Shown here: piece by piece, positions 1 to 64,000 of the stretch
Layout of the letters: each line of letters starts with the position of its first letter
Position numbering within the stretch: the first letter of the stretch is position 1
Assembly (NCBI GenBank): GCA_965372635.1
Contig: CBDVDA010000001.1
Location: forward strand, 2,860-66,859
Origin: an uncultured bacterium
Lineage (GTDB): Bacteria > Desulfobacterota > JADFVX01
Length of the DNA stretch: 64,000 bases
Reading direction: 5' to 3'
Made by a program: the position numbers and the translations under genes
The notes under the pieces: model-generated
Databases searched by the model: none
What the model saw: the letters and a program-made list of their open reading frames with translations, nothing else
What the model was told of the DNA's origin: nothing

Positions 1-405
1 TCGGCTGTTGAAATAGACCCCTTCCCGGGCGCGGCTCTCAGCAAAGGGATAATAGCGGTCGCCCCGGTTGTGAAAAACCCGGAAGATGAGCGTGTTCACG
101 CCTGCCACTTTCATCTCTACGATCTGTTCCTCCAGTTCATCGATGGTACGGCAGTCGAAGAGCAGCGCCTGCACGGCGATCATATTCTCTCCCCGGTTTC
201 CCTTCGTCAGTTTGTAGAGGGGGAGTTCGGTTTCTTCCTTCGTCGGTCTGTAGATGGGGAGTTCAGGCACCTCGTCTAACTCTTGCTGCACATTGCTTCG
301 GCTGCCAATCACCGCCGCTGGTCTTTCCAGTTCTACGGGAGGAGAAGAACATCCGGCCAAAGCGAGAATAACGATGATGAGGCCGACAGGCCTAAAAGAG
401 TTCAT
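1..405 (-). CDS. Putative lipoprotein, partial. The N-terminus is in the window and the gene continues beyond position 1.
   Basis: Reverse-strand ATG at 405 gives MNSFRPVGLIIVILALAGCSS..., a signal peptide with a LAGC lipobox. The frame stays open to the window edge and overlaps the radA stop by 14 nt. It is not in the ORF track because it is truncated. Confidence 0.5.
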   Translation of the reverse strand, partial: MNSFRPVGLIIVILALAGCSSPPVELERPAAVIGSRSNVQQELDEVPELPIYRPTKEETELPLYKLTKGNRGENMIAVQALLFDCRTIDELEEQIVEMKVAGVNTLIFRVFHNRGDRYYPFAESRAREGVYFNSR

Positions 406-1762
406 CGAGGGCCTCCCTGATGGATGAAACGCCGATAAGCGTCATCCCCTTGACCTTCAACCGACTTGTATTATTGGCGGGAAGCAGTGCCCGTTTGAAC
501 CCCATTTTCATCGCCTCTTTCAGTCTCAACTCCGCCTGACCGATCCCCCGCACCTCGCCTGCCAAGCCGATCTCGCCGAAGATCACCATGTCGGATGGGA
601 CCGGCTTGTCGAAAAAACTCGACGCGAGAGAAATGGCGAGGGGCAGATCGACGGCGGGTTCCTCCATCCTGATGCCGCTTATGATGTTGACAAAGATATC
701 CATATCGATAAAACGGATGCCCGCCTTTTTCTCCATCACTGCCGCCATAAGGGAAACGCGGTTATGGTCCACCCCCATCGATGTCCGCCTGGGCGCCCCG
801 AAATTACAGGGGGAGACGAGCGATTGCAGTTCGAGGAGAACAGGCCGCGTCCCCTCCAGGCTCGGCACCACCACGGTGCCGGAAACGTCTTTGGGTCGTT
901 CGGAGATGAAAAGCATGGAGGGGTTCTCCACTTCTTCGAGGCCGCTCTCCTTCATCTCGAAGACGCCGATTTCGTTAGTGGAACCGAAGCGGTTTTTCAC
1001 CGCCCGGAGGATGCGGAAGGGATGCCCCTTGTCCCCCTCGAAATATAAAACCGTATCCACCATATGTTCGAGCACTCTCGGTCCTGCAATGGCGCCATCT
1101 TTGGTTACGTGACCAATCAGGAAGGTGGCCATGCCGCTCTTTTTCGAGGCGTAGATAAGCCTCCCGGCAACCTCTCTCACCTGGCTGATACTGCCGGGGG
1201 CTGCCGCCAACTCTTCCGTAAAGATGGTTTGGACGGAATCGACGACGAGGGCCGTCGGTTTCAGCCGCTCTACTTCGGATAAAATGACTTCGAGCGAAGT
1301 CTCGGCAAGAACGAGCAGGTCTTTCGATGTCGCGCCGAGCCTCTCTCCCCGCATTTTCGTTTGCGATGCCGATTCTTCGCCGGAAAGATAGAGAACGCTC
1401 TTTCCCTGCCGGGCGAGCGCCTCCATCCCCTGGAGGAGGAGCGTCGATTTCCCGATGCCGGGGTCTCCGCCGATAAGGACGGCAGAGCCGTTTACAATCC
1501 CGCCGCCGAGTACGCGGTCCAGCTCCCCAAGTCCGCTTTTAAGGCGACCTTCCTCCTGTTTTTCGATCTCGGAGATGGGGCATGGCGGAATCTCGGCAGA
1601 CCGTTTTACCGGCACCGGTCTGGTCGGTGCTGTGGAAAAGGTCTCCTCCACAAGCGAGTTCCATTGGCCGCAGTCAGGGCATTTCCCCATCCATTTCGGC
1701 GTTTGCCCGCCGCAATTCTGGCAGGTATAGACAGAGCGCGATTTTGCCTTTGCCATTTTCAT
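392..1762 (-). CDS. radA: DNA repair protein RadA/Sms
   Basis: N-terminal C4 zinc finger (YTCQNCGGQTPKWMGKCPDCGQWNS), Walker A GDPGIGKST, KNRFG motif and a Lon-like C-terminal domain. The longer ORF-track model (to 2917) is read-through overlapping the protease on the opposite strand. The true start is the MKMAKAK methionine at 1762 or 1756. Confidence 0.9.
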   Translation of the reverse strand: MKMAKAKSRSVYTCQNCGGQTPKWMGKCPDCGQWNSLVEETFSTAPTRPVPVKRSAEIPPCPISEIEKQEEGRLKSGLGELDRVLGGGIVNGSAVLIGGDPGIGKSTLLLQGMEALARQGKSVLYLSGEESASQTKMRGERLGATSKDLLVLAETSLEVILSEVERLKPTALVVDSVQTIFTEELAAAPGSISQVREVAGRLIYASKKSGMATFLIGHVTKDGAIAGPRVLEHMVDTVLYFEGDKGHPFRILRAVKNRFGSTNEIGVFEMKESGLEEVENPSMLFISERPKDVSGTVVVPSLEGTRPVLLELQSLVSPCNFGAPRRTSMGVDHNRVSLMAAVMEKKAGIRFIDMDIFVNIISGIRMEEPAVDLPLAISLASSFFDKPVPSDMVIFGEIGLAGEVRGIGQAELRLKEAMKMGFKRALLPANNTSRLKVKGMTLIGVSSIREALDELF

Positions 1763-1939
1763 GCCGTTAATAATAGGCGCTATTCCGCCTATTGTCAACA
1801 AAAGAGGCGGCTTCAACGCTCCCCTTTTTTCTATGTTTATCAGGTGTTTTCGTCTATACTTGTTCACCGGCATCGGAGATTCTAATCCTTCTGCTGTTAA
1901 AATAAGAACCTGATTTCTTTCAAGGAGGGCTCCCCAAAA

Positions 1940-3466
<1,527 letters not shown>

Positions 3467-3606
3467 TCTTCAAATGAAAAGGGGCAAAACCTGTCCCAAC
3501 CTTCGGCTGAACTCACGACGAAGCTTTCACTTATCCTTCGGCAGGTTCAGGATGACTCAGGGGACAAGCCTGGTCCGTAAAAGTCCGTGGCAAACGTTTT
3601 TTATGT

Positions 3607-5529
3607 TTATTCTTCCTTGATCCGCCCCTTAACATCTCCGTAGAGATAAACCCGGTTTCGCCCTTCTTCCTTGGCGAGATATAAAGTTGCATCGGCGAGC
3701 CCCACAAGACGCTCTTTGCTCGTCGCATCGGCGGGGAAGGCCGCAACGCCGATGCTCATGGTAATGTTGATTTTTTGCCCCCCGCCAATGTCGAAGGCGG
3801 TCTTTTCCACCGTCTTTCTGATCCTCTCCGATATCTTCAACGCCTCTTTCCTGTCTGCATTGACGAGAATGACGGAAAACTCCTCGCCGCCGTACCTGGC
3901 GGCGAAATCGATATTCCGGATCGAGTCTTTGATTATGCGGCTCACTTCCTTCAGAATTTTATCCCCCGCCGGGTGACCGTAGTTGTCGTTCACCTTCTTG
4001 AAGAAATCGATGTCCGTTAGGAGTTGGGCGAAGTGCTCACCCGTACGGTTCGCCCGTTCGATCTCGGCGGTGAGGGTTTCCTGGAAGTGGCGGTGGTTGA
4101 AAAGCCCTGTCAGACCGTCGGTGATCGCCATCCGTTCCATCCTGTTATAGATGAGAGCATTCGACACGGCCATGGAGAGATGCGCGGCAATCGCTTCGAG
4201 AAGCTTGGTCTCGTAAGCGCTGTAGGCCTTGCTTGCTCTTCGCGCCGTGATAAAGATGCCGGTTACCTCGCCCCCCACCATGAGCGGCATACAGAGAAAA
4301 GAACCCATTCCTTTGAGCGGCTTCGGGAGGTCGGGAAAAACCTTTCCCGCTACTTCGTTACGTGTAAAGTGATAGGTACTTTTCTTTTCCCTCACCCAGC
4401 CGGTGATCCCGCTCTCCAGTCGCCCCTTTTTATCGAAGAGCGATTCCGCTCCCTCCCCTTTCGCCTTCGAGAGGCCACTCGGCTCCTCCTCCCCGTTGAG
4501 GACAACGGCGGAGAGATCGTAATTCACGATCTCTTTGCTGAAATCGAGCACCGTATCGAGGATGACGTCGAGTTTCAGGCTATTGCCGAGCATCTTTGTT
4601 AGCCGGTAGAATCCCTGGAATTCCTCCGCCTCGATGCGGACCTGATCGAAGGTGGCTGAATTCCTGAGGTATTCGGCGGCCACATTTCCCGCCATAAGGG
4701 CCAGTTTTTCCTCGTCTTTGCTGAAGGGGTCTTCCTTCCGGTCGATGCAGAGAATGGCACGAATTTCATCGTCGTTGATCTTTAACGGAACACCGAGAAA
4801 GGCCTCCAGCCCTTCTCTTTTAGCGTAATAACCGAGGCTTAGGTTGTCGAAGGCGGCATCCAGCCGGAGCGTTTTTTCGTGCTCCTCGATCCAGCTAAGA
4901 AGGTTCTTCCCTTTTTCGCAGGGCACTTCGTGGAAAAGGTTGCCGCTGTTCTCGCTTACGGCGGCGCAGAGCTTGAAACGGTCCCCCTCCAGCACGAATA
5001 TGCTACACGTGAAGGCATCGGTGATCTCTTTCAGATCACTCATCGTTTTAGATAAGGCGTTGCTCAGGCGGAAGGCGGAATCGAGGAAAAAATTCTCCTT
5101 CGTTTCTTCCGAGATAACGAGGTTTGAAAAACGGCTTCCCTCAGTCCGGTCCCGGGACAGTTTAGAGGAGAGGGTTTCTATTCCTCCGAGGCGTCCCTCA
5201 GCGGCTTTTTTTGCCCGCCTTTCCGCCTTTATGAAAAAGGCGAAGAGACCTGTCGTGAGAAGAAGAAAGAGGATTTCATAAATCATCGGCGGTTGCCAGA
5301 GTTCCACCTTGCTAAAATACTGAGTAGCTGTATTTATGCCGATGACGGCGGTGAGGTAGGCAAAGACGAACCCGACCGGATGAAAATAGGAGAGAATAAT
5401 CAGCAAAAAGAGATCGAGGGGGAAGGACGCAAGCGCCCTTCCAAAAACAACCAACAACGCGGCTTTTGCAACTGTGATGATAACGAGGCCAAAGATCAGT
5501 TTTTTGATACGGGTTTGTTCCTTTTTCAT
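3607..5529 (-). CDS. Membrane-anchored diguanylate cyclase (N-terminal TM region, GAF-like domains, C-terminal GGDEF domain with GGEEF motif)
   Basis: C-terminus carries DGLTGLFNHRHF...RYGGEEF, typical of an active GGDEF domain. The N-terminus has several hydrophobic helices. Start chosen at MKKEQ (5529). Confidence 0.85.
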   Translation of the reverse strand: MKKEQTRIKKLIFGLVIITVAKAALLVVFGRALASFPLDLFLLIILSYFHPVGFVFAYLTAVIGINTATQYFSKVELWQPPMIYEILFLLLTTGLFAFFIKAERRAKKAAEGRLGGIETLSSKLSRDRTEGSRFSNLVISEETKENFFLDSAFRLSNALSKTMSDLKEITDAFTCSIFVLEGDRFKLCAAVSENSGNLFHEVPCEKGKNLLSWIEEHEKTLRLDAAFDNLSLGYYAKREGLEAFLGVPLKINDDEIRAILCIDRKEDPFSKDEEKLALMAGNVAAEYLRNSATFDQVRIEAEEFQGFYRLTKMLGNSLKLDVILDTVLDFSKEIVNYDLSAVVLNGEEEPSGLSKAKGEGAESLFDKKGRLESGITGWVREKKSTYHFTRNEVAGKVFPDLPKPLKGMGSFLCMPLMVGGEVTGIFITARRASKAYSAYETKLLEAIAAHLSMAVSNALIYNRMERMAITDGLTGLFNHRHFQETLTAEIERANRTGEHFAQLLTDIDFFKKVNDNYGHPAGDKILKEVSRIIKDSIRNIDFAARYGGEEFSVILVNADRKEALKISERIRKTVEKTAFDIGGGQKINITMSIGVAAFPADATSKERLVGLADATLYLAKEEGRNRVYLYGDVKGRIKEE

Positions 5530-5670
5530 AGCTTCAAATAGCACACGTTAATTTGTTTAAAAACAGACGAAGCGCCAACAGATATTACAACGTTTGTTTT
5601 AAACTATCCAGCTTTTTGAAAAAAGGGAACTAAGAGAAGCAAAGAGAAAAGAGATTTTTGATATACAAAT

Positions 5671-5886
5671 TTAATAAGGGTATATTTTGTTATCGAGTTC
5701 GTACGCTTCTATTTTCAGCCTTGAATTTTTCAGATCGGCCATAGCCGCCGCATTGAAGGTCCTGGTTCTATAGTCGCCAAGCATGCCTATGGCAATGGTG
5801 GCGATAATGCCGATAAGGGAAACGACAATGAGAAGTTCTATGAGGGTGAACCCTTTTTCGAATTTTTTAAAGCTGGGGATTATCAT
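5671..5886 (-). CDS. pilA: Short type IVa pilin, Geobacter PilA-N-like. 12-aa leader plus a 59-aa mature peptide with no globular C-terminal domain.
   Basis: MIIPSFKKFEKG|FTLIELLIVVSLIGIIATIAIGMLGDYRTRTFNAAAMADLKN...YPY. Prepilin cleavage site G|F, Glu5, and an alignment of about 45% identity by eye to the G. sulfurreducens PilA mature peptide (FTLIELLIVVAIIGILAAIAIPQFSAYRVKAYNSAASSDLRN...TYPP). Confidence 0.75.
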   Translation of the reverse strand: MIIPSFKKFEKGFTLIELLIVVSLIGIIATIAIGMLGDYRTRTFNAAAMADLKNSRLKIEAYELDNKIYPY

Positions 5887-5986
5887 GTCGATGCAAATGA
5901 TAGAAAATGTTAATGGAGAGTTTCTTAACTATATTAAAAATTTATATGCGTCGTCAATCTAATTAACTTGTCTGGTTTCTCCATTT

Positions 5987-6069
5987 TAATCCCTAGCGGG
6001 TGCAATTCCCCGTAGCTTGCTACGACACAAAATAAATTACTCCAGTTCATACCCCGTTAGCTGCAATTG
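5987..6069 (+). repeat. Copy 1 of a roughly 85-nt conserved structured intergenic repeat (TTAATCCCTAGCGGGTGCAATTCCCCGTAGCTTGCTACGAYACAAAATAAATTACTCCAGTTCATACCCCGT...)
   Basis: Over 90% identical to copies at 26781-26868 and 60444-60530. Contains the small hairpins CGGG-TGCAATTC-CCCG and GTAGC-TT-GCTAC. The 3' part of this copy is degenerate. Confidence 0.7.
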
Positions 6070-6115
6070 TTTTTATTGAATTACCGCTCTCCTTTGGCGT
6101 AGAATTCAGGCTATC

Positions 6116-7354
6116 GTGAATATCCATACCAGACGTTTTGTCGCCTCATCACTCGTTTATTTTCTTGCCGGATGCGCACTCGGGGTACTGGCCGCTTTTC
6201 GGCCTGATCTCGTTACCTTTATCCGGCCTATTCATACCCATCTAAACCTGCTCGGATGGGTTTCCATGATGATCATGGGGGTCAGCTATTTTGTCATCCC
6301 TCTCTTCGTTCGGAAATATCCTTTCAGCGATCGGCTCGTTACTCTCCATTTCCTCACCGCCAACGTGGGGCTTCTCGGGATGGTCTTCTCCTTCGCCGTT
6401 GAAAATTATTCCCTCCTTTCGTTCTTTTCACTTATAGAGGTCTTCTCCGTCTACCTCTTCCTCTTTAATATCATTTCCACTGCCGTTAAAGGGGCGGAGG
6501 TGGAACATGACCCGCCGGAGTGGGCCTTCCTGACCATGAAGACCGATGAGGAAACAGACCGGTGGGCGACCAGGTTTACGCAGGCTGCCACCAATTATTT
6601 CATCATCGGCTGCACCTTCGGCGGCTATATCGTGCTTAGCTCGACCGGATGGAGCTACCTGAAAGTTCACTTCCACGTCAACCTCCTCGGTTGGGTGACG
6701 ATGATGATCTATGGTGTGGCCTACCACATCTTCCCCCGCTTTTCAGGTCGGCTCGTGAAGAGTGTGCCGTTAGTGAAAACAAACTTCATCATCGCCAATA
6801 CCGGTCTTCTCCTGATGATAGCCGCTCTGATTTACGCGGAAAAGGGGAATTCGGCAATTCTCACCTCTTATCTGACGGCCCTGGCGGGAGCAATAGAAGG
6901 GATCGCAGGGATTATCTTCGTCTATAATATCCTCCCCGTCGTCTCTACAGCCGCCGGTACGATGGGACGCGCCTCCGTCCGCTTTGTCCAGGCGAGTCTC
7001 TCCTATCTCGTCCTCGGTGTTCTCGTGGGAGTTGCCATGGCGCTTAAGCCTGATCTCGTTGACAGCATCATGCCGGTGCATGCCCATCTGAACGTGCTCG
7101 GCTGGATTACAATGATGATCTTCGGCGTCGGTTATTACATCATCCCCTCTTTTGCAGGAAAGAAGCTTTTCAGCCAGCGCCTCGCCTCTCTCCATTTCTG
7201 GCTTGCCAACGTGTCCCTCATCGGTTTTCTCGCCCTCTATCCCTTCCGGGAAGAGGCAGGCATAGTGGTTGGACTTTTTGCCTTGGCCGAACTCTTCGGC
7301 GTGCTCATCTTCATCTACAACATTACCCGCAGCATCCTCTTCGAAGATAGATAG
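6116..7354 (+). CDS. 12-TM integral membrane protein with an internally triplicated His-containing 4-TM module. Possibly an NnrS-like heme/copper membrane protein.
   Basis: Three repeats of HxHLN(L/V)LGW(V/I)(S/T)MMI.GV.Y..IP (HTHLNLLGWVSMMIMGVSYFVIP, HFHVNLLGWVTMMIYGVAYHIFP, HAHLNVLGWITMMIFGVGYYIIP). GTG start. Followed by a SCO1/SenC gene. The family assignment is tentative. Confidence 0.6.
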   Translation: MNIHTRRFVASSLVYFLAGCALGVLAAFRPDLVTFIRPIHTHLNLLGWVSMMIMGVSYFVIPLFVRKYPFSDRLVTLHFLTANVGLLGMVFSFAVENYSLLSFFSLIEVFSVYLFLFNIISTAVKGAEVEHDPPEWAFLTMKTDEETDRWATRFTQAATNYFIIGCTFGGYIVLSSTGWSYLKVHFHVNLLGWVTMMIYGVAYHIFPRFSGRLVKSVPLVKTNFIIANTGLLLMIAALIYAEKGNSAILTSYLTALAGAIEGIAGIIFVYNILPVVSTAAGTMGRASVRFVQASLSYLVLGVLVGVAMALKPDLVDSIMPVHAHLNVLGWITMMIFGVGYYIIPSFAGKKLFSQRLASLHFWLANVSLIGFLALYPFREEAGIVVGLFALAELFGVLIFIYNITRSILFEDR

Positions 7355-7441
7355 CTCCCCTCAAATGCACTTGTTTACTTGAAAGTAACGGGGAGGTTGT
7401 GGTATAAATCATCTTTCAAAAAAAGTACGTAAGAGGGGAAA

Positions 7442-8089
7442 ATGAAGAAAAAATATTCAGCTTTGGCCTTGTTTGTCACCATGACTCTGCTCTTTTATGG
7501 CTGCGCAAAGGAAGAGCAAAACGCTCAAAGCGGACACGTGGAGCACGAAGCAAAGAAGCCGGGCAAGAAGACGGCAGAGATCTATGAAAACGGACGGGTC
7601 GTTATCTTCGATGAAGATGCCCCTGCTATCGACCTCGTTAACCAGGAGGGGAAGAAGGTCACCAATGGTGATTTAAAGGGGAAGGTCGTCCTCATCAACT
7701 TCATCTACACCCACTGCGAAGAGAGTTGCCCCATTATGATGCACAAATTCATGGACATCGAAAAGGAGCTGAAGGCCCATCTCGGCAAAGACATTCAACT
7801 CGTTTCCATCACCATGGACCCGGAACGGGACACGCCTGAGGTCTTAAAGAAGTATGCCGAAAAGATGAAGATCGATACGTCCTACTGGACCTTCCTTACG
7901 GGGAAGAAAGCGGTGGTCGATAAGATACTCAAGGGATTCAAATTCTTTTACGTGAAAAACGAAGACGGGTCCTTCGGCCATTCCAACGCCATTGTCGGTC
8001 TCGACAGGGCAGGGCGTTGGAAGTACAACTTCAACGTTCTCACCGTACCTGTAGACATCCTCGTTGAACGGATTAAAAAAGAGGTCTGA
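7442..8089 (+). CDS. SCO1/SenC family copper chaperone (thioredoxin-fold lipoprotein)
   Basis: Signal peptide with LFYGC lipobox, CEESCP (CxxxC) copper-binding motif and a downstream His (GSFGHSNAI). Confidence 0.85.
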   Translation: MKKKYSALALFVTMTLLFYGCAKEEQNAQSGHVEHEAKKPGKKTAEIYENGRVVIFDEDAPAIDLVNQEGKKVTNGDLKGKVVLINFIYTHCEESCPIMMHKFMDIEKELKAHLGKDIQLVSITMDPERDTPEVLKKYAEKMKIDTSYWTFLTGKKAVVDKILKGFKFFYVKNEDGSFGHSNAIVGLDRAGRWKYNFNVLTVPVDILVERIKKEV

Positions 8090-8094
8090 AAAAA

Positions 8095-9606
8095 TTACTT
8101 GCCTGTTAACAACGACAGTGCCAGATTTCCCGCCGTGCTCGTCGTTCTATCGGGAATTTTTGCCAAGGCAGGCGTTTTCACGCCCTTATTTTTTATCCGC
8201 ACCTTGAACTCTTCCTGAGAGCAGCCGAACTCTTTCAGAAGCTGGCCGAATTCCTCCTTTGCCCGCTCCCGCGCTTCATGAAGCTTCATCTGTATGCGGC
8301 TCTTCACATTTACTTCGCCATCCCCCGATGTCTCAATGGGGATAAAAAGCCCCTCCTTATAATCGGAGAGTACCTTGACCTGCACGCCGTCACTCTGCGT
8401 GCTCGGCATGCAGCCGAAAGGTTTTACGGATATCACGAGGTGGGCCTTCTTCTTTTTTATCATGAGGAGGTTTTTGGCAATTTCAATGTGTCCCTCCCCT
8501 CCTGCTATGCGGGTATTATAATAGACGCCTCCAAGCTTCGCCAACTCAGACTGTGAGGGGAGCCGTTTCGGGACAAATCCGAGAGCGCCGCGGTAGCAAG
8601 TATGATAGAAATGAAAAATCAGGTTTACCGACCGGAGACGCAGGAAGCCGGAAAGATACCACCATCGTTTTTTTATTCCCCTGGCAGTCCCCATTCTCTC
8701 TTTAAGATATTCCTCCCACCACCAGATCGTATAGTCTATCCAGCTGCTCACCGGCGCCACCATCACCTCGCATCCCTCCTTCTCCAGCCAGGATGCAAGA
8801 TTATAATTGCCGTCCCCTTCCGTCGTCTGCGCCCAGAACTCGCCGATCATCTTCACCCTGGGCCTTACCTCTGAATAATCGACCTTCACCCGGCCCATTA
8901 TCTGCCTGGCCTGCCTTAGCGCCATGAAAATGGAGCGCCCTTCCCTAAAGGCGATATAGAGACAATCGAATGCCTCTTTCACAGCCGCTTCCGTTGCCCC
9001 TGTCTCTATCTCGTAGGGACGTATTTTATATTTTATCTCATTTATCAGGTCGGCGGCGATGATCCCTTTTCCCAAGGCAACGTAGAAGTCTTTATCCTGC
9101 TTCAACCCCGATTTTTCATCCTTATTCACGTCACCCGATTGGTTGATAATAAGGACCCGAAAACGCCCGAAGCCGGCATCTATAAGGGCTTTGCGATATT
9201 CCGCCTCATACATTCCCATACGACAAGGTCCACAGGCGCCGATGGTGAGAAAGAGATAGCGGTCTTCAATATCTTTTTCGCCGGATGCCTTCAGGCGCTG
9301 GAGATAGCGGATAAGGTTGCCCACTGTATAGTAGGTGGGGTTGCACTGCCCCCGGTTTCCGTATTCCTTTCCGATGGCGAGTGCTTCGTTATCGGGCGTA
9401 GGGAGGTAGTCCGCCTTATGTCCCAGCCCTTCGAGCACGCCTTTGAGAATGATCTCGTGGCCCGGCGTTAGGCCGCCGAAAAGGATGGTGACCTTCTCTT
9501 TTTCATGGGCAAGAAAGGGGCGTTCCTCCGCTTTCCTGTAATGGGTGATTTCGGCCCCTTTTAAGGCTTGCGAGTTCTTAATTCCTGATGGGAGTCTCTT
9601 CTCCAT
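8095..9606 (-). CDS. Acyl-CoA dehydratase-related protein (HgdB/DUF2229-like), partner of the upstream fused activase
   Basis: 503 aa with a cysteine-containing dehydratase-component-like layout. Its start codon is 1 nt from the stop of the 1110-aa activase fusion. Confidence 0.6.
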   Translation of the reverse strand: MEKRLPSGIKNSQALKGAEITHYRKAEERPFLAHEKEKVTILFGGLTPGHEIILKGVLEGLGHKADYLPTPDNEALAIGKEYGNRGQCNPTYYTVGNLIRYLQRLKASGEKDIEDRYLFLTIGACGPCRMGMYEAEYRKALIDAGFGRFRVLIINQSGDVNKDEKSGLKQDKDFYVALGKGIIAADLINEIKYKIRPYEIETGATEAAVKEAFDCLYIAFREGRSIFMALRQARQIMGRVKVDYSEVRPRVKMIGEFWAQTTEGDGNYNLASWLEKEGCEVMVAPVSSWIDYTIWWWEEYLKERMGTARGIKKRWWYLSGFLRLRSVNLIFHFYHTCYRGALGFVPKRLPSQSELAKLGGVYYNTRIAGGEGHIEIAKNLLMIKKKKAHLVISVKPFGCMPSTQSDGVQVKVLSDYKEGLFIPIETSGDGEVNVKSRIQMKLHEARERAKEEFGQLLKEFGCSQEEFKVRIKNKGVKTPALAKIPDRTTSTAGNLALSLLTGK

Positions 9607-9607
9607 G

Positions 9608-12600
9608 TCAGGCTCCTTGCTCCAGCGGCTGAGGAGAGGCCGTCCGGCATATGACAGGATCTCTCTCTTCCGGTTTGTCCCTGTCTTTCAGCGTTTCTTC
9701 ATACTGTTTGAGGAAATAATCAATGGTCTCCACGCGGATTTTGATCGACCCGGAAGGTTTATTCTCATCGATATCGTGGAAGGTAAAATAGGGAGTTTGC
9801 GAGGCGTGGATGATCTTCTCCATAACGGAATAGATGGGGGCGTCGTGCCCGCACTTGAAGTTGGAGAGGTCGAGGGCTGCCAGGTTCGGGTGGCGCGCCA
9901 CATATTTTGCGGCCCAGAGTTTCCTGCTGCTGTTTTCACTGAAGGCGTTCAGCCAGACATCGCCGATCGATAGGGGCGAAGAGAGCAGACCCGCCCTCAT
10001 CTCTTCGCCGAAAAGCCGGTCCAGTATCGCCTCGTCTCTCGGGAGAGAATCGATAGTAAAAACGGGATAGCCCTTCTTTTGTATCTCCTCGACGATGCCG
10101 TGGTTCAGTCCCGGGTCGTTGTGATAGGGACGGCCGAGGAGAACGACGCCGGTGCGACCCTCCCTTTCCAATGTATGGAGAAGCTCCCGCCCCTTCGCGT
10201 TAAGGGAACCCTCGTAAGATTCAAGGGCGTTCCATCCGGCGAGGATGGCCCGCCTGTTATCCTTCCTTCCTATCTTGAGAATCGGTCCGAAGGCATTTAT
10301 CAATTGGTGTTCGAAGATGTCCGGTTCGGCCATGTTCAAAACGGGGGCAAGATAGCGGACGCCCTCTTTTAGAAAGAGGTCTTCATCTTTTGTAAAGGCG
10401 GCCCGGCAGACCTCGGGCGTGGCCTGAACGGTGGGGCAGGCGAGGCTGTCGAGGGTTCCTTCGAGCGGGCTCGGCAGGCTGATCAGAATGGGAAAAAAGA
10501 TAATATCCACTTCTTTTTCATAGAGCAGGTTGTGGATATGCGCCATGGCCGCCTTGCTCGGAAAACACTGGTCGATCGCCCCGCGCCGTGAGCCCTCTTT
10601 GAACATTTCCTCCTCTGTGAGGTCGGAAAAAAGGATGTCTTTGCTATCTATCCCGAGTGATTCCAGGTAGCCGATGAAGAAAGGGGCAACGGAAAAGAGG
10701 TTGAGCACCCTCGGGATGCCGATCTTGAGAGTTCGCTTCTCTCTTTTGAAAAGAGAAGGAAGAAAGCGTTTTTCTTCGGGCAGTGCCCGCCCCGTTTTAA
10801 AGACCTCCTCCGTCGCATGTAAAGAAAGGTTGGGATTGGCTTTTTTGACTTCATCGAGTTCCCTTTTCAGCACCAGCATTTCCGATTTTTCAACGGCATT
10901 CCCCTTCTCGCAGGGGGCGATAATATAACGCCGGTCCGGTTCTGTCTCCGTACCCAGGGAAAGATCGACAAAGGTGCGGAGACATTTGTTTTTGCAAAAA
11001 TAGCAGCGCGTCGTTTCGTCCCGCAGGGTGGAAAAACTGAGAGAATGAAGGGCATCGAAACCGATGAAGGAGGAGGTCGCTCCCCTCGCTTCCAGTGCCG
11101 CCCCGATGGCGCCGCTCTCGCCCGTGTGTGGGTGGATGAAAATTTCCGCATCGGGGACCCGTTCACGGATAAAATCGTGCTGGGCCTTGACGGCGGCCAG
11201 GTTCTTCTGCGTTCCCCCCTGGAGGACAAAACGCCGTCCCAGCTTTTTGAGGTTCGGCTCCTGTACGACGTAGAGCCAGATGTTTCGCGGCAGCACATTC
11301 GCCAGTCCCGCCAGTATCTCCTCCCGCCGCCAGCCGAGTTGCTGGAAATTGACGATGTCCGACTCCAGGAAAACGGCGCAGCCGAAGTTAAATTCGGGAA
11401 GCCTCCCCGCCTGGAAGGCTATTTTGGCGTAGTCCTCCACGTCATAGCCGAACTGTCTTGCCGTGCTTTGCAGGAAGTAGCCGTTCCCCGCTGAGCACTG
11501 CGTATTCAACCTGAAGTCGGTTACCCGCCCGTGGTTGAGAAGGATCACCTTGATGTCCTGCCCCCCCACGTCGCAGATGACGTCGATATCATCGAAATAG
11601 CGGAGCGCTGATTTCGTATGGGCCACTGTCTCTACGATTGCCACATCGGCTTGAAGCGCTTCTTTCAACATGTCTTTGGCATATCCCGTCGTTCCCACCC
11701 CACCAACTTCCAGATCGATGTTGGAGGCACGAAGATCGTCGCGGAGCATCTGCATTACCTGCTTCGTATCTTCTATGGGGTTCCCGGCAGAGAGGCGGTA
11801 GGCGCGGGCAATCACCTCCCCCTTGTCGTCAAGTACCACCCCTTTGGTGGAGGTGGACCCCCCGTCGATACCGATATAACCCCGAAGCCGCCCCTTCGAC
11901 CCCTTCGGGGCCTTTTTTCTGTCGAAGTCGGGTAGTTGGTAGCGGGCGGTGAAGGCCGCCTCTTCCTCTTTGTTTTGGAAAAATCCCTCGCTGCCCGAAT
12001 GTTTGAGCCTACTCCCTTCCTCGACGAAATGCTTCAGCTTCCCGCTTCCCTCGTAGCGTCCCTCCTCTTCCGTCGCCTCCCCGAAGATAACGGAGCCTAT
12101 TGCGGCGAAAAACTCGGCGTCGGCAGGAATCCGGATCAACTCTTCCGGATCATCCTCTCCAAAGTCGAACTCTCTTTCTTTCCAGAGTTTCGGAATATTG
12201 CGCCGCCAGGCCGCAGCCAACGCAGGGATAAAGGTGTGTGGGCCGCCGAGAAGGAGCACATTGGGCAGGAGCACGTTGCCCCGAACGAGAACGCTCAGGT
12301 TTTGTTGCACAATCGCCTCGAAGAGAGAGTTCATCAATTCTCCGGCGGGAACGCCCTGCTTCTGGAGCGAGTTGATGTCCGTTTCGGCAAAAACGCCGCA
12401 GCGGGCGGCAACGGGGTGGAGCCGCTTTCCGTCGGAGGTGAGTTTTCCGATCTCTTCGGAGGTCATTCCAAGCTTCGCCCCGATTTTGTCGATTACCGCT
12501 CCTGTTCCACCGGCGCACTTGTCGTTCATGGTGGGAAGCTTGATCTTCTTCCCGCTCTTTTCGTTATAGATCCAGAAGATGATCTTCGAATCCTGTCCGC

Positions 12601-12937
12601 CGATCTCGATGATCGATCCCGTTTCGGGGTAAAACCGCTCCACGGCAAGAGCGATGGCGTTTACTTCCTGTACAAAGCGCGCACCGATGAGCGGCGCGAG
12701 AATACCACCGCCGCTGCCTGTGATGAAGGCTTTTGTTTTGTTCGGAGTGAGGTCGAACCGGTCTTCGATTTCCCGGAGGAAGGCGAGGAGGGTTTCCGGC
12801 TGGCGCGTCTCATGGCGGCGGTAGGCCCGCCAGAGCACCTCGTCTGTTTCGGGGTTCATGACGACCGCCTTAACCGTCGTCGATCCCACGTCGAGGCCGA
12901 GGATCAATTCGCTATAATCGGATTGTTTGTTTTTCAT
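9608..12937 (-). CDS. Giant fused CoA-substrate-specific enzyme activase (two BadF/BadG/BcrA/BcrD-type ATPase modules plus dehydratase-like region)
   Basis: N-terminus LILGLDVGSTTVKAVVMN and a second IGIDGGSTSTKGVVLD acetate/sugar-kinase-fold ATPase motif. A cysteine motif CYFCKNKC is present. Start chosen at MKNKQSDY. Confidence 0.75.
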   Translation of the reverse strand: MKNKQSDYSELILGLDVGSTTVKAVVMNPETDEVLWRAYRRHETRQPETLLAFLREIEDRFDLTPNKTKAFITGSGGGILAPLIGARFVQEVNAIALAVERFYPETGSIIEIGGQDSKIIFWIYNEKSGKKIKLPTMNDKCAGGTGAVIDKIGAKLGMTSEEIGKLTSDGKRLHPVAARCGVFAETDINSLQKQGVPAGELMNSLFEAIVQQNLSVLVRGNVLLPNVLLLGGPHTFIPALAAAWRRNIPKLWKEREFDFGEDDPEELIRIPADAEFFAAIGSVIFGEATEEEGRYEGSGKLKHFVEEGSRLKHSGSEGFFQNKEEEAAFTARYQLPDFDRKKAPKGSKGRLRGYIGIDGGSTSTKGVVLDDKGEVIARAYRLSAGNPIEDTKQVMQMLRDDLRASNIDLEVGGVGTTGYAKDMLKEALQADVAIVETVAHTKSALRYFDDIDVICDVGGQDIKVILLNHGRVTDFRLNTQCSAGNGYFLQSTARQFGYDVEDYAKIAFQAGRLPEFNFGCAVFLESDIVNFQQLGWRREEILAGLANVLPRNIWLYVVQEPNLKKLGRRFVLQGGTQKNLAAVKAQHDFIRERVPDAEIFIHPHTGESGAIGAALEARGATSSFIGFDALHSLSFSTLRDETTRCYFCKNKCLRTFVDLSLGTETEPDRRYIIAPCEKGNAVEKSEMLVLKRELDEVKKANPNLSLHATEEVFKTGRALPEEKRFLPSLFKREKRTLKIGIPRVLNLFSVAPFFIGYLESLGIDSKDILFSDLTEEEMFKEGSRRGAIDQCFPSKAAMAHIHNLLYEKEVDIIFFPILISLPSPLEGTLDSLACPTVQATPEVCRAAFTKDEDLFLKEGVRYLAPVLNMAEPDIFEHQLINAFGPILKIGRKDNRRAILAGWNALESYEGSLNAKGRELLHTLEREGRTGVVLLGRPYHNDPGLNHGIVEEIQKKGYPVFTIDSLPRDEAILDRLFGEEMRAGLLSSPLSIGDVWLNAFSENSSRKLWAAKYVARHPNLAALDLSNFKCGHDAPIYSVMEKIIHASQTPYFTFHDIDENKPSGSIKIRVETIDYFLKQYEETLKDRDKPEERDPVICRTASPQPLEQGA

Positions 12938-13076
12938 CGGGATGATTGCTAAATATGAAAAATTAGAGGCCCTACCCAAACTCCATGATTTTTGTTACGC
13001 AATTATAGAGTAGAGGGCATGAGATGGCAAACAAGTTTTGAGGTCTAACGGTTTGCGTCATTGTAAAGTACACTAT

Positions 13077-13103
13077 ATAAAAAAGCGCACCGTTGCGGCG
13101 CGC
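13077..13103 (-). terminator. Rho-independent terminator after the spy-like/small membrane protein operon
   Basis: GC-rich hairpin GCGC(A)CCG-TTG-CGG(C)GCGC. On the minus strand it is followed by a run of six T's. Confidence 0.5.
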
Positions 13104-13156
13104 AATTAATAGGAGAGAGGTGTTACCCTCTCGTTTGGAGGCTGTTTTTAGGGGCC

Positions 13157-13399
13157 TTAGTCTTCTTTCGTTTTCGAATCGGCAATCTTCTCGACCGCCT
13201 TTGCGATCCTGAAAAGAAGCCAGAAGAAAAGCACGATCACTCCGATGCAGATAAGCCCGGAGAGGGCGCATGCCAGCCACCCGCCTGCTGCGACGGGACA
13301 GGCGCTGCCGCCGATTCTCCCGAAAGCGAAGGCTGCCGGGGCGCTTAGCAGCACGCCCGCAAGGCCTGCCGTTATTCCATAGAGCTTTTTCATTTTCAT
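13157..13399 (-). CDS. Small secreted/membrane protein (80 aa, signal peptide plus C-terminal TM)
   Basis: MKMKKLYGITAGLAGVLLSAPAAFA..., then a hydrophobic helix. Starts 7 nt after the upstream gene's stop. Confidence 0.45.
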   Translation of the reverse strand: MKMKKLYGITAGLAGVLLSAPAAFAFGRIGGSACPVAAGGWLACALSGLICIGVIVLFFWLLFRIAKAVEKIADSKTKED

Positions 13400-13405
13400 T
13401 CTCCT

Positions 13406-13858
13406 TTAGTGGGGCCTTAAATCTTTGACCCTCTCTTTTTGCCTGTCATTGAGAACCATCATCGCCTCGGCCTTGGTCCTGATATGCCGGATGCGAAGCT
13501 TGTTCTGCAGTTCCGATATCTCCTTTATCTTCACCTCCGCCGCCTTTTGGTCAAAGGACTCGCTCTTCATGATCTGGTCCAGATCCATCTTGGCGACTCT
13601 CAGTCTCGCCTTTTCCACTACGCAGAACTTGTCGCAGTCCCCCTTGATGTTTCTCAGCTTTTCGACCTGCGCCTTGGTGAGGCCTAGCTTTTCGGCGTTC
13701 ATCAGGTAGAGGTGGTTTTCGCGTGTTTTGTCATCGCATTCGAGAAGCAATCCGTGGGTGTTGACGTCGCGCGTGTCGTCGATGGCCAGTGCGGTTAAAG
13801 GCGAAAGACCGATAACTCCCGAAAAGAGAAGTAATAAACTGAGCTTTTTGATCATCAT
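13406..13858 (-). CDS. Periplasmic Spy/CpxP-family (LTXXQ motif) protein
   Basis: Signal peptide and LTXXQ-like motifs (LGLTKAQVEKL, LNDRQKERV) in a helical periplasmic protein of 150 aa. Confidence 0.65.
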   Translation of the reverse strand: MMIKKLSLLLLFSGVIGLSPLTALAIDDTRDVNTHGLLLECDDKTRENHLYLMNAEKLGLTKAQVEKLRNIKGDCDKFCVVEKARLRVAKMDLDQIMKSESFDQKAAEVKIKEISELQNKLRIRHIRTKAEAMMVLNDRQKERVKDLRPH

Positions 13859-14073
13859 GTCCTCCGATTCGAAGTCTTTTTTAAGCGGGCCGACACATCG
13901 GCCTGATTTTTAGATGCTCAAACGCTGCTCAAGGTGCAGTTTTTTCTTACTTTTAAAGTATAGCAGCAGATCGAAGCATTGCAAGTTTGCCGGGCCGATT
14001 TTTTAAAATGGTTTCAGAGGAAATCCTGTGCTATTATTGGCGCGCAGGAGAGGAAAAAACAGGGACGGAAGCC

Positions 14074-15789
14074 ATGAAAGAACAAGAAGAGGACAAGAGG
14101 GAAGGCAGCGAAGCTGCGCCGTCTAACTTTATCCGGCAGGTTATCGACAAAGACCTGGAAACGGGAAAGAATGATGGGCGCGTAGTCACCCGCTTCCCCC
14201 CCGAGCCGAACGGCTACCTCCACATCGGCCACGCCAAATCGATCTGCCTCAACTTCGGCCTTGCAGGCCGCTACGGCGGCGTCTGCCATCTCCGCTTTGA
14301 CGACACCAACCCGACGAAGGAAGAGGCGGAGTACGTCTACGCCATTATTGAGGATGTAAAGTGGCTCGGTTTCGACTGGGAGAATCATCTCTACTACGCC
14401 TCCGATTATTTTGAAAAGATGTACGACTTTGCCGTTACGCTTATAAAAAAGGGGAAGGCTTACGTCTGTAGCTTAAGCGCCGACGAGATGCGGGAATACC
14501 GGGGCACCCTCACCGAACCGGGACGGGAAAGCCCACACCGGAACCGGAGCGTGGAGGAAAACCTCACCCTCTTCAAGCAGATGAGGAAGGGGGAATTCCC
14601 CGACGGCTCGCATGTGCTTCGCGCGAAGATCGACATGGCGTCGCCCAACCTGAATATGCGCGACCCTGTCCTCTACCGCATCCAGAAGGCGAACCACCAC
14701 CGAACGGGCGATACGTGGTGCATCTACCCCATGTACGACTTCGCCCACTGCCTCGAAGACGCCATCGAGGGGATTACCCATTCCATCTGCACCCTCGAAT
14801 TCGAAGACCACCGCCCTCTCTACGACTGGGTACTCGACGAGGTAGGCACGAAGTGCCACCCACAACAGATCGAATTTGCACGGCTGAATTTGAGCTATAC
14901 CGTTATGAGCAAGCGGAAGCTGCTCCAGCTTGTGAATGAAGGGCATGTGAGCGGCTGGGACGACCCCCGCATGCCGACACTGGCGGGCTTAAGAAGGCGG
15001 GGTTTTCCACCCTCTGCGGTGAGGGATTTTTGCGAGCGCATCGGCGTGGCGAAGGCGAACAGCACCGTCGATATCGCTCTGCTGGAGCACTGCGTTCGTG
15101 AGGAGTTGAACGAATCGGCGCCCCGCGCCATGGGGGTTTTGAACCCGCTCAAGGTGATTATCACCAACTACCCGGAAGGAAAGATGGAGGAGATGGAGGT
15201 GCCGAACCACCCGGCCAGTCCGGAGATGGGGACGCGTAAGGTCTCTTTTTCGAAGACGATCTACATTGAGGCCGATGACTTCATGGAGGAACCGGCGAAG
15301 AAATTCTTTCGCCTCGCGCCGGGGAAAGAGGTTCGGCTTCGGTCCGCCTATTTCATCAAGTGCGAAGAGGTGGTAAAGGATGAAACAACGGGGGAGATAA
15401 AAGAGCTTTTATGCACCTACGACCCTGCGTCGCGCGGCGGCGCCTCACCCGACGGCAGGAAGGTGAAGGGGACGCTCCACTGGGTTTCGGTCGACCACTC
15501 AGTCGAGGCGACGGTACGGCTCTACGACCGGCTTTTTCTGACGGAAAATCCGGGAAGTGATAAGAAGACCGATTTCAGGGAAGAGGTCAATCCCGATGCT
15601 CTGGTAACGCTCGCGAATTGTCGCATCGAGCCGGGCCTCAAGGATGCCGCGCCCGGTTCGCGCTTCCAGTTCGAACGGCAGGGCTACTTTTCAGTCGATA
15701 GTGATTCAAAGAGTGACAAGCCGGTTTTTAACCGGATCGTGCCGCTTCGCGATACTTGGGGAAAGGTGAGCGGGGCACCTGCCAGGTAG
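14074..15789 (+). CDS. glnS: Glutaminyl-tRNA synthetase
   Basis: HIGH motif ([14 protein letters not shown]), VMSKR (KMSKS), and an N-terminus [12 protein letters not shown] matching GlnS. Start set at MKEQ (14074), which has an AGGGA RBS. Confidence 0.9.
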
Positions 15790-15804
15790 CCCAACGTAGC
15801 AACA

Positions 15805-15893
15805 ATTTTTATTGTAGGGGCGGCCCTTGTGTCCGCCCTTTTTGCCAGCATTTAAAGGGCAACCACGAGGGTTTGCCCCTACGCAGACATTCC
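15805..15893. repeat. REP-like composite palindromic element, copy A. GTAGGGGC...GCCC-TTTTT terminator-like hairpin, then GGGCAAC..TTGCCC hairpin, then CTACG.
   Basis: Same family as 17069-17212 and 19147-19365. The ORF-track start at 15827 falls inside this repeat. Confidence 0.7.
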
Positions 15894-15955
15894 ATCAAAT
15901 AAGCGAGGGGGCAACCTATTTCATTCCATTACATCTTATCTCAAAAGATAAAATT

Positions 15956-17026
15956 ATGATTGATGGCAAAAACAGAGACATAAAAAGAAAGGCTTTTTTC
16001 TGCAAAAAAATATTAACCCAGGCGATGTTTGTTACTTTTATTGCCTTACTTCACCTGTCTCTGTCGCCGCTAATAGCTTTTTCATTTGAAACAAATCCTT
16101 CAAAACAAAATCAACCTCTTGAAATAAACCGGGAGGAAAAGAAACAGGGAGTCTTTAAAAGAACCTTTGGTTTGATAGAAACCTTTCAGGAAAATTTTTC
16201 GAAAGGCATAACGTCTACGGGTGATAAAATAGACACATTTTTTGGAGGTGAGAGGGTTATCCAGGAGTCAAACGGGAGTTTTGTTCGGTTGAGACTGGGC
16301 ACTGTTTACGCCAGGGGAGGAGAAGTTTTTTTTGAAAGAGACATAAAGCTGAAAATTGCAATCCCGAAGACTAAGGACAGACTTAAGCTGATGATAGGAG
16401 ATGAACCTGAAGATGAAAACAGGGAGTTTAAAAACTTATCCGACACTTTGGATTCATCTACGGTAAAGGAAGAATCTGTTGGCCTTGGGTACATTCTTAA
16501 GGCTAAAAAAGCTTTGAATATAAGCGTCAGTGCCGGGGCAAGATATCATAACGGGGTAGACTACTATTCAAAGGTGAGGAGCAGAAAATCTTTTTATCCT
16601 GGAAAGTGGGAACTCAGGATATCAGAAATACCATTTTGGACACGGTTCAGAGGATACGGGGCAACAACGGGAATCGATTTTGAGCGGAAGCTGGGTGAAA
16701 ACCTGTTTTTCAGGGCTTCCAGCAGCGCTACCTGGCATGACGATACGGAGGCCTACGAGCTTGCTCAAAACCTTACTCTGTTTCAGCAGTTAAGCAACCG
16801 GAACATGATGGCTTACAACGTCGGCGCCTTCGGGGGAAGAAGCGGCGGCGTGACTTACGTCACGGAATATGCCGCTTCGATTATTTTCAGGAGAAACATC
16901 TATAAGAACTGGCTTTTTGGGGAAATTCAGCCAAGGGCTCTGTTCCAGAAGAGTGATGGCTTTGATCTTTACCCCTCCATAACGGCAAGACTGGAAGTGG
17001 TTTTCGGAAAACCATCAGGGAAATAA
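15956..17026 (+). CDS. Hypothetical secreted beta-rich protein (possible outer-membrane beta-barrel), low GC
   Basis: Start moved downstream of the REP element to MIDGKNRD or to the signal-peptide-like MFVTFIALLHLSLSPLIAFS. Alternating hydrophobic pattern and AT-rich composition. Flanked by REP-like repeats on both sides. Confidence 0.55.
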   Translation: MIDGKNRDIKRKAFFCKKILTQAMFVTFIALLHLSLSPLIAFSFETNPSKQNQPLEINREEKKQGVFKRTFGLIETFQENFSKGITSTGDKIDTFFGGERVIQESNGSFVRLRLGTVYARGGEVFFERDIKLKIAIPKTKDRLKLMIGDEPEDENREFKNLSDTLDSSTVKEESVGLGYILKAKKALNISVSAGARYHNGVDYYSKVRSRKSFYPGKWELRISEIPFWTRFRGYGATTGIDFERKLGENLFFRASSSATWHDDTEAYELAQNLTLFQQLSNRNMMAYNVGAFGGRSGGVTYVTEYAASIIFRRNIYKNWLFGEIQPRALFQKSDGFDLYPSITARLEVVFGKPSGK

Positions 17027-17068
17027 TCTGTCGAACGGTTCGATAGCCAGCCCGACGGATCAACAAAG

Positions 17069-17212
17069 ATTTATTGTAGGGGCGCACCCATGTGTGCGCC
17101 CTTTTTTGCCAGTATTTGGGCAGACACGCGGGTCTGCCCCTACGCAAGATTTTTTGTGTAGAGGCGGCCCTTTTCGATACTTAACAGGGCAACCACAAGG
17201 GATTGCCCCTAC
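17069..17212. repeat. REP-like palindromic elements, copy B (about 1.5-2 units) between convergent genes
   Basis: GTAGGGGCGCACCCATGTGTGCGCCCTTTTTTGCCAGTATTTGGGCAGACACGCGGGTCTGCCCCTACG plus a second partial unit. The first hairpin followed by T6 looks like a bidirectional terminator. Confidence 0.7.
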
Positions 17213-17228
17213 ACCTGCTGGAGCATCC

Positions 17229-18545
17229 CTATAGAAAGAAACTGAAAAACCCCGCATAAACCAGACTCACCACAATCAGGCTGACCAGCATTGTGGGAAG
17301 CCCGATTCTAAGCCACTGCATCGGGGTAATCCGCGCATCAGGCATACCGCATTCTTCTGATTCTGTTACCGCAATAATATTGGCCGTTGCGCCGATATGG
17401 GTGCCGTTCCCACCTACACCGACGCCTATGGCAAGCGCCCACCAGAGCGGCGTTATATTTACGCCCTGGCTTTCCAGACCGACGATAATCGGTATCATGG
17501 TTACTGTGAAAGGGATGTTGTCTATGACGGCGCTAAGCAGCGCCGACGTCCAGATAATAAAAAGGGATGTGGCAAGCAGCATCCCCGGTTGTCCCGCCAT
17601 AAGGGCCACTTTTTTTCCTATCAGGTTAAGGAGTCCCGAACCTTCAACTCCGCCTACCATGACGAAGAGGCCTGCAAAGAAAAAAAGCACCGACCAGTTT
17701 ACCTCTCCAAACATACTGTCCGGTTTCGGCCTTAACAGGATCAGAGCCAGTGAAAGTCCTATAAAGGTAACAAAGGCGGGGTAGAGGTGCAGCTTATGGT
17801 GTATAAAGAAAAGAAGCACTATGAGGCCTAGAGAAAGGAGCGCCCTAAACAGGGCGGACGGGTCTTTTATGGCCTTGCTTTCATCCAGGTCTATTGACCG
17901 ATCAGTTTTTACAGCGAGTTCCTTTCGAAACATGAAAAGAATGAGGCCTATCGTCGTCAGCCAGAGGAGCAGCATAGGAGGCGCCATGTGTATCAAAAAG
18001 GGGGTAAAATCTATGCCTCCTGCGCTGCCGATCATGAGGTTTGGCGGGTCTCCAACCAGTGTGGCTGCACCGCCGATGTTGGAAAGCATCGCCTCTGCCA
18101 ACAGGTAGGGCATGGGATTAAGATTCAGGATTCGGGTTATGAGGACTGTAAGGGGAGCGAATATTATTATGGTAGTCACATTATCAATCACCATGCTTAT
18201 CAAGCTGACGGCGAGACAGAGATAAACAAGCAGTAATCTGCTGTTCCCTTTTGCCAGCCTGGCAATGCGTATGGCAGCGTATTCGAAGGCCCCCGTTGGA
18301 CGCAACATGGATACAACCATCATCATCCCCGTCAGGAGCAGCAGCGTATTGGCGTCTATCGCCCTGATAGCCGCCTCCTGGGAGTAAAAACCGGCTTTCA
18401 TTCCAACAATAATCATGACTACAGAACCTATAATGGCAGCGCTTGTCCGGTGGATGATTTCGCTGAAGATCACAATATAGGAGACAAGAAGTATGGCTAC
18501 GGCCAGGAGCATGTTGCTTGTGAGGGCAGGCTGGAGGGTTTCCAT
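17229..18545 (-). CDS. ArsB/NhaD-superfamily ion transporter (SLC13/citrate-transporter-like permease)
   Basis: About 12 TM helices and an IDNVTTIIIFAP-type motif. 438 aa. Confidence 0.75.
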   Translation of the reverse strand: METLQPALTSNMLLAVAILLVSYIVIFSEIIHRTSAAIIGSVVMIIVGMKAGFYSQEAAIRAIDANTLLLLTGMMMVVSMLRPTGAFEYAAIRIARLAKGNSRLLLVYLCLAVSLISMVIDNVTTIIIFAPLTVLITRILNLNPMPYLLAEAMLSNIGGAATLVGDPPNLMIGSAGGIDFTPFLIHMAPPMLLLWLTTIGLILFMFRKELAVKTDRSIDLDESKAIKDPSALFRALLSLGLIVLLFFIHHKLHLYPAFVTFIGLSLALILLRPKPDSMFGEVNWSVLFFFAGLFVMVGGVEGSGLLNLIGKKVALMAGQPGMLLATSLFIIWTSALLSAVIDNIPFTVTMIPIIVGLESQGVNITPLWWALAIGVGVGGNGTHIGATANIIAVTESEECGMPDARITPMQWLRIGLPTMLVSLIVVSLVYAGFFSFFL

Positions 18546-18548
18546 TGG

Positions 18549-19001
18549 TCAGAGTTCCCTGTTTTTAAGCATAAGACTGGCGATGCCCATGCGGGTGACT
18601 ATCCCTTCATAAACGCCTTCGTCTATAAGAAAGACATAGCCGGAATTATACTTTTCCATGATAGAGAGTGCCTTGACTAGGGGAGATGAGGCGCTTACGG
18701 TGGCGATGTTTTCGAGTACGAAGGATTCGACAGGCATATCGAGTAATTTTTTAACCTCAATTTTCGAGGTGGAAAGATGCCAGATATCATCGCCGAGAAG
18801 ATGGGCGGCCTTGACCATATAGCCGGGCGTAGCTGAAACCTTGAATGCATGGCGCATGGAGACCCGCCCTACAACCTTGTTGTTTTCATCGCAAAAGGGT
18901 ATGCCGGGTACGTTCTGTTTTACGCACTCTTCAAAGACCTCACCTATGGTCATGCCGGTCTTTGCCACAGCTGTTGGGATGACAATATCGAGCAGTTCCA
19001 T
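18549..19001 (-). CDS. CBS-domain pair protein
   Basis: 150 aa with two CBS-like modules. Its stop abuts the transporter start, so it is likely an operon regulatory subunit. Confidence 0.7.
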   Translation of the reverse strand: MELLDIVIPTAVAKTGMTIGEVFEECVKQNVPGIPFCDENNKVVGRVSMRHAFKVSATPGYMVKAAHLLGDDIWHLSTSKIEVKKLLDMPVESFVLENIATVSASSPLVKALSIMEKYNSGYVFLIDEGVYEGIVTRMGIASLMLKNREL

Positions 19002-19146
19002 TCCTTCTCCTTTCTCATTAAACGATATAGATTAATTCTACTAGAGAATGTGCAGATAAGCAAAAAAGGAGAAGAGAGGGGATGGAGGAGGATATGTAGA
19101 GGCTTGGCCTGCCAAGCCCTCAACGTAGATGCCATCAGACAATCAT

Positions 19147-19365
19147 GGGCAAGGCAGGCCATTGCCCCTACGAGTTTATCCGGTTAATATCTCGTTTGTT
19201 TTGTAGGGGCGTCACCCATGTGTGCGCCCATCTTTGCAATATTTCAAGGGCAGATACACGGGTCTGCCCCTACGAGTTCATCCGGTTAACAATACGTTTA
19301 TTTTATTGTAGGGGCGGCCCTTGTGGCCGCCTTTTTCGGTACCTGTCAGGGCAACCACTGTAGCA
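19147..19365. repeat. Tandem REP-like palindromic elements, copy C (about 2.5 units, period about 105 nt)
   Basis: Repeated ...CCCCTACGAGTT(T/C)ATCCGGTTAA...TTGTAGGGGCG..CCC...GGGCA....TGCCCCTAC. The ORF-track peptides in this region are translations of the repeat. Confidence 0.7.
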
Positions 19366-19373
19366 AAAAATGT

Positions 19374-19402
19374 TTGCAAAGGATGATTTCGGGGTATAGA
19401 AT
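19374..19402 (+). promoter_or_regulatory. Strong sigma70-like promoter (TTGCAA-N17-TAGAAT)
   Basis: -35 TTGCAA at 19374-19379, 17-nt spacer, -10 TAGAAT at 19397-19402. About 50 nt upstream of a strong terminator. Confidence 0.5.
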
Positions 19403-19455
19403 GAAGGCCGAATGTCGGGGTGGACCTGCTTTACATCAATGCGTGAATCCTCAAA

Positions 19456-19492
19456 GCCCGCACCGGCAAAACGGTGGCGGGCTTTTTTGTTT
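19456..19492 (+). terminator. Rho-independent terminator (GCCCGCACCG-GCAAAA-CGGTGGCGGGC then TTTTTTGTTTTT)
   Basis: Perfect GC-rich stem of 10-11 bp followed by a T-run. No annotated CDS lies upstream on this strand. Confidence 0.65.
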
Positions 19493-19549
19493 TTATGTTG
19501 ATTCAGATTTGTAATCTGAATCAGAAAGTTTCAGGTTCAAGTTGTAAAC

Positions 19550-20392
19550 TTGAACCAACGAAGAGAGCAGGTCAAATTGGATAACAAGATTCCAGTCAAT
19601 TCACTCGACTACAGCAGCATTCATGCTTGGGGGGAGTTCAAAAGATATTTAGTGACAGAAAACAGGTTTGTCCTTAACAAACAACAGCAGCTATTTGTCA
19701 GTAATGTAATAAAGGCAGTTCAGAATCGAACCACTTGTTTGAAACAGGGCGAAATATGGTATAGGGCAAGACGTTGTTTTGAAGATTATTCCGGCAGCCA
19801 CCCCAAAGTTGAGGGGAATAAAAAAATATATGGGAGATTCCCTGCAAAGAAAGAAGAGATGGACGCTCCTCCTATAAATTCTGCGACCGATGGACGAGCA
19901 AACCCCAGGCAGTTTCCAATGCTATACCTAGCTAAAAAAGAAGAAACTGCAATGACTGAAACTCGTCCTTTCCTGGGTGAGCTAATTACCTTGGCACCAT
20001 TCAAATTAGATTGTGATCTTAAGGTTGTTGATCTAGTATCTACTCAGTTCAATGGGAAAAATGATGATATTTGTCAAATGGAACAAAGAGGCGAAATTAC
20101 AAGTGTAGAAGTAGAAAATTACATATGGGAAATGATAGGGCATGATTTTTCCATACCTACCGATCCAAGTGACTCGGATGGCAAGTATGTACCCACCCAA
20201 TATTTAGCAGGGGTATTTAAAAACGCTGGTTTTGACGGTATTATGTACTCAAGTGCGTTAAAAAAGGGTGGTATCAATTTAGTTCTTTTCGATCCTTGCG
20301 CTGCAAACTCTCAAGTTGGGAAAATATTCTGTACGAGTGCTATTGAATACAATTTTGTTGGATCTGGGCCACAAAAAGAATATCGAAGTTAA
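19550..20392 (+). CDS. RES-domain protein (toxin-like, putative NAD+-targeting RES fold) with N-terminal extension, in a low-GC segment
   Basis: WYRARR (Arg), GRANPRQFPMLYLAKKEETAMTE (Glu region) and GIMYSSALKKGGINLVLF (Ser region) fit the R-E-S motif order. About 40% GC against about 58% in the flanks. No Xre-type partner is evident. Confidence 0.65.
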   Translation: MNQRREQVKLDNKIPVNSLDYSSIHAWGEFKRYLVTENRFVLNKQQQLFVSNVIKAVQNRTTCLKQGEIWYRARRCFEDYSGSHPKVEGNKKIYGRFPAKKEEMDAPPINSATDGRANPRQFPMLYLAKKEETAMTETRPFLGELITLAPFKLDCDLKVVDLVSTQFNGKNDDICQMEQRGEITSVEVENYIWEMIGHDFSIPTDPSDSDGKYVPTQYLAGVFKNAGFDGIMYSSALKKGGINLVLFDPCAANSQVGKIFCTSAIEYNFVGSGPQKEYRS

Positions 20393-20411
20393 CCAAGAAT
20401 AAGTTTGGATT

Positions 20412-20437
20412 GTCGGGTTACGCTTCGCTAACCCGAC
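20412..20437. terminator. Perfect 9-bp inverted repeat hairpin between convergent genes (GTCGGGTTA-cgcttcgc-TAACCCGAC)
   Basis: Seen directly in the sequence. No T-run follows, so it may act as an RNA stability or termination element. Confidence 0.4.
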
Positions 20438-20821
20438 CTACGCTAGGAACTTATTAACGCCTTCCACCAACTCCTTGTGGTTGAGCGGTTTTACGAGATA
20501 ATCGTCGGCCCCCGCCGCCTTTGCCAGTTCGATAAGCTTTTTATCCCCCATGGCGGAAAGCATAACGATGGGTATGTCCTTCAGCTTTTCAATCTCCCTG
20601 ATCCGCTTGCAGACCTCAATGCCGTCCACGTCCGGCATGGCGAGGTCGAGGAGAATGAGGTTCGGCACCTCTTTCTTGGCGAGGTAGACCCCCTCCGTAC
20701 CGTCTTCCGCTTCTATCGTTTCGAAATCCTCCGTTTTCAGGATTTCGGAGGCGAACTTCCGGTTCATCTCGTTATCATCGATAATCAGTATCTTCTTCAA
20801 CTTTAATCCTCTTTCGTCCAC
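20438..20821 (-). CDS. Stand-alone CheY-like response regulator receiver protein
   Basis: ILIIDD...LLDLAMPDVDG...MLSA...K motifs of a REC domain. 127 aa with no output domain. Confidence 0.85.
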   Translation of the reverse strand: MDERGLKLKKILIIDDNEMNRKFASEILKTEDFETIEAEDGTEGVYLAKKEVPNLILLDLAMPDVDGIEVCKRIREIEKLKDIPIVMLSAMGDKKLIELAKAAGADDYLVKPLNHKELVEGVNKFLA

Positions 20822-20902
20822 CTGAGCCTCGGCTCACGGGCCGCCTTCACCTCGTCCATAAAAAGGGGACAACGGGTTCACATTGGGGATGAACGGAATG
20901 CC

Positions 20903-21805
20903 CTAGCGGGTGCCGCTCCACTGGAGCTTGGTTCTCAAAACCTCGTAATAATTTCGGTTGGGCGACTTGACGAGGCGGGTCACGTTTTTTGCCCGTTCAA
21001 TCCTCACCGTGTCGCCCGCCCGGAGCGCGAAGGCGACCTGCCCGTCCAGGGTGAGGAGGTGGTCCACGTTTTCCGTCTTCAGGGTGACCCGGATGATCGA
21101 ATCGTCGGGGATGATGATGGGACGGTTATTCAGGGTGAAGGGGCAGATGGGGGTGATGACAATGGCGTTCAGCGAGGGGTGAACGATCGGTCCCGCTGCA
21201 GCTAAAGAATAACCCGTCGATCCGGTGGGGGTGGAAAAGATAAGCCCGTCCACGCGGTAGAGCGTGAGGTACTCATCGTTAATAGTGGTCTCAAGGTCGA
21301 TAATCCGGGCGATGGAGCCTTTGTTGAGCACCACATCGTTCAGGGCGGAATATTCGGTGATCTTTTCACCCTGCCGGTAGATGGTGCCGACGAGCATCAT
21401 CCTCTCTTCCAGTTCGAAATCCCCCCCTAATATTTTTTCCAGCACCGGGAAGAGCTCGTCTACGGTGATTTCCGTAAGGAAGCCGAGACTGCCGAGGTTG
21501 ACGCCGAGGATGGGGAGCCCTTTGGTGCCGACGAGGCGGGCTACGCTAAGAAGAGTTCCATCGCCGCCGAGGACGATGAACAAATCCACGAGATCGGGCA
21601 TGTCCGACTTCTGGTGCCCCTTCTCAACTCCGAGTTCAGCCACGTTTTCTTTCTCGAAAAAGGGCTCGATATTCCGCTCCTCCAGCCAGGGGAGGAGCTT
21701 CTTTGCCAACTCCAGACCTTCGGGCTTGTTCTGCTTTATGATGATGCCGATTTTATTTATTGGATTTTTCATTGGCGCACTCTTTATTGAAGGGAAAATT
21801 ATCAT
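20903..21805 (-). CDS. nadK: NAD+ kinase
   Basis: GGDGTLL motif, NDE..Y..DGLIFSTPTGSTGYSLAAGGP motif. GGAAGG RBS before the ATG at 21805. Confidence 0.85.
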   Translation of the reverse strand: MIIFPSIKSAPMKNPINKIGIIIKQNKPEGLELAKKLLPWLEERNIEPFFEKENVAELGVEKGHQKSDMPDLVDLFIVLGGDGTLLSVARLVGTKGLPILGVNLGSLGFLTEITVDELFPVLEKILGGDFELEERMMLVGTIYRQGEKITEYSALNDVVLNKGSIARIIDLETTINDEYLTLYRVDGLIFSTPTGSTGYSLAAAGPIVHPSLNAIVITPICPFTLNNRPIIIPDDSIIRVTLKTENVDHLLTLDGQVAFALRAGDTVRIERAKNVTRLVKSPNRNYYEVLRTKLQWSGTR

Positions 21806-21896
21806 AAATGTACCTTCCTGTCCATAAGTAATTTAGAAATTCTTTTGCCCTCGAAAGGGGGTAGGATGAACGGCCCTTTTGTGCTATATTTCTCCC

Positions 21897-23204
21897 ATGT
21901 TCGCAGACGCCGAAAAAAGAGAATCTATCCCGCTCGCCGAAAGGATGCGGCCAGCGGGTTTCGATGAGTTTATCGGGCAGGATGATATCCTCGGCGAGGG
22001 GAAGGCGCTTCGCCTCGCCGTAGCAAAGGGCCACATCCCGTCACTCATCCTCTGGGGGCCTCCGGGATCGGGAAAGACGACGCTCGCCCACCTTATAGCC
22101 GCCCGGATTGAAGCCGAATTCGAATCCGTCTCCGCCGTCCTTTCGGGGGTGAAGGAGGTGCGGGAGATCATGGCAAAGGCGAAAGTGTCGAAGGCAGAGG
22201 GGCGCGAAACGATCCTCTTCGTCGATGAGGTGCACCGCTTCAACAAGGCGCAGCAGGATGCCTTTTTGCACCACGTGGAGGACGGCACCATCACCTTCAT
22301 CGGCGCGACGACGGAAAACCCCTCCTTCGAGGTGGTCTCACCGCTCCTTTCGCGCTGCAAGGTAGTGGTGCTCAAATCACTTGACCAGGAGGCGCTCACC
22401 GCCATCCTTGAGCGCGCCCTCTCCGATAAAGAAAGAGGGCTCGGAGAAATGAAGCTGGAGGCGACGGACGAGGCGCTCGCCTTTGTGGCCGATACGTCCC
22501 ACGGCGATGCGCGGGTGGCGCTCGGCACGCTGGAAGAGTTGGCCCGCTTCAAAGGGGAGGGGGAAAAGGGAAAGATAAAGCTGGAGCTGAAAGATGCCGA
22601 AGAGGTGCTCAGCCGAAAGGCTCTCCTCTATGACAAGGGAGGAGAAGAGCATTACAATGTCATCTCCGCCTTCATCAAAAGCATGAGAGGGAGCGATGCC
22701 GATGGGGCGCTCTACTGGCTGGCACGAATGCTGGAAGCGGGGGAAGACCCCCTCTTTATAGCACGGCGGATGGTGATCTTCGCCTCCGAGGATGTGGGCA
22801 ACGCCGACCCGCGCGCCATCAGCGTGGCGATGGCGGCGAAGGATGCCTTCCATTTCGTCGGCCTGCCCGAAGGGTGGATACCGCTCGCCCAGGCGGCCAC
22901 CTACCTCGCCACGGCGCCGAAGAGCAACGCCTCCTACATGGGGTACAAAAAGGCGCGGCAAGACGTGGCCGAAAAAGGCGTGCTCCCTGTACCGCTCTCT
23001 ATCCGGAATGCCCCGACGAAGCTGATGAAAGGGCTCGGTTACGGTAAGGGGTACCGCTATCCTCACGACTATGAAGAGGGGTATGCGCCGGGTGAATATC
23101 TCCCGGAAAAGCTTAAAGGAACGGTCTACTACAACCCCACCGACAGGGGGTATGAGCAGCGGATACGGGAGCGGATGGAATTTATAAGAAAGAAAAAAGA
23201 ATAA
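21897..23204 (+). CDS. rarA: Replication-associated recombination protein A (AAA+ ATPase RarA/MgsA)
   Basis: PLAERMRP...LILWGPPGSGKTTLA Walker A, VDEVHRFNKAQQDA. Start at MFADAEKRE by analogy to E. coli RarA; the ORF track extends to a TTG at 21879. Confidence 0.85.
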   Translation: MFADAEKRESIPLAERMRPAGFDEFIGQDDILGEGKALRLAVAKGHIPSLILWGPPGSGKTTLAHLIAARIEAEFESVSAVLSGVKEVREIMAKAKVSKAEGRETILFVDEVHRFNKAQQDAFLHHVEDGTITFIGATTENPSFEVVSPLLSRCKVVVLKSLDQEALTAILERALSDKERGLGEMKLEATDEALAFVADTSHGDARVALGTLEELARFKGEGEKGKIKLELKDAEEVLSRKALLYDKGGEEHYNVISAFIKSMRGSDADGALYWLARMLEAGEDPLFIARRMVIFASEDVGNADPRAISVAMAAKDAFHFVGLPEGWIPLAQAATYLATAPKSNASYMGYKKARQDVAEKGVLPVPLSIRNAPTKLMKGLGYGKGYRYPHDYEEGYAPGEYLPEKLKGTVYYNPTDRGYEQRIRERMEFIRKKKE

Positions 23205-23381
23205 AAAAAGACTTAACCACAGAGGCACGGAGACACAGAGAAGAGATGATCTGTTTATGAATTGGGGCAATAGAGTGATTGATCTGTTTTTCATAGACAT
23301 TCAATCTGGACTTCTTTTGCTTTCAAGGTTAAGCCTTTCTCCGTGTCTCTGTGACTCTGTGGTAAAATAATCAGGAACAAC

Positions 23382-25175
23382 ATGCAAAAGATAAGAATAC
23401 TTTCAGAAAACCTCTCCAACATGATCGCTGCAGGCGAGGTGGTGGAACGGCCCGCCTCGGTGGTGAAGGAAGTAGTAGAAAACGCCATTGACGCGGGGAG
23501 TTCGAAGATCGAGGTCAGCATAAAGGATGGCGGCAAAAAGCTGATTCGCGTGGCCGACAACGGCGACGGCATGGGCAAAGAGGATGCGCTGCTTTCACTG
23601 GAACGCCACGCCACCAGCAAGATCGAGACCCCGGAAGACCTCTTCGGTATCTCCACCATGGGATTCAGAGGAGAGGCGCTCGCCAGTATCGCTTCCGTCT
23701 CGAAACTCACCATCGCAACGAAGGAGCGGGGGGCGATCGAAGGAACGGAGGTGATCGTCGAGAGGGGCGCGGTGAAAGACGTGCGCGCTGCCGGCATCCC
23801 GGACGGCACTATCATCGAGGTGAAGGACCTCTTCTTCAACACCCCTGCGCGGAAGAAATTTCTCAAGACCACCACTACCGAACTGGGACACATCTCCGAT
23901 TACGTGGCGCGAACGGCGCTCGCCTTCCCGGCAATCGCTTTCATTCTCAGGCATGACAATTCCACGCTTTTCAACCTCACACCGGTGCGTGACCCGAAGG
24001 AACGGATCGGCGATCTTCTCGGGCGGGAGGACGCAAAATCACTCATCGAGATCGACCGCGAGGAGGCGGGGTTTCGGCTGACGGGGTTCATCTCTCCCCC
24101 CTCGGTGCAGCGCTCCACCGCGTCGGCACTCTACCTCTACGTGAACGGGCGCTACGTTAAGGACAAGGTGGTGCGCCACGCGCTTTTGCAGGCCTACAGC
24201 AGTTTCCTCATGCGGGGGAAATACCCCATCGCCATCCTCTTCATCGAGATCGATCCCGCCGAGGTGGACGTGAACGTCCATCCCGCGAAAAACGAGGTGC
24301 GCTTCAGGGATTCGAGAGGAGTTCACAATCTCGTTAGTTCCACCCTTGACGGGGCGCTTCGCCGGAAGGAGTGGATGCCCGAGGGAGAGAGCTTGGAGAG
24401 GCGGATTGAAGGAGTCAGGGAGGCGGCATGCGAATATATCTCCACCACCGAGTCTCTCGATCTCAAAGGGGGCTACGCCCGTCTCCCCGGCAGCTTCGAG
24501 GGACGTCCCGTTCCGGCGGTTGCCCCTGCGGGAACGGAGCCACCATTCGCTTCCGGGAATAAACGGGAGGAAGAAGGGCACGAAAGTGCCGGCTACTTTT
24601 CGTCGCTCACGGTGATCGGCCAACTCGGCGAGATGTATCTCCTCTGCCAAGGGGCGGAGGGGCTCGTCGTCATCGACCAGCACGCCGCCTACGAGCGGAT
24701 TGCTTTCGAGACGCTGAAAAAAGGGTACGGGGAAAAGGACTTCCGCGTGCAGGCGCTCCTCATCCCCGAAACGGTCGAACTCCCGCCGAAAGAGGCAGCT
24801 GCGCTGGAGGATAACCTGGAAGAAGTGTGGCGGCTCGGTTTCGACGTAGAGCCTTTCGGCGGCCGGAGTTTCGCCGTGAAAGGGGTTCCCGCCGTGCTCG
24901 GTGCGGCGGGGGTGAAGGCGATCATGGTCGATATGGCTTCCGAGCTTTCCGAACTCTCGGCATCGCGCCGTTTCGGAGACGTGCTCGACGATATCCTGAA
25001 ACGGATCGCCTGCCACGCCGTCGTCAGGGGGCGGCGGCGGATGGATTTTGACGAGATGCGTGACCTCTTAAAAAGGATGGACGCCTCGGGTATCGTTCCC
25101 CATTGCCCCCACGGGCGGCCCGCCCATATCAGCATCCCTCTGTCTGAAATTGAGAAACGCTTCGAGAGGGCCTGA
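23382..25175 (+). CDS. mutL: DNA mismatch repair protein MutL
   Basis: N-terminal GHKL ATPase IAAGEVVERPASVVKEVVENAIDAG. 597 aa. Confidence 0.9.
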   Translation: MQKIRILSENLSNMIAAGEVVERPASVVKEVVENAIDAGSSKIEVSIKDGGKKLIRVADNGDGMGKEDALLSLERHATSKIETPEDLFGISTMGFRGEALASIASVSKLTIATKERGAIEGTEVIVERGAVKDVRAAGIPDGTIIEVKDLFFNTPARKKFLKTTTTELGHISDYVARTALAFPAIAFILRHDNSTLFNLTPVRDPKERIGDLLGREDAKSLIEIDREEAGFRLTGFISPPSVQRSTASALYLYVNGRYVKDKVVRHALLQAYSSFLMRGKYPIAILFIEIDPAEVDVNVHPAKNEVRFRDSRGVHNLVSSTLDGALRRKEWMPEGESLERRIEGVREAACEYISTTESLDLKGGYARLPGSFEGRPVPAVAPAGTEPPFASGNKREEEGHESAGYFSSLTVIGQLGEMYLLCQGAEGLVVIDQHAAYERIAFETLKKGYGEKDFRVQALLIPETVELPPKEAAALEDNLEEVWRLGFDVEPFGGRSFAVKGVPAVLGAAGVKAIMVDMASELSELSASRRFGDVLDDILKRIACHAVVRGRRRMDFDEMRDLLKRMDASGIVPHCPHGRPAHISIPLSEIEKRFERA

Positions 25176-26101
25176 TGGCCCGCCCGCCCCTCCTCTGTAT
25201 CGTCGGTCCCACAGCGTCGGGAAAGAGCGGACTCGCTATTCGCCTTTCCAAAAAACTCAATGCTGAAATCATCAGCGCTGACTCAATGCAGGTCTCCCGG
25301 CAGATGGACATCGGTACGGCGAAGCCGACCGCGAATGAGAGGCGGGAGATCCCTCACCATCTTATCGACATCGCCACTCCGGATGAGGAATTCACCGCCG
25401 CCGATTTTCGTGAAAAGGCCGAGGCCGCCATTTCAGATATTCGAGGGAGAGGGAAAAACATCATCGTCGCCGGGGGGGCAGGGCTGTACCTCCGCGCGCT
25501 GACTAAAGGCCTCGCCGATACGCCCGAAAGGGATCCTATTCTGCGAGAGGAGTTGCAGGAAGAGGCGGCCAACTTCGGCCCGGAATTTCTCCACGAAAAA
25601 CTGAAAAAACTCGATCCCGCCGCCGCCGAAACGATCCACCCCAACAATCAAGTCCGAGTCATACGCGCCATCGAGGTGGCGATGAAGTCGGGCAGGACGC
25701 TCTCGGACCACCAGCAGGCCCACCGCTTCGTCGAATCCCCCTTCGAGGTGATGACGGTCGGCATCGACGTTCCGCGCGACGTTCTCTATTCCCGGATCGA
25801 GGCGCGCGTCGATAAGATGATTGAGGCGGGGCTGAAGGATGAGGTGCAGAGGCTGCGGGATTGAGGGTATAATCGGGAGTTGAAGCCGATGCGGGGCGTG
25901 GGTTACAAGGAGATGTGCGCCCATATCCTGGATGGCCTGCCGCTTGTGGAAACCGTGGAATTAATTAAACGGGATTCGCGCCGCTACGCCAAACGGCAGA
26001 TGACCTGGTTTCGGAAAGAAGAGGTAGCGTGGGGAAGCGCAGAAGATTTTCTAAACCCTGAGTGGCTTGAACGGTTCCGGGCTTTCTTGAAAAGGGAGTA
26101 A
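25175..26101 (+). pseudogene. miaA: tRNA dimethylallyltransferase MiaA interrupted by an in-frame TGA at 25862-25864. The N-terminal part is 25175-25864 and the C-terminal part (GYKE...RRYAKRQMTWFRK) is 25880-26101, in the same frame.
   Basis: P-loop IVGPTASGKSGLAI at the N-terminus. The C-terminal conserved MiaA segment continues in frame after the TGA. The start overlaps the mutL stop (TGATG). Confidence 0.7.
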
Positions 26102-26587
26102 TTACAATGTGGGATGCTTCTTGGCGTCTACGAACTTTTCGTTGGCAACTCGCAGTCGCTCCGAGAGCGTTTCGGCAATTACCCGGTAGAGGATATACAT
26201 GAAATTCACCTTTTCCTGCTTTTCCAGCATCTCCGTGTAGGAGGAATCGACGGCAAGACAAAGGGTCTGCTGGAGCGAATTTACCGATGCGGAGCGCACC
26301 TTATTTTCCAGCATGGCCATCTCCCCGAAGATATCTCCCGCAGTTCCCACACGGTAAAGCTCGATGCCGTCGCGGAAGACAGCCACCTTCCCCGAGAGGA
26401 GGAAGTAGATATGCTTGTCGGTGCTGTCCCCCTCGTGGATAATCGTCTCGCCTTCTTCGTATTCCCGCATCTTGCTGAAGGGAAGAATCCCCCGGATGTC
26501 GTTTTCATCGAAGGACCGGAAGATGGGGAGCTCTTTCAGCCTTTGAACAACGGGTGCATTTTCGTCGAGATAATCCGATTCTTTCAT
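26102..26587 (-). CDS. Cyclic-nucleotide-binding domain protein (stand-alone cNMP-binding, Crp-like sensor module)
   Basis: GDIFGEMAMLEN...RSASV motif of the cNMP-binding fold. 161 aa. Confidence 0.8.
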   Translation of the reverse strand: MKESDYLDENAPVVQRLKELPIFRSFDENDIRGILPFSKMREYEEGETIIHEGDSTDKHIYFLLSGKVAVFRDGIELYRVGTAGDIFGEMAMLENKVRSASVNSLQQTLCLAVDSSYTEMLEKQEKVNFMYILYRVIAETLSERLRVANEKFVDAKKHPTL

Positions 26588-26780
26588 TTGAACCGCCTCT
26601 TATTCTTTTGCATTCACCTGAAATATAATCCAAAAGACTAATTAATAAAAGAACTTTATTAATTAGTTCGGAATTCTACTAAATGATAAATGACGGGTCA
26701 ACTATAAACTGGAGCCGGGTGCCTTGGATGGGAGGGGGGACGATAACGCCTTTCCACTCGCGACAATAATCCGAAACAGA

Positions 26781-26868
26781 TTAAATCCCTAGCGGGTGCA
26801 ATTCCCCGTAGCTTGCTACGATACAAAATAAATTACTCCAGTTCATACCCCGTCAGCTTGCTGCGGGG
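26781..26868 (+). repeat. Copy 2 of the roughly 85-nt conserved structured intergenic repeat
   Basis: TTAAATCCCTAGCGGGTGCAATTCCCCGTAGCTTGCTACGATACAAAATAAATTACTCCAGTTCATACCCCGTCAGCTTGCTGCGGGG. The 3' hairpin is CCCCG-TCAGCTTGCTG-CGGGG. Confidence 0.7.
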
Positions 26869-26960
26869 TGGTTGATCGCGGGACACGTCCCACAATCCCC
26901 CTTTGTAAAGAGGCTCATAACGCCCCCGCCCCCTCTTAATTCTTGAGAGGGGGAAACAAA

Positions 26961-29783
26961 TCACCCCTTCTCCAGCACCCCTCTTAGATACTCCCCCGTG
27001 TAAGAACGCTTGTTCTTCGCCACCTCTTCGGGTGTCCCCTCGGCGACTATCTCGCCTCCCCGGTCGCCCCCCTCGGGACCGAGATCGACGATATGGTCGG
27101 AGGTCTTGATTACGTCCAGGTTATGCTCGATGATGATGATGGTGTTGCCGCCGTCGGCGAGCCGGTTCAGTACGTCGAGGAGCTTTTGTATGTCGGCGAA
27201 GTGGAGGCCCGTCGTCGGTTCGTCGAGGATGTAGAGCGTCTTCCCCGTGCTCCGTTTGGAGAGTTCTTTAGAGAGCTTGATCCGCTGCGCCTCGCCGCCC
27301 GATAAGGTCGTCGCCGCCTGACCGAGCTGGATATAGCCGAGGCCCACCTCGTTCAGCGTTTCCAGCTTTTTAAAGACCACGGGGATGTTCCTGAAGAATT
27401 CGAGCGCCTCGCTCACGGTCATCTCCAAAACATCAGCGATGTTCTTTCCTTTGTAGCGGATTTCCAGCGTCTCCCGGTTGTAGCGGTGTCCCCTACAGAT
27501 TTCGCACTGTACGTAAATGTCGGGGAGGAAGTGCATCTCGATCTTGATGATGCCGTCGCCCGAGCAGGCCTCGCAGCGCCCTCCCTTTACGTTGAAGGAA
27601 AAACGGCCCGGCTTGTAGCCCCGCGCCTTCGCTTCGGGCACCTGTGCGTAGAGTTCGCGGATGGGGGTGAAGAGCCCCGTGTAGGTGGCCGGGTTGGAAC
27701 GGGGGGTCCGCCCGATGGGGGACTGGTCGATGTCGATCACCTTATCCACCTCTTCGAGACCTTTGATTTCCTTCACCGGCTCCGCCTTTTCCCGTGAGCG
27801 GTAGAGTTTTTGGGCCAACGCCTTGTAGAGGGTGTCGATGACGAGCGTCGATTTTCCCGACCCGGAAACGCCGGTGACGGAGGTGATTTTCCCGAGGGGA
27901 AAGGAGACGGTCACCTCTTTCAGATTGTGCCCCGTCGCCTTGCTGAGTGTGAGTACGCCGCCCGTTCCTGTCCGCCGCGTCTTCGGCACAGCGATCCTTT
28001 TTTTCCCCGTCATATACTGTCCCGTGAGTGACGCTTCAGAGGCCATGATCTCTTCCGGCGTCCCTTCGGCCACTATCTCGCCGCCGTGAACCCCTGCCCC
28101 CGGCCCCATGTCTATTACGTGGTCCGCTTCCAGGATCGTCTCCTCGTCGTGCTCCACGACGAGCACCGTGTTGCCGATATCCCGGAGCCGCTTCAGCGTC
28201 TCGATGAGGCGGGCGTTGTCCCGCTGGTGGAGGCCGATGGAGGGCTCGTCCAGGATGTAGAGGACGCCAACAAGCGACGAACCGATCTGCGTGGCGAGGC
28301 GTATCCGTTGCCCCTCGCCGCCGGAAAGCGTGGCCGAGGTTCGATCCATTGTCAAATAATCGAGCCCCACGTTGATGAGGAAGGCGAGCCGTTCGGCGAT
28401 CTCCTTGAGGATGCGCCGTGCAATCTCCCCCTCTTTTTCGGTGAGGTTCAGGTCATGGAAAAAATGGGACGCCTCGGTGATGGAAAAGCGGGTCACGTCG
28501 TAAATGGTGAGGCCGGAGATGGTAATGCTCAGGCTCTCCTTTTTGAGGCGTGCGCCATCACACTCGGGGCAGGGCTGGATGTTCATGAAGCGCTCCATCT
28601 CTTCCCGCGCCGCGTCGGACTCCGTTTCGAGATAGCGCCGGTTGAGGTTGGCGATCACCCCTTCGAAGGGGCGCTTGTAGAAATGACGCCGGTCATCCTT
28701 TTCGTAAAAGAAGTTGATATCCTCACCATCGGAGCCGTTCATGAGAATATCCTTGGTTTTGCCTGAGAGCTTTTTATAAGGGGTATAGATGTCGAAACCG
28801 TAGTGGTTCGAGAGCGCCTCCAGCATCTGGTGGTAGTATAGGGAACTCTTTCTTTCCCAAGGGGCGATGGCCCCTTCGCGGATGGAGAGGGTGTCGTTCG
28901 GTACGATGAGGGCAGGGTCTAAAAAGCGCTTCGTGCCGAGGCCGTCGCAGATGGGGCAGGCGCCGTAAGGGTTGTTGAAGGAAAACATGCGGGGCGTGAT
29001 CTCGGGGTAGCTGATGTTGCAATCAATGCAGGCGAAGCGCTCGGAGAATGTCTCACTTTTACCGTCTATCTCGTCTATCTGGATGAGGCCGTCGGCAAGT
29101 TTGAGCGCTGTCTCGATGGAGTCGGCGAGGCGCGTCTTTATATCTTTTTTAATTACCAGCCGGTCTACGACGATCTCTATGGTATGCTTCTTCTTCTTGT
29201 CGAGATTATGCTCGTCGGCCAGTTCCACCATTTCGCCGTCGATGCGGGCACGGACAAACCCCTCCTTCCGGAAGCGGTCCAGTTCCTTTTTATACTCTCC
29301 CTTCCTCCCCCTTACAACGGGGGCGAGCACCATGATCTTCGTTTTTTCCGGTCGTTCCATGATGTGGTCCACCATCTGCGAAATCGTCTGGGAGACGATC
29401 TCGTTGCCGCATTTGTAGCAGTGGGGGTGGCCCACGCGGGCGAAGAGGAGGCGGAGATAGTCGTATATCTCCGTAACGGTCCCCACTGTGGAGCGGGGGT
29501 TCCGCGAGGTCGTCTTCTGCTCGATGGAGATGGCGGGTGAGAGGCCGTCGATGGAATCGACATCGGGTTTCTCCATCTGCTCCAAAAACTGCCGCGCATA
29601 GGCGGAGAGGGACTCCACGTAGCGCCGCTGCCCCTCAGCGTAGATGGTGTCGAAGGCAAGAGACGATTTGCCCGATCCCGACAGGCCGGTGATGACCACC
29701 AGCTTGTCCCTCGGGATTTCGAGGGTGATCTCCTTCAGGTTGTGTTCCCGGGCGCCCCGGACGATGATGTTTTTTTCAGCCAA
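26961..29783 (-). CDS. uvrA: Excinuclease ABC subunit A
   Basis: Two ABC ATPase modules ([18 protein letters not shown]), zinc-finger cysteines and LSGGE signatures. Probable TTG start at 29783 ([17 protein letters not shown]) with an AGGGG RBS. The ORF-track ATG at 29960 would add an atypical 59-aa extension. Confidence 0.88.
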
Positions 29784-30060
29784 TTTAAAACCCCTTTTTT
29801 GGAGCGGAAAATAGAGTAGAATAGCAGTTTTTTGCCCAAAAAGTAAAGCGGGATGGAGAAACCGGACAGGCTTTTTTGTCAAACCTCGCCGCGCGTAAAG
29901 ACGGAAAATGCCGCCAAAAGGCCGGGAAATTGAAAAGAGTGCGCTTTGCCGATTGTTCATGCCTAAATCCCGATAAAGCTCTGATATGATTTGGATTTCC
30001 TTCGGCAGGGTGGTATGTTATGATGAAATGCATGAAATTGGGACCAGTGGGAAAATCAGA

Positions 30061-31143
30061 ATGATAGGCCGGAAAAAAACGAGACAGATAAAGGTGGGAA
30101 AAGTGCCCGTCGGGGGCGGTGCATCCATATCCGTCCAGTCGATGACAAACACCAAAACGGTGGATACGGTCGGGACCCTGGCCCAGATCAAGGCGCTGGA
30201 GGAAGCGGGCTGCGAGATCGTCCGGCTTGCCGTGCTCGACATGGAGGACGCCCGTGCAATCGGCGAAGTGATGGAAGGGGTGAAAATCCCGGTAATCGCC
30301 GACATCCATTTTAACCACGTTTTTGCCCTGGAAGCGGTAAAGCAGGGAATTAGCGGACTCCGGTTGAACCCCGGCAACATCGGCGACAGGAAAAAGGTGG
30401 CCAAGGTGGTGGAAGCGGCCGGGGCGGCAAATGTCCCGATCCGGATCGGCGTCAACGCCGGGTCGCTCGAAAAAAAGATCCTCGAAAAGTACGGCTACCC
30501 TACGGCGGAGGGTATGGTGGAGAGCGCCCTGAACCATGTGGCGATTCTCGAAGAATTCGGTTTTCATAATATCAAGATATCGCTCAAGGCCTCCGATGTA
30601 CCGCGAACGGTGGCAGCTTACAGGCTGCTGTCGGAGAGGGTCGATTATCCCCTTCACGTAGGGGTTACCGAGGCGGGAACCCTCTTTGCCGGGACGATCA
30701 AGTCGGCCGTGGGGATCGGGACGCTGCTTGCCGGCGGCATCGGCGATACGATCCGCGTTTCCCTCTCTGCCGACCCCGTGGAAGAGGTGAAAGTGGGCTA
30801 TGAAATCCTGAAATCGCTCCAGATCCGCTCGAAGGGGGTCAACATCATCTCCTGCCCTACCTGCGGGCGGATGCAGGTCGACCTGATTCGCCTCGCCGAA
30901 GAGGTTGAGCAGCGCCTGGCGCATATCAAGCAGGGGCTGAATGTTTCCGTTCTTGGCTGCGTGGTCAACGGCATCGGCGAGGCGTTGGAGGCCGATGCGG
31001 GTATTGCGGGAGGAAAGGGAGAGGGCCTTCTCTTTGTAAAGGGGGCGGTGGTGGGCAAGGTGCAGGAAGAGAAGCTGGTCGATGCCCTGGTAACGGAAGT
31101 GGAAAAGATAGCCGGAGAAGCTTCCTCCGGAGAAGCGAAATGA
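30061..31143 (+). CDS. ispG: 4-hydroxy-3-methylbut-2-en-1-yl diphosphate synthase (IspG/GcpE)
   Basis: KTRQIKVGKVPVGGGASISVQSMTNTKT matches the IspG N-terminus. C-terminal CPTCGR 4Fe-4S motif. Confidence 0.88.
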   Translation: MIGRKKTRQIKVGKVPVGGGASISVQSMTNTKTVDTVGTLAQIKALEEAGCEIVRLAVLDMEDARAIGEVMEGVKIPVIADIHFNHVFALEAVKQGISGLRLNPGNIGDRKKVAKVVEAAGAANVPIRIGVNAGSLEKKILEKYGYPTAEGMVESALNHVAILEEFGFHNIKISLKASDVPRTVAAYRLLSERVDYPLHVGVTEAGTLFAGTIKSAVGIGTLLAGGIGDTIRVSLSADPVEEVKVGYEILKSLQIRSKGVNIISCPTCGRMQVDLIRLAEEVEQRLAHIKQGLNVSVLGCVVNGIGEALEADAGIAGGKGEGLLFVKGAVVGKVQEEKLVDALVTEVEKIAGEASSGEAK

Positions 31144-32768
31144 ACAATTACAACCTTCTTTCCCTCATAAGCGCACTTTTTCTCCTCCTTTACGGAGTGA
31201 AGATAGCGGGTGAGGGATTTCAGCGCGCAGCAGGCGGACGGCTTCGAAACATTCTCTATTCTGTGACGAGCAACCGTATCCTCGGCCTCGGCATCGGCGC
31301 GCTGGTAACGGCCATTGTCCAGAGCAGCAGCGCCACGACGGTGATGCTCGTCGGCTTCGTCAGTTCCGGTCTTATCACCCTCGGCCAAGCGGTGGGGGTT
31401 ATCCTCGGCGCTAATATCGGCACCACCGTAACGGTCCAGCTCATCGCCTTCAAGGTCTACGACTACGCCATACTCATGATCGGGGTCGGTACGGCACTCA
31501 TCCTTCTCGGCAAGAAAAGGAACGTTGTTTTTGCCGGCCAGGGAATCCTCGGCTTCGCCCTCATCTTCCTCGCCATGAAGATCATGTCCGATACGATGGC
31601 CCCTCTCAAGGAGAGTCCGCTCTTCAGAGAAATCCTCCTCGCATCGGAAGGTAATACGCTGGGACTTTTTTTAGCGGCTGCCCTTTTTACAGGTTTAATA
31701 CAGAGCAGTGCTGCAACGATCGGGATCGCCCTGGCATTGTCGCTCCAGGGGCTGATCAGTCTCGAAGGCGCTATTCCCGTTATTCTCGGAGCGAACGTGG
31801 GTACCTGCATTACCGCTTTTCTCGCCAGCCTGAATGCAACGGGTGAGGCGAAAAGGGTTGCCGTCGTTCATATCCTCGTAAAAATCATAGGCGCTCTGGT
31901 CGTTTTGCCTCTTGTTACACCCTTCAGGGATTTGATGCTCATGACCGCCGGCGATCTGCCGAGGCAGATCGCCAATGCACATTCTGTTTTCAACATTGCA
32001 ACGAGCCTGCTTTTTCTTCCTTTAACCACCTCCCTTGCACGCATGGCTGAAAAGATTATCCCCGAGAGGGAAGAAGAGACAACCCGTTTTGGCCCCAAAT
32101 ACCTCAATCCCCAGGTTCTGGACAGCCCCGACGTTGCCTTCGGGCTCGCCACGCGGGAGGCGCTCAGGATGGCCGACATTGCGCAGGATATGTATGGCAA
32201 GTGCATCAAGGTGATTATCAACAACGACCCGGACCTGCTCGAAATGGTGGAGGATATGGACGACCAACTCGATATCCTGGACCGGGAGATCAAACTCTAC
32301 ATTACGAAATTGTCGCAAAAGATACTGACGGAGAATGAATCTAAACGGGAGGTGGCTATCCTTACTCTCGTGAACGACCTGGAGAATATCGGCGACATTA
32401 TCGATAAAAACATCATGGAACTCGGGAAAAAAAAGATATCCAATGGGCTTCATTTCTCCGATGAAGGACAAAAAGAGATTACCGATTTTTATTCGAAGGT
32501 GGGCGATAATTTCGAGATGGCCATCTCGGCTTTTGCCACCGGCGATTCCGATCTCGCCTGGAAAGTGTTGAAAAACAAGGAGAAGCTGGGCACCATGGAG
32601 CGGGAGCTTAAATCGGAGCATATCAAGCGGCTTCAAAAAGGATTGAAGGAGTCTATCGACACCAGTTCCATCCATCTCGACCTCTTGTCCAACCTGAAAC
32701 GGATCAATCATCACATCACGAATATTTCCTATCCCATCATCGGCAGGCAGGAGGATGGGAATGAATAG
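31140..32768 (+). CDS. Na+/phosphate cotransporter family protein (NptA-like) with C-terminal PhoU-like domains
   Basis: Duplicated membrane motif QSSSATTV.../QSSAATIGIAL and a helical PhoU-like C-terminal half. 542 aa. Confidence 0.8.
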   Translation: MNNYNLLSLISALFLLLYGVKIAGEGFQRAAGGRLRNILYSVTSNRILGLGIGALVTAIVQSSSATTVMLVGFVSSGLITLGQAVGVILGANIGTTVTVQLIAFKVYDYAILMIGVGTALILLGKKRNVVFAGQGILGFALIFLAMKIMSDTMAPLKESPLFREILLASEGNTLGLFLAAALFTGLIQSSAATIGIALALSLQGLISLEGAIPVILGANVGTCITAFLASLNATGEAKRVAVVHILVKIIGALVVLPLVTPFRDLMLMTAGDLPRQIANAHSVFNIATSLLFLPLTTSLARMAEKIIPEREEETTRFGPKYLNPQVLDSPDVAFGLATREALRMADIAQDMYGKCIKVIINNDPDLLEMVEDMDDQLDILDREIKLYITKLSQKILTENESKREVAILTLVNDLENIGDIIDKNIMELGKKKISNGLHFSDEGQKEITDFYSKVGDNFEMAISAFATGDSDLAWKVLKNKEKLGTMERELKSEHIKRLQKGLKESIDTSSIHLDLLSNLKRINHHITNISYPIIGRQEDGNE

Positions 32769-32926
32769 GTATATATTTTGCATAAATATAGGGATAAATA
32801 AGCATTTTTCAAGGTAATATGCTTGACACAATTTGTCCGGAGCAATAAAATAACTCTTTTGGTGAAAAGGCGACTTCCATCCGGAGGGAGTCTTTTATTA
32901 CTTAAGCCTGACGGGGAAATTCAGAT

Positions 32927-33676
32927 TTGAAAGCAATGGTCGTTATCCCGACCTATAACGAGCGGGAAAACATAGAAAAATTGGTAAATGAAATCCTGGC
33001 TCTCGGGCAGGACATACATATCCTTATTGTGGATGACAATTCTCCTGATGGTACGGGAAGTATTATCGATGAACTGGTTGAAAAGCACGAAGAGGTTCAT
33101 GTTAAGCACCGGCAGGGGAAGCTCGGGCTCGGAACCGCCTACAGGGAAGGCTTCAGGTATGCCCTCGATGCGGGGGCGGAATTCATCGTCCAGATGGATG
33201 CCGATTTTTCACATAACCCCGCACGGATACCGGAATTTCTTGAAAAGGCGAAGAAGGCGGACGTTGTTGTTGGCTCACGCTACCTGAACGGCGTGAGCGT
33301 TGTGAACTGGCCCATCAGGCGGCTCATGCTGAGTTATGGCGCAAATGTCTACACCCGGCTCATAACGGGCCTTAAAATTACCGATTGTACGGGTGGTTTT
33401 AAATGTTTTAAAAGAGAGGTACTGGAGGCTATCGATCTCGACAGCATAAAATCAGACGGCTATTCTTTCCAGATAGAAATGAACTATCGTAGCGTGGAGA
33501 GAGGCTTTCGCCTTGAGGAAATACCCATCATTTTTATCGACAGGCATGCGGGCTCGTCCAAGATGTCGAAGAAAATTGTCCGCGAGGCGGTAATTATGGT
33601 CTGGCGGCTGAGGCTCGGGGCCGTTTGCAGGAAGTTTTTCCGCCGAAAAAAGTTGAAAGAAGGGATGATAACATGA
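32927..33676 (+). CDS. GT2-family polyprenyl-phosphate glycosyltransferase (dolichol-phosphate mannosyltransferase-like)
   Basis: VVIPTYNEREN...LIVDDNSPDGTG...DAD motifs. Confidence 0.8.
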   Translation: MKAMVVIPTYNERENIEKLVNEILALGQDIHILIVDDNSPDGTGSIIDELVEKHEEVHVKHRQGKLGLGTAYREGFRYALDAGAEFIVQMDADFSHNPARIPEFLEKAKKADVVVGSRYLNGVSVVNWPIRRLMLSYGANVYTRLITGLKITDCTGGFKCFKREVLEAIDLDSIKSDGYSFQIEMNYRSVERGFRLEEIPIIFIDRHAGSSKMSKKIVREAVIMVWRLRLGAVCRKFFRRKKLKEGMIT

Positions 33677-33858
33677 TCAATCAAGGCTGGGCCGTTGTCT
33701 GCGAGATCGGATTTATCGGCTGGGTGGGGTGCGCCATCGGGTTTATTTTCAGAGCCTTCGGTGAAGATGATACCTTTTACGGCTCACGGGCGCTCTTTTG
33801 GGGAGGGCTTGTCGTTCTCTTTTATGGGCTCTGGGTAGCAGGTCTGGTCAGCGCCTAG
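33673..33858 (+). CDS. Small 2-TM membrane protein, of the kind commonly coupled to GT2 polyprenyl-phosphate glycosyltransferases
   Basis: MINQGWAVVCEIGFIGWVGCAIGFIF...LVVLFYGLWVAGLVSA. Its start overlaps the glycosyltransferase stop (ATGA). Confidence 0.45.
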   Translation: MINQGWAVVCEIGFIGWVGCAIGFIFRAFGEDDTFYGSRALFWGGLVVLFYGLWVAGLVSA

Positions 33859-34934
33859 TTTCTTTGCTGAACTTTTGGGAAATAAAGGGTTCTAAGTTTG
33901 GAATCCGCTTTTTTCTGTTCTTTTTCATGGCCTGTTTTTTACCGGGGGGTTGCGCGGGAACGGTAGAGCAAGAGAGCTCTGTTCTACCGGGAAAAACGAT
34001 TTCCTGGCCACCATCGCCGCTTAGGGCGCGGATCAAATATATCCGAAGCATAGGAGCGCCCTCATCGATTGCACTCAAAAAGGAAAAGGGGTGGCTGGGA
34101 AAGCTTTTTGATTTCATTACCGGTGGCGAGGGCGTGGGGGGAAAGGCTATCGATACCCCCTATGGTCTTTTTTACGACAGCGATGCCGATTTGCTCTTTG
34201 TTGCCGACAGGGCTCTACAGGGGGTGCATCGATACGACCTGAAGGCGGGGGAGGCCTCCTTTATGACAGAAGCGGGAGAAACCCGCCTGGAAATGCCGGT
34301 CATGGTGGTTGGCGGGGGAGGCAGGTATTACGTTTCAGATACGGTCCTCAATAAGGTTTTTGTATTTGACTCGAAGGGCCGGGTGACCAGGGAAATCGAA
34401 GAGTGGGGGCGTCCGGGAGGGATGGCCTATAGCGCCGCACAGGAAAGGCTTTATGTCGTCGATGTTACAGAGGGTCGTATTAAGGCCTTCGATGCCGAGG
34501 GAAACTTTCAGTTTTTCTTTGGAAACATCGGCGTCGGCAAGGGAGAATTTAACCTCCCTTCCAATATCTGGGTTGATAGGGCCGGTAAGGTTTATGTTAC
34601 CGATTCGATGAATTTCAGGATCCAGATTTTCGATGAATTTGGAAACCATGTGGGAAATATCGGAAAACTGGGGGATTCTCCTGGCGCCTTTGCCCGGCCG
34701 AGAGGCGTTGCCGTCGATAGCGATGGAAACGTCTATGTTGTGGACGCGAATTTCGATAATATCCAGATATTTAACCAGGAGGGAGAATTGCTTCTCGTCT
34801 TTGGCACGCCGGGAACGAAGGCCGGTGAGTTTACATTGCCGAGCGGTATCTTTATAGACCGGAATGACAGGATATATATCTCCGATTCGTACAACAAAAG
34901 AATTCAGGTATTTCAGTATTTTAAAGAGCAATAA
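33798..34934 (+). CDS. NHL-repeat (six-bladed beta-propeller) protein, probably a lipoprotein
   Basis: Repeated GxFxxPxGIAVDxxGNIYVxDxxNxRIQxF modules. Possible lipobox LPGGC after a hydrophobic stretch. The 5' end overlaps the previous small gene, so the start is uncertain. Confidence 0.7.
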   Translation: MGRACRSLLWALGSRSGQRLVSLLNFWEIKGSKFGIRFFLFFFMACFLPGGCAGTVEQESSVLPGKTISWPPSPLRARIKYIRSIGAPSSIALKKEKGWLGKLFDFITGGEGVGGKAIDTPYGLFYDSDADLLFVADRALQGVHRYDLKAGEASFMTEAGETRLEMPVMVVGGGGRYYVSDTVLNKVFVFDSKGRVTREIEEWGRPGGMAYSAAQERLYVVDVTEGRIKAFDAEGNFQFFFGNIGVGKGEFNLPSNIWVDRAGKVYVTDSMNFRIQIFDEFGNHVGNIGKLGDSPGAFARPRGVAVDSDGNVYVVDANFDNIQIFNQEGELLLVFGTPGTKAGEFTLPSGIFIDRNDRIYISDSYNKRIQVFQYFKEQ

Positions 34935-34937
34935 GCG

Positions 34938-35732
34938 ATGTTTTTTTATAACAAAAGAGTAGTTCCGGCTTTATTGGCGGCCCTGGTTTTAACCGGGCTC
35001 ACCCCATCCCTTTTTGCCGGTGTTGCGGACACGAAGCACAACCTTGCCTACTGGAGCGGCAATACGGTCCGCTCGGAAGAAGAGACGCAGATCTGCAAGT
35101 TCTGCCATACGCCGCACAATGCAAACCCGGCCGTCCCCCTCTGGGGGCATGATCTATCGTCGGAAGGGCCTTTCCAGATGTATTCCTCGGCCACGCTGGT
35201 TATCGACAATTCCACTGTCCTTGCCGACAGTAAATATAAAACCGGTTTGACTGGGGCATCCAAACTCTGCATGGGCTGCCACGACGGGGTGACGAGCCTC
35301 GGTGCGCTGGTAAACGCCAACATTACCATGAATACCTATGATACCTTGGCGGGAAGGCCGTCGGCCTATTCGGACCTCCGGAACAAGCACCCCGTTTCTT
35401 TTGTGTATAATGATGCTGTCAGGACGGCGATCAATAGTGTGAAGACTGGTTTTTACGACCTGCCGGATGAAACAACAAATGGGTCCATCATTAATCCACA
35501 AGTAGAAAAAAAGTGGCTTCAGGAAGGAAAGCGGGTGGAGTGCAATATCTGCCATGATCCCCATGACGATAAGGATGGGGACGCGTCGAAAAATCCCTTC
35601 TGGATAAGCACGAGTGTCGGTTCATTTTCTGCTCACGATTCAGTTTGTGTTACCTGTCACAGCCCTACGGCCGCTTTTGTAGAATATACGGGTTTTGGCG
35701 AATATACTAGCTTTAGCAAGGTGTACCCATAA
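34938..35732 (+). CDS. Periplasmic tetraheme c-type cytochrome
   Basis: Signal peptide and four CXXCH motifs (CKFCH, CMGCH, CNICH, CVTCH). Confidence 0.8.
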   Translation: MFFYNKRVVPALLAALVLTGLTPSLFAGVADTKHNLAYWSGNTVRSEEETQICKFCHTPHNANPAVPLWGHDLSSEGPFQMYSSATLVIDNSTVLADSKYKTGLTGASKLCMGCHDGVTSLGALVNANITMNTYDTLAGRPSAYSDLRNKHPVSFVYNDAVRTAINSVKTGFYDLPDETTNGSIINPQVEKKWLQEGKRVECNICHDPHDDKDGDASKNPFWISTSVGSFSAHDSVCVTCHSPTAAFVEYTGFGEYTSFSKVYP

Positions 35733-35769
35733 GAAAAATGAAGTGTAGTGTTATGGCAGAGCCTGGCCA

Positions 35770-36891
35770 ATGATGAAACTTTTGATTTCGAAAGCGCAAA
35801 TATTGCTTCTTGTTTTGGTGTGCTTTGCTTGCAACGCCGAGGCCGCACCCAAAGAAAAGCTTCGTTTTCCCGACCTTCACCGGGCATCGAATATGGTTAC
35901 GGGCGGGTGCGAATCATGCCACGCGGGGAGCAAGATGAACCGTGCCGTTAAGGAGACCTGCCTCCAGTGTCACGGGTCCATCGGCGACCTTAAGGGCGCC
36001 GAAAAGAAAAAACTGCTCAACCCTTTCTACCGGGGAGGACGGCAAATCAGGAAGATTGACATGAGAAGCCTGCTTGAAAAAGAATACAGGCATCCTCTCG
36101 GCGAGGAAGGAAACTGGCACAGTGCTCACGAGGAACTTCCGGAACGTGTGATGGATGCGCCCCGGCATGTGGAGTGCGTCGATTGTCACAATGCGCATTA
36201 TCTGAAAACTGCCAACAAACTGGCCGGTTTAAGAGGCGTCAGCAAGACGGGCATCTATGGCGTTCGGGCACGTTATGAGTATGAAATCTGTTTCAATTGT
36301 CATTCCGACAGCTTTAATCTTCCCGTCTGGCAAACAAACAAAAGATTGGAATTCGATGAAAACAACCCTTCCTACCATCCTGTCGTAGCGGAAGGGCAAA
36401 GCGGGATTGTTCCAAGCCTGAAAACCCCCTATAAGGAGACCTACGAGGAACCGGGCGATATTTCAATAATCAAATGCACCGATTGTCACGGAAACGATGA
36501 TGACCGGGGACCACAGGGGCCCCATGCTTCGATTTATCCTTTTATTTTGAAAAAGAAATATTCCATGCAGGATGGCCTCGATGAACGACCGAAAGAGTAC
36601 GATCTTTGCTATAGCTGCCACAAGAGAAGCAGTATCCTCGGCAACATTTCTTTTCGTTGGCATTCTTTACATATTCAGGGTGATATTATCAAGGGGGTAA
36701 AGGGAACGAGCTGCTTTACCTGCCATGACGCACATGGCAGCAGGGAGTATACCCACCTCATAAAATTTAATGAAGAAGTTGTGTTTATAAATACTTCTTC
36801 ATTGGAACTGAAATTTGTGGATAAAGGAGAATTTACCGGAGAATGTTATTTGAATTGCCATGGCGTTAACCATAGTCCGAAGGGTTACTAA
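35770..36891 (+). CDS. Multiheme c-type cytochrome (7 canonical CXXCH plus one CX3CH)
   Basis: Signal peptide. CESCH, CLQCH, CVDCH, CFNCH, CTDCH, CYSCH, CFTCH, CYLNCH. Confidence 0.8.
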   Translation: MMKLLISKAQILLLVLVCFACNAEAAPKEKLRFPDLHRASNMVTGGCESCHAGSKMNRAVKETCLQCHGSIGDLKGAEKKKLLNPFYRGGRQIRKIDMRSLLEKEYRHPLGEEGNWHSAHEELPERVMDAPRHVECVDCHNAHYLKTANKLAGLRGVSKTGIYGVRARYEYEICFNCHSDSFNLPVWQTNKRLEFDENNPSYHPVVAEGQSGIVPSLKTPYKETYEEPGDISIIKCTDCHGNDDDRGPQGPHASIYPFILKKKYSMQDGLDERPKEYDLCYSCHKRSSILGNISFRWHSLHIQGDIIKGVKGTSCFTCHDAHGSREYTHLIKFNEEVVFINTSSLELKFVDKGEFTGECYLNCHGVNHSPKGY

Positions 36892-37388
36892 TGCAGCCTA
36901 TAACAAGGCAGGGTATTTTGACTTTGATGGTATGTTCAGTTATTTTTTTTGGTTGCTCCGGAGGAGACCATAAATTCGGAAATGTTCATCGAGAGAGCAG
37001 TCTCTCTCCCGGAACGGATGGACTAAGAGAAAAGATAAATCCGCATCGTGGAAAACATTGCCTGAAATGTCATGTCACAGATGGAAATGAATTGTTTGAC
37101 CTGAGAAAAAAGAAAGGGCGTCAGGATTTTTCACCAGAAACTAACTTTCTCAAGGCAAACTTAAATAAATTATGCGCTTCCTGTCATGATAAGAAAAAAG
37201 GCGACCACCCGGTGGGTGCCGCTCCGGGAATAAACAGGCTCGATCTTCCACTGGATGAAAAAGGTAAAATAAACTGCGCTGCAACCTGTCACGATGTACA
37301 TATAAGCAATGAAAATATTTCAGGGGTAAAGAAAGGCTTGCTCCGGGCGCCCGCAGAAAAGTTATGTTTATCATGTCATGATGTTTGA
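36891..37388 (+). CDS. Small multiheme c-type cytochrome (3 CXXCH plus one CX3CH)
   Basis: CLKCH, CASCH, CAATCH, CLSCH. Signal peptide with a possible lipobox (FFGCS). Confidence 0.75.
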   Translation: MQPITRQGILTLMVCSVIFFGCSGGDHKFGNVHRESSLSPGTDGLREKINPHRGKHCLKCHVTDGNELFDLRKKKGRQDFSPETNFLKANLNKLCASCHDKKKGDHPVGAAPGINRLDLPLDEKGKINCAATCHDVHISNENISGVKKGLLRAPAEKLCLSCHDV

Positions 37389-37430
37389 TGTTTTATATTT
37401 ATTATGTTGGAACTATAAGGATGGTGTTTT

Positions 37431-38642
37431 ATGCCGGTGTTCAGATGTAAGGTGGGAGATGAAAGCGGAAAACTCGATGAGAAGGAAATAGAGGCAAGCG
37501 ATAGCAAACAGTTGCGGGAAAGGCTTGAGCAGGAAGGGTTATATGTTTATGAAATAAAGCAAAAGGGCACTTTTCAATTCGCCGTACCGAGTTTTTCGGG
37601 GCTCAAAAAAATCAGTACCGACGAATTTCTTGTCTTCAACCAGCAATTAATGGCTTTGCTTAAAGCCGGTCTGCCCCTGCTTTCATCCCTCGAAACGCTA
37701 GCCAGCCAGGAAGAAACCCCCCACTTTCAAAAAATACTAACTTCCGTTGCTAAAGAGGTTAAAGAAGGGGCTCCTTTTTCAAGTGCCGTTGAAGACTATC
37801 CCAGGGTTTTTTCAAAACTTTATGTTTCTTCACTCCGTGCGGGGGAAAAAAGCGGAGATCTCGTTTTAAATATCTCGAGATACATCGCTTACACAAAAAG
37901 GGTGGAAGAGCTAAAAAAAAAGGTCATTACAGCATCCGTCTATCCATTAATTCTTCTTACCGTTGCAACCTTTGTCATCCTTTTTCTTCTCCTCTATGTG
38001 GTGCCGTCATTCAGCCAGGTTTTTCTTGATGCAGGTACCTCTCTTCCTACGCCGACCCGTATTCTTATTGCCTTTACGGGGTTGGTAAAAAACAATGTAA
38101 TCTTTCTCTCAATACTGTTTATGGCGCTTTATCCTGTGTTTATGTTTGCCAGAAAAAATCAAAACCTTCGCCGGAAGATGGACAAGTTGAAATTGAATAT
38201 TCCCTGGGTCGGGAAAATCATTCATCGTTATGCGGTAGCGAAATTTTGCAGGACCCTTTCAACGATTCTTAAAAGTGGAGATCCCCTTGTTTCCGCTATT
38301 CCCCTGGCAGCAGGCACCCTGGAAAACAGTTATATGGAGGAGAGTGTTGTGGACGCCTCTAAGCGTGTTCGGGAGGGGGTCGGCCTGTCTCAGGCAATGG
38401 CAGACGCGAAATTGATGCCGGCCATGGCGCTGAAGATGATCAACGTCGGTGAATCGAGCGGCTCACTGGAAGAGATGTTTGACAACGTTGCCGATCTTTT
38501 TGAAGAGGAGGTGGATCGGAAATTAAATATTCTCACGTCAACCATCGAGCCCCTGCTTATGCTCAGCATGGGATTGATAGTTGCATTTATTGTTGTAGCC
38601 ATGTATCTTCCTATATTCAAACTTGCCGAGACGGTTAGATAG
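37431..38642 (+). CDS. gspF: Type II secretion / type IV pilus platform protein (GspF/PilC family)
   Basis: 403 aa, with the duplicated GspF cytoplasmic domain and 3 TM layout. Confidence 0.8.
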   Translation: MPVFRCKVGDESGKLDEKEIEASDSKQLRERLEQEGLYVYEIKQKGTFQFAVPSFSGLKKISTDEFLVFNQQLMALLKAGLPLLSSLETLASQEETPHFQKILTSVAKEVKEGAPFSSAVEDYPRVFSKLYVSSLRAGEKSGDLVLNISRYIAYTKRVEELKKKVITASVYPLILLTVATFVILFLLLYVVPSFSQVFLDAGTSLPTPTRILIAFTGLVKNNVIFLSILFMALYPVFMFARKNQNLRRKMDKLKLNIPWVGKIIHRYAVAKFCRTLSTILKSGDPLVSAIPLAAGTLENSYMEESVVDASKRVREGVGLSQAMADAKLMPAMALKMINVGESSGSLEEMFDNVADLFEEEVDRKLNILTSTIEPLLMLSMGLIVAFIVVAMYLPIFKLAETVR

Positions 38643-38653
38643 CAGAGTAGATA

Positions 38654-40366
38654 ATGGCAGAGAGAAAAAAAATAGGTGAAATTCTGGTTGAAATGGGATT
38701 TCTGTCGGATGAGCAACGCCGGGAAGTCCTTTCTCAGGAAATTACGGATGGGAAAAGATTCGGAGAGAGATGTATCGAAGGAGAGCTTCTTGATGATGAA
38801 CAACTCGCCAGAGCTCTCGCAAGGCAAAGTGGGAACGAATTTATCGACTTGTCTGACTTTGAACCTTCTGAAGAGCTTGTAGACGCAGTTCCTCTCGAAC
38901 TTATTCATCGCTATCTTTTCGTTCCTTACCAAAAGGAGGGAAAGAGGCTAACCATTGCCGTTTCCGACCCTACTGACGTTTTGTTAATTGATGAGTTGGA
39001 ACTTCTCCTCGATTTGACCATTGTTGCCGGGGTTTCACCGTCCCAGGCGATTGCGAAAGCGATTAAGGTCTTTGAACGTTCGGGAAGGCTTGTCAAGGAT
39101 GTATCCGCCGGGATGGAGTTGCAGTTGGTTAAAGAGACTGACGACGGCGATGAAGTCCTCTCCATGGAGAAAATATCGGAGGAGATGAGCCCTGTTGTCA
39201 AGCTCGTCGATTCGACAATTCTCGATGCATTAAGCAAGCGAGCTAGTGACATTCATATTGAGAGCACTCGCAAAGGGCTGGAAATCAAATACCGGATAGA
39301 TGGCGTTCTTTACAGCGCTGCCGTCCCTCTCGATACCCAGTTTCAATCTCCCATCATTTCGAGGATTAAGGTAATGTCCGAACTGGACATCTCGGAAAAA
39401 CGGATTCCTCAGGATGGCCGTTTCAAGCTGAGAATCGGAGGGAAGGCGATTGATTTCAGGGTCTCCATCATGCCGAGTATTCACGGTGAAGATGCCGTTA
39501 TCAGGATTCTGGACAAAGAGTCGATCGGTGCTGAAATTCAAAAGCTGAGCCTCGAATCTGTCGGATTTCACGAGGATGAAATTGTTCGATTCCGTAAAAT
39601 GATTCGGGAACCCTACGGTATGGTGCTTGTGACGGGGCCGACGGGAAGCGGAAAAACGACGACTCTTTATGCGGCCCTGACGGAGATCAACAGCGTTGAG
39701 GAAAAAATCATTACCATTGAAGACCCTGTCGAATATAATCTTGACGGCATCGTACAGATACCGGTTAATGAAAAAAAAGGCCTTACCTTTGCAAAGGGCC
39801 TCCGGTCGATTTTACGTCATGACCCGGATAAGATTATGGTAGGAGAGATAAGGGATGTGGAAACTGCGCAAATAGCGATCCAGTCCGCCCTGACGGGCCA
39901 TCTGGTCTTTACTACTGTTCATGCCAACAACGCCTTTGACGTTATCGGACGCTTCCTGCATATGAACATGGAGCCCTATAATTTCGTATCGTCCCTGAAT
40001 TGTATCCTGGCTCAAAGACTGGTTAGAAAGCTCTGCGAAAAGTGCAAGCAGGAAGTCAAACTATCACGGGAAGAGATGGAAGAATCCCACTTCGACTACG
40101 AAAAATATAAAGATCATACCTTTTTTGATGCAAAAGGGTGCGGTGACTGTAATTATACAGGCTACAGGGGGAGGTCGGCAATCGTTGAACTGCTCGACCT
40201 TACGGAGGAAATTCGGGAACTGATTCTGGAAAAAGCCTCAACGGCAAAATTGAAAGCGGCGGCTGCCAAGTCAGGCACCACTTTTTTAAGGGGCGCCGCC
40301 GTCAGAAAAGTGTTGAGTGGCGAGACGACTCTGAAAGAAATAAATCGCGTCACCTTTGTTGACTGA
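38654..40366 (+). CDS. gspE: Type II secretion / type IV pilus assembly ATPase (GspE/PilB family) with an MshEN-like N-terminal domain
   Basis: Walker A GPTGSGKTTTLYAAL and tetracysteine CEKCKQ...CGDCNYTGYRGR. The N-terminus has two RxGE(I/L)LV..G.(L/I)...QL..AL..Q-type motifs (KIGEILVEMGFLSDEQRREVLSQ, RFGERCIEGELLDDEQLARALARQ), as in c-di-GMP-binding MshEN domains. Confidence 0.85.
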   Translation: MAERKKIGEILVEMGFLSDEQRREVLSQEITDGKRFGERCIEGELLDDEQLARALARQSGNEFIDLSDFEPSEELVDAVPLELIHRYLFVPYQKEGKRLTIAVSDPTDVLLIDELELLLDLTIVAGVSPSQAIAKAIKVFERSGRLVKDVSAGMELQLVKETDDGDEVLSMEKISEEMSPVVKLVDSTILDALSKRASDIHIESTRKGLEIKYRIDGVLYSAAVPLDTQFQSPIISRIKVMSELDISEKRIPQDGRFKLRIGGKAIDFRVSIMPSIHGEDAVIRILDKESIGAEIQKLSLESVGFHEDEIVRFRKMIREPYGMVLVTGPTGSGKTTTLYAALTEINSVEEKIITIEDPVEYNLDGIVQIPVNEKKGLTFAKGLRSILRHDPDKIMVGEIRDVETAQIAIQSALTGHLVFTTVHANNAFDVIGRFLHMNMEPYNFVSSLNCILAQRLVRKLCEKCKQEVKLSREEMEESHFDYEKYKDHTFFDAKGCGDCNYTGYRGRSAIVELLDLTEEIRELILEKASTAKLKAAAAKSGTTFLRGAAVRKVLSGETTLKEINRVTFVD

Positions 40367-40377
40367 AGATAATATCC

Positions 40378-41268
40378 ATGTTCTTTAACCGTACTCACAA
40401 AACTATCGACATCACATCCGATTCTGTACGTTTCGTGGAAATTGAAGGTTCCGGATCCATGCCGCGACTCATTCATGCCGCTACAGATGACCTTCCCGAC
40501 GGACTTGTTGTCCCCTCCTTTGCCAAATCAAATATTAGCGACCGGGAATTGCTGAAGGAAAAAATCTCCGCGCTTATTCCGGATAAAAAAAGAGGTGGAG
40601 ACATTGCGCTTTGCCTCCCTGACTCTCTCGTGAAAATCACGTCTCTCAGCTTTGAGGATTTGCCGGCCAAAAAAGACGAAGCGACAAAATTGATTCTCTG
40701 GCGCTTAAAAAAAACAGTGCCTCTCCCAACGGAACTCATAAAAATCGATTATGCAATCCTTTCGCAGGAAGAGGCCGGGGTACAAGTACTGACGGCTGCC
40801 GCCTCCAAAACAGTAATCAGGGAGTATGAAGATGTTTTGCGGGAGCTCGGTTTTCGACCCCGTCTGGTGGATATAGCCACCCTGAGCGCCCTTTTTCTTT
40901 ACAAAAAAACGATTGATGATAATTCACTCTTTATCAACTTTAAAGATAACATCATGAGCTTTGCCTTTCTGGTCGAAGGCAAAGTAGAATTTTTCCGGAG
41001 TAAAGAAATGGACTCTACGCCTGCTACTGTTGAGAAGGAATTTGCGTCTACTTATCGGTACTATCAAGCAAATTTTCGGGAACAGGGCGTCGATAATATT
41101 TGTGTCCATTTGGCCGGTGAAAATTCAGATGAGATTCTGAGCGCTTTAAAGAACAGTTTTGAAGGGGAAATTGCAGTTCTCCGGTTATTGGATTTTGCAT
41201 CCTGCCCTGCATCTTTAACAACCGATGAAAACTACTCGTCGGCAATCGGCCTTGCTCTCACGCTTTAA
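40378..41268 (+). CDS. PilM-like actin-fold assembly protein (GspL cytoplasmic-domain analogue)
   Basis: 296 aa. Sits in the pilM position ahead of single-TM PilN/PilO-like genes. Confidence 0.6.
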   Translation: MFFNRTHKTIDITSDSVRFVEIEGSGSMPRLIHAATDDLPDGLVVPSFAKSNISDRELLKEKISALIPDKKRGGDIALCLPDSLVKITSLSFEDLPAKKDEATKLILWRLKKTVPLPTELIKIDYAILSQEEAGVQVLTAAASKTVIREYEDVLRELGFRPRLVDIATLSALFLYKKTIDDNSLFINFKDNIMSFAFLVEGKVEFFRSKEMDSTPATVEKEFASTYRYYQANFREQGVDNICVHLAGENSDEILSALKNSFEGEIAVLRLLDFASCPASLTTDENYSSAIGLALTL

Positions 41269-41302
41269 TGTTCTACTTGAATTTTTAACATAAATATTTG
41301 GA

Positions 41303-41869
41303 ATGATTTCTTTTAACCTGGCCACATACGAATATACAGACAAGAGGGTAGCCCTCCTGATAGCGGTTTTTATTTCTTGCACCTTGGTTTTATTTGCCGG
41401 CTACAATTACATAGTTTACGAAAAATCAAAGGTGCAATCTGATCGTGCCCTGAAAGAGGTAAAAAAAATACAAAAAGATATCTCTCTTATTAAAAAACAA
41501 ATCGAGGAAAGCAAAAAAGGGAAAGACAGCGCCATCGGAGGACGTTATGAAGAGAAGCTTTCGGATAAGATACTCTGGCTAAATGAAATTATAGGAAGAA
41601 AAGCATTTTCCTGGAGTCAATTGTTGTATTCTCTGGAGAAGGCGTCCCCTCCTCGTATCGCAATTAAAACAATAAGACCAAATTTTTCCGGAAAAAAGAT
41701 TAGAATCATCGGCCAAGCGAAAGATGTGGCTGCTATTACAACCTTTGTAGATAGTCTTCAGGGGACTAAATATATTACGAAAAGTTTTCTCTTGAAAGAG
41801 AATATTGTCATTGTAGAAAAAAAATATGAAGCCGTTGATTTTGAAATTGAATGTGAAGGAAATTTTTGA
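41303..41869 (+). CDS. PilN-like bitopic inner-membrane protein
   Basis: N-terminal TM (LLIAVFISCTLVLFAGYNYIVY) followed by a coiled-coil. 188 aa. Confidence 0.55.
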   Translation: MISFNLATYEYTDKRVALLIAVFISCTLVLFAGYNYIVYEKSKVQSDRALKEVKKIQKDISLIKKQIEESKKGKDSAIGGRYEEKLSDKILWLNEIIGRKAFSWSQLLYSLEKASPPRIAIKTIRPNFSGKKIRIIGQAKDVAAITTFVDSLQGTKYITKSFLLKENIVIVEKKYEAVDFEIECEGNF

Positions 41870-42429
41870 GAATGTTACAGTCGGCACAAAAATATTTTAA
41901 TGAAAACAGGGGAGGATACAGCACAGCGCTATTACTTCTTCTTGCCAATATAATTTTTTATTTTGCCATTGTTGCACCCAACTCGACGAGAATAGAACAG
42001 TCAAAGCTGGAATATTTTAACCTCAGAAAATCGCACGCGAAAATAGAAAACGAACTTCTGGAAACGAAAGCGCGTATAATCAATATCGGCGCTATGGAAA
42101 CCGATATAAAGCAATTTCTGGGAGAACTGCCCACACCCTCGGCCATGACCGGACTCGGGCGGGCGATTCACAAGCTAGCGAAAAAAAACAGGTTGGAAAT
42201 GAGATCGGTCAAGTATTCACTCCCTCAAAAGAAGAAGGAGGACATTCTTGTCTATGCCGTTTCACTCCCTGTAACCGGCAGCTATAAACAGGTCAGGCGT
42301 TTCATCTACCACCTTGAGAAAATGCCTTATCTTATGACCATAGACAACCTCAATCTGTCTGCCAGTAAAGGCAATAAAGTTTCTTTGAACCTGAATATTT
42401 CCTTTTATTTCAAGGCGGCAAAAGGATGA
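41866..42429 (+). CDS. PilO/GspM-like bitopic inner-membrane protein
   Basis: TM (ALLLLLANIIFYFAIVAP), then coiled-coil and a ferredoxin-like C-terminus. Overlaps the previous stop. Confidence 0.55.
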   Translation: MRMLQSAQKYFNENRGGYSTALLLLLANIIFYFAIVAPNSTRIEQSKLEYFNLRKSHAKIENELLETKARIINIGAMETDIKQFLGELPTPSAMTGLGRAIHKLAKKNRLEMRSVKYSLPQKKKEDILVYAVSLPVTGSYKQVRRFIYHLEKMPYLMTIDNLNLSASKGNKVSLNLNISFYFKAAKG

Positions 42430-43214
42430 AAAAGGAACCGGTTATTCTTGCGGCACTTTTGATCATTTTAGTTGCAGTTTTTATGAGCAATATACAGGGC
42501 TCGAAAGAAAGACGGATTGGAGAACTTACATTCAAAACGGGCACGCAAACTTTGGAAAGCGAAAATATAAAAAAAAGTGAGGGCGAAGGTTCCCTCCGCA
42601 TCGATAAGAAAAATTTTCCACCCAAACGAGCGTCTTTTAAACTTGGGAATCAAAATATATTTCGACCGCTTCTTTATGTGACGCGGTCGGCGCCTGCCCC
42701 GGCAATTACACAATCCGTGCCCCCTATCATGGTATCAACCCCTAATCTCACAGTTTTTGTAGGAATAGACGCCGAGGTTCCCGTAACAAATGCACAGGGA
42801 ACTCTAAGTGTTGTTTTCAATCCCGACGGAATAGGCGCAGCCAGCGGCACATCATCTCCCCTCACTTTTTCCTGTCTTGTAACGGGTCGTACCGTGGCGA
42901 CTATATCCGATGGAAATAGTTCGGTTACTCTTAATCTGGACTGCGACCTCAGGCCTCCGGAAAAGAAACTGGCCAGCTTTATCTTTCTTGGTTTTTTGGA
43001 GTCGGAGAAGGAAAAGACGATCTTTTTGTCGAAGGATGGAGAGATATTTGTTGTCAAGAGAGGGGATACCCTCGTGAAAAAGAGTGCTACTATTCCGCAG
43101 GATTATGTGGTAAAAATAATAACCGATGAAAAAGTAGTCATTTCATCGTCTGACGGGTCTGATTTAATGGAAATCAGCCTTATTGAAAATGAGCCTCTTC
43201 TCAGGAACAAATAG
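42426..43214 (+). CDS. PilP/GspC-like periplasmic secretin-interacting protein
   Basis: N-terminal TM/signal. C-terminal beta-domain with a SFIFLGFL...IFVVKRGDTLV...YVVKII pattern reminiscent of PilP. Confidence 0.5.
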   Translation: MKKEPVILAALLIILVAVFMSNIQGSKERRIGELTFKTGTQTLESENIKKSEGEGSLRIDKKNFPPKRASFKLGNQNIFRPLLYVTRSAPAPAITQSVPPIMVSTPNLTVFVGIDAEVPVTNAQGTLSVVFNPDGIGAASGTSSPLTFSCLVTGRTVATISDGNSSVTLNLDCDLRPPEKKLASFIFLGFLESEKEKTIFLSKDGEIFVVKRGDTLVKKSATIPQDYVVKIITDEKVVISSSDGSDLMEISLIENEPLLRNK

Positions 43215-43230
43215 GAAGGAGATATTTCAG

Positions 43231-45573
43231 ATGTTTTTCAGAACAGATAGTGCAAAGAAAATAACACTATTTTTAATTATTGCTCTCACGTTGGCCGGGT
43301 GCTCTACGATGAAGATAAAGACGGCAATGAGAGATGGGGATACGCTGGCATTGCAGGAACGGTGGGACGAGGCTCTGGACAGATACCTGGAGGTTGCGGA
43401 ACAAATGCCGCAAGACAAAGAATACCGACTCAAGGTGGAAAAAGCCAAGTATGAAGCGTCCCTTATCCATATAAAAAAGGGGGAGGACCTGCTAGGCAAA
43501 AAAGATTATGACAGGGCGCTGCTGGAATTTCAGGTGGCAGCAATGCTTAATCCATCGCTCAGAAAGGCGAAAGATCTCGGAGCCAGGGCAAAAAAGCAAA
43601 AAGACGCTGATTATTATTACAGAACGGGACTCACCTTTATTGAATCGAACAAAAAAAATGAGGCGCGGGCGGCCTTTAAAAAGGTGCTCTTTCTCGACCC
43701 CAAACGTGATGATGCGGCAACGGCGCTTGAAAAACTGAAAAAAGAGAGAAAAACGGTTGTCGGCGGCTATGAATTAAACCTGAAAAGTGATAAGCCGATT
43801 ACGTTAAAATTCAAAAGTACGGCCATTACGGATGTTTTTGACATTATTTCCAAACTCTCGGGCATCAACTTTATTCTCGATGAGGGGGTCAAAAGGAAGA
43901 AAGCCACCCTCTATATCGAGGATGCAACCTTCGAACAGGCACTCGACCTTGTGCTGATGACGAATCGGCTTTTCAAGAAGGTAGTCAACGAAAATACAAT
44001 CATCATAATTCCTAATACCAAACAAAAACGGCAGCAGTATGAGGATCTTATCATCCATACTTTTTATCTTTCCAGCCTGGATGCAAAAAAAGCGGTCAAC
44101 CTCTTGAGGACATTGCTCCAGATCAAAAGCATCTATGTAAATGAAATGTTGAATACCATCGTTGTCAGGGATACCCCCGAAGTCATTGCCTTGGCGGAAA
44201 AAGTGCTGCAAGCGAATGATCAACCCGATGCGGAGATAATGCTGGAAGTTGAAATCCTCGAAGTGCAAAAGAGTGCTACGGAAAACCTGGGATTGGATTT
44301 GTCACCTGATACTATCACAGCAGGTCTGAGAGAGGGGGGCGTTAGTGGTAGTAAAGAACTCACATATAATACTCTGAAAAAATTTTCAAGGTCGGATATG
44401 CTGTTCAGTATTCCTGATTTTGTAATCAATCTCCAGAAAAGTCAAGGCAAGGCGAACCTTCTCGCCAATCCCAGGATCAGGGTTGCAAACAAGAAAAAGG
44501 CAAAGATACATGTTGGTGACAGGGTACCTACAATTACTTCGACGGTTAATAACAATGTTGTCACTGAAAATGTAACCTATGTGGATGTAGGTGTTAAGCT
44601 CAATATAGAACCGACCATTCACAACGATAATGATGTAACGCTGAAGATAAAAATGGAAATTAGTTCCGTAGGAGAAACCATTAAAACAAGTCAAAGCACG
44701 GTGTTTAGAATAGGAACGCGGAATGCGGAAACAGAACTCCGTTTGCATGATGGTGAGACACAGGTAATCGGGGGGTTGATAAGTGAAACAGAAAGGACTT
44801 CTACTGTTAAAGTACCCTTTTTTGGTGAAATCCCTGTCCTTGGAAGATTATTTTCATCTTCCAATGATACAAAAGAAAAAACAGAGATCGTTCTTACTAT
44901 AACACCTCACATCGTTAGAGAAAGAAAGATTGCCGATCCGGAATTTTTGAATATTTGGTCCGGCAAGGCCCAGGAACTCTCGTCAAAACCGCCCTTCTCC
45001 AGCTTCATCGAAGAAGAGGCGTTTCTTGACTTACCGCCTCCCGGGGCGGGTTTGATTGGTACAGAGCCACTTGGGACGATGGGCGCTATTGCCGTTCCTC
45101 ACAGTCCGGAAGAAGAGAATCAGGAAGCGGAGATCGCACCGGCACCTGTTGGCGACGGGGGGGGCGCATCGCTCATCATTGACGGCCCTGTTTCCGTTAA
45201 CAATAATGATGAATTTAATCTCGTTGTTTCTCTTAGCAGTTCCGAAAATGTAACCAGTGTACCCTTTTATCTCAGATACGATGCGGCGCTTATAAGCTTT
45301 ATTCGGGCCACCGAAGGGGATTTCTTAAAAAGAGACGGTAAATCGACGGCATTCATGTTTAATGATGATAAGAAAAGGGGCAGGGTTATTGTTGGCAGCT
45401 CAAGGCTGGGTGATCAGATCGGAATAAACGGCCAGGGAACGGTTATGACCGTAGCATTCAAGGCAATCAAGGCTGGGAGAGCAAAGTTTCACCTGGAGAA
45501 TTACAGGATTACCGGAACGGAGGGAAAAGTCATCCAGACCACGGTTACTGAAAAAAGCGTCCAAATTTTATGA
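43231..45573 (+). CDS. Outer-membrane secretin (GspD/PilQ family) fused to an N-terminal lipoprotein TPR module and carrying a C-terminal extra beta-domain
   Basis: Lipoprotein signal LTLAGCST. About 150 aa of TPR-like helices. Secretin N-domain (ITDVFDIISKLSGINFILDE), secretin signature (VPFFGEIPVLGRLF), then about 230 aa of beta-rich extension. Start set at MFFRTDSAKK (43231). Confidence 0.8.
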   Translation: MFFRTDSAKKITLFLIIALTLAGCSTMKIKTAMRDGDTLALQERWDEALDRYLEVAEQMPQDKEYRLKVEKAKYEASLIHIKKGEDLLGKKDYDRALLEFQVAAMLNPSLRKAKDLGARAKKQKDADYYYRTGLTFIESNKKNEARAAFKKVLFLDPKRDDAATALEKLKKERKTVVGGYELNLKSDKPITLKFKSTAITDVFDIISKLSGINFILDEGVKRKKATLYIEDATFEQALDLVLMTNRLFKKVVNENTIIIIPNTKQKRQQYEDLIIHTFYLSSLDAKKAVNLLRTLLQIKSIYVNEMLNTIVVRDTPEVIALAEKVLQANDQPDAEIMLEVEILEVQKSATENLGLDLSPDTITAGLREGGVSGSKELTYNTLKKFSRSDMLFSIPDFVINLQKSQGKANLLANPRIRVANKKKAKIHVGDRVPTITSTVNNNVVTENVTYVDVGVKLNIEPTIHNDNDVTLKIKMEISSVGETIKTSQSTVFRIGTRNAETELRLHDGETQVIGGLISETERTSTVKVPFFGEIPVLGRLFSSSNDTKEKTEIVLTITPHIVRERKIADPEFLNIWSGKAQELSSKPPFSSFIEEEAFLDLPPPGAGLIGTEPLGTMGAIAVPHSPEEENQEAEIAPAPVGDGGGASLIIDGPVSVNNNDEFNLVVSLSSSENVTSVPFYLRYDAALISFIRATEGDFLKRDGKSTAFMFNDDKKRGRVIVGSSRLGDQIGINGQGTVMTVAFKAIKAGRAKFHLENYRITGTEGKVIQTTVTEKSVQIL

Positions 45574-45587
45574 AGATAGGGCCAAAA

Positions 45588-46067
45588 ATGGTCTGTCGTA
45601 AGGGAAAAGGGGTCACGTTTATTGAGCTTTTGATCGTTCTTACAATACTTTCTCTTCTTGCCTCAGTTGTTTTACCCCTCGGCCAGATTAGCAAAAAAAG
45701 GGCGAAAGAATATGAGTTGAAGAGCCGCCTTAGAACCATCCGATCTGCCATCGATGCCTATCAGAAAGTCTATGATGAAAAGAGGATAATGAATGTAATC
45801 GGGCGCTCGGGATATCCTGAGACATTGCTGGAACTGGTTGAAGGGATGGAAGATGTAAGAGACCCGGAAGGGAAGATGATCTACTTTTTGAGACGGCTGC
45901 CGCGTGACCCGATGAATAACAATGAATTCCTTGCCCCTGAAGAGACATGGGAAACGAGGGCCTATGAAGGAGAACCCGATGATTTTTCTGGTGGCGACGA
46001 TGTTTTTGATATTCGTTCAATGAGTTATGATATTGCACTGGACGGTACTGAGTACAAGGAGTGGTAA
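45588..46067 (+). CDS. GspG-like pseudopilin (prepilin leader, Glu5, LPRDP motif)
   Basis: MVCRKGKG|VTFIELLIVLTILSLLASVV, later RLPRDPMNN. 160 aa. Confidence 0.7.
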   Translation: MVCRKGKGVTFIELLIVLTILSLLASVVLPLGQISKKRAKEYELKSRLRTIRSAIDAYQKVYDEKRIMNVIGRSGYPETLLELVEGMEDVRDPEGKMIYFLRRLPRDPMNNNEFLAPEETWETRAYEGEPDDFSGGDDVFDIRSMSYDIALDGTEYKEW

Positions 46068-46070
46068 CCG

Positions 46071-46466
46071 GTGGCGAAACTAAAAAAGAAGTCAGGGGAA
46101 GAGAAGGGGTTCACCCTCATAGAGCTACTGATCGTAATGAGCATCGTTGCCATCCTGTTGACAATTGCACAGCCCATGTACAGGGAATCAACGATCAAGG
46201 CGAGGGAAACCGTTTTAATGGAAAACCTCTTTACCCTACGGGATGTTATCGACCAGTTTTACGTCGATAAAAGCCGCTATCCTGACTCTCTAGAGGAACT
46301 GACCGACCTCGGTTATATAAGAACACTTCCCAAAGACCCCTTTACCCGCTCTTCCGAAAGCTGGCAATTAATCCCCCCCTCTGAAGGTTATGAAGGCGGT
46401 GTCTATGATGTACACAGCGGCAGTGATTTGGTTGCACTTAACGGCACCCCTTATAATGAGTGGTAA
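46071..46466 (+). CDS. gspG: Major pseudopilin GspG
   Basis: GTG start. KG|FTLIELLIVMSIVAILLTIAQPMY and TLPKDPF motif. 131 aa. Confidence 0.8.
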   Translation: MAKLKKKSGEEKGFTLIELLIVMSIVAILLTIAQPMYRESTIKARETVLMENLFTLRDVIDQFYVDKSRYPDSLEELTDLGYIRTLPKDPFTRSSESWQLIPPSEGYEGGVYDVHSGSDLVALNGTPYNEW

Positions 46467-46537
46467 AAAATCCCCGGCAGGCATTTTGTGTCGTGAAAAT
46501 AGAATAACTTTCCCTAATATTTTTAGTTGTTCAAGCA

Positions 46538-47026
46538 ATGGCTGGAGTGGTGAAAAGAGCAACGTCTGAAGAAGGTTTTACTTATATACATCTCCTCCTC
46601 ATGGTTGTAGTCATGGGAATATCCCTCTCCGCAATGGGCCGTTACTGGAGCTATCTCGATAAAAAGGACAAGGAGGCGGAATTGCTGTTCAGGGGAGACC
46701 AGTATATGAGGGCCATAGACTCCTATTTCAAACGCTCACACGGCAAAGTCAATATCTACCCGAAAAAATTGGAAGACCTGTTAAAAGACCCGAGGAGCCT
46801 TGCGCCGAGGCGACATCTTCGCAAGATTTATAAAGATCCCATGACGGGAGAGGCTGACTGGGTTCCCATTCTTGACCCGGCAAGCAAGCGGATAAAAGGC
46901 GTCAAAAGCCGCAGTGAAGAGATGCCGCTGAAAACAGACGGGTTTCCAAAAATCTATCAAGCCTTTAAAGATAAAGGGAGTTATAGTGACTGGGTCTTTG
47001 TCCACAAGCCCGGGATGAAATGGTAG
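46538..47026 (+). CDS. Minor pseudopilin-like protein that lacks Glu5
   Basis: EEG|FTYIHLLLMVVVMGISLSAMG. Prepilin-type N-terminus with His at +5. 162 aa. Confidence 0.55.
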   Translation: MAGVVKRATSEEGFTYIHLLLMVVVMGISLSAMGRYWSYLDKKDKEAELLFRGDQYMRAIDSYFKRSHGKVNIYPKKLEDLLKDPRSLAPRRHLRKIYKDPMTGEADWVPILDPASKRIKGVKSRSEEMPLKTDGFPKIYQAFKDKGSYSDWVFVHKPGMKW

Positions 47027-47065
47027 TATTTAGCCCTTCCAATTCCTTGAAAGCAACCATCCTTA

Positions 47066-48547
47066 TTGAAAATGATTCTAAAGAGTCTTATAACTAAGAT
47101 CATTGCTTCGACGACACTAATCCTTTTCATTGCCATAGGTATCTCCTGGTGGGTACACATGCGTATCTACGAAGAGCAGTTGATGGACGAGGTGAGAGAC
47201 AGGGTTGAGACGGTTCTCGATACAGCCGAGACGAGTATTTCCAAGTCGATGCGTATCGGTAAAACCGACGACACCCAAAATATACTCGAACTCGTCAATA
47301 GCCACATGAAGGAAAAGTCCGTAGTAAGAATCATTCACCCTGACGGCATCATCATTAAATCTACAAACCTGAAAGAAACGGGCAAGAGGATACCTAACAT
47401 CTTCATTAATGCCTATCGTGCGGGAAAGAAGGAGATCATTGTAGCGCACCTCGGAGAGTCGAGGGCGCTCAGCATGACTATGCCGATTAAAAATATACGC
47501 GAATGTCATCTCTGCCATGGTGAGAGCAGCAGCAGTATCGGGATTCTCAACGTCGAGCTTTCTCTTGAAGAGACCGATATCAAGCTCGGCGAGGCGAGGC
47601 GACGATCCAATATTTCGGCCATTTTCATAAGCCTGATCATTTCGCTCTTTATTTTTTTGCTGCTCTTTTGGATTGTGATCAAGCCTATTTCAAAGTTGAG
47701 TAAAAAAATGGCCTTTGCCGAAGAGGGAGACCTGACAGTTCGAAGCGGGCTGAAGAAAAGTGATGAAATTGGTCGGCTTGGGCGGAGTTTCGATTCAATG
47801 ATTGAAAAACTTCAGGATACCAGGACGGAACTGGAAAAATACCATTTCCAGCAGATGGAGCGAGCCGACAGACTCGCCTCGGTGGGAGAGTTGGCCTCGG
47901 GCATTGCCCATGAGATAAAAAACCCGCTGGCCGGGATAGCCGGCGCCGTCCAGATCCTGGCGCGCGACTTTAAGGGAGATGAGAAAAAGAGCTTTGTCGT
48001 AAAGGAGATTTTGCAGCAGATCGGCAGGCTGGACAAGTCCGTCAAGGACCTGCTAAACTATGCCAGTCCGTCAATGTCCGAATTTGTCAGGGGGGACGTG
48101 AATGCCATCATTGAGAAGGCGCTCTTCTTTGTTACCCAGCAGCCGAATGCCAAGGGAATAAAGTTTGTAAGAGAACTGGACACCGCCCTTCCCGGCGTCA
48201 GGCTGGATGACAAGCAGATTCAACAAGTTCTTTTGAACCTCTTTTTGAATGCCCTCAATGCCATGGAAAGAAAGGGCAGCCTCAGGATTTCAACCTCCGG
48301 GCAGGAAGATTCGTTCATCAATATCCGGGTGGAAGACAACGGAAAAGGTATTTCGAAGAAAAATATGCCCAAGCTTTTTATCCCATTTTATACGTCGAGG
48401 GAGGAAGGGACCGGGCTTGGTCTCTCTATCAGTAAGCGGATTGTGGAACAGCACGGCGGCAGCCTGAAAATAGAGAGCAAGGTCGGCAAAGGAACCGTCG
48501 TCGTCTTGTCACTGCCTATAGACGGGCCGGAAAAGGCACAGGATTAG
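47066..48547 (+). CDS. Sensor histidine kinase with a periplasmic c-type-heme (CXXCH) sensor domain
   Basis: TM1, a periplasmic domain of about 150 aa containing RECHLCHGESS, TM2, HAMP, HisKA (ELASGIAHEIKNPLAGI) and HATPase_c (GTGLGLSI). Confidence 0.85.
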   Translation: MKMILKSLITKIIASTTLILFIAIGISWWVHMRIYEEQLMDEVRDRVETVLDTAETSISKSMRIGKTDDTQNILELVNSHMKEKSVVRIIHPDGIIIKSTNLKETGKRIPNIFINAYRAGKKEIIVAHLGESRALSMTMPIKNIRECHLCHGESSSSIGILNVELSLEETDIKLGEARRRSNISAIFISLIISLFIFLLLFWIVIKPISKLSKKMAFAEEGDLTVRSGLKKSDEIGRLGRSFDSMIEKLQDTRTELEKYHFQQMERADRLASVGELASGIAHEIKNPLAGIAGAVQILARDFKGDEKKSFVVKEILQQIGRLDKSVKDLLNYASPSMSEFVRGDVNAIIEKALFFVTQQPNAKGIKFVRELDTALPGVRLDDKQIQQVLLNLFLNALNAMERKGSLRISTSGQEDSFINIRVEDNGKGISKKNMPKLFIPFYTSREEGTGLGLSISKRIVEQHGGSLKIESKVGKGTVVVLSLPIDGPEKAQD

Positions 48548-48551
48548 ACCG

Positions 48552-49928
48552 ATGAAAAAATTTAAGATACTTGTTGTTGATGATGAAGAATTGATCCGGT
48601 GGTCTCTGGAACAGAATCTGAAGGAAGAGGGGTACGCGACGCTCACTGCGGCAACGGGGGAAGAAGCGCTAAAGCTTGTCCGCGACGAGCTTCCCGATCT
48701 GGTTTTTCTCGATCTCCAACTCCCGGGGATCGGCGGCATGGAAGTCCTTCCGAAGATCAAGGAAATCAACAAAGATATTATTGTTATAATCATCACGGCC
48801 CTCGGTGTGGTCGAGATGGTTGTAAGGGCGATGAAGCTCGGAGCATACGACTATATCAACAAGCCCTTCAATCTCGATGAAGTCTCCATCATTGTAGAAA
48901 AGGCGATGGAAACGGTTAAGTTGAGGAAGGAGGTTGCCACCCTCCGGGCCGAACAGAGCAAGCAGTTCAACCCCGTGAACATCATCGGCATCGATCCGAG
49001 GATGAAGCAGGTCATGACTATGGTGGAAAAGGTGGCCAAGAGCGATTCCACCACCGTTCTCATTACGGGTGAGAGCGGCACGGGGAAAGAGTTGATCGCC
49101 AAGTCGATCCACAATCACAGCGCACGCGCCAGCGAACCTTTTATGGCGGTAAACTGTGCCGCACTGCCGGAAAACCTCCTGGAGAGTGAACTCCTGGGTC
49201 ATGAGCGAGGGGCCTTCACCGACGCGAAGAGCATGAAAAAAGGACTCTTCGAGATGGCCGACGGCGGGACGCTCTTCCTGGACGAAATCGGTGATATGCC
49301 GCTTGGTATGCAGGCAAAGATTTTGCGGGTTTTGGAAGATAAAATAATAAGGCGACTCGGGGGAGTGAAGGACATTCTCGTCGATGTGAGGATTATTTCG
49401 GCGACGAACAAGGACATCCTGGCTGCCATTGAAGAAGGCGCCTTCAGGAGCGACCTTTATTACCGTCTTCAGGTTATTCCTATAAAGCTGGCGCCTCTAA
49501 GAGAACGTCCGGGCGATATAATGCCGCTGGTGCTGCACTTCATTGAACAGTTTAACGCCGAATTCAACAAGGGGGTTAAAGGGGTTTCCAAGATGGCGGA
49601 GAGGTTTCTCGGGGACTATTCCTGGCCCGGCAACGTGAGAGAACTCAGAAACGTCATAGAGAGGGCGATTATCCTCGAAAACGAGGATACCCTTCTCGTT
49701 GAACACCTGCCTCTCGAAATTGTCGCCATGGGAAAGAAGCGTGTCCCCCAGAGCTCTCTCGAAATCACCCTTCCCGCCGGTGGAATCTCCATGGAGGCTG
49801 TTGAGAAGAATCTCATTCAGCAGGCCCTTTCCATCACAGGCGGGAACCAGTCCAAAGCCGCGAGAAAAGTGGGGCTCGGCATCGATGCCTTCAGGTACCG
49901 GATGAAAAAATTCGGTTTGCTCCAATAA
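48552..49928 (+). CDS. Sigma54-dependent response regulator (NtrC/PilR family: REC, AAA+ sigma54-activator, HTH)
   Basis: REC domain, GESGTGKE Walker A, GAFTDA, ESELFGHE-like motif and a C-terminal Fis-type HTH. Confidence 0.88.
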   Translation: MKKFKILVVDDEELIRWSLEQNLKEEGYATLTAATGEEALKLVRDELPDLVFLDLQLPGIGGMEVLPKIKEINKDIIVIIITALGVVEMVVRAMKLGAYDYINKPFNLDEVSIIVEKAMETVKLRKEVATLRAEQSKQFNPVNIIGIDPRMKQVMTMVEKVAKSDSTTVLITGESGTGKELIAKSIHNHSARASEPFMAVNCAALPENLLESELLGHERGAFTDAKSMKKGLFEMADGGTLFLDEIGDMPLGMQAKILRVLEDKIIRRLGGVKDILVDVRIISATNKDILAAIEEGAFRSDLYYRLQVIPIKLAPLRERPGDIMPLVLHFIEQFNAEFNKGVKGVSKMAERFLGDYSWPGNVRELRNVIERAIILENEDTLLVEHLPLEIVAMGKKRVPQSSLEITLPAGGISMEAVEKNLIQQALSITGGNQSKAARKVGLGIDAFRYRMKKFGLLQ

Positions 49929-50004
49929 CCTGTAACCCGATCTGACTCCACTTCATACTTTTCTCCACCAGGAAGCCTATTTTTTAGGCATTTACTTCTT
50001 CTGA

Positions 50005-50046
50005 CGACACATATTGCTCTTTTTGCGACACATATTGCTCTTTTTG
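50005..50046 (+). promoter_or_regulatory. Perfect 21-bp tandem direct repeat (CGACACATATTGCTCTTTTTG x2) upstream of the cytochrome genes. Candidate regulator binding site.
   Basis: Exact duplication read directly in the sequence, 115 nt upstream of the 50161 ATG and 77 nt downstream of the sigma54 regulator gene. A sigma70-like TTGCAA-N17-TATATT lies at 50057-50085. Confidence 0.45.
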
Positions 50047-50160
50047 CTTGAAGTTGTTGCAATTTATTTCGTAATATATATATTATGTGAGAGTCAGGGG
50101 TCTACTTTATCACCTATAGATAATTTCAATAATTCCAAATGAATGTGAGGAGTCATTATT

Positions 50161-50742
50161 ATGAGGAGTCGATTGATAGTATTGCTGGGTGCGTTACAGG
50201 TTTATTTGTTTGCAGGCACTCTCTATGCAGCGCCGGGCTACGTAGGCGCGGAGGGGTGCAAATGCCATAAGGCAGAAATTGCCGACTGGGAGCGAAGCGG
50301 TCACGGAAAGGCATTTAATCTGCTGAAACCGGGTAAAAAGAAATCGAAAAAGAAAAAGGCGGGGCTCGACCCCAAAAAGGATTATACGCGCGATGAAAAA
50401 TGTCTAAAATGCCATGTTACCGGCAAGGGCGAGGAGGGAGGGTTCAGGGATTTTGCCTCCACGCCCGGAATGGCCGGCGTGGGGTGCGAATCGTGCCACG
50501 GCCCCGGCAGTGAATACAGGTCTCTCCATAAGGAAAAAACGACGGCATTTTCCCGCGATGAAGCGAAGGCACTCGGCGAAACCTACGGCTCGCTCGACGC
50601 GGGGGTCTGTGAAACTTGCCACGTAAATAAGGACAACCCCTTTAAGCCGGAGATGAACAAGAAATATAAATTCGACCACGGGGCGGCGCTCAAAAAGAAT
50701 CGGGAGTTTCACGATTATTACGAACTGGAGGGGCAGCATTGA
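50161..50742 (+). CDS. Periplasmic tetraheme c-type cytochrome (NrfA/c554-superfamily-like first heme with W..SGH)
   Basis: Signal peptide. CKCHK, CLKCH, CESCH, CETCH. GCKCHKAEIADWERSGH motif. Confidence 0.8.
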   Translation: MRSRLIVLLGALQVYLFAGTLYAAPGYVGAEGCKCHKAEIADWERSGHGKAFNLLKPGKKKSKKKKAGLDPKKDYTRDEKCLKCHVTGKGEEGGFRDFASTPGMAGVGCESCHGPGSEYRSLHKEKTTAFSRDEAKALGETYGSLDAGVCETCHVNKDNPFKPEMNKKYKFDHGAALKKNREFHDYYELEGQH

Positions 50743-50805
50743 TGGCGCTTTTCCCGTCGGGCTGCCCAGTTAGACAGTTTCTCTTAGGCGCCCCGAAATA
50801 ATATA

Positions 50806-51396
50806 ATGACTCTTTCGGACATTGGCGCAGGAACCTTTGCCTTGAGTACGCTCTTATTATTTTTCGCCGGAGAGGGGTTGACGTCGGAAGCGAAATACGT
50901 TGGCGCCGAAGGATGCCAGTGCCATAGATCTGAAATCTCCGACTGGAAACGGAGTAAACACGCCAAGGCCTTCGATCTCCTCTTGCCCGGCAAGAGGAAG
51001 CTGGCGAAGAAGAGAGTTGGGCTGAAACCGGATAAGGATTACTCCCGCGACAGGAAGTGCATAAAATGCCATGTCGTTGGTTATCGGAAGGGAGGGTTTG
51101 TCAACATCAATTTCACACCCCAGTTTGCAGGGGTGGGGTGTGAGTCGTGTCACGGACCGGGAAGCAAGTACCGGGTCCTGCACGGGAAAAGGCCGCGCAC
51201 ATTTAAAAAGGCGGAAGTGAAGGCGCTCGGCCAGCACTACGGTTCCCTCGACGAGGCGGTTTGCAGGCGTTGCCACGAAAACGGGGAGAGCCCCTTTAAA
51301 CGCAGCATTGATGAAAAATACCGTTTCCATCTTAAGACGGAACTTTCGAAGACGAAGGCCTTTCATCGATACTATCCTTTGAAAGCGAAACATTAA
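50806..51396 (+). CDS. Periplasmic tetraheme c-type cytochrome, paralog of the 50161 gene
   Basis: CQCHR, CIKCH, CESCH, CRRCH. Collinear with the 50161 product at about 55% identity by eye. Confidence 0.8.
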   Translation: MTLSDIGAGTFALSTLLLFFAGEGLTSEAKYVGAEGCQCHRSEISDWKRSKHAKAFDLLLPGKRKLAKKRVGLKPDKDYSRDRKCIKCHVVGYRKGGFVNINFTPQFAGVGCESCHGPGSKYRVLHGKRPRTFKKAEVKALGQHYGSLDEAVCRRCHENGESPFKRSIDEKYRFHLKTELSKTKAFHRYYPLKAKH

Positions 51397-51453
51397 CAAT
51401 TTATTAACCCACCTTCCTGATAACGAGAAAGAAAGTTTGACAAATATTAGCCT

Positions 51454-53760
51454 ATGAAACTGAGCACAAAATTTATGAGCGCTGTCGGCCTCATTCTCCT
51501 CCTTCTCTCCATCGGCGATGTCTGGCTGAATATGAGAAAAGAGAGGGCCATCGTCACCAAAGACATCAAAAAGTGGACCTTCATCTTTGCGGAAAATGTG
51601 CGGGTTTCTCTGAACACCCTCATGCGGGAAGGGAAGATGGACATCCGTTTTGCCATGTTCGACGGCATGAAATCGGAGATCAAGGGGCTAGAAAACGTCC
51701 GGGTCATCCGGTCTCCCAAGGTGAATGAACTTTTCATGCTTGCCAACGAAAAGGACGTTATCCCCAGGGAAGAAAGCCGGATCGAGAGTATGGCGGAAGA
51801 GATTGCTGAACTGAAGGATGAGTTGCAGGACGCCCGTGACGCCGACGAGAGAAGCGACCTGAAGGAGGAGATTTCGGACCTTCTCCGCGACGTGGAAAAG
51901 AGCAAAAAAATTATCGAGGCGGCGAAGACGCCAAAGGAGATCGATAAAAGGGAACGCCCGCTGGACAACCTGGACAGGCAGGCACTCAAAACCGGCGAGA
52001 TTCTGTATGACATAGATTTTGAGGGAGACAAGGCCCGGGTTATCGTTCCCTACAAAATCCAGAAAAAGGGGTGCTCCGAGACGAGCGGCTGCCACCGCTA
52101 CGGAAAGGAAGGGGACGTGCTCGGCGGCATCAACATCGAGTTCTCCCTCACCGAAGTGAACGAAGAAATAATGAATAACAACATTACCGCTTCGCTCATC
52201 GGGGTTTTGAAGCTCGTCATTATTCTGGTGACGCTCCTCGTTATTCTCACCGTTTCCATTACGCGACCCGTAAAGAAGGTTGGCAAAATGGTCAAGGCGA
52301 TTGCCGCCGGGAAGGGGGATCTCACCCAGCGCGTCACTGTCACTTCCGAAGATGAAGTGGGAATGCTCAGCCGATGGTTCAATCTTTTCATGGACGGCTT
52401 GCAGGACATCATCAAGGATGTTTTTGCCACCAGCCAGGATATTTCTACCGTATCGAAAAAAGTAAATCAGGCGTCGGTAACGCTCAAAAATTCAAGCCAT
52501 GCACAGCGTGAAGCGATGGACGAGACTTCGTCTTCTATCCAGGAAATGAGTTCATCCATCCAGTCTATCGCCCATGAGACGGGAAACCAGTTAAAATCGA
52601 CGGAAGATGCCTCTGCCTCGGTACTGGAAATGCTGTCGTCCATTTCTGAAGTGGCCGAGCATGTGGACCAGCTTGTGAACTCGGCCGATAAAACCGCCTC
52701 ATCGGTCCACCAGATTGTTGCCTCCCTGCAACAGGTCGGCTCCCACGTGGACGACCTTTTTGGTGAGACGGCGGACGTCGTTTCCGCCGCCACCGAGATC
52801 GAAGCGGCGGTAAAAGAGGTGACCATCCACGCGAAGGAAAAGGCGCGTTTGGCCGAAAAGGTGCGGGAAAATGCCTCGTCCTTCGGCATGGCGGCCATCA
52901 AGCAGACGGCACGCGGCATGGAGAAGATCAAGAAAGAGGTAACGGCTACGGCGAGCGTCATCGACCGGCTGGAAGAGCGATCCGACGAAATCGGCCGGAT
53001 TATCAACGTCATCGAGGAGGTGGCGGAGACGACCAACCTCCTCTCGCTGAATGCCGCTATCATCGCCGCCCAGGCGGGAGAGCAGGGCAGGGGCTTTGCC
53101 GTCGTAGCCGACGAGGTGAAGGAGTTGGCGCGGAAAACGGCCTCTTCCACCAAAGAGATCACACGCCTCATCAGCCAGGTTCAGCTGGAAGTTGGGGATG
53201 CCAAGAAATCGATGGCAAATAGCTCTGCCAGTGTCGATGACGGGGTCAAGTTCTCCAAAGAGGCGAGCGGGGCTCTCTCCAAGATAATCGAAAGCGCCGA
53301 ATCATCGCTGGAGATGGCGAAGAAGGTGGAGGTGGCAACAGGTGAGCAGGCACGGGTCCTTGGCCATGTGATGGCGTCTATCCAGAAGATCAACGATATG
53401 GTAGAGGAGATCAAGCGCGCTACGGACGAACAGAAGACCGCCTCCGGTCATATACTGGAAGCTACGGAGGAAATGCGAGATTCCACACAGATGGTGCGCC
53501 GCTCCACGCAGGAGCAGTCGAGGGAGAGCGATTACATAACCAAAATCATTGCCGACGTTACGAACAAGATGCACTCCATTGCAAAGGCGACGTCGGAACA
53601 GCAGAGCGCCTCGGAAATCATCGTCAAGGCCGTCGAGACGATGCGCGACGAGATCGAAAAAAACGTAGAACTCTCCGTGCATCTGGAAGGCGTGGTGAAG
53701 GAACTGGACGAGCATCAGGAGCATCTCACCGACAAGGTAGGCTCTTTTAAGGTTGAATAA
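51454..53760 (+). CDS. Methyl-accepting chemotaxis protein with a periplasmic sensor domain homologous to the kinase sensor (variant heme motif GCSETSGCH)
   Basis: TM, a periplasmic domain of about 200 aa, TM2, HAMP and an MCP signalling domain ([26 protein letters not shown]). The sensor segment C...[19 protein letters not shown] aligns with the kinase segment CHLCHGESSSSIGILNVELSL. Confidence 0.85.
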
Positions 53761-53853
53761 CCCCGGTCACCGGTCGGGGATGGTACTGAAGGTGAACCAA
53801 TGAAACATGTTTTTTCAACTAGGGTGGAATACATCTTGAGGAGGAAAGAGAGA

Positions 53854-54759
53854 ATGAAGGGAGTAATGAGTGCGCTGTTGCTGGCGGCTGTTTTTCTGAT
53901 TATGCCGGCATCGGTGCAGGCAGAGGCTAACTATCTCGGCGAAAAGGAGTGTTATGCCTGCCACAAAGACATAAAAAAGGTTTATCTCGAAAACAGACAC
54001 GGGAAGGTATTCACCCGAAATCCAAAAAATGATTTACAGGCGCGGGGCTGCGAGGCGTGTCACGGCGCGGGCGGAGAACATAAGGCTGCGGCGGACCGCC
54101 TCGATAAGGGAGAAAAGGTTCCCCTCGAAATAGAAGGTTTTAAAAGAGGTGCTGAAAATGTCTCCGGCATGAACGGACGGTGTCTCACTTGCCACGAGAA
54201 GGGTGCGCGGACACACTGGCGGGGAAGCAGTCATGAGCGCGAGGAACTTGGTTGTGTTGATTGCCACACCATCCACGCAGAGGGGCGCATAGACGGTACA
54301 GAAGTCTGCCTCCGCTGCCACGTAGAACGCCGCGCGCAACTCCAGCGTTCATCTCATCTCCCATTACGGGAGGGAAAGGTGAAATGTTCGAGTTGCCATA
54401 ACCCCCACGGGAGCCTCGGTCCGTCACTCCTCAAGACCGCCTCTATAAACGAAAACTGCTACAGTTGCCACCAGGAAAAACGGGGGCCGCTGCTCTGGGA
54501 GCACGCCCCGGTACGGGAAAACTGCACCAACTGCCACAATCCCCACGGCTCCAACTACGAGGCCCTTCTCAAGATGAAGGTTCCCTATCTCTGTAAAAGC
54601 TGCCATATGGAGCAGTACCATCCAAGCTCTCTCTACGACGGTTCACAGGTCATCGCAGGCGGCGGAAATGACCGCCACACTATCGGCAGGGGATGTCTCA
54701 ATTGTCATCCCCAGGTCCACGGGTCGAACCACCCGTCGGGCGCCAGGATGCAGAGGTGA
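53854..54759 (+). CDS. Periplasmic decaheme c-type cytochrome of the MtrA/MtoA/PioA family
   Basis: Signal peptide. Ten CXXCH motifs, including CHNPHG-type motifs characteristic of the MtrA family. GGAGG RBS before the ATG at 53854. Confidence 0.85.
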   Translation: MKGVMSALLLAAVFLIMPASVQAEANYLGEKECYACHKDIKKVYLENRHGKVFTRNPKNDLQARGCEACHGAGGEHKAAADRLDKGEKVPLEIEGFKRGAENVSGMNGRCLTCHEKGARTHWRGSSHEREELGCVDCHTIHAEGRIDGTEVCLRCHVERRAQLQRSSHLPLREGKVKCSSCHNPHGSLGPSLLKTASINENCYSCHQEKRGPLLWEHAPVRENCTNCHNPHGSNYEALLKMKVPYLCKSCHMEQYHPSSLYDGSQVIAGGGNDRHTIGRGCLNCHPQVHGSNHPSGARMQR

Positions 54760-54800
54760 TCGCCATGAAAAGTATGAGAGAGAGTTTTGAGGAGGCGAAA

Positions 54801-57008
54801 ATGAACAGCAAATCATTACTTATGGTGGGATTGGTTCTGGCGATACTGATCGCTGCGCCGGGCGTTTCACTAGCGAAGGACGGCTATTCGGGCAGCGTCA
54901 CGGTAGGGGTCGAACGGACCGATCAGGACAAACCGTCGTTCAAGTCGGGGGAATACGACGGCGTCGATGACGACAGCACCCATTTTCTCGGCGCCGCCGA
55001 AGTGACCTACGAGAAAGAAAGCTACTATATGGATTTCGTAGCCGAAGAGGTGGGCCACGACAGCCGGTCACTCGGCGTTGAGAGTGGTCGCTATGGCACC
55101 TACCGCTTTTACATCGAATACGATCAGCTCCCCCACCTGGTAAACGACACAGGGGTGACCCCCTTTTTAGGGGCAGGGAGCGGCAACCTGACGCTGCCCG
55201 CTTTCTTCAACGCCACCGCGTTGACGACGAACATGAACCTGACTAACTTGAACCGCGTCGATCTGGAGACGGAGCGGAAGACCCTCACCGTCGGCTACGG
55301 GCGGGCATTGAGGGAAGGACTCGATTTTTCCATCCAGTTCAAGCGGGAAGAAAAAGAGGGGATCAAGGAAATCTCAGGCGTCGTTGGATACCACGGTGGG
55401 AATGGCCGCTCGGCCATCATGCCCGAACCGGTGGATTACAAAACGGATGAACTGAGAGTTTCCTTCGAGTATAACACGGAAAAGGGGAGTGCCAGGCTGG
55501 AGTATTTCCTATCCCGCTTCGAGAACAAGGTACCGACTCTTACTTGGGAGAATATTTATGGCACAGTCATTGGTGGTGGCCCGCCTTATCAGACGGGCGC
55601 CAATTCGCTCATTTCGCTGCCGCCGGACAATGAGCACCAGAAGCTGAGCCTGTCGGGCGCTTATAACCTGACCGATGTGACCCGTCTTTCCATGATCGCC
55701 GAACTCGGCAGGATGGAGCAGGATGAGGACCTCCTCCCCTACTCCACTAATTTCTATGCTACAGCGTTACCGAGGGCCAACGCTCAGGCGGAGATCGAAA
55801 CGACCCACTTCGGCCTGAACCTCACGTCCCGGCCCCGGCCCAAATTGAATGTGACGGCAAAATACCGCTATTACGAGACGAAGAACAAGACGCCGGTGGA
55901 CCTTTTCCAATATGTAAAAAATGACAACGCCGCGGCAGCAGGCCTTCAACCAGCCATTGCTGAAGAAACCGCTGTTTATAACAGTCCCTACGATTATAAA
56001 CAGCAGCAGTTGAAACTGGATGGAAACTACCGGCTGGCGAAGACGACGACGGTGAAACTCGGCGTGGAACGTGAGGAGATCGACCGAAGTCACCGTGAGG
56101 TGGAGAAGACGGAGGAAAATACCTATCGGGCGGGCGTCAAGGTGCGGGTGCCACAGGCGCTTACCCTTAACATAAACGCCATGCACGCAAGACGGGAGGC
56201 CGATGGTGGATATGATGTGTTGCGCGTTTATGAAGAGCACCACACATCGGGTTACCTTGCAGGCGTATCCAATCCGCTTGAGTATTTTGACAATCATCCC
56301 GACATGCGCAAATACGATATAGCCGACAGGCAGCGGGACCGTGTTGGGATCAACATGACCGTTTTTGCCGGGCCGGAGACGACCGTCGGCCTCTACCTGA
56401 ACCGGACGGAGGATGATTACGACCGTTCCCTCTTCGGGCTCCAGGAGAGCGACAACGACAGCTACACCGTCGATATGACACGGAGCCTGTCGCGCCACGC
56501 TTCTCTCTACGCCTTCTACACCAACGAGCAGTCGGAGATGCTACAGGCGAGCCGGGATTATGAGGGTGGTGCCCCCGGCACGAAGGCTGCCCAGGCATGG
56601 GATGCGACGCGCGACTGGACGGCTAACCATGACGATAAAAACGACACACTCGGTGTGGGCGCCACGCTGAGTTTCCTCAGTGATGACCTGACTGTGGACG
56701 CCAACTATAGCTATTCTTCGGCGGTGACGGATATCAGCTTTACGGCGGGAAGTGCGCTTCCGGTGCCCATCGATTTGCCGCAGCTTCAGACGAGGTTGAA
56801 CACGCTGGACGTGACGGGGCGCTACCGCTTCGACAAGCAGTTGACCCTCGGGGTCGGCTACAACTACGAGCGCTATCGGGCCGACAACTGGTCCACCGAC
56901 GGTTTCGATCCCGGAACGGCGACCATCCCGCTCGTGCTGACCATGACGGGAGGGGTGCCGGATTACGATGCACACCTCTTCAGGTTATTTGCGAGTTACG
57001 ATTTTTAG
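54801..57008 (+). CDS. Outer-membrane beta-barrel porin of the MtrB/MtoB/PioB family (partner of the decaheme cytochrome)
   Basis: Signal peptide MNSKSLLMVGLVLAILIAAPGVSLA. About 735 aa, Y/T/N/G-rich with alternating beta-strand pattern and a C-terminal ...YDF. Immediately downstream of the decaheme gene. Confidence 0.75.
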   Translation: MNSKSLLMVGLVLAILIAAPGVSLAKDGYSGSVTVGVERTDQDKPSFKSGEYDGVDDDSTHFLGAAEVTYEKESYYMDFVAEEVGHDSRSLGVESGRYGTYRFYIEYDQLPHLVNDTGVTPFLGAGSGNLTLPAFFNATALTTNMNLTNLNRVDLETERKTLTVGYGRALREGLDFSIQFKREEKEGIKEISGVVGYHGGNGRSAIMPEPVDYKTDELRVSFEYNTEKGSARLEYFLSRFENKVPTLTWENIYGTVIGGGPPYQTGANSLISLPPDNEHQKLSLSGAYNLTDVTRLSMIAELGRMEQDEDLLPYSTNFYATALPRANAQAEIETTHFGLNLTSRPRPKLNVTAKYRYYETKNKTPVDLFQYVKNDNAAAAGLQPAIAEETAVYNSPYDYKQQQLKLDGNYRLAKTTTVKLGVEREEIDRSHREVEKTEENTYRAGVKVRVPQALTLNINAMHARREADGGYDVLRVYEEHHTSGYLAGVSNPLEYFDNHPDMRKYDIADRQRDRVGINMTVFAGPETTVGLYLNRTEDDYDRSLFGLQESDNDSYTVDMTRSLSRHASLYAFYTNEQSEMLQASRDYEGGAPGTKAAQAWDATRDWTANHDDKNDTLGVGATLSFLSDDLTVDANYSYSSAVTDISFTAGSALPVPIDLPQLQTRLNTLDVTGRYRFDKQLTLGVGYNYERYRADNWSTDGFDPGTATIPLVLTMTGGVPDYDAHLFRLFASYDF

Positions 57009-57023
57009 CTAAACACTGCGGAA

Positions 57024-57062
57024 TGAAAAAAAGGCGGCCCCTTAAAAAGGCCGCCTTTTTTA
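57024..57062. terminator. Bidirectional rho-independent terminator (A7-GGCGGCC-ccttaaaaa-GGCCGCC-T7)
   Basis: Perfect 7-bp GC stem flanked by an A-run and a T-run, between the convergent porin and ubiG genes. Confidence 0.75.
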
Positions 57063-57083
57063 TTGCCTGTATGAAAGACGCGC

Positions 57084-57758
57084 CTATTCCTTGATGCCGT
57101 AACCGATGTAGTTGATGTCGGTGGAGTTGGAAATGGAAAACTGCCAGTTGAGGGGGTTGAAGGTCATCCCCTTCACCTCCTTCACCGCAATGCCGTTTTC
57201 CTTTAGGAGTGTGGCGAGCCTGCTCGGTTTGATGAACCGGTCGAAGTTGTGGGTGCCGCGTCCCACGAAATTGAGCACGTTCTCAGCCATGAAGATGGCG
57301 AAAAACCACGCCTTGGCCGTTTTGTTGATTGTCTCGAAGAGGTAGTGGCCGCCTGCCTTCACTTTTGCAGAAGACTCGGAAATCATCCCAGCAAGGTCGT
57401 CTACGTGCTCCAGCATCTCGGCACAGACGACAATATCGAAATCGTTCTCCTCTATCTCTGAAAGGCCACAGTTCCGGTAGTCAATCTCTAACCCGCTTTC
57501 GTCCGCATGTTTTTTAGCCGCCTCGATGGCGACAGGCGAAAGGTCCACGCCGGTAACGACGGCCCCTTTAGCGGCGAAGGCCTCCGAAAGAAGCCCGCCC
57601 CCGCAGCCGATGTCGAGCACCTTTTTCCCTTTCAGGTTGCCGAGCCTGCTGTTGAAATAATCGAACCGGACGGGATTGATCATATGGAGCGCGCCCATCT
57701 TTCCCTCCGGGTTCCACCAGTCCTTGCCCATCTTGTTGAATTTTTCCGTTTCCGCCAT
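57084..57758 (-). CDS. ubiG: Ubiquinone biosynthesis O-methyltransferase UbiG-like (class I SAM-dependent methyltransferase)
   Basis: WWNPEGKMGALHMINPVRFDYF...VLDIGCGGGLLSE...MLEHV, collinear with E. coli UbiG. AGGAA RBS before the ATG at 57758. Confidence 0.75.
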   Translation of the reverse strand: MAETEKFNKMGKDWWNPEGKMGALHMINPVRFDYFNSRLGNLKGKKVLDIGCGGGLLSEAFAAKGAVVTGVDLSPVAIEAAKKHADESGLEIDYRNCGLSEIEENDFDIVVCAEMLEHVDDLAGMISESSAKVKAGGHYLFETINKTAKAWFFAIFMAENVLNFVGRGTHNFDRFIKPSRLATLLKENGIAVKEVKGMTFNPLNWQFSISNSTDINYIGYGIKE

Positions 57759-57933
57759 AGATCGTTCCTGCATTTTGATTTTAAGATGTGCTATAATAAT
57801 GCGCGTCAAGCGAAACTGCAAGTTTTTATCAACCCCTTAGCGTCAGCCCATTTGGCCGCCAATCTTAAAGGGACTTGAAAAGTCGAAAAAACGTTGACAT
57901 ATCAATTGCATTGTTGTAATTTTCAGATTATAT

Positions 57934-58713
57934 ATGTTTAAGCTATCTTGGGCGGTAACGCTCGTTTTTTCACTTTTTTTTATAGCGATGCAGCCCGGCT
58001 GCGGTGGCGTAAAGGAGAAGAGAAAACCCCCTCAGCAACTGTACAAGGAAGGGATGAAGAGCCTCGAAGGGCACAGTTCCCTCTTCTTTTTTCATGTAAC
58101 CGATTACGAAGGGGCCGCGAATGCCTTCGAGGAGATAAAGAACAGGTATTCCTTTACCTCCTTCGCTCCCGAAGCGGAACTGAGACTGGCGGACATTCAC
58201 TTCAAGAAGGAAGAGTATTCGGAAGCGATTGTCGAATATAACGAATTTATAAAGCTTCACCCGCGCCACAAGGAGGTTCACTACGCTACATACCAGGTGG
58301 GGCTCTCCTATTTCGAGCAGATCACAGGGCTCGATCGTGACATGACGGCCCCGGAAAGTGCACTTTCAACCTTCGAAAGGCTGCTCGAAAAATTTCCGGA
58401 GAGTGAGTATGCCGCCGGTGCAGAGGAAAAAGTAGCGGAGTGCAAAAAAATACTGGCGGAGAATGAATTTTATATAGGGAAATTTTATTTCAAAAAAAAG
58501 GTTTACAAGGCCGCCGCGTCGCGGTTTAATTCGGCGCTGGAGCGCTTTCCCGGATTCGGGCCTAAAGAGGACGCCATGCTCTACCTCGGGAAAAGTTATA
58601 TGGCTGAGGAGGCGACCGATGAGGGGAGAGAGATTCTGAAACGGGTCATCAAGGCCTTTCCCGGGAGCAACCAAGCTCTCGAAGCGGAAACAGTACTGAA
58701 TAAATCACTTTAA
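57934..58713 (+). CDS. bamD: Outer membrane protein assembly factor BamD (TPR lipoprotein)
   Basis: Signal peptide with a Cys, and TPR-like repeats of Y..A...FP.S.Y..A pattern (EKFPESEYAAGAEEKVAECKKILAENEFYIGKFYF). Confidence 0.75.
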   Translation: MFKLSWAVTLVFSLFFIAMQPGCGGVKEKRKPPQQLYKEGMKSLEGHSSLFFFHVTDYEGAANAFEEIKNRYSFTSFAPEAELRLADIHFKKEEYSEAIVEYNEFIKLHPRHKEVHYATYQVGLSYFEQITGLDRDMTAPESALSTFERLLEKFPESEYAAGAEEKVAECKKILAENEFYIGKFYFKKKVYKAAASRFNSALERFPGFGPKEDAMLYLGKSYMAEEATDEGREILKRVIKAFPGSNQALEAETVLNKSL

Positions 58714-58733
58714 TCGATATAAGGAGCGTTACC

Positions 58734-59417
58734 ATGAGCAGTGAAATTACCGATCTTTACACGGGCGGCAAGGCGCACTATGAAAAAGGGGAGATGTTCG
58801 ACGCCTTGAGGTGCTTCGAGGAACTCTTTAAGAAAAGCAGCGGCTTTGCCGATGCGCGGAATATGGCAGGGCTCATGTACCATGACCGGGGCGACACTGA
58901 AAAGGCGATCACCTGCTTCGAAAAGGCGCTTGAACTGAACCCCAACTATACGGAGGTTGCACTCAACCTGGCGGTAACCCTTTCGGAAACGGGCCAGTAC
59001 GACCGCGCAAAAGAGGTTGAAAAAGCGGCGCACCGTGAGAAGGAGACGATAGACCCCTTCGTCAAGGGGAAGCTTGCCAACATGCATTCCGAACTGGGGG
59101 ATATTTACGCGAGCCTCAATTTCAGGGAGTCGGCCATCGAGGAATACAGGAAGGCGCTCAATTTGCGGCCCGAATTCGTCGATGTGCGGACAAAGCTTGG
59201 AAATATCTACCGGGACAAAGGGGACATTCATAACGCCATCAGGCAACTCCAGGAGGCGAAACAGCATAATCCCAAGTTCACCCCGGCGGCCCTCAACCTC
59301 GGCATCGTTTACTACTCTCAGGGGGAAACGGACCTTGCCCGCACGGAGTGGGAGTCTGTTCTCGAGATCAAGCCGGGCGACAAGCTCGCCACCATGTATC
59401 TCAACCTGATTAAATAA
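58734..59417 (+). CDS. TPR-repeat protein
   Basis: Several 34-aa TPR units (AL.L.P.Y..A..NLG..Y...G....A). 227 aa. Confidence 0.7.
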   Translation: MSSEITDLYTGGKAHYEKGEMFDALRCFEELFKKSSGFADARNMAGLMYHDRGDTEKAITCFEKALELNPNYTEVALNLAVTLSETGQYDRAKEVEKAAHREKETIDPFVKGKLANMHSELGDIYASLNFRESAIEEYRKALNLRPEFVDVRTKLGNIYRDKGDIHNAIRQLQEAKQHNPKFTPAALNLGIVYYSQGETDLARTEWESVLEIKPGDKLATMYLNLIK

Positions 59418-59443
59418 ACGCTATAAAGCAAGACGTTTATCGA

Positions 59444-60424
59444 TCAGTCTTTCCCGGCTGTGGCGAGGATGATGTCGCGCAGCGCCTCTATGAAGGCAGT
59501 TCCGGAGTTCAGAGACGCCACCCGCTCGAACCGCTCTATTCCGGCACTTTCCGCCAGTTCTTTATAGAGAATATCCATTTCATAGAGCGTCTCCGAGTGG
59601 TCGGAGACGAAGGAGATGGGAACCATAAGTAAATTTTTGGTCCCTTCCCGTCCGAGCGCTTCGATGGAAAGATCCGTCGCAGGTTCTAACCACTTCACAG
59701 GTCCCACCCGGCTTTGGTAGGTGAGAGACCACTCCCCTTTCCACTTCAGCCGTTCAACGATAAGCCTCACCGTTTCTTCCGTCTCGTCCCGGTAGGGGTC
59801 TCCCCGCTCCACCCTTTTTACAGGGATACCGTGGGCCGAGAAGATGAGGTGCGGCGTGTTGTTACCGCAGGATTTCAGCGACTCTTCGATGTTTGCGGTC
59901 CAGGCGTCGATGTAGCCTTTGTGGTCGTGCCAGTCCCTGATATCCAGGATTTCAGTGCCGCTGGCTTCGCCAGTTTTCTTCCAGACCCGGTGGAATTCAT
60001 TGATGCTGGAGCCGCTTGTGGTTGCCGAGTACTGGGGGTAAAGAGGGAGCAGAATCACCCGGTTCGGCTTGGCAGCCAGAACTTTTTTTACCGTTTCCTC
60101 CGTAAAAGGGTGCCAGTAGCGCATTGCCACGTAGGTGCTGAAGTTGCCGGAGTCAGCCAGCGCCCTCTCAAGCGCCGCCGCCTGATCGAGAGTGAGCTTA
60201 AGCAGCGGGGACCCGCCGCCGATCTTTTCGTAGTATCCTCTCACCTTAGCGGACCGCTTTCCTGCAATCTTCCTTGCTATAAAGGGCCTTAGAAATCTTC
60301 CAACGAGAGGGATCTCGATAATGTCGGGGTCCATAAAGAGGTTATAGAGAAAGGGCTCCACATCGTTCAGCGTGGAGGGGCCTCCCATGTTCAAAAGGAC
60401 GACTGCTGTTTTTTTATTACTCAT
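59444..60424 (-). CDS. hemH: Ferrochelatase
   Basis: N-terminus VVLLNMGGPSTLNDVEPFLYNLFMD. 326 aa. Collinear with bacterial HemH. Confidence 0.88.
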   Translation of the reverse strand: MSNKKTAVVLLNMGGPSTLNDVEPFLYNLFMDPDIIEIPLVGRFLRPFIARKIAGKRSAKVRGYYEKIGGGSPLLKLTLDQAAALERALADSGNFSTYVAMRYWHPFTEETVKKVLAAKPNRVILLPLYPQYSATTSGSSINEFHRVWKKTGEASGTEILDIRDWHDHKGYIDAWTANIEESLKSCGNNTPHLIFSAHGIPVKRVERGDPYRDETEETVRLIVERLKWKGEWSLTYQSRVGPVKWLEPATDLSIEALGREGTKNLLMVPISFVSDHSETLYEMDILYKELAESAGIERFERVASLNSGTAFIEALRDIILATAGKD

Positions 60425-60443
60425 CTTAAGTTGTTTGGCTCCG

Positions 60444-60530
60444 TTTAATCCCTGGCGGGTGCAAATCCCCGTAGCTCGCTACGATACAAAATAAATTATC
60501 CCAGTTCATACCCCGTCAGCTTGCTGCGGA
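60444..60530 (+). repeat. Copy 3 of the roughly 85-nt conserved structured intergenic repeat
   Basis: TTTAATCCCTGGCGGGTGCAAATCCCCGTAGCTCGCTACGATACAAAATAAATTATCCCAGTTCATACCCCGTCAGCTTGCTGCGGA. Begins 20 nt from the hemH start codon. Confidence 0.7.
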
Positions 60531-60903
60531 GTAGTTAATTTAATCGTTGAAAATCTTGCCCTATGAACGAGGTTAGAATTAAAAGGCTTTGCCCTGAGAA
60601 TTCATACTTTTCTTTGACGGCCAAAGAAAAAGTATGCAAAAGAAAGGCCGCCCACAACTTTGGCCTTCGGCTTCCCTCGTTCACGCATCTGATTGCGGCG
60701 GGGACAAAAACTCGCTTCGCTCAAACAATTTGTCCCCTTTTTCCGCATTCATTTGCATCACTCGGCTTCATTGAATGGGAAATGAAAAGACTGGTAAACC
60801 CTTTTAGGGCAAAGCAAGGTCACGCCCTCTGGGCGTGACTTCTTTATGATAAATTGCCATTGTCGGCATGTCAATCTAATCGAAGAGGTGTGGAGATAAA
60901 AAG

Positions 60904-63585
60904 TCAGCAGTCGAAGACCCTGCATAGAAGGGTCTGGTCGCAATACTTGCAGGCCGAGGCCTCCTTGCCGAAATCCCGTGGATCGACAGCGGCCTCACCT
61001 TCCGTAAAGGCATCGGCCAGAGCTTCTACCGTTTTTTGCCACACCTCCATGAGGGCGTCCCAATCTCCGATGACTCCGGTTTTTTTAGAAAAATTGTCAT
61101 TCCCGAAGGCCTTGATCCCCGGAAGCATCTCTCCGTCCCGGGCTATGCCGGAAAAAGCGGCGTCTCCCCGCTTCAATCTTGCGAAGGCAACGGCGTCGAA
61201 TTTTTCCACCAGACAATAGAGCATCATCTGCGGGTCGGCAGGGCGCTCCGACAGCCAGTCCGAAGGGCTTGCCGATCCGGTCTTGTAGTCGATAACAATC
61301 TTCTCCCCCGATTCAAGTTCATCCACCCGGTCGATGCGCCCCTGCAGGGTGAGGCTTCCCACGGTAATCTCCTTTTTCTTTTCGGTGCCGCTTGTTTTGA
61401 AAGGGGTCCGCTCCAACTCTATCTCGATCCATTCTAAAAGGAGGGTTCTCAGGCGTTCTCTCTCCAACGCCTTGAAACCGGTTTCCTCCTTATCTTCAGA
61501 CGCCGCAGGGTCCATATTTACGCCGTGGGCTACTGCATCTTCTATCAACTCAACCAACTCATTTTCTTCAGCCAGTTTTGCCAACTGGTTCGAATCACCC
61601 ACGTGCGACCAGAAATAGGCAAGCGCCTCGTGGACCACTTTCCCCCTCTCCATGGCGGTAATCCCCGGTTCTACTGTTTCGGGGCTGCTCGACATGAGGC
61701 GGTGAATAGCAAAAGCTCTAAAAGGACAGGCGGACTGATTTTTCAGGATGGCCGTCCCGCCCTTAATCATTTCACTTTCGGCATCGCCTAAGGGGATGGT
61801 GGGGGCTTCGCCCCTTTTTTCGAGCGCCACCGATCCTGTAAGGGTTGCTGCGTAGCAATTACTCCGGGGTTCAGACGCTTCTTCTAATAGGGGAAAGTCA
61901 CGGAAGAGGGGAGAACCCCTAACTTCCTTGCCGTCGATCTCCTTTGGGGCGCTGATGATGAGAGAAGGTGTGCTCAATATTAGACGCCTTACCAGCAGGC
62001 GGGCAAAGTTCAGTTCTCTCTCCATACTTGAGCGGGGGAGATTGTGCTGCTTTTGAAGCGAGAGGGGGATGAAGGGGTTGGGCGACGGGGCGGCGGGCAG
62101 GGCGTCTTCATGCGCGCCGAGGAGCCATACCCGGTCGAAGTTTCTGCCCGACGCCTCCAGCAGGCCCATCACTTCGATAGGGAGGTCTGCCGATTCTGGC
62201 TGGTGACGTCTCTCTTTTGCAAAACCGGACAGATGTCTTAGCGCCTCTTTTTTTGTAATCTTTCTCGTAATGTCGTCCAGGCTGGTCAGGACGGCCATCA
62301 TCTCTTGCCAGGCAGCGAGGGTCTGGTATTCGGCGCTGCTAAGGCTATTCTCTCCAGAGGTAAATATGCTCTCCTTCAGGAAATCGCTGAACAGTTCCGC
62401 CCACTGTCCGGGAAGTTTGTTCCCCCTGGTATTTGAGAAAAAGAGGTGGACGGCGCCCAGCTTTTTTAGAAAATGTGGCAATGCCTCGGCATAGGGACCG
62501 GACATTTTATGAAGCGCCCGGAGGGAGAGAGAGGCGATATTTTTTCGCCTTATGCCCTGATCGATGCGAGCGAGAATTATCCGCTCCCCTTCGGAAGCCG
62601 CCAGCCAGGGGGAAAGTAATAAGGCACTCAGCCTGTCTGTCTCTATTTTGCCGCCCTCGAGGGCAAGCAGGTCCAGCGCTGCGCGAACGAGCGGCTCTTC
62701 ATAGAGGGTACGGCCAAGGGAGAGGTTAAAGGGGAGTGTAGCAGTATGCCAGGGGAGGAGAGAGGCCGGGTCCAGTTCGGCTGAAAAGGCGCGTTCAATG
62801 AGCGGCCTATAGCGATTCATATCGGGGACAATGATGCCGATCCGCATGCCGGGACGGTAGACCGCTCTCACCCACCGCGCAGCCGCAGCGGTCTCCTTCT
62901 CTTCGTCGGCATACCGCCTCTGTTCGGGTTTCTCTGCCATAGACGGCAATGTGATTGCCTCCCCCGGTTCAGGCGGAGAAAAGGGGTGGAAGCTGACTTT
63001 ACTCCCTCTTTTACGCAGGGCGTCGATCAACTCCGCCGTGGCAGCGGCGATTTCGTCGAACCCCGCCAGTATTATCTCGGAGGGGAGTGAGACCGATTCG
63101 TCACCCATGAGTTCCGGCAGCCCCGCCGTAATGTCGGTTTCATCGATGAACCCGAGTTTTCCCAATTGCTGCCGGTAGGCGGTCATCCATCGTTTCAGCG
63201 CGCGTGATTCCTCGGTGAGATAAAAATCGCTTTTCGGAAGTTCGAGACGGTAGTCTGCCAGGAGCCGGTAGGCCTCGAAGGCGGCATTCACCACCCCCTG
63301 CGGAATTAGAATGGACTGGCCGGAAAAACCCCCGTCCTCCATGATGATTTTTTCGAAAAGCGCCGCCGCCGCTGTTTTCGGTATGAGGGGTCGGTCGGGG
63401 CGATATCGCCCCCAGAGGTTCGCACTCCACGCCGCAAGCGGGAGTATTTCCGGCGTCTGCCATACGGAAATCCCCGCATCTGTCATAGAGTGGGCATACC
63501 CCTCGTTCAGATAGCGGGAAAGCCGCCTGTTTACCGTAAGTACCGCCGCGCCGGACTCGATTTTTTTGAAAAGGGTTGCGTGCAT
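60904..63585 (-). CDS. AddB-like PD-(D/E)XK nuclease-family protein (inactivated-helicase N-terminal region, RecB-type nuclease C-terminus with Cys cluster)
   Basis: C-terminal VIDYKTG RecB nuclease motif III and CKYCDQTLLCRVFDC cysteines. 893 aa. Confidence 0.65.
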   Translation of the reverse strand: MHATLFKKIESGAAVLTVNRRLSRYLNEGYAHSMTDAGISVWQTPEILPLAAWSANLWGRYRPDRPLIPKTAAAALFEKIIMEDGGFSGQSILIPQGVVNAAFEAYRLLADYRLELPKSDFYLTEESRALKRWMTAYRQQLGKLGFIDETDITAGLPELMGDESVSLPSEIILAGFDEIAAATAELIDALRKRGSKVSFHPFSPPEPGEAITLPSMAEKPEQRRYADEEKETAAAARWVRAVYRPGMRIGIIVPDMNRYRPLIERAFSAELDPASLLPWHTATLPFNLSLGRTLYEEPLVRAALDLLALEGGKIETDRLSALLLSPWLAASEGERIILARIDQGIRRKNIASLSLRALHKMSGPYAEALPHFLKKLGAVHLFFSNTRGNKLPGQWAELFSDFLKESIFTSGENSLSSAEYQTLAAWQEMMAVLTSLDDITRKITKKEALRHLSGFAKERRHQPESADLPIEVMGLLEASGRNFDRVWLLGAHEDALPAAPSPNPFIPLSLQKQHNLPRSSMERELNFARLLVRRLILSTPSLIISAPKEIDGKEVRGSPLFRDFPLLEEASEPRSNCYAATLTGSVALEKRGEAPTIPLGDAESEMIKGGTAILKNQSACPFRAFAIHRLMSSSPETVEPGITAMERGKVVHEALAYFWSHVGDSNQLAKLAEENELVELIEDAVAHGVNMDPAASEDKEETGFKALERERLRTLLLEWIEIELERTPFKTSGTEKKKEITVGSLTLQGRIDRVDELESGEKIVIDYKTGSASPSDWLSERPADPQMMLYCLVEKFDAVAFARLKRGDAAFSGIARDGEMLPGIKAFGNDNFSKKTGVIGDWDALMEVWQKTVEALADAFTEGEAAVDPRDFGKEASACKYCDQTLLCRVFDC

Positions 63586-63860
63586 TTTAAAATTCCCGGC
63601 AGAGACCCCAATGCAGTTGCATTGGGTAGGCGTATTCTACCATCCCCGATTTTGAGATCATAGCTTTAAGATAACCAACAAGAGGGCGGGGTGAAATTGT
63701 CGCCGAGGGGACACCCGAAGAGGTGGCAAAGAACAAGCGTTCCTACACGGGGGAGTATATAAGAGGGGTGTTGGAGAAAGGGAGAGTTGTTCCCCCACTT
63801 AATTAAGAGGAGACAGTATTAGAAAAGCAGGTGCTCCGTCTTGCAGTCGAGGTGCATCTC

Positions 63861-64000
63861 TCACCGCTCCAGCACCTGCACCGCCCGGAACTTACTGAAA
63901 AGCCACTTCCCCTCCACCTTGACAAGTTCGACCTCCATCTCGTGGGTCTCCTCGAAGGTCTCCTCCTGTTTGGTAAGGCCCGAGAGCATCCCCGTGAGTC
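63861..64000 (-). CDS. 3' end of a minus-strand gene running off the window (C-terminus ...LTKQEETFEETHEMEVELVKVEGKWLFSKFRAVQVLER)
   Basis: Open reverse frame to the window edge, with a TGA stop at 63861-63863. Too short to appear in the ORF track. Confidence 0.3.
   Translation of the reverse strand, partial: LTGMLSGLTKQEETFEETHEMEVELVKVEGKWLFSKFRAVQVLER

Follow-up and report, generated by a model that had tools for sequence, protein, structure and literature searches.

The window, a stretch of 64,000 nucleotides with 48 predicted genes, contained a block of about 23 kb (33.8–57.0 kb) in which all genes were co-directional and, as far as 49.9 kb, tightly spaced (Table 1). Pfam and NCBIfam profile searches, together with motif counts, recovered all 21 genes of the first-pass annotation in the order it gave. 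The block comprised three adjoining modules: a Geobacter-type secretion system headed by an OmcE-family cytochrome cassette (module 1, 33.8–47.0 kb), a heme-sensing kinase with a sigma54 regulator (module 2, 47.1–49.9 kb), and an MtrAB conduit for electrons across the outer membrane, inherited separately and accompanied by two c554-family proteins and a chemoreceptor (module 3, 50.2–57.0 kb). Taken as a whole, we lean towards the reading that the block is these three modules rather than one machine, and that the OmcE-like protein of the first would be exported through its secretin.

Table 1. Features of the block and its left border, with positions in the window.
Feature	Position	Strand	Evidence
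GT2 polyprenyl-phosphate glycosyltransferase-like gene, left border of secretion locus	32927..33676	+	synteny; NCBIfam family-level matches only
Conserved 61-aa hydrophobic ORF, overlapping GT2 stop codon (ATGA)	33673..33858	+	
NHL six-bladed beta-propeller, probably lipoprotein	33798..34934	+	Pfam NHL 82.6 bits
OmcE-family tetraheme cytochrome, T2SS-linked paralogous subfamily	34938..35732	+	4 CXXCH; PDB profile matches
Octaheme cytochrome, 7 CXXCH + C-terminal CX3CH	35770..36891	+	motif count
Small tetraheme lipoprotein cytochrome, 3 CXXCH + CX3CH	36891..37388	+	motif count
PulF/GspF platform protein	37431..38642	+	Pfam T2SSF 193 bits
PulE/GspE assembly ATPase, MshEN (c-di-GMP-type) N-domain	38654..40366	+	T2SSE 439 bits, MshEN 56.6 bits
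PilM-, PilN-, PilO/GspM-like alignment proteins (three genes)	40378..42429	+	Pfam PilM_2, PilN, PilO, T2SSM_b above cutoffs
262-aa bitopic protein at PilP/GspC position ('PulP')	42426..43214	+	position
Lipoprotein secretin: N-terminal TPR, STN/N domains, C-terminal cohesin	43183..45573	+	Secretin 155 bits, Cohesin 30.9 bits
Three pseudopilins, by position PulG/OxpG/TklG: two GspG-like, third without Glu5	45570..47026	+	
HAMP histidine kinase, CXXCH in periplasmic sensor (heme-c type)	47066..48547	+	motif
Sigma54-dependent response regulator (NtrC/AtoC type)	48552..49928	+	Pfam Sigma54_activat 238 bits
Two paralogous cytochrome c554-family proteins, 3 CXXCH + conserved CxCH	50161..51396	+	PF13435 83-84 bits
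Methyl-accepting chemotaxis protein (MCP), periplasmic CX5CH sensor	51454..53760	+	MCPsignal and HAMP
Decaheme MtrA/DmsE-family periplasmic cytochrome	53800..54759	+	10 CXXCH; TIGR03508 250.8 bits, cutoff 192.2
MtrB/PioB outer-membrane porin	54693..57008	+	TIGR03509 403.5 bits, cutoff 240; PF11854 470 bits

The cassette consisted of the NHL gene, which probably starts at TTG 33864 and whose orthologs carried lipoboxes, and three cytochromes, for which heme counts of four, eight and four, as first annotated, were reproduced when CX3CH motifs were included. The octaheme count (7 CXXCH plus 1 CX3CH) was kept in 32 of 32 orthologs, and that of the small tetraheme protein (3 CXXCH plus 1 CX3CH) in 19 of 19. 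The OmcE-like tetraheme protein matched PDB 7TFS over its full length (E 8.7e-23) and 9YUQ (E 2.2e-12); its four CXXCH motifs and H34, H60, H151 and H209, which together represent eight heme-ligand positions, were invariant across 61 sequences. All 33 T2SS-linked orthologs had four CXXCH motifs and an N-terminal [TN][KR]HN[LF] motif, and canonical OmcE sequences were placed outside the T2SS-linked clades. An AF2 model (pLDDT 75), which was a monomer of moderate quality, had 7TFS as its sole Foldseek match in the PDB (TM 0.37–0.45).

The secretion genes of module 1 belonged, on the evidence of family membership and gene order, to the atypical type II secretion system (T2SS) known as 'Pul/Oxp', ancestral in Desulfuromonadia, which in Geobacteraceae includes PulG/OxpG/TklG, PulE (GSU1783) and the c-type cytochromes GSU1785–1787 (PMC3543383, PMC8557921, PMC7962754, PMC10599522). 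Every component was of the same family as its counterpart in the GSU1775–1788 region (GSU1775–1784, cytochromes GSU1785–1787 and the NHL gene), with 35–65% identity; the GSU mapping was made through the literature (PMC8557921, PMC7962754, PMC10063792) and the orthologs of other Geobacter species rather than the PCA sequence itself. The window and Geobacter/Geotalea had a common order of GT2, NHL, three cytochromes, pulF, pulE (MshEN), pilM/N/O-like genes, pulP, TPR-secretin-cohesin and pseudopilins, to which the clade of the window adds a third well-conserved pseudopilin and, downstream, the heme-sensor kinase and sigma54 regulator. The secretion part and its NHL-cytochrome neighbours were thus already known, contrary to the initial impression of a system not previously described. 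Nor was the machine complete, as had been claimed: it had no GspH/I/J/K set, no PDZ-GspC and no peptidase, and the absence of both PilT and a prepilin peptidase was borne out among the predicted genes of the window. PulF scored 353 bits against NCBIfam GspF, under the cutoff of 424. PulP had no family or structure match in Pfam, NCBIfam or PDB, and its C-terminal third was conserved across all loci. The secretin, with a probable start at 43231 and 1426 homologs, was equally distant from PilQ and GspD. N_methyl matches were obtained for the first two pseudopilins and not for the third, which has GFTYIH and no Glu5; their names were taken from PMC3543383.

A tblastn matrix across 85 secretin loci recovered the core T2SS genes, with GT2 upstream of them, throughout. 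Of 58 related loci, 29 had the four-gene cassette between GT2 and pulF, those two genes being 3.1–3.9 kb apart; it was cleanly missing from the other 29, where the gap was 265–590 bp. In all cassette-bearing loci it occupied the same single site relative to the T2SS, and this linkage spanned the distance from Geobacteraceae to the remote clade of the window (35–40% protein identity). These patterns supported an evolutionary tie between the secretion machine and the block's first three cytochromes. Cassette divergence tracked that of the T2SS genes (r 0.84–0.90, Mantel p <= 0.001), as expected of any vertically inherited neighbours.

The main alternative, which we consider a serious contender although less probable than not, is that cassette and T2SS are neighbours without a functional link, the cassette having been inserted long ago, retained through inertia and lost on repeated occasions. 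On that reading the cassette would make a cytochrome complex of its own, in the periplasm or associated with the outer membrane, comparable to the clusters of NHL propellers and cytochromes in Desulfovibrio ferrophilus, and the cargo of the T2SS would be something unrelated, for instance a multicopper oxidase. The T2SS is intact where the cassette is missing, and it must have other cargo, since half of its loci lack the cassette; OmpB is the only documented cargo of the Pul T2SS in G. sulfurreducens (PMC3543383, PMC10599522). In that species pulF is driven by its own regulated promoter (PMC10599522) and, because of this promoter and of gaps of 90–200 bp between cassette and pulF in relatives, co-transcription is not assured. 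Furthermore, NHL propellers have been proposed to stabilise outer-membrane cytochrome complexes (PMC5815863), and GSU1786 has been classed among the periplasmic cytochromes (10.1101/2024.01.05.574438). Against mere adjacency stand the single site and the phylogenetic depth of the linkage, as well as a cassette-to-pulF gap of just 42 bp in the window; moreover, the cassette matches filament-type clusters gene for gene by homology, but is alone in having no counterpart of their outer-membrane component.

This last point was brought out by comparison with the OmcE nanowire clusters of G. sulfurreducens (GSU0618, 7TFS) and Desulfuromonas soudanensis (9YUQ), which have a tetraheme protein of the same family with the eight heme ligands kept, an NHL/beta-propeller lipoprotein upstream and two multiheme cytochromes alongside (preprint 10.1101/2025.10.22.684050). 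Canonical omcE clusters are described as always including a large beta-barrel as well as beta-propeller lipoproteins (same preprint), whereas the beta-barrel gene was found in none of the T2SS-linked cassettes; the window had one propeller rather than two, its cytochrome lay in a separate clade, and its cassette was fused to a T2SS operon. Two loci, L167 and L168, were collinear with the cassette for NHL, OmcE-like protein and a cytochrome of about 360 aa; their NHL proteins, encoded upstream of the OmcE-like genes, were 38–39% identical to that of the window, and the downstream 360-aa cytochrome was 31–42% identical to the octaheme protein. Both clusters also encode a 657-aa protein without a homolog in the window, called a beta-barrel by position alone.

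We infer that the secretin would take the place of this beta-barrel and export the OmcE-like protein. The latter would mature in the periplasm, after which the pseudopilus would drive it through the adjoining secretin; the NHL protein and the cassette's remaining two cytochromes would be its putative partners in assembly, anchoring or electron feeding. Only genomic evidence connects the secretion system with the cassette, and filament formation by the OmcE-like paralog is a prediction. That a T2SS can carry multiheme cytochromes through the outer membrane in folded form has a precedent in the Gsp system of Shewanella oneidensis, on which surface display of MtrC/OmcA reportedly depends; that system is canonical (GspC–N) and unlinked to cytochrome genes, whereas in the window the candidate cargo heads an atypical T2SS operon. 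The route of cytochrome secretion has been called unresolved (preprint 10.1101/2025.10.22.684050; PMC12307469), and the pairing of a T2SS with an OmcE-family cassette offers a testable lead on the exit route of cytochrome filaments.

The kinase and regulator of module 2 were restricted to the nearest clade (regulator in L001, L002, L005, L006 and L007). The CXXCH of the kinase sensor was conserved in four orthologs and lies, as in the heme-c PAS-like sensors of the Geobacter chemoreceptors GSU0935/GSU0582 (3B42; PF21563), close to the C-terminus of the periplasmic domain; the match was sub-threshold for PF21563 (25.5 bits, cutoff 27) and had an E of 0.11, in register, for 3B42. The MCP sensor of module 3 belongs to a family without a Pfam model, whose wider members mostly have CXXCH; it had a conserved CX5CH and no CXXCH. 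Kinase and chemoreceptor shared one sensor-domain family, as first proposed (hhalign 97%, E 3e-11, via distant relatives). The pair may couple expression to periplasmic redox state, and the chemoreceptor, with a sensor presumably derived from the heme-c family, could provide redox taxis. The suggestion that the block is self-regulated was not sustained, there being no sigma54 -24/-12 element in any of its intergenic regions.

A gap of 232 bp, with weak sites resembling terminators and promoters, separates module 3 from the regulator; a methyltransferase gene lies on its other side, the module being an insertion between the two genes. As in MtrAB/MtoAB/PioAB conduits, a decaheme DmsE/MtrA-family gene precedes an MtrB/PioB porin gene (probable start near 54798), both above NCBIfam cutoffs; no MtrC/OmcA-type surface cytochrome accompanies them, and the partners are the c554-family proteins and the chemoreceptor gene. 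The c554 pair had been called tetraheme, of which three canonical CXXCH motifs stood and the fourth heme is unproven, as only an N-terminal CxCH is conserved. The arrangement of conduit, c554-like and chemoreceptor genes was common to the window and six metagenomic loci: c554-like orthologs flanked MtrAB in L086, L091, L092, L099, L102 and L103, and MCP sensor orthologs adjoined it in six loci. MtrA within MtrB would conduct electrons across the outer membrane, in metal reduction or Fe(II) oxidation, with the c554-like proteins as probable periplasmic carriers.

The original proposal, that the 23 kb is a single horizontally acquired, self-regulated unit whose T2SS exports the island cytochromes including the MtrAB partners, was largely refuted by synteny and now seems improbable. 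It drew on the co-directional, closely packed genes, on extracellular electron transfer as a theme common to all modules, on the shared sensor family, and on a T2SS core of GC 44.4% and GC3 0.35–0.55, about 0.2 lower in GC3 than the flanks. However, c554/MCP/MtrAB genes adjoined none of the 85 secretin loci, and T2SS or cassette genes none of 81 MtrB loci, so that the MtrAB half is consistently separated from the rest in relatives. The two halves were even found apart at the same chromosomal junction: in L006 the T2SS, kinase and regulator directly adjoin the methyltransferase/BamD/ferrochelatase genes without c554/MCP/MtrAB, and in L086 c554-MCP-MtrA-MtrB stands beside those same genes without a T2SS. 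The reported low GC held for about 36–47 kb only. Values were 48.3% for the cassette and 50.1% for the two-component pair, while the c554–MtrB segment (54.4%, GC3 0.61–0.70) could not be told apart from the remainder of the window (53.1%, GC3 0.56–0.76). Recent acquisition was not supported, given the native GC of the MtrAB part and the conservation of both borders in relatives (GT2 at left, methyltransferase/BamD/ferrochelatase at right); neither an integrase nor tRNA or repeat borders were observed around the block. T2SS proteins were no closer to low-GC relatives (57–79% identity) than flanking housekeeping proteins were (56–75%).

That module 1 instead encodes a type IV pilus-like fibre of PulG/OxpG-like pilins for adhesion or biofilm, rather than for protein secretion, is very improbable: PilM/N/O-type proteins stand where GspL/M would, MSHA pilus ATPases typically carry an MshEN domain, and scores were slightly higher against PilB than GspE (581 and 534 bits, both under their cutoffs) and against PilQ for the secretin, but the window has no retraction ATPase, the two major subunits are short, pseudopilin-like and best matched by GspG, and the orthologous Geobacter system is required for OmpB secretion and oxide reduction (Mehta 2006, as cited in PMC3543383 and PMC10599522). 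The early preference for a secretion (pseudopilus) system over a motility pilus was therefore retained. At the left border, GT2 (64–73% identity) lay immediately upstream of the secretion locus in nearly all related loci; the small hydrophobic ORF that overlaps it was 76% identical in L002, and an ORF of the same 61 aa occupied the equivalent site in Geotalea.

The gene list and gene order proposed for the block by the first-pass annotation were upheld by ORF translation together with Pfam and NCBIfam scans, which recovered 21 co-directional genes. The interpretation of these genes as a single novel, acquired machine did not survive: synteny across relatives resolved the block into known modules, and its anatomy is very probably that of three modules, i.e., a cytochrome cassette with a secretion system, a kinase-regulator pair, and a c554-to-MtrB unit. 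The Pul/Oxp type II secretion system (T2SS), the MtrAB conduit and heme-c sensors are all already known. That a seemingly impressive 23-kb 'island' should reduce to such modules once compared with its relatives is a caution for readings of this kind. Both flanks were housekeeping DNA, comprising GlnS, NAD kinase, RarA, MutL-MiaA, UvrA, IspG, a Na/Pi transporter and a glycosyltransferase (GT2) upstream, and a methyltransferase, BamD, a TPR protein, ferrochelatase and a PD-(D/E)XK nuclease downstream. The closest relatives were uncultured 'Deltaproteobacteria/Proteobacteria' MAGs, at 57–79% identity.

Position and base composition of features discussed in the text (window coordinates unless a homologous locus is named)
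Feature	Position	Strand	GC	GC3
Whole block	33798-57008			
Cassette			48.3%	
T2SS core			44.4%	0.35-0.55
Kinase-regulator pair			50.1%	
c554 to MtrB	50161-57008		54.4%	0.61-0.70
Rest of window			53.1%	0.56-0.76
399-aa protein	15827-17026			0.45
RES-domain protein	19550-20392		0.40	0.34
61-aa hydrophobic ORF	33673-33858	+		
MshEN domain, PulE N-terminus	38654-38830			
Secretin cohesin domain	45100-45573			
21-bp tandem direct repeat	50005-50046	+		
Promoter-like site	50057-50086			
Two c554 genes	50161-51396			
MCP sensor region	51454-52260			
Weak hairpin matches	56996-57151	both		
Second GspE-like gene	L006 15910-17595			
Hydrogenase-like operon	L001 16684-20686			
Hydrogenase-like operon	L002 16724-20706			

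The secretion machine comprised GspF, GspE with an MshEN N-domain, PilM-, PilN- and PilO/GspM-like proteins, a 262-aa protein, a secretin and three pilin-like proteins. The secretin was a lipoprotein with N-terminal TPR repeats and a C-terminal cohesin domain; the pilin-like proteins were two GspG-like pseudopilins and a third without Glu5. As had been reported before, PilT and prepilin peptidase were absent from all 48 predicted genes of the window, and the lack of the PilT family spoke against a type IVa pilus. The pilin-like subunits were also 131–165 aa long and GspG-like, rather than resembling a type IVa major pilin with its large globular domain. At the level of Pfam, GspD, GspE, GspF and GspG were all present, while the NCBIfam equivalog scores all fell below their cutoffs (GspD 178 bits against 351, GspE 534 against 630, GspF 353 against 424, GspG 39–44 against 89). 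The GspL/GspM platform was replaced by the PilM-, PilN- and PilO-like proteins, the last of which also matched T2SSM_b and GspM weakly. No match to GspH, GspI, GspJ or GspK rose above noise among the three pilin-like genes. Where a GspC or PilP would be expected, the 262-aa protein had no family match and nothing comparable in the PDB, and no GspC with HR and PDZ was found. The claim of a complete machine was an overstatement, since GspH–K, PDZ-GspC and the peptidase were all missing.

Its identity was evident from gene context. The TPR-secretin-cohesin protein had more than 1400 homologs, many of them in Geobacter, Geotalea and Geomonas. Contexts were read for two MAGs of approximately 60% identity (loci L001 and L002), a more distant MAG (L005) and Geotalea uraniireducens (L004), and these shared the order cytochromes, pulF, pulE (with MshEN), pilM/N/O-like genes, an unassigned gene, secretin and pseudopilins, preceded in some, but not all, by detectable GT2 and NHL genes. 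A further 80 secretin loci came from a scan limited to one genome per species, and a tblastn matrix of all window proteins against them showed the T2SS core throughout, together with the GT2 gene upstream of it. Collinear orthologs were found at about 80 loci besides those of Geotalea uraniireducens, Geobacter hydrogenophilus, G. argillaceus and Geomobilimonas. The window has the arrangement of the Geobacteraceae Pul/Oxp locus, i.e., GT2, optional NHL and cytochrome genes, pulF-pulE-pilMNO-like-pulP, the TPR-secretin-cohesin gene and PulG-OxpG(-TklG). PulG, OxpG and TklG are the pseudopilins of this 'Pul' system (PMC3543383, PMC10599522), on which G. sulfurreducens depended both to secrete the multicopper protein OmpB and to reduce Fe(III) and Mn(IV) oxides, according to Mehta 2006 as cited in PMC3543383 and PMC10599522. 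PulE is GSU1783 (PMC8557921), and GSU1785, GSU1786 and GSU1787 are c-type cytochromes (PMC7962754, 10.1101/2024.01.05.574438, PMC10063792). The region between 33.8 and 47 kb is therefore the Pul T2SS of the literature, and not an undescribed architecture. The secretin cohesin domain was near-universal in related T2SS (approximately 55 loci), with or without the cassette; an association between the two was rejected, because cohesin occurred in 27 of 28 cassette-less and 28 of 29 cassette-bearing loci. No dockerin-type partner for it was seen in the locus.

The MtrAB genes were genuine but belonged to a separate unit. Adjacent genes matched TIGR03508 (DmsE/MtrA family, 250.8 bits, cutoff 192.2, with 10 CXXCH motifs) and TIGR03509 (MtrB/PioB porin, 403.5 bits, cutoff 240); a surface decaheme of the MtrC/OmcA type was not found in the window, where the best score to TIGR03507 was 17.9 bits (cutoff 209). 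The c554, chemoreceptor (MCP), MtrA and MtrB genes occurred within 10 kb of the secretin in none of 85 loci, and neither T2SS nor cassette genes were present at any of 80 further MtrB loci obtained by a metagenome scan, which removed the MtrAB part from the single 23-kb module first proposed. At L086, the locus of the closest MtrB relative (53% identity), the order was c554-MCP-MtrA-MtrB-c554, bordered on one side by methyltransferase, BamD, TPR protein and ferrochelatase genes, syntenic with 57.1–60.4 kb of the window, and on the other by rhomboid, CBS and GGDEF genes, without a T2SS. Conversely, in L006, of the nearest clade, the T2SS, kinase and regulator were followed by a second GspE-like gene and then directly by methyltransferase, BamD and ferrochelatase. 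Taken together with the scan, these two loci indicate that the c554-to-MtrB genes are an insertion at a conserved junction. The 232-bp gap before the first c554 gene was the block's one long intergenic stretch, and the composition of the genes beyond it was native. Orthologous genes for a CX5CH chemoreceptor and c554 were common to six MtrB loci. The c554-like proteins had three canonical CXXCH motifs and, conserved in 8 of 8 orthologs, an N-terminal CxCH, so that they are tetrahemes only putatively.

Several smaller features were observed around this junction. The c554-family proteins of the window and of L086, L091, L092, L099, L102 and L103 carried an N-terminal G-C-x-C-H, one residue short of CXXCH. 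The second GspE-like ATPase of L006, at the position of c554-MCP-MtrAB, was 31–49% identical to PulE of the window. In L001 and L002, the nearest two relatives, the MtrAB position was occupied by a cytoplasmic, NiFe-hydrogenase-like operon of four genes, which encode NiFeSe_Hases and Oxidored_q6 proteins and two further subunits (NAD-binding and Fe-S); the operon converges on the sigma54 regulator. Between that regulator and the first c554 gene of the window lay a perfect tandem direct repeat, two copies of CGACACATATTGCTCTTTTTG, just upstream of a promoter-like site; it was missing from every fetched locus, being unique to the window, and may be a regulator binding site. Weak leader- or terminator-like hairpin matches in the spacer where the MtrB and methyltransferase genes converge are probably a bidirectional terminator.

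Base composition had suggested an acquired island. The low G-C content was confirmed for 36–47 kb but not for the remainder of the block, and with deviant composition confined to this region, syntenic borders and no mobility genes, an acquired island was not supported. Left and right borders were syntenic in L002, L006 and L086; Pfam scans of the window contained no integrase, and there were no tRNA or Rfam elements at gathering thresholds. The deficit in GC3 of the T2SS core, at approximately 0.2, was real, and in some relatives too the T2SS lay 4–6 GC points under its flanks. Recent transfer from low-GC relatives also lacked support, given that T2SS proteins were 57–79% identical to their homologs in those relatives and flanking housekeeping proteins, at 56–75%, were about as close. 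The data thus gave no support to a recent horizontal origin for the block as a whole. Better candidates for foreign DNA were two genes richer in AT than any others in the window, encoding a RES-domain protein and a 399-aa protein without a Pfam match.

The cassette at the head of the T2SS consisted of an NHL propeller and three cytochromes, with four CXXCH, seven CXXCH plus one CX3CH, and three CXXCH plus one CX3CH respectively. A census of 58 non-redundant loci showing both GT2 and pulF found the cassette (NHL, tetraheme and octaheme, with or without the small tetraheme) in 29, where the gap between GT2 and pulF was 3.1–3.9 kb; it was absent from the other 29, where GT2 abutted pulF (gap 265–590 bp). 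Heme-motif counts were invariant among orthologs, at 4 (33/33), 7+1 (32/32) and 3+1 (19/19), and NHL orthologs had lipoboxes. Pairwise divergence of cassette genes tracked that of PulE and PulF across 33 taxa (r = 0.84–0.90, Mantel p <= 0.001), a co-divergence consistent with long co-inheritance and repeated loss. On this distribution, the cassette is an optional accessory of the Pul/Oxp T2SS with a fixed position. A conserved hydrophobic ORF overlapped the GT2 stop codon (ATGA), with 76% identity in L002 and a counterpart of 61 aa in Geotalea, and had no family match; its position would place the NHL gene start near 33864, rather than 33798.

The first tetraheme belonged to the OmcE family. 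Against PDB sequences, phmmer aligned it along its full length with 7TFS, the OmcE nanowire of G. sulfurreducens (E = 8.7e-23), and also matched 9YUQ (E = 2.2e-12), which we take to be the OmcE filament of D. soudanensis from its 16 chains and its match to a preprint (10.1101/2025.10.22.684050). In an alignment of 61 sequences that was aligned to OmcE, four CXXCH motifs were invariant (C53/C56/H57, C111/C114/H115, C202/C205/H206 and C237/C240/H241), as were four more histidines, H34 (in an N-terminal TKHNL), H60, H151 and H209; these conserved ligands are the set expected for four bis-His hemes, like those of OmcE. An AF2 model without hemes (pLDDT 75, pTM 0.68) had 7TFS as its sole PDB match (E = 9.7e-6, prob 1.00), with a TM-score of 0.37–0.45 and rmsd of 8.4 Å, the modest TM-score being expected because the hemes were missing. 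Both solved OmcE proteins fell outside the T2SS-linked clades in a rough NJ tree, which makes the tetraheme of the window a member of a paralogous subfamily.

A minimal omcE cluster always combines OmcE with a large beta-barrel, a pair of beta-propeller lipoproteins and a pair of multiheme cytochromes (10.1101/2025.10.22.684050); the window had one propeller and no beta-barrel. Two OmcE-like loci not linked to a T2SS (L167 and L168) encoded NHL, an OmcE-like protein and a seven-CXXCH cytochrome of about 360 aa, collinear with the window genes at 31–42% identity, plus a 657-aa protein without a Pfam match, a putative beta-barrel by position. No homolog of this protein occurred anywhere in the 64-kb window, and the T2SS-linked cassettes at 29 loci, at 3.1–3.9 kb, were too small to hold such a gene. 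Judged from gene content, there appears to be one cassette type in two contexts, accompanied either by a putative beta-barrel or by a secretin-based machine, and on that basis we infer that the secretin would be the outer-membrane exit for the OmcE-like paralog. Shewanella offers a known case in which a T2SS exports multiheme cytochromes already folded. That the T2SS exports the OmcE-like protein is a tentative reading, possible though somewhat doubtful. A fuller proposal is more speculative and, as a whole, rather unlikely: that there is a second route of filament biogenesis, in which roughly half of Desulfuromonadia, G. sulfurreducens (GSU1787) probably among them, would export and assemble an OmcE-family paralog via a dedicated, atypical T2SS. 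The liposecretin (TPR plus cohesin) would take the place of the beta-barrel of canonical omcE/omcS clusters as the exit, and in the clade of the window a heme-sensing kinase and c-di-GMP would tune export.

This linkage bears on how cytochrome filaments are exported, a question that is open and disputed between a pilus- or T2SS-like pump and a porin (10.1101/2025.10.22.684050, PMC12307469); the latter paper also asks whether Geobacter has further, uncharacterised filaments. The locus provides a natural comparison, since the same NHL, OmcE-like and octaheme set occurs with a large beta-barrel, or without one and fused to a secretin machine. In the literature searched there was no mention of an OmcE-family cassette at the T2SS head, and GSU1787 appeared only in one transcriptome figure; the joining of a beta-barrel-less cassette to the T2SS head in half of sampled Desulfuromonadia has apparently gone unremarked. 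Because genetically tractable species of Geobacter seem to share the arrangement, the export idea is directly testable with existing pul/oxpG mutants.

The MshEN domain of PulE contained two copies of the c-di-GMP-binding motif pattern, the second of which (RFGERCIEGELLDDEQLARALARQ) fitted well by eye; the NCBIfam motif model scored 36.8 bits against a cutoff of 38, and Rfam identified no c-di-GMP/GEMM riboswitch in the window. The pair downstream of the pseudopilins was a HAMP histidine kinase with a periplasmic CXXCH, conserved in orthologs, and a sigma54 response regulator; this placement was restricted to the nearest clade, where L001, L002 and L006 had both genes and L005 and L007 the regulator without the kinase. 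Self-regulation of the block was unproven: a sigma54 promoter search gave 15 matches where 22 were expected, none with GG/GC elements in intergenic regions of the block, and a promoter and terminator scan performed at chance level. The kinase sensor aligned with 3B42, the heme-c PAS-like sensor of GSU0935, with CXXCH in register (E = 0.11), and scored 25.5 bits to PF21563, below the cutoff of 27; the MCP sensor had no PF21563 match and no Pfam model for its family. The claim that both share one sensor fold stood at family level, but the MCP itself lacked CXXCH and had a conserved CX5CH. Compared directly, the two gave a BLASTP E of 0.49 and only 10% probability by shallow hhalign, and the link emerged only once distant relatives were brought in: a full HMMER search, covering 1.84 billion representatives, recovered 97 relatives of the MCP sensor, and a profile of 50 distant ones matched the kinase sensor profile with 97% probability (E = 3e-11, 139 columns). 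At the same position, 51 of the 97 had CXXCH, 21 CX5CH and one CX3CH. The MtrAB-linked subfamily carried CX5CH and an acidic coiled-coil insert of about 65 residues.

Follow-up and report, generated by a model that had tools for sequence, protein, structure and literature searches.

[quoted passage not shown] Membership in the Geobacteraceae Pul group, an atypical type II system, was supported by gene order and by similarity to named PulE proteins, with 64–66% identity to the NCBI-named PulE of Geotalea daltonii, G. uraniireducens and Desulfuromonas versatilis. In the PDB, the best matches were Geobacter metallireducens PilB and Myxococcus PilB (E~1e-137). Although the protein belongs to the T2SSE superfamily (PF00437, E=1e-131), it scored below the cut-offs of both the PilB equivalog (TIGR02538, 581.3 versus 675.65 bits) and the GspE equivalog (TIGR02533, 534.2 versus 630.25 bits), which places it inside the PilB/GspE superfamily and outside both equivalogs. 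The catalytic motifs of the ATPase are also intact, with an Asp box (DFRVS at 267), Walker A (GPTGSGKT at 328), Walker B (IMVGEIRD at 394), a His box (TGHL at 414) and a tetracysteine zinc motif (CEKC at 461, CGDC at 496).

Table 1 Features of the Pul locus and of its ATPase, in window coordinates.
Feature	Position	Strand	Basis
Upstream accessory module: GT2 glycosyltransferase, NHL-repeat protein, three multihaem c-type cytochromes	32927..37388	+	Pfam
GspF/PilC-type platform protein (PulF), 12 nt upstream of ATPase	37431..38642	+	Pfam T2SSF 1.4e-57
PulE-type (PilB/GspE family) secretion/pilus-assembly ATPase, 570 aa	38654..40366	+	ORF; Pfam T2SSE 1e-131
MshEN motif I, aa 6–29, KIGEILVEMGFLSDEQRREVLSQE	38669..38740	+	gap-free versus MshE R9–Q32
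5-residue spacer, aa 30–34, ITDGK	38741..38755	+	length equal to MshE spacer
MshEN motif II, aa 35–58, RFGERCIEGELLDDEQLARALARQ	38756..38827	+	aligned to MshE R38–Q61
MshEN_C alpha/beta subdomain, aa 62–143, including D105	38837..39082	+	Pfam PF05157; AF2
N2 and C-terminal ATPase core (T2SSE, aa 176–565)	39179..40348	+	Pfam PF00437; catalytic motifs
PilM-, PilN- and PilO-like proteins and 262-aa protein in PilP position (alignment subcomplex)	40378..43214	+	Pfam PilM_2, PilN, PilO
Secretin with N-terminal lipoprotein/TPR region and C-terminal cohesin domain	43183..45573	+	Pfam Secretin 1.5e-45, TPR_2, STN, Secretin_N, Cohesin
Three pseudopilins (G/VTFIELL, G/FTLIELL, G/FTYIHLL)	45570..47026	+	N_methyl; weak GspG matches
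HAMP histidine kinase and sigma-54 response regulator, directly downstream	47066..49928	+	Pfam

The Pul machine combines a GspF-like platform and PilM/N/O with a TPR-secretin-cohesin protein and three pseudopilins. PulF scored 352.9 bits against the NCBIfam GspF model, under the cut-off of 424, and the protein in PilP position (42426–43214) had no family match. The order of PilM/N/O and the PilP-position gene, as well as the secretin architecture, were identical in a G. daltonii locus (L001) and a MAG locus (L002), and the downstream kinase and regulator arrangement recurred in the latter. The pseudopilins described for Geobacteraceae Pul are PulG, OxpG and TklG (PMC3543383). Geobacteraceae Pul clusters share with the window the order PulF, PulE, PilM/N/O, a gene without assignment, the TPR-secretin-cohesin protein and the pseudopilins, and in several species the GT2/NHL/cytochrome module likewise lies upstream. 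Shared naming and synteny suggest orthology of the ATPase to G. sulfurreducens PulE (GSU1783; PMC8557921 Table 1, PMC3543383). In contrast, the window cluster follows ispG and a Na/Pi transporter, while Geobacteraceae Pul follows clpP-clpX-lon; it also differs in its downstream histidine kinase and sigma-54 regulator, and in a GC content lower than that of its flanks. A near-consensus sigma-70 site lies at 32823–32851, ahead of the accessory module, whose genes are tightly spaced on one strand. A search for the sigma-54 promoter consensus returned two one-mismatch matches, a number no higher than chance would give, and neither lies close to the cluster.

The first 119 residues of the ATPase (38654–39010) had been described in an earlier note as carrying an MshEN-type domain with two tandem motifs. 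Both motif strings are present in frame +1 (aa 6–28 and 35–58), and the domain assignment was borne out by sequence, register, fold and family: the N-terminus (about 145 residues) is a real but imperfect copy of the MshEN (GSPII) c-di-GMP-binding domain. For ATPases of this kind the feature is an ordinary one; more than 10,000 proteins with an MshEN domain on a PilB/GspE-family ATPase had reportedly been counted in 2016, its presence is expected, and Pfam already tags exactly this protein. When searched alone, the 63-aa N-terminal fragment aligned without gaps to Vibrio cholerae MshE (PDB 5HTL; PMC5013675, PMC4624772), with query residues 4–58 opposite MshE 7–61 (E=4.9e-5); identity to MshE is 28%. 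Two 24-residue motifs and a 5-residue spacer (24+5+24; K33–R37 in MshE, PMC5013675) occupy aa 6–58 without gaps relative to the 53-residue MshE site, and the NCBIfam model NF053729 (‘c-di-GMP_motif, MshE-related’) matches the same residues over profile positions 1–53 of 53. The Pfam MshEN model (PF05157), which spans the C-subdomain and not the motif-bearing bundle, matched aa 62–140 at 56.6 bits against a gathering cut-off of 23.1.

An AlphaFold (AF2) model of the domain (pLDDT 89.9) has a four-helix N-subdomain (aa 7–13, 19–27, 36–42, 48–59) followed by an alpha/beta C-subdomain with strands at 90–95, 98–103 and 122–127 and helices at 73–78, 81–87, 109–119 and 130–143. Its top Foldseek match was MshE with c-di-GMP (5HTL; TM 0.78–0.82, rmsd 2.4 Å), followed by the X. 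citri PilB N-domain complexed with PilZ and by c-di-GMP-bound structures of the PilF GSPII-B domain. In the phmmer register (query 4–114 opposite MshE 7–117), D105 within SDPTD corresponds to MshE D108, the Asp that contacts guanine-2, and its column is nearly invariant in alignment A1.

Within this fold, the motifs have been altered unevenly. The RLGxxL-type pattern proposed in the earlier note holds only in part, with 7 of 11 exact positions in motif I and 8 of 11 in motif II, and the strict pattern is satisfied by neither. The motif I string had ended one residue short, at Q28; in register, motif I runs from K6 to E29, so that position 24 is Glu and Q28 sits one residue out of register from it. 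Motif I residues K1, I2, G3, L6, V7, G10, F11, L12 and L21 are the same as in MshE or conservative replacements, with R22 at position 17 (MshE L25) and E29 at position 24 (MshE Q32). Motif II (R35 to Q58) retains R1, G3, I7, L11, L12, L17, L21 and Q24 and has Phe, Cys and Glu at positions 2, 6 and 10, where the pattern has Leu, Leu and Gly. Among 120 homologues, F2 and C6 are family-typical (102/120 and 97/120), while E44 at position 10, the place of the helix-3/4 turn glycine, is unique to the query (Gly in 110/120).

Compared with MshE, the query shares the two-subdomain fold, the register, the N-terminal position on the ATPase, Gly-3 of both motifs, Arg-1 of motif II and the equivalents of L29, L54, L58, Q61 and D108, but carries R9 to K6, L10 to I7, L25 to R22, Q32 to E29, L39 to F36, L43 to C40 and G47 to E44, the non-conservative changes being those to R22, E29 and E44. 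The two proteins also differ in setting, as MshE works in the MSHA pilus and the query in a Pul secretion-type cluster. The Arg/Leu/Gln positions that the earlier note expected to be conserved were retained in part: position 1 is K or R and Q58 is kept, while Leu-17 and Gln-24 of motif I are lost. Both Gly-3 residues are present (G8, G37), and K6 and R35 agree with the extended position-1 consensus of R/K/L, Lys at motif I position 1 being found in nanomolar binders (PMC11731258). The Leu clusters (positions 2, 17 and 21 of each motif) are incomplete (I7, R22, L26 and F36, L51, L55); the guanine-2 cluster of I7, L51 and L55 is intact, and the guanine-1 cluster has R22 and F36 for Leu. Gln at position 24 is found only in motif II (Q58, versus E29), and the turn Gly at position 10 only in motif I (G15, versus E44, with G43 adjacent). 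For comparison, Myxococcus PilB, whose MshEN domain reportedly binds c-di-GMP (PMC11656802), has Asn at motif I position 10 as aligned here.

The most likely function of the domain is that of a c-di-GMP sensor of reduced affinity, and we place the probability that it binds c-di-GMP, with a predicted Kd in the low-to-tens of micromolar range, at about one half. One c-di-GMP monomer would lie across the four-helix bundle between two unequal half-sites. In the guanine-2 half, which is canonical, R35 would provide stacking and G37/E38 the backbone amides, together with Q58, D105 and the cluster of I7, L51 and L55. In the guanine-1 half, which is altered, K6 would stack and G8/E9 would supply the amides, together with a cluster of R22, L26 and F36, and Glu (E29) replaces Gln. 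If the domain works as in MshE, the bound ligand would release the N-domain from an inhibitory state, the hexamer would engage the PilM/PulF platform more productively, and pseudopilus assembly and secretion would increase at high c-di-GMP.

Mutational precedents bear on each half-site. For example, G11L abolishes c-di-GMP binding by MshE and G40I weakens it 72-fold; these residues, the most damaging ones to mutate, are retained in the query as G8 and G37, which counts in favour of binding. MshE L25A, altered at the position of R22, retains a +9 °C shift with c-di-GMP. The closest parallel for E29 is the GSPII-B domain of Thermus thermophilus PilF (PDB 8PDK, 9GL5; PMC11731258, PMC12207366), which has Lys at motif I position 1 like the query and a matching fold (TM 0.74–0.79). 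Its Q190E variant reproduces the query Glu at motif I position 24 and binds at 950 nM, 158-fold weaker but not abolished, and a protonated Glu is able to donate a hydrogen bond to the phosphodiester (PMC12207366). PilF differs, however, in having three tandem GSPII domains and wild-type Gln at both position 24 sites, and the query also carries R22 and E44. Among homologues, the ligand contacts are widely conserved (G8 in 114 of 120, K/R6 in 113, R35 in 106, G37 in 116, Q58 in 116 and L55 in 117), the reverse of the pattern in the non-binder XpsE; these positions lie outside the fold core. A subclade (P0003, P0005, P0007, P0020) likewise has Arg at position 17, which is therefore tolerated.

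A precedent for c-di-GMP control of type II secretion exists in another branch of the family, where the T2SSE_N domain of an ATPase of secretion type, not pilus type, binds c-di-GMP with a Kd of 480 nM. Canonical T2SS ATPases, which the earlier note took as c-di-GMP binders (GspE) or as an alignment reference (XcpR), are not such precedents: neither XcpR nor V. cholerae GspE bound the ligand, and only MshE and PA14_29490 (HxrA) did (PMC4624772), so XcpR is the wrong positive reference. If the domain does bind c-di-GMP, the second messenger would act directly on a Geobacter-type Pul machine, and extracellular electron transfer would gain a further, post-translational level of regulation.

A substantial possibility, though one we rate below even odds, is that the MshEN domain is degenerate, its fold kept to dock or regulate the ATPase with PilM/PulF or an adaptor and physiological c-di-GMP binding lost. 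Such domains have precedents in XpsE, in PilF GSPII-A and in the PilZ-binding N-domain of Xanthomonas PilB, the last of which, in its X. citri complex with PilZ, is the second-best fold match. The XpsE N-domain (PDB 2D28) and PilF GSPII-A (PDB 9G1W; PMC12002112) share the fold of the query and resemble MshEN in sequence without binding, so sequence likeness does not guarantee binding, and GSPII-A shows that small deviations together with context can abolish it. The query carries R22, E29 and the unique E44 at motif positions, and the equivalent of E29 alone costs PilF 158-fold. Furthermore, Gly-3 or Arg-1, both critical, has been lost in 6 of the 20 closest relatives, which indicates that binding is dispensable in the clade, and Acidobacteriota homologues function without any four-helix bundle. 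The NF053729 score of the query was the lowest among all sequences tested (36.8 bits in the full protein versus the curated cut-off of 38; 44.0 bits, E=1.4e-11, for the isolated 63-aa fragment), below even that of the proven non-binder PilF GSPII-A (55.5 bits; PMC12002112). As GSPII-A outranks both the query and Geotalea PulE, the bit score was rejected as a classifier of binders and non-binders.

Against degeneracy, the query retains Gly-3 and the position-1 cation in both motifs, along with Q58, D105 and an entire guanine-2 half-site, and several of exactly these residues are missing from known non-binders (PMC12002112). XpsE lost G11, R38, G40, L54, L58 and Q61, all of which have retained equivalents in the query, while GSPII-A has S-L-A instead of R-L-G and has lost the LxxxLxxQ of motif II, both of which the query keeps. 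Every single deviation of the query also has a published precedent that still binds. Should binding nevertheless be absent, the domain would be a natural example of a few substitutions silencing an MshEN site and would help to calibrate sequence-based receptor prediction.

It is very improbable that the asymmetric site is tuned to another cyclic dinucleotide, for which the candidate is 3'3'-cGAMP, which in Geobacter acts as a signal for extracellular electron transfer. The asymmetry itself is real and family-wide, as motif II is near-invariant, with Phe at its position 2 in 102 of 120 homologues, while motif I position 24 is Gln in only 16 of 120. MshEN also binds cGAMP, but weakly (KD 3.3e-4 M; PMC5013675). 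However, MshEN owes its base specificity to backbone amides, those of Gly-3 and of residue 4, which read guanine O6/N7; both pairs (G8-E9, G37-E38) are unchanged, so there is no sign of adenine recognition. Neither a cGAMP riboswitch nor evidence of a Hypr-GGDEF was found within the window; an Rfam search of its whole length at gathering thresholds gave no match, and hence no GEMM-I/Ib (c-di-GMP/cGAMP) riboswitch. That an unrelated helical N-terminus matches by chance, as the failure of both motifs to satisfy the strict published pattern might suggest, is refuted by the fragment E-values (4.9e-5 to MshE, 1.4e-11 to NF053729), the exact 24+5+24 register, the fold match (TM ~0.8 to 5HTL) and conservation across 120 homologues.

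The earlier note had further proposed that cytochrome secretion is gated by c-di-GMP, with a GGDEF cyclase as circuit partner. The domain and its setting support part of this, as the three multihaem cytochromes do lie in the tightly packed same-strand gene row of the ATPase; the optional nature of the module, the degenerate site and the remote cyclase count against it. The only GGDEF gene in the 64-kb window, which encodes a GAF-GGDEF protein (3607–5544), lies 33 kb away on the minus strand among unrelated housekeeping genes; it is not evidence of a dedicated circuit, and the gene was rejected as a partner on distance, strand and unrelated intervening genes. PilZ, EAL and HD-GYP genes were absent from the window.

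Pul loci do not always have the cytochrome module beside them: it is present in some Desulfuromonadales loci and absent in others. It is missing from four (L004, L006, L009 and L014) in which the motifs persist, and among the loci compared no link was found between cytochrome neighbours and motif retention. It is unlikely that the cytochromes are Pul cargo; one cargo alone has been reported for Pul in Geobacter, the multicopper protein OmpB (PMC3543383). We regard as more doubtful still the broader proposal that Desulfuromonadia Pul ATPases, with a systematically asymmetric site of canonical guanine-2 half and remodelled guanine-1 half, act as a second-messenger switch, through low-affinity c-di-GMP or, for example, 3'3'-cGAMP, that turns on export of the co-transcribed multihaem cytochromes. 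Such a switch would tie the deployment of extracellular electron-transfer proteins directly to nucleotide signalling. The remodelled half has Phe at motif II position 2 and no Gln at motif I position 24, with Arg22 and Glu29 in the ATPase described here.

The segment at 38654-39010 (+) encodes residues 1-119 of a 570-aa open reading frame (38654-40366) and translates without stops; the opposite strand carries stops. Judged by its sequence, the product is a PilB/GspE-family ATPase: it matches T2SSE (Pfam; 1e-131, aa 176-565) and MshEN PF05157 (2.6e-15, aa 62-140), retains intact Walker A, Asp box, Walker B, His box and tetracysteine motifs, and has as its closest solved structures Geobacter metallireducens PilB (6OLJ/5TSG, E~1e-137) and Myxococcus PilB (3JC8), with scores under both NCBIfam equivalog cut-offs (PilB 581 versus 676, GspE 534 versus 630). 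Its gene belongs to a row with minimal intergenic gaps from 32927 onward, behind a near-consensus sigma-70 site at 32823-32851. Gene order is shared with Geotalea daltonii FRC-32 and the metagenomic contig L002, and the cluster is recognisable as the Geobacteraceae 'Pul' system, whose pseudopilins (PulG, OxpG, TklG) are described as required to secrete the multicopper protein OmpB (PMC3543383). Orthology of the ATPase to G. sulfurreducens GSU1783 is presumed through shared naming and synteny rather than direct alignment. In Geobacteraceae, including G. daltonii, the Pul genes follow clpP-clpX-lon, whereas in the window they follow ispG and a Na/Pi-PhoU gene, and they may be an additional Pul set or one gained by horizontal transfer. 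The TPR-secretin-cohesin architecture is conserved in the G. daltonii (14415-16832) and L002 (14532-16814) loci, and at mature position 5 the third pseudopilin (46538-47026) carries His where Glu is usual (G/FTYIHLL). G+C across 32000-48000 is markedly lower than in the flanks (0.38-0.50 per kb versus 0.54-0.58).

Genes of the Pul cluster (window positions) and elements of the ATPase N-domain (residues, MshE register)
Feature	Position	Strand
GT2 glycosyltransferase	from 32927	+
NHL-repeat protein	from 33798	+
Three multihaem cytochromes	from 34938, 35770, 36891	+
GspF/PilC	from 37431	+
ATPase	from 38654	+
PilM, PilN, PilO	40378-42429	+
262-aa protein without family assignment	from 42426	+
Secretin with TPR (N-terminal lipoprotein/TPR region) and C-terminal cohesin domain	43183-45573	+
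Three pseudopilins	from 45570, 46071, 46538	+
HAMP histidine kinase	from 47066	+
Sigma-54 response regulator	from 48552	+
Motif I	K6-E29	
Spacer (5 residues)	I30-K34	
Motif II	R35-Q58	

An earlier note had proposed an MshEN-type N-domain from two motif strings, both of which are found in the protein (residues 6-28 and 35-58). The alignment to Vibrio cholerae MshE that it proposed places the full site in one ungapped register: phmmer pairs residues 4-58 with MshE 7-61 without gaps (E=4.9e-5, 63-aa query) and the register holds through residue 114, so that MshE numbering is that of the ATPase plus three. An AlphaFold2 model of aa 1-146 from an alignment of 70 homologues (mean pLDDT 89.9) has helices at 7-13, 19-27, 36-42 and 48-59 ahead of an alpha/beta subdomain; among PDB entries it lies closest to 5HTL, 'MshE with cdg' (TM 0.78-0.82, rmsd 2.4 A), and next to the complex of the X. 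citri PilB N-domain with PilZ and to PilF GSPII-B with bound c-di-GMP. Given this alignment and fold match, the MshEN identity is secure. Chance resemblance of the motifs is excluded. The strict pattern that the note had applied did not hold in either motif, with exact matches at 7 of 11 positions in motif I and 8 of 11 in motif II, and its 23-residue motif I string stops at Q28, position 23 of the 24-residue motif.

Graded against the structure description and mutant table of MshE (PMC5013675), the site keeps G8, G37, R35, L26, L51, L55, Q58 and D105. G8 and G37 are the equivalents of MshE G11 and G40, the most sensitive positions: binding is lost altogether in G11L and is 72x weaker in G40I (PMC5013675). 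K6 (MshE R9), I7 (L10), F36 (L39) and C40 (L43) are conservative or family-typical changes: Lys at motif I position 1 is within the extended consensus and present in nanomolar binders (PMC11731258), and of the 120 homologues 102 share F36 and 97 share C40. R22, E29 and E44 are non-conservative. Arg at position 22 recurs within a subclade of relatives and replaces MshE L25, where L25A retains a +9 C shift with c-di-GMP (PMC5013675). E29 replaces Q32, at which Q32A has a 9-fold cost (PMC5013675); the same Q-to-E change in PilF GSPII-B (Q190E) costs 158-fold (6 to 950 nM), the protein still binding and crystallised with ligand, and Glu, when protonated, can form a hydrogen bond with the phosphodiester (PMC12207366). 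E44, adjoining G43, replaces the turn glycine G47 and is shared by 0 of 120 homologues. The conserved Arg, Leu and Gln expected by the note are kept at R35, L26/L51/L55 and Q58 and changed at K6, I7, R22, F36, C40 and E29. Of the two halves of the putative binding site, the guanine-2 half-site (R35, G37/E38, I7, L51, L55, Q58, D105) reads as canonical and the guanine-1 half-site (K6, G8/E9, R22, L26, F36, E29) as altered.

With NCBIfam NF053729 ('c-di-GMP_motif, MshE-related', cut-off 38 bits), the full protein is the weakest match among the sequences scored, at 36.8 bits (44.0 as an isolated fragment) versus 86.8 for MshE, 68.8 for G. metallireducens PilB, 65.6 for P0004 (a relative at 76% identity), 63.4 for PilF GSPII-B, 63.0 for Myxococcus PilB, 62.4 for PilF GSPII-C, 55.5 for the proven non-binder PilF GSPII-A (PMC12002112), 53.7 for G. 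daltonii PulE and 41.6 for the homologue P0003. As NF053729 fails to part binders from non-binders, sequence scoring cannot decide c-di-GMP binding. Contact positions are strongly conserved in the best 120 homologues (63-78% identity, from Desulfuromonadia; G8 114, K/R6 113, R35 106, G37 116, L55 117, Q58 116), but few of them (16/120) have Gln at motif I position 24. This pattern speaks for selection on ligand binding across the family, in which the guanine-1 half-site differs systematically.

Binding of c-di-GMP by the N-domain is given a probability of about 0.5, and the domain is best read as a sensor of reduced affinity, whose ligand-bound state would favour productive coupling of the PilM/PulF platform with the hexamer, on the model inferred for MshE, where pilus export needs c-di-GMP binding and mutation of three Leu residues makes the protein constitutively active (PMC5013675; PMC4624772). 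A degenerate, non-binding docking domain is a serious but somewhat less probable alternative. Critical Gly-3 and/or Arg-1 are lost in six of the 20 closest relatives (P0009, P0011, P0012, P0018, P0019, P0021), suggesting repeated loss of the site inside the protein's own clade, and the four-helix MshEN_N bundle is wholly absent from Acidobacteriota homologues (L015-L082; 56-59% identity over the core), so binding is dispensable in some lineages. The six relatives are 70-75% identical to the ATPase, with Gly-3 swapped for E or A and/or Arg-1 replaced; the Acidobacteriota ATPases, which are the nearest homologues from beyond Desulfuromonadia, have at their N-terminus a short Gly-rich leader of unrelated sequence, and their loci have no cytochromes upstream of the ATPase. 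Recognition of a different dinucleotide is very improbable. MshEN on PilB/GspE-type ATPases has been known since 2015-2016 and is widespread (>10,000 proteins; PMC5013675), and this protein is already tagged by Pfam; it is chiefly useful as a naturally occurring variant close to the threshold, against which receptor prediction can be calibrated.

The proposal that c-di-GMP gates cytochrome secretion is supported in part. Co-transcription of the cytochromes with the secretion machine is plausible, but in Desulfuromonadales the insertion of the GT2/NHL/multihaem-cytochrome module between lon and pulF is optional: the module stands upstream of the ATPase in L001 (G. daltonii), L002, L003, L008, L010 and L012 and is absent from Geomonas silvestris (L004), L006, L009 and L014, whose pulF comes immediately after lon. 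The MshEN motifs are retained by most of these module-less loci, and across the compared Pul loci the MshEN site has no association with cytochrome neighbours. The GAF-GGDEF gene offered in support (3607-5544, minus strand; GGEEF intact, RNID I-site) sits 33 kb from the ATPase on the opposite strand, with the housekeeping genes SCO1, GlnRS, NAD kinase, MgsA, MutL, MiaA, UvrA and IspG between them, and gives no grounds for a dedicated circuit. It is unlikely that the cytochromes are gated cargo of the Pul machine. No PilZ, EAL or HD-GYP genes were found among the window's large ORFs, and no riboswitches in the window (Rfam). The note's reference proteins are in part ill-chosen: in the founding screen neither XcpR nor V. 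cholerae GspE bound c-di-GMP, binding being confined to MshE and PA14_29490 (HxrA) (PMC4624772).

The GGDEF gene does lie beside an orphan pilin, as the note had it for 3607-5886: a prepilin is encoded directly upstream of the membrane GAF-GGDEF protein, with no assembly genes nearby. This 71-aa prepilin (MIIPSFKKFEKG/FTLIELLIVV...; 5671-5886, minus strand) has a mature form of ~59 aa and resembles a truncated Geobacter PilA-N 'geopilin'. Downstream of the two-component pair, 50161-57008 (+) encodes two cytochrome c554-like proteins, a HAMP-MCP chemoreceptor, and a multihaem cytochrome with an MtrB/PioB-type outer-membrane porin, a pair that looks like a porin-cytochrome conduit. A RES-domain protein (toxin-type domain) is encoded at 19550-20392 (+) in housekeeping surroundings, where G+C dips to 0.47.

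Follow-up and report, generated by a model that had tools for sequence, protein, structure and literature searches.

Two predicted haem-c single-Cache sensors, one with a stretched CX5CH motif, at a locus with MtrAB-like porin-cytochrome genes

The closest described relatives of the sensors considered here are the chemoreceptors GSU0582 and GSU0935 of Geobacter sulfurreducens (3B47, 3B42), which undergo a redox-linked His/Met spin switch, have midpoint potentials of -156 and -251 mV, and bind NO and CO (PMC8396549). The wider sCache_haem family (DUF3365/Tll0287, PF11845; Deshpande et al. 2026 preprint) has a CXXCH haem-attachment motif that is 99-99.4% conserved, and NO dissociates slowly from a signalling member of the family, comparably to H-NOX and NosP (PMC12889525). 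Little is understood of how bacteria detect electron donors and acceptors that are insoluble and move towards them, and a sensor module conserved beside an outer-membrane conduit is a concrete, testable candidate. While sCache_haem sensors as such are already known, the CX5CH motif, the hairpin insertion and the conduit-linked clade of sensors described below are new.

The window (the whole 64-kb stretch of DNA that was analysed) contains genes for a sensor histidine kinase (47066..48547; TM1, a sensor at approximately residues 31-180, TM2, HAMP, HisKA and HATPase_c by Pfam) and a methyl-accepting chemotaxis protein (51454..53760; TM1, a periplasmic sensor, TM2, HAMP PF00672 at 49.6 bits and MCPsignal PF00015 at 138.9 bits), both on the + strand, as are the other genes and sites of this locus. 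These coordinates, taken from an earlier sequence-only reading of the DNA, are correct as open reading frames (ORFs); the true start codons may be a few codons downstream of the ORF starts, and the exact ORF products were not found in the protein collection. No che genes were found in the 64-kb window. The two peptides on which the earlier reading relied are exact: NIRECHLCHGESSSSIGILNVEL is the translation of 47492-47560, in the periplasmic loop of the kinase, and the peptide of 29 residues in the chemoreceptor is the translation of 52063-52149. Translation also upholds the claim that one motif is canonical, CHLCH in the kinase (C147-H-L-C150-H151; 47504..47518), and the other expanded to C-X5-C-H, CSETSGCH in the chemoreceptor (C207-SETSG-C213-H214; 52072..52095), which aligns with the CXXCH of relatives; the two occupy collinear and homologous positions shortly N-terminal to the second membrane helix. 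Each sensor domain (47156..47605, approximate limits, in the kinase; 51517..52182 in the chemoreceptor) has a hydrophobic helix on either side, followed by HAMP, an arrangement that places it outside the cytoplasm as in sCache_haem proteins. Elsewhere in the window, a GAF-GGDEF protein (3607-5544) was checked as a third haem sensor, and no haem sensor is present in it.

The likeness of the two domains reaches past the motif. With membrane helices and HAMP taken out beforehand, the C-terminal halves of the kinase and chemoreceptor domains align with a score of 47, compared to 23 ± 4.4 for shuffled sequences (6 of 5000 shuffles reach 47), and an independent comparison of the N-terminal halves yields 49, compared to 27 ± 5 (10 of 5000 reach 49); the two similar segments are collinear. 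A common profile of 99 relatives matches both domains over their full length (kinase, 38 bits; chemoreceptor, 127 bits), with scores that are somewhat inflated by the presence of the first membrane helix in the profile. A phmmer search links the kinase sensor to PDB 3b42 (GSU0935) with E=0.006, aligning its CXXCH with the CQSCH of GSU0935. A word-indexed homologue search with the chemoreceptor sensor returned only 4 relatives, and an exhaustive profile search with its family returned 173, about 100 of which have no insertion and carry CXXCH at the aligned site. A profile of 33 such insertion-less relatives (12 of which match PF21563 and 10 of which match PF11845) matches 3b47 and 3b42 over the whole domain with E=3e-7, and hhalign joins the CX5CH sequences to the insertion-less relatives with a probability of 99.9 and E=7e-34. 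The direct pairwise similarity is weak, and an hhalign comparison of two shallow alignments, A3 vs A2, found a weak N-terminal match and no more (E=0.08); this weakness might suggest that two periplasmic loops without common ancestry share a Cys/His pattern by chance, but two independent collinear segments, one family profile that fits both domains full-length, and profile-profile and structural links that extend to solved haem sensors leave this explanation a negligible probability, and the common-profile, 3b47/3b42 and hhalign matches refute it. The same matches bear out the proposed kinship with haem-c sensors of the GSU0582/GSU0935 type: by sequence comparison, both periplasmic domains are assigned to the single-Cache haem-c sensor superfamily (sCache_haem; GSU0582/GSU0935, Tll0287). 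The proposal that they are paralogous modules stands insofar as they are homologous, but not as a claim of recent paralogy; a neighbour-joining (NJ) tree has the kinase on a long branch within the canonical sequences and places the chemoreceptor in a separate derived clade, an arrangement that indicates distant members of one family.

The kinase sensor is best classified as a divergent canonical (CXXCH) member of the superfamily. The Mcp40H-20_sensor model PF21563 matches its residues 68-168 with 23.2 bits (E=9e-5), below the cutoff of 27; a word-indexed search found 1 relative, and an AF2 model built from 2 sequences has a pLDDT of 39. The haem-attachment motif is kept, as CYLCH, in the sole orthologue detected (P0005/L101), and Met62 (SKSMRIGK; 47249..47251), a candidate distal haem ligand by profile alignment, corresponds to a near-invariant Met of the family profile that is itself aligned with Met60 of GSU0935. 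An NtrC-type sigma54-dependent response regulator (48552..49928; receiver, AAA+ and HTH_8 domains by Pfam Response_reg, Sigma54_activat and HTH_8) that starts 4 bp past the stop codon of the kinase gene is presumed to be its partner. The kinase gene is found where a pseudopilin/type II secretion operon ends, and its synteny with pseudopilin genes is conserved in L101; it is not syntenic with cytochromes. The first proposal, control of both secretion and cytochrome genes by these sensors, needs to take account of this difference: it is the chemoreceptor-type sensor that is linked to c554-like and MtrAB-like genes across phyla. Before 50161, the start of the cytochrome genes, a scan for sigma54 -24/-12 elements brought up no convincing site; it gave 15 matches versus 22 expected by chance, none of them good in that spacer. 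An exact 21-bp tandem repeat, GACACATATTGCTCTTTTTGC x2 (50006..50047), in the spacer before the first cytochrome gene is a possible binding site of the regulator.

The chemoreceptor sensor represents what its sequence relationships indicate to be a monophyletic, conserved and previously undescribed branch, of which at least 48 distinct sequences were found, with 28-94% identity (median 41%). The hallmarks of this clade are a helical-hairpin insertion of approximately 65 residues and the replacement of CXXCH by CX5CH or, twice, CX8CH; in the NJ tree, the sequences with CX5CH or CX8CH group together as a single clade within those that have CXXCH. In the chemoreceptor, the insertion of approximately 66 residues (51745..51942), evident as a gap in the hhalign alignment with relatives, is predicted by AF2 to be a charged antiparallel helical hairpin (helices at 67-105 and 109-137 of the domain, pLDDT ~90-97). 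The remainder has the single-Cache fold with an extra motif-bearing element before the last strand that characterizes sCache_haem; model confidence is lowest around the motif (pLDDT ~59). None of the 5 clade members scanned matches PF11845 or PF21563, and the clade is assigned to sCache_haem through transitive profile links. The outputs fused to the clade sensor include MCP, kinase, hybrid kinase and HAMP-GAF-GGDEF.

The residues expected of a haem site are conserved within the clade. The motif is CX5CH in 45 of 48 members and CX8CH in 2, and CX5CR occurs in one truncated copy, so the expanded motif is kept in 47 of 48. No more than 18 positions reach 97% conservation across the 48 members; C207, G212, C213, H214, M57 and M62 are among them. 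Met57 of the chemoreceptor (LNTLMREGK; 51622..51624), invariant in 47 of 47 sequences, shares its alignment column with the family Met and with Met60 of GSU0935, which is the distal ligand there, and is the candidate distal ligand here, as Met62 is in the kinase. By analogy with the Geobacter sensors, covalent attachment of haem to CX5CH and ligation by Met may be expected. Alternatively, the chemoreceptor domain may be a haem-free derivative of a haem-Cache domain in which CX5C forms a disulfide, either structural or acting as a thiol redox switch, and which senses by touching another protein, for instance c554 by means of the hairpin, or by a small ligand in the Cache pocket. The canonical motif, kept by the kinase (CHLCH) and a defining feature of the family, is lost throughout the clade; the motif is modelled with low confidence; and a sister group (P0033/P0050) keeps a CX5-6C pair with Tyr in place of His and Ile in place of the helix Met, which implies that the Cys pair can persist without haem ligands, for example as a disulfide. 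A WWD-motif ORF that could encode a dedicated haem lyase was not found, using strict and relaxed patterns, in the 64-kb window or within 10 kb at 20 related loci. With a median identity of 41%, it is hard to explain without haem why His214 (47 of 48 sequences) and Met57 (47 of 47) should be among only 18 conserved positions, and the adjacency of Cys and His persists even at a spacing of 8. In work by Allen et al. in 2009, the Ccm system of E. coli reportedly attached haem to CXnCH with n=2-6, the products being heterogeneous above n=4. Maturation systems have been described as flexible enough to accept cysteines spaced by more than two residues, with long spacings such as CX15CH requiring a dedicated lyase (PMC7096707). 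A haem-free chemoreceptor domain is considered unlikely, and a haem-c sensor is the preferred reading of the clade. A literature search found no mention of a natural CX5CH haem motif.

The genes that flank the chemoreceptor suggest what such a sensor might report. Upstream are a tetrahaem cytochrome c554 homologue (c554a; 50161..50742; Pfam Cytochrome_C554; PDB 1bvb with E=3e-31) and, directly before the chemoreceptor gene, a second c554 homologue (c554b; 50806..51396; by Pfam and alignment), the first motifs of which are contracted according to alignment to CKCH (50257-50268) and CQCH (50914-50925), respectively; nothing was found in a literature search on a contracted CXCH motif. Downstream are an MtrA/MtoA/PioA-like periplasmic decahaem cytochrome of 319 residues (53800..54759; 10 CXXCH; Pfam Paired_CXXCH_1 and related models) and an MtrB/PioB-type outer-membrane porin (54693..57008; Pfam MtrB_PioB PF11854, 469.6 bits), so that an MtrB/PioB barrel adjoins a periplasmic decahaem cytochrome as in MtrAB, MtoAB and PioAB. 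This linkage recurs across phyla: at 20 loci with a clade sensor, spanning Thermodesulfobacteriota, Nitrospirae, Gallionellaceae and Gammaproteobacteria MAGs, a c554 homologue is located within 10 kb at 14, and at 11 of these it immediately precedes the sensor gene in the same orientation, with -4 to 116 bp between the two; an MtrB/PioB porin is within 10 kb at 12, and an MtrA-like decahaem cytochrome (10 CXXCH) adjoins the sensor at 10. Cytochrome/porin linkage was found at 0 of 80 loci of canonical relatives (Fisher p=9e-13), a control that consists of one canonical subclade (a narrower alignment, A5) from a different collection.

A second alternative accepts haem c in both domains and takes their physiological signal to be a diatomic gas, NO or another, by which the distal ligand is displaced, instead of the conduit's redox state. 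The partner with which the chemoreceptor is co-transcribed is a homologue of cytochrome c554, and cytochrome c554 has a five-coordinate, NO-reactive haem. Both Geobacter sensors bind NO and CO (PMC8396549), and the slow NO dissociation of a signalling sCache_haem protein resembles that of H-NOX and NosP (PMC12889525); the signalling sCache_haem proteins that have been studied behave like NO sensors, and redox may not be the signal. Nevertheless, the strict linkage of the clade is to an outer-membrane porin-decahaem module and not to nitrogen-oxide enzymes, and conservation extends to the distal Met, which the Geobacter sensors with their redox switch also have. Gas sensing is judged improbable, and the sensors most likely report the redox state of the periplasmic electron conduit.

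The explanation that is favoured, with moderate confidence, is that the chemoreceptor and kinase are both haem-c sCache sensors and that the CX5CH clade is a dedicated redox input module of the porin-cytochrome conduit. Homology, fold, motif position, conservation and gene linkage are the observed part of this explanation; haem attachment to CX5CH, ligation by Met, a redox signal, c554 as the partner and docking by the hairpin are inferred. In the predicted mechanism, the Cys...Cys-His segment that joins the last two beta-strands would carry an attached c-type haem, as in the Geobacter sensors, with the motif His as one ligand and, when the haem is reduced, a Met of the N-terminal helix, itself a continuation of TM1, as the other. 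Oxidation, or displacement by a diatomic ligand, would release the Met, and the resulting movement of the helix would be relayed via TM2 and HAMP to the output. The kinase sensor would signal to the NtrC-type regulator. The chemoreceptor, apparently co-transcribed with the tetrahaem c554 homologue and encoded beside the MtrA/MtrB-like genes, would hold a haem that equilibrates with the periplasmic c554 pool, and electron flux through the conduit would be tracked by chemotaxis here and by c-di-GMP or two-component signalling in other bacteria. The sequence-only reading had envisaged a response to extracellular redox state, which the location of the domains does not favour: being periplasmic, they would read the periplasmic redox or gas state and not the extracellular state directly. 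A more specific proposal, held tentatively and with somewhat less than even confidence, is that CX5CH/CX8CH is a functional natural c-haem motif that needs no dedicated lyase and defines a sensor clade docked by its hairpin onto the c554-type carrier of MtrAB/MtoAB-like conduits.

The module of the clade has interchangeable outputs for chemotaxis, c-di-GMP and two-component signalling. If the proposal is true, taxis, c-di-GMP and gene expression would follow extracellular electron transfer directly by means of a "conduit gauge" that putative iron oxidisers and metal reducers have in common and that the domain and haem-motif scans now in use do not see; a new natural spacing would join the short list of c-type haem attachment motifs; and its apparent independence of a dedicated lyase would bear on the substrate range of maturation systems. 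The CX5CH clade is overlooked by cytochrome surveys in which the count is restricted to CXXCH, CX3CH and CX4CH (e.g. PMC10734462), and by Pfam-based annotation alike (0 of 5 members matched).

In comparison with known systems, the kinase and its regulator have the organization of PilS/PilR, a type of kinase and sigma54 regulator that adjoin pilin genes: the regulator is of the NtrC type, and the genes for kinase and regulator close a pseudopilin operon. They differ from PilS/PilR in that the kinase has a periplasmic haem-type sensor instead of a multi-pass membrane input, and in that a sigma54 promoter was not identified in the present locus. The stretched motif resembles those of MccA (CX15CH) and NrfA (CXXCK), natural non-CXXCH sites for a single haem; the adjacency of Cys and His is retained. 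However, MccA and NrfA require dedicated lyases (CcsA1 and NrfEFG, respectively), and no lyase gene was found in the 64-kb window or, at the 20 related loci, within 10 kb; the spacing in the clade is only 5 (or 8), and its protein is a sensor, not an enzyme. The contracted motifs of c554a (CKCH) and c554b (CQCH) have a counterpart in KsTH of Kuenenia stuttgartiensis, a c554-like tetrahaem protein. KsTH has a contracted CKCH as cited in PMC7096707. In c554a and c554b the contraction is at the first haem site; they differ from KsTH in being located in a porin-cytochrome locus of a non-anammox bacterium, as neighbours of the sensor and not the sensor itself.

The sCache_haem family shares with the present domains the single-Cache fold with an extra motif-bearing element between the last strands, occurs stand-alone or fused to chemoreceptor, kinase and GGDEF outputs, and is enriched in Nitrospirota, Desulfobacterota and related phyla (PMC12889525). 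The CX5CH clade departs from the family in lacking the defining CXXCH and, in all 5 members scanned, any match to PF11845 or PF21563, and its insertion and conserved gene neighbourhood are not described in PMC12889525. GSU0582 and GSU0935 are the point at which both sequence and structure searches end; like them, the present proteins have a periplasmic domain bounded by two membrane helices, with HAMP and an output after it, a Cys...Cys-His segment just N-terminal to the last strand, and a Met on the N-terminal helix that is aligned with the distal ligand Met60. Compared to the Geobacter sensors, the kinase version falls under the Pfam thresholds, the chemoreceptor has CX5CH for CXXCH and a helical hairpin of about 65 residues, and the CX5CH clade is linked in its gene neighbourhoods to c554 and MtrAB-like genes.

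The sensor histidine kinase (47066-48547, + strand; 493 residues with HAMP, HisKA and HATPase_c domains; motif CHLCH) and the chemoreceptor (51454-53760, + strand; 768 residues with HAMP and MCPsignal domains; motif CSETSGCH) each carry the motif segment at the end of a loop, of about 150 and about 220 residues respectively, that lies between two hydrophobic helices and is therefore periplasmic, the compartment in which c-type haem attachment takes place. The peptides cited by the sequence-only reading are where it put them: NIRECHLCHGESSSSIGILNVEL is the translation of 47492-47560, and the 29 residues with CSETSGCH are that of 52063-52149. The N-terminal regions of the two proteins align with E=5e-12 (BLASTP), but this alignment took in TM2 and HAMP, so the comparison was redone on the periplasmic parts alone. 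The C-terminal halves score 47 versus 23 +/- 4.4 in shuffles (47 reached by 6 of 5000) and the N-terminal halves 49 versus 27 +/- 5 (49 reached by 10 of 5000), with the similar segments collinear in the two proteins, and both domains match one profile of 99 relatives over their full length, with scores (kinase 38 bits, chemoreceptor 127 bits) that are somewhat inflated because the profile contained TM1. Pairwise alignment, which had been proposed as a check, thus extends beyond the short motif.

Matches to Pfam, PDB, profiles and structures place both domains in the single-Cache haem-c superfamily, as foreseen when the GSU0582/GSU0935 type was named as the family to search; a 2026 preprint unites this type with DUF3365/Tll0287 as sCache_haem, and reports 99-99.4% conservation of CXXCH in the family and sensor-like NO binding by a signalling member (PMC12889525). 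The kinase domain matches the GSU0935 sensor domain (PDB 3b42, E=0.006) with CXXCH aligned and scores 23.2 bits against PF21563, under the cutoff of 27; as a family member it is canonical but divergent. The chemoreceptor domain alone has no Pfam match and no PDB sequence match, and a word-indexed search with it returned four relatives only, every one C-X5-C-H/R. When 1.84 billion representatives were searched exhaustively (HMMER) with the small chemoreceptor-sensor family, 173 proteins were found, among them 24 full-length matches (22 CX5CH, 2 CX8CH), about 100 others that match in two stretches, lack about 65 middle residues and have a canonical CXXCH at the aligned site (consensus nCLsCH..keGdvlGAis), and one relative with CX3CH. 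A profile of 33 canonical relatives, of which 12 match PF21563 and 10 match PF11845, covers the whole domain of 3b47 (GSU0582, E=3.3e-7) and 3b42 (E=4.5e-7). Profile-profile alignment joins the CX5CH/CX8CH sequences to the canonical relatives with probability 99.9 and E=7e-34 across one 60-column gap, placing CSETSGCH opposite NCLSCH, and out of 350,542 chains GSU0935 is the top Foldseek hit for the chemoreceptor-domain model (E=4e-3, probability 0.97). Neither PF11845 nor PF21563 matched any of the five clade members scanned. The chemoreceptor domain belongs to sCache_haem but lacks CXXCH, the motif that defines the family.

Pooling representatives with the 20 loci found by scanning 185,579 species genomes gave 48 distinct clade sensor regions, with identities of 28-94% (median 41%). 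Conservation reaches 97% or more at just 18 positions, among them C207, G212, C213, H214, M57 and M62; H214 is present in 47 of 48, the sole exception being a truncated copy. That copy (L014 8848-9537, = P0004) has CSSTSGCR, ends right after the motif, is probably frameshifted and adjoins intact c554, MtrA-like and MtrB genes. Met57 of the chemoreceptor aligns with GSU0935 Met60 and with a Met that is nearly invariant in the canonical relatives, a position also occupied by kinase Met62; in the work from which the GSU0582/GSU0935 mechanism derives, Met60 acts as the distal ligand of the haem, and a spin switch is driven when it binds upon reduction. In a rough neighbour-joining tree (no bootstrap, insertion columns left out), the sequences with CX5CH or CX8CH fall into a single clade embedded among CXXCH sequences; its sister group has Tyr after CX5-6C. 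The kinase is a long branch elsewhere, so the proposed paralogy of the two sensor modules holds as membership of one superfamily and not as recent paralogy. The sequence-only observation is confirmed and its interpretation was largely right. Two sister-group proteins (P0033 and P0050; motifs CTGNSGCY and CTAVTPDCY) have Tyr for His, Ile for the helix Met and a shorter insertion; they may be derivatives that lack haem or ligate it differently. The clade-specific insertion (51745-51942) is predicted with high confidence to be a charged antiparallel helical hairpin. Outputs fused to clade sensors are MCP, simple kinase, hybrid kinase and HAMP-GAF-GGDEF; short forms of 283-288 residues (P0003, P0010, L020 9905-10771) consist of TM1, sensor and TM2 without an output domain. 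One MAG, TamC13-38, has three clade copies.

Covalent attachment of haem to CX5CH is judged moderately probable. Strong selection on the tetrad of Cys, Cys-His and Met across the 48 regions argues for haem; the sister group's cysteine pair persists without His and Met, confidence in the structure model is lowest at the motif, and no lyase-type (WWD) ORF was found either in the window or in the 10 kb around each of the 20 loci, all of which argue against it. The searchable literature holds no mention of a CX5CH motif. Two further points favour haem. Allen and colleagues reportedly showed in 2009 that E. coli Ccm accepts CXnCH motifs of n=2-6 as haem attachment sites, giving side products when n exceeds 4. 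According to a review, the cysteines may be spaced by more than two residues and still be handled by maturation systems, although a dedicated lyase is needed for CX15CH (PMC7096707).

The chemoreceptor lies in an island at about 33.8-57.0 kb that, by domain matches, comprises in order an NHL propeller with three multihaem cytochromes, a type II secretion or pilus-like system with pseudopilins, the kinase with a sigma54-type regulator, two tetrahaem cytochrome c554 homologues (50161-50742 and 50806-51396), the chemoreceptor, and an MtrA-like decahaem cytochrome with an MtrB/PioB porin. The porin ORF as listed shares 67 bp (54693-54759) with the end of the decahaem gene and its Pfam match begins at residue 79; the true start is probably downstream. 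The secretion and pseudopilin block (36000-48000) has a G+C content of 0.42-0.47 versus about 0.47-0.61 in most of the remaining window, and given this lower value may have been acquired. Every one of the 20 clade loci comes from a MAG (Thermodesulfobacteriota, Nitrospirae, Gallionellaceae, Sedimenticola, Chromatiales and other Gammaproteobacteria). A c554 homologue is present within 10 kb in 14 and stands directly upstream of the sensor on the same strand in 11 (gap -4 to 116 bp; the gap in the window is 57 bp); MtrB occurs in 12 and an MtrA-like decahaem gene in 10. None of 80 metagenome loci of the canonical CXXCH control, one subclade drawn from another collection, has c554, MtrB or MtrA-like genes, nor does any of the 45 among them with a length of 10 kb or more (clade versus control, Fisher p=9e-13). 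This conserved clade is a new branch of the haem-Cache sensors, marked by CX5CH and the hairpin, that Pfam does not detect and that is linked to porin-cytochrome modules.

The kinase has a single orthologue (74% identity; L101 1482-2651), which comes after three pseudopilin genes shared with the window (66-79% identity) and keeps the Met and, as CYLCH, the CXXCH whose conservation had been in question. An in-frame stop right past the candidate ligand Met (KSM*IGK) marks either a pseudogene or a sequencing error. The kinase and its NtrC-type partner more likely control the pseudopilin or secretion operon. A scan gave no convincing sigma54 -24/-12 element ahead of 50161; in the 232-bp spacer between the regulator and the first c554 gene, an exact 21-bp tandem repeat, GACACATATTGCTCTTTTTGC x2 (50006-50047), may be a regulator binding site. 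The first haem motif is contracted in both c554 homologues (CKCH, 50257-50268; CQCH, 50914-50925) and at five clade loci (L001, L002, L005, L006, L014); this locus therefore combines CX1CH, CXXCH and CX5CH sites. Aligned proteobacterial c554 orthologues have CXXCH at the first site, as does N. europaea c554. For the Kuenenia tetrahaem protein, CKCH itself has been reported as a "contracted" motif (PMC7096707).

If haem is bound, it would be His/Met-ligated in the reduced state, and the Met, on a helix continuing from TM1, would be let go on oxidation or on binding of NO or CO. The obvious candidate redox partner of the chemoreceptor clade would be the operonic c554 homologue, in which case the sensor would report the charge state of the conduit's periplasmic leg. 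The hairpin may be a docking or reach element; Foldseek matches of the model to adaptor-protein hairpins were of low probability and were discounted as support for docking. Movement of the Met-bearing helix would be passed through TM2 and HAMP to the output, a scheme suggested here by analogy with the Met-release signalling proposed for GSU0582 and GSU0935.

Follow-up and report, generated by a model that had tools for sequence, protein, structure and literature searches.

The window, as we call the whole 64-kb stretch of DNA analysed here, carries an operon on its forward strand with the gene order c554a-c554b-MCP-mtrA-mtrB. The internal gaps of the operon measure 41–93 bp and therefore leave no unassigned ORF within it, and no inner-membrane quinol/quinone oxidoreductase is among its genes. 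The 232-bp gap upstream of c554a contains a candidate promoter for the cassette, a sigma-70-like site identified by consensus match only (50057–50086, plus strand; TTGCAA-16/18-TATATT/TATTAT, 9 of 12 positions). Two tandem 21-nt direct repeats (49997–50038; TCTTCTGACGACACATATTGC and TCTTTTTGCGACACATATTGC, 86% identity) lie immediately upstream of this site and could be bound by a regulator; no convincing sigma-54 −24/−12 element was found upstream of the cassette. The operon ends at a strong terminator, a hairpin flanked by an A-run and a U-run (57027–57062; AAAAAAAGGCGGCC...GGCCGCCUUUUUU) that is predicted to be intrinsic and bidirectional. A 96-nt stretch at this position folds at −27.3 kcal/mol (z −3.2), and the gene after it is convergent (57084–57821, minus strand).

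The decahaem cytochrome and its barrel

The mtrA gene (53854–54759, plus strand) encodes a periplasmic decahaem c-type cytochrome of the MtrA/MtoA/DmsE family. Its start is backed by a ribosome-binding site (GAGGAGG before the ATG at 53854), and the resulting product of 301 residues is identical to database gene call P0061. The length of 319 residues given in an earlier note on this DNA holds for the ORF counted from its first ATG (53800–54759), rather than for this product. A Sec-type signal peptide (...SVQA|EANY) is followed by exactly ten CXXCH motifs, the first at residue 33 and two of them of the CHNPHG type, which together account for 20 of the 20 cysteines. The proposal that this is a ten-CXXCH cytochrome of MtrA/MtoA type is well supported, with a profile score of 250.8 bits against TIGR03508 (DmsE/MtrA family; cut-off 192.2) and 43% identity to S. 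baltica MtrA (6R2Q chain A) over the full length, all ten haem motifs being aligned.

The mtrB gene (54801–57008, plus strand) follows on the same strand after 41 bp, each gene having its own ribosome-binding site. Translation of the surrounding ORF (54693–57008, 771 aa) from the ATG at 54801, which is preceded by GAGGAGG, gives a product of 735 residues whose database counterpart is P0001. The protein has a Sec signal peptide (...VSLA|KDGY), is rich in tyrosine, glycine and asparagine (6.4%, 8.0% and 5.3%) and ends in phenylalanine (...SYDF). It contains no cysteine and thus lacks an N-terminal CXXC. It scores 469.6 bits against PF11854 (cut-off 23) and 403.5 bits against TIGR03509 (cut-off 240), so that both proteins exceed the curated family cut-offs by a wide margin, with scores far outside the range of chance. 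Identity to S. baltica MtrB (6R2Q) is 25% over residues 28–733. The earlier note had predicted a β-barrel and suggested counting its strands. The AlphaFold (AF2) model (pLDDT 80.5) shows 26 long strands, and its top Foldseek match is MtrB itself (6r2q_B, E 1.2e-43, TM 0.79/0.89), with the next match at E 3e-10. As modelled, the barrel is wide enough to sheath the decahaem cytochrome.

Only six ORFs within the 64 kb have at least two CXXCH motifs. Against TIGR03507, the OmcA/MtrC model (cut-off 209.3), the two c554-type proteins of the operon reach 17.9 and 17.5 bits, far short of the cut-off, and neither the decahaem cytochrome nor the three multi-CXXCH ORFs of the window outside the cassette give a match; as a control, the upstream decahaem cytochromes of two MtrAB loci (L023 and L027) score 505–525 bits. 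The 64 kb thus hold no cytochrome of the OmcA/MtrC family, as had been noted before, and the likeness then drawn to the two-gene MtoAB/PioAB form is sound, since the locus pairs a decahaem cytochrome with a barrel and has no MtrC. We consider it very probable, from identity and architecture, that mtrA and mtrB encode a true porin-cytochrome conduit, a two-gene representative of the MtrAB/MtoAB/PioAB family.

Since TIGR03508 is a "DmsE family" model that takes in DmsE as well as MtrA, the pair could in principle belong to a DmsEF-type module and feed a terminal reductase on the outer face of the cell (DMSO or iodate, DmsAB-like) instead of minerals. Neither the operon, the scanned ORFs of the window nor the flanks of the cassette loci encode a molybdopterin oxidoreductase or another terminal enzyme, and we regard such a module as very improbable indeed.

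The c554-type cytochromes, the chemoreceptor and their conservation

The MtrAB pair is an ordinary, recognisable member of a well-known family, and what is new is the makeup of the cassette. The earlier note had recognised mtrAB and missed the two c554-type cytochromes at the head of the operon. Both are putative tetrahaem proteins with three CXXCH motifs and a shortened first motif of C-X-C-H form, CKCH in copy a (50161–50742, plus strand) and CQCH in copy b (50806–51396, plus strand). They score 83.8 and 83.1 bits, respectively, against PF13435 (cut-off 20.8) and are 51% identical to each other. The pair matches cytochrome c554 of N. europaea (CycA; 1BVB/1FT5) over its whole length, with the four haem sites in the same order (1BVB: E 3e-31, 112 bits), and the alignment opens a gap of one residue within the first haem motif, which is CSSCH in the N. 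europaea protein and has lost one residue here. With 133.7 and 123.9 bits against an equivalog cut-off of 400, the two proteins are not orthologues of N. europaea c554, which is linked to hydroxylamine oxidoreductase, whereas the c554-type genes of the window adjoin MtrAB. The CXCH spacing is kept in all MtrAB-linked homologues. These soluble proteins are candidate periplasmic electron shuttles.

Between c554b and mtrA lies the gene of a methyl-accepting chemotaxis protein (51454–53760, plus strand), which directly precedes mtrA, in agreement with the earlier note. A large periplasmic domain is followed by HAMP (PF00672, 49.6 bits) and MCP signalling (PF00015, 138.9 bits) domains. The label "redox-sensing" that had been attached to this chemoreceptor is unproven: the periplasmic domain has an invariant C207-x5-C213-H214 (CX5CH) and no CXXCH, and the protein shows no significant similarity to known haem-c sensors. 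It differs from the haem-c PAS-like sensors of Geobacter in having CX5CH in place of CXXCH and a charged insert of ~75 residues, and matches neither 3B42 nor the haem region of the kinase encoded nearby at a significant level. That neighbour, a sensor histidine kinase (47066–48547, plus strand; HisKA, HATPase and HAMP domains), has one CXXCH in its periplasmic domain and scores 23.2 bits against PF21563, below the cut-off of 27. It aligns with the Geobacter haem-c PAS-like sensor (GSU0935/GSU0582, PDB 3B42) at E 0.006, with CHLCH opposite CQSCH. A sigma-54-dependent response regulator (48552–49928, plus strand; Response_reg, Sigma54_activat and HTH_8), the putative partner of the kinase, begins 4 bp past the kinase gene. 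The kinase is not beside the cassette in the closest relative (L001), and its linkage to the cassette is not conserved.

The linkage of this MtrAB clade to c554-type tetrahaem genes recurs in at least 12 independent loci from related uncultured bacteria (the window, L001, L002/3, L010, L011, L012, L016, L084, L088, L089, L091 and L092), and in at least 10 of these the chemoreceptor is present too. Its sensor domain adjoins MtrAB in L001, L002, L010, L011, L012, L016, L084, L088, L091 and L092 (172–327 bits). Gene order and flanking genes vary among the loci, with aconitase, ATP synthase, CheB and citrate synthase among the unrelated flanks, and MtrB of the partner-bearing loci is only 39–54% identical to that of the window. 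A reverse search starting from c554-like genes found MtrAB adjacent at 2 of the 3–4 evaluable loci of the CXCH type and at 0 of 72 loci of the CXXCH type.

These patterns bear on whether the neighbourhood is a coincidence, in which case MtrAB would stand alone and the c554 genes and the chemoreceptor would be functionally unrelated to it. Within the same MtrB clade, some members (L004–L008, L090) have a different cassette or none, the partners being missing from L006, L008 and L090; c554 genes of the CXCH type also occur without MtrAB (L094), and genomes of this kind contain many MCP genes. Against this, the same two partner families are found by MtrAB in ~12 loci despite the divergence of MtrB, the variable gene order and the unrelated flanks, both families carry conserved derived motifs of their own (CXCH and CX5CH), and MtrAB is missing from all 72 loci with ordinary c554-like genes. 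We judge coincidence quite unlikely.

The earlier note had also placed the conduit at the distal end of a secretion island. The neighbourhood is as described, but the connection appears to be positional, since the cassette of L001 is followed by the same genes as in the window and is not accompanied by the island, and since the GC content of the island (0.42–0.47) differs from that of mtrAB (0.54–0.56). The locus is co-directional with a type II secretion (T2SS)-like system and three multihaem cytochromes, an observation that we counted for outward electron flow.

This neighbourhood is the basis of another explanation, that of an outward conduit whose partners are encoded apart from it: the multihaem cytochromes at 34938–37388 would fill the role of MtrC and reach the surface through the T2SS-like machinery, making the whole a split, non-orthologous analogue of MtrCAB for Fe(III)/Mn(IV) reduction. 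In Shewanella, the T2SS is needed to put MtrC and OmcA on the cell surface. In the window, an NHL protein, the three cytochromes, the T2SS-like genes, pseudopilins, the kinase/regulator pair and the cassette share one strand over ~23 kb. The 373-aa cytochrome of this group, which has seven CXXCH and one CX3CH, scores 44.2 bits against PF22113, the pentahaem domain of MtrC/MtrF (cut-off 30), and lipobox-like signals are present in two members of the group, the NHL protein and a 165-aa cytochrome. In an unrelated MAG of a proteobacterium (L072), the genes 1–8 kb downstream of MtrB include homologues of the NHL protein and of two of these cytochromes, and the nearest named relatives of the host are metal reducers. 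However, none of the island cytochromes reaches TIGR03507, the island is missing beside the syntenic cassette of L001 and from all other cassette loci, the GC contents differ as described above, and the window MtrB lacks the CXXC tied to reduction in Shewanella (PMC12175506). An outward conduit of this split kind, with its reductive role, is possible but in our estimate rather unlikely.

Related conduits and the direction of electron flow

The pair resembles Shewanella MtrCAB (6R2Q, S. baltica OS185) in its core, a decahaem cytochrome in a 26-strand barrel with both chains aligned over their full length. It differs in having neither MtrC/OmcA within the 64 kb nor a CXXC in the barrel, features that set it apart from a Shewanella-type MtrCAB module. 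No CymA, FccA or STC-type genes lie near the window MtrAB, the operon containing the chemoreceptor and the c554-type cytochromes instead. An N-terminal CXXC is present in almost every sampled MtrB of the MtrC-linked clade and is absent from the clade of the window MtrB. Fe(III) reduction by S. oneidensis requires this motif, and a role of C42 has been described (PMC12175506).

The MtoAB-MtoD-CymA (ImoA) system of Sideroxydans lithotrophicus ES-1 and Gallionella has the same two-gene core without MtrC, together with a periplasmic cytochrome partner (PMC10654088; PMC8805035). By published description, that partner is the monohaem MtoD, as opposed to a duplicated c554-type tetrahaem with CXCH here. 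No tetrahaem of the NapC/NirT type is present in the cluster, and the sole Cytochrom_NNT match among the cytochromes of the window is weak, local and in the decahaem protein. The hosts also differ, a betaproteobacterial iron oxidiser for MtoAB and, judging from UvrA, a Desulfuromonadia-like deltaproteobacterium for the window. PioABC of R. palustris TIE-1, which is used for electron uptake, is likewise an MtrAB-homologous two-gene conduit without MtrC. However, PioA has a haem-free N-terminal extension of ~270 residues (PMC10654088), compared with 301 residues in total for the window decahaem, the HiPIP (PioC) is absent from the window operon, and MtrB of alphaproteobacteria falls in a clade of its own in our neighbour-joining tree. 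GSU2203/GSU2204 of Geobacter (a decahaem cytochrome and a barrel-like protein) are distant homologues of the window pair, in a lineage related to that of the host; the window proteins score 222.6 against 325 for NF041028 and 83 against 350 for NF041027, well below the cut-offs, which places them outside that family.

The earlier note had left the direction of electron flow open, and so it stands: FeGenie lists MtoAB as "possible oxidation/reduction" (PMC7005843), and the sequence does not decide. The phylogeny proposed in that note would not settle the matter, as MtoA and PioA do not form function-specific clades (PMC8805035). Several features lead us to lean slightly towards electron uptake, in which Fe(II), Mn(II) or reduced minerals outside the cell would be oxidised. 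These are the absence of MtrC from a two-gene system, the cysteine-free barrel, as compared with the CXXC in MtrB of almost every sampled MtrCAB-type locus, and the nearest MtrB clades, which in a coarse neighbour-joining tree without bootstraps come from MAGs labelled Nitrospinota, Nitrospirota and Ca. Manganitrophus. The c554 of nitrifiers carries electrons inwards, which we also counted towards uptake. The Nitrospinota homologues have been termed MtoA (PMC11442690).

Other observations point outwards. Among named organisms, the host UvrA is nearest to those of Desulfuromonas and Geobacter (71–72%), a lineage known for outward metal reduction. Moreover, Magnetospirillum, with MtrAB only, reduces iron (PMC7005843). 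Weighing these features, we would put uptake at about even, give outward reduction via MtrAB a smaller though considerable probability, and leave what remains to flow in both directions or to something else.

A proposed mechanism and its implications

Through conduits of the MtrAB type, bacteria pass electrons to, or take them from, minerals of iron and manganese, electrodes and partner cells. In the mechanism that we propose, the decahaem cytochrome would be exported by the Sec pathway, matured in the periplasm and then inserted into the interior of the 26-strand barrel. There, its ten bis-His haems would make up an insulated wire, ~8 nm long, that spans the outer membrane, as in the crystal structure of the Shewanella Mtr complex. 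Without a surface cytochrome of the MtrC type, contact with the extracellular substrate would fall to the outermost haem of the decahaem protein. In the periplasm, the two c554-type tetrahaems may act as shuttles dedicated to carrying electrons between conduit and respiratory chain, and the presumably co-transcribed chemoreceptor could adjust motility to the redox state of this branch.

A further form of this proposal is a sensory-coupled conduit, in which the c554 shuttle binds a haem at its CXCH motif and the chemoreceptor, with a haem at CX5CH, reads the redox state of the shuttle, giving "mineral taxis" or "electrotaxis". We put this forward as a speculative and, taken as a whole, unlikely reading.

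In metagenomes, the two-gene forms are routinely recorded as "possible iron oxidation/reduction", a label that does not say which of the two applies. The present locus adds an uncultured Desulfuromonadia-like host to the list of two-gene conduits, and it belongs to a clade in which the genes of a periplasmic cytochrome and a chemoreceptor accompany those of the conduit. If these partners do not work as proposed, the locus is a recognisable member of a well-known family. If they do, they would provide a candidate periplasmic link for MtrC-less conduits and a direct genetic handle on how bacteria locate insoluble redox substrates, and the unusual cysteine spacings of CXCH and CX5CH would probe how much variation cytochrome c maturation tolerates. 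Were the sensory-coupled conduit to prove true, the C-X-C-H of the first c554-type haem would be an undescribed attachment motif, and cells would be genetically hard-wired to approach or avoid solid electron donors or acceptors by swimming, a form of taxis that would be common to uncultured bacteria labelled Desulfobacterota, Nitrospinota and Nitrospirota.

A porin-cytochrome pair of the MtrAB family

The products of mtrA (53854–54759) and mtrB (54801–57008), which are co-directional on the forward strand, correspond to MtrA and MtrB, the inner chains of the Mtr complex of Shewanella baltica (PDB 6R2Q). The maximal ORF of mtrA, counted from the first ATG at 53800, encodes 319 residues; the ATG at 53854 is preceded by a GAGGAGG ribosome-binding site and gives a product of 301 residues, identical to an existing database gene call. 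The maximal ORF of mtrB encodes 771 residues from 54693, and the ATG at 54801, also preceded by GAGGAGG, yields a 735-residue product that is found in the protein database. The likely proteins are those of 301 and 735 residues, the longer versions being maximal ORFs only.

The mtrA product carries a Sec signal peptide. Its 20 cysteines all belong to CXXCH motifs, of which there are exactly ten, two of them of the CHNPHG type. It matches the DmsE/MtrA decahaem family (TIGR03508) with 250.8 bits (cut-off 192.2), and S. baltica MtrA over its whole length with an E value of 6.5e-68 and 43% identity, all ten haem motifs being aligned. It does not group with NrfB-type proteins. The mtrB product has a signal peptide and no cysteines, is rich in Tyr, Gly, Asn, Asp and Thr, and ends in SYDF. 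It scores 403.5 bits against the MtrB/PioB family TIGR03509 (cut-off 240) and 469.6 bits against PF11854, and matches S. baltica MtrB over its whole length (E value 8e-40, 25% identity). An AlphaFold2 model calculated with 24 homologues (mean pLDDT 80.5, pTM 0.77) contains 26 long strands. Its best PDB neighbor by far is chain B of the S. baltica complex (6r2q_B; E value 1.2e-43, TM-scores 0.79/0.89), followed by 22-strand TonB-dependent transporters with an E value of 3e-10.

The mtrA-mtrB pair is a real finding, and the earlier note read it rightly: the decahaem cytochrome with ten CXXCH motifs, the Tyr/Gly/Asn-rich, signal-peptide-bearing barrel protein with an aromatic end, and their assignment to the MtrAB family all stand. 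As the family is a known one, standard annotation pipelines would be expected to name the membership of the pair. In Candidatus Manganitrophus sp. GAC4 (CP114561.1; locus L013, 8726–11872), an MtrA-like part with nine CXXCH motifs and an MtrB-like barrel occupy a single ORF of 1048 residues. We rejected this ORF as an MtrA-MtrB fusion, since the region of the tenth haem motif is garbled, which makes a frameshift likelier.

Organization and conservation of the cassette

The earlier note missed the c554 genes and the cassette that they form with mtrAB and the chemoreceptor gene. Upstream, on the same strand, are genes for a histidine kinase that has one CXXCH in its periplasmic domain (47066–48547), a sigma-54 response regulator (48552–49928), two copies of a c554-type tetrahaem cytochrome (c554a, 50161–50742; c554b, 50806–51396) and a methyl-accepting chemotaxis protein (MCP, 51454–53760). 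The internal gaps from c554a to mtrB are 41–93 bp. A 232-bp gap, which contains a sigma-70-like promoter match, separates the response regulator from c554a, and a strong bidirectional terminator is located 3′ of mtrB. Based on the short gaps, the promoter-like gap and the terminator, the block from c554a to mtrB looks like a single operon. A tandem pair of 21-nt direct repeats, TCTTCTGACGACACATATTGC and TCTTTTTGCGACACATATTGC (49997–50038), closely precedes the sigma-70-like match in this gap and may be a regulator binding site. A sigma-54 promoter that would tie the cassette to the adjoining sigma-54 regulator was rejected, as no convincing match was found upstream of c554a, and matches numbered 15 versus 22 expected by chance.

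Relatives of MtrB were sought in a genome scan with a query alignment of 12 sequences. The nearest MtrB sequences are 39–54% identical and come from MAGs labeled Deltaproteobacteria, Thermodesulfobacteriota, Nitrospirae, Nitrospinota and Ca. Manganitrophus. In the closest relative (L001; MtrB 53% identical), the gene order is c554-MCP-mtrA-mtrB-c554, and the downstream genes for a methyltransferase, BamD, a TPR protein and ferrochelatase are common to both loci; upstream, L001 has neither the kinase and regulator nor the secretion island. The c554 and MCP partner families also adjoin mtrAB in further loci (L002/L003, L010, L011, L012, L016, L084, L088 and L089), where their order varies; L088 retains that of the window. 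A reverse search from the c554 proteins recovered two more cassettes (L091 and L092), and MtrAB was beside none of 72 loci with ordinary c554-like genes, many of which are on short contigs. The neighbors of the cassettes are unrelated housekeeping genes, and a search of these flanks for an inner-membrane partner returned only such genes. The partners are missing in some clade members (L006, L008 and L090). In a Nitrospirota MAG (GCA_035655335.1; L004, 4419–5474, and L005, 3294–4322), the c554-type cytochrome is replaced by an EB_dh-domain protein (ethylbenzene dehydrogenase gamma-like, haem-b), encoded between mtrAB and an MCP whose sensor has a CXXCH; this MCP also differs from that of the window. 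Comparison of the cassette loci thus identifies mtrA, mtrB, c554 and MCP as the conserved unit, of which the secretion island is not a part. The open-access literature searched contained no account of c554 or an MCP being linked to MtoAB or MtrAB.

The secretion island itself (37431–47026) is a type II secretion/type IV pilus-like set with GspF-, GspE-, PilM-, PilN- and PilO-like genes, a secretin and three pseudopilin-like genes. The secretin consists of 796 residues, with TPR repeats and a C-terminal cohesin domain. The GC content of the island is 0.42–0.47, compared to 0.54–0.56 for mtrAB, and is clearly below that of its flanks, which suggests separate acquisition. Another stretch of lower GC encodes a RES-domain protein (19550–20392), the toxin of RES-Xre type toxin-antitoxin pairs. 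The segment 33798–37388 encodes an NHL-repeat protein, which has a lipobox-like signal, and, after it, three multihaem cytochromes with four haem sites, seven plus one CX3CH, and three plus one CX3CH, respectively; in one of them there is a pentahaem domain of the MtrC/MtrF type (PF22113, 44 bits). An unrelated proteobacterial MAG (L072, 3704–10727) encodes homologues of the NHL protein and two of these cytochromes 1–8 kb downstream of its MtrB.

The c554-type cytochromes and the chemoreceptor

The c554-type cytochromes of the window are similar to Nitrosomonas europaea c554 (PDB 1BVB) with an E value of 3e-31. They differ in the first haem motif, which is CSSCH in N. europaea and, with one residue deleted, CKCH or CQCH in the window copies (residues 33–36 of c554a and 37–40 of c554b). 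This C-X-C-H is present in every MtrAB-linked c554-type copy checked; c554 proteins that carry it were found in L001, L002, L010, L011, L012, L084, L088, L089, L091–L094 and L113, and L094 exemplifies copies that exist apart from MtrAB. Within the wider c554 family, it occurs in 6 of 150 cluster representatives, five of which are among the top seven matches. No description of CXCH as a haem-attachment motif was found in open-access text, where the sole match was a paper on another topic, how the Qo motif of cytochrome bc1 evolved.

The periplasmic domain of the chemoreceptor has only two cysteines, both in an invariant C-x5-CH (CSETSGCH, residues 207–214; 52072–52095), for which L010 has a C-x8-CH variant. 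Its position is that of CXXCH in the unrelated-looking sensors of the neighboring kinase and the L004 MCP. The C-x5-CH could attach haem as a variant site, form a disulfide or bind a metal. The sensor has no match in the PDB, and an HMM of the CX5CH region failed to match the kinase or the L004 MCP, which is of the CXXCH type. Alignment to known haem sensors with hhalign covered the N-terminal part only, including the membrane segment (E value 5e-4, probability 30%), and similarity to these sensors is not significant. Haem binding by the chemoreceptor is therefore only inferred. The periplasmic domain of the kinase, which is paired with the sigma-54 regulator, aligns weakly with the haem-c PAS-like sensor GSU0935 of Geobacter (PDB 3B42, E value 0.006), with its single CXXCH in register with the haem motif of that structure.

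Outer partner and direction of electron flow

Only six ORFs of the 64-kb window contain at least two CXXCH motifs, and none of them comes near the OmcA/MtrC family (TIGR03507, cut-off 209.3): the two c554-type proteins score 17.9 and 17.5 bits and the others have no match. As a positive control, decahaems of 773–793 residues upstream of mtrA in gammaproteobacterial relatives score 505–525 bits. In a neighbor-joining tree built from 83 MtrB sequences with S. baltica as root, without MtoA/PioA anchors, three groups are seen. The alphaproteobacterial group has mtrAB only, as does a group that includes Nitrospinota MAGs and the window's clade; in the third, of gamma- and betaproteobacteria, mtrAB is usually preceded by a true mtrC. 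Thus, the lack of an MtrC-like outer partner claimed in the earlier note is confirmed, and holds for the operon and the entire clade. An N-terminal CXXC is present in almost all MtrB members of the MtrC-linked group and is missing from the window's clade; in S. oneidensis, Fe(III) reduction requires Cys42 of this motif (PMC12175506).

By homology with 6R2Q, the decahaem inside the barrel would form a transmembrane haem wire, whose terminal haem, without MtrC, would be in direct contact with the substrate. Soluble tetrahaems with signal peptides, the c554-type proteins would act as electron shuttles toward or away from the inner-membrane chain, a role suggested by the lack of any further redox protein in the operon. 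Genes for a partner that oxidises quinol or reduces quinone are absent from the vicinity.

The earlier note had left the direction of flow open, rightly so. We rejected phylogeny as a guide, as the tree splits MtrC-linked from MtrC-less systems, while oxidising and reducing systems do not form separate clades and MtoA/PioA lack function-specific ones (PMC8805035). FeGenie, by design, labels MtoAB as “possible oxidation/reduction”, and Magnetospirillum, with MtrAB only, reduces iron (PMC7005843). Direction is therefore not derivable from sequence. We consider the chances of electron uptake to be about even, given that the conduit is of the two-gene type and its MtrB lacks the CXXC, that sister clades are found in lineages that oxidise nitrite or manganese, and given the analogy with c554 and a weakly cbb3-like oxidase subunit, with SCO1, in another part of the window. 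At 6116–8089, this subunit, which has 412 residues and resembles subunit I of cbb3-type oxidases only in part (68 bits, cut-off 583), is encoded next to a copper chaperone of the SCO1/SenC type. The subunit may belong to the haem-copper oxidase family as a divergent member and, as such, bear on oxygen respiration by the host. Outward reduction, somewhat less than an even prospect, would suit a Desulfuromonadia-like host. UvrA of the window is 77–80% identical to MAG proteins and 71–72% identical to those of Desulfuromonas, Geobacter and Geotalea, which suggests, as a rough placement, an uncultured relative of Desulfuromonadia. Also pointing to reduction are the co-directional T2SS-like system with the three multihaem cytochromes, one with an MtrC-type pentahaem domain, and L072, the one unrelated MAG with a comparable NHL/cytochrome set next to its MtrB. 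What is new is the clade-specific cassette, the mtrAB pair itself belonging to a well-known family.
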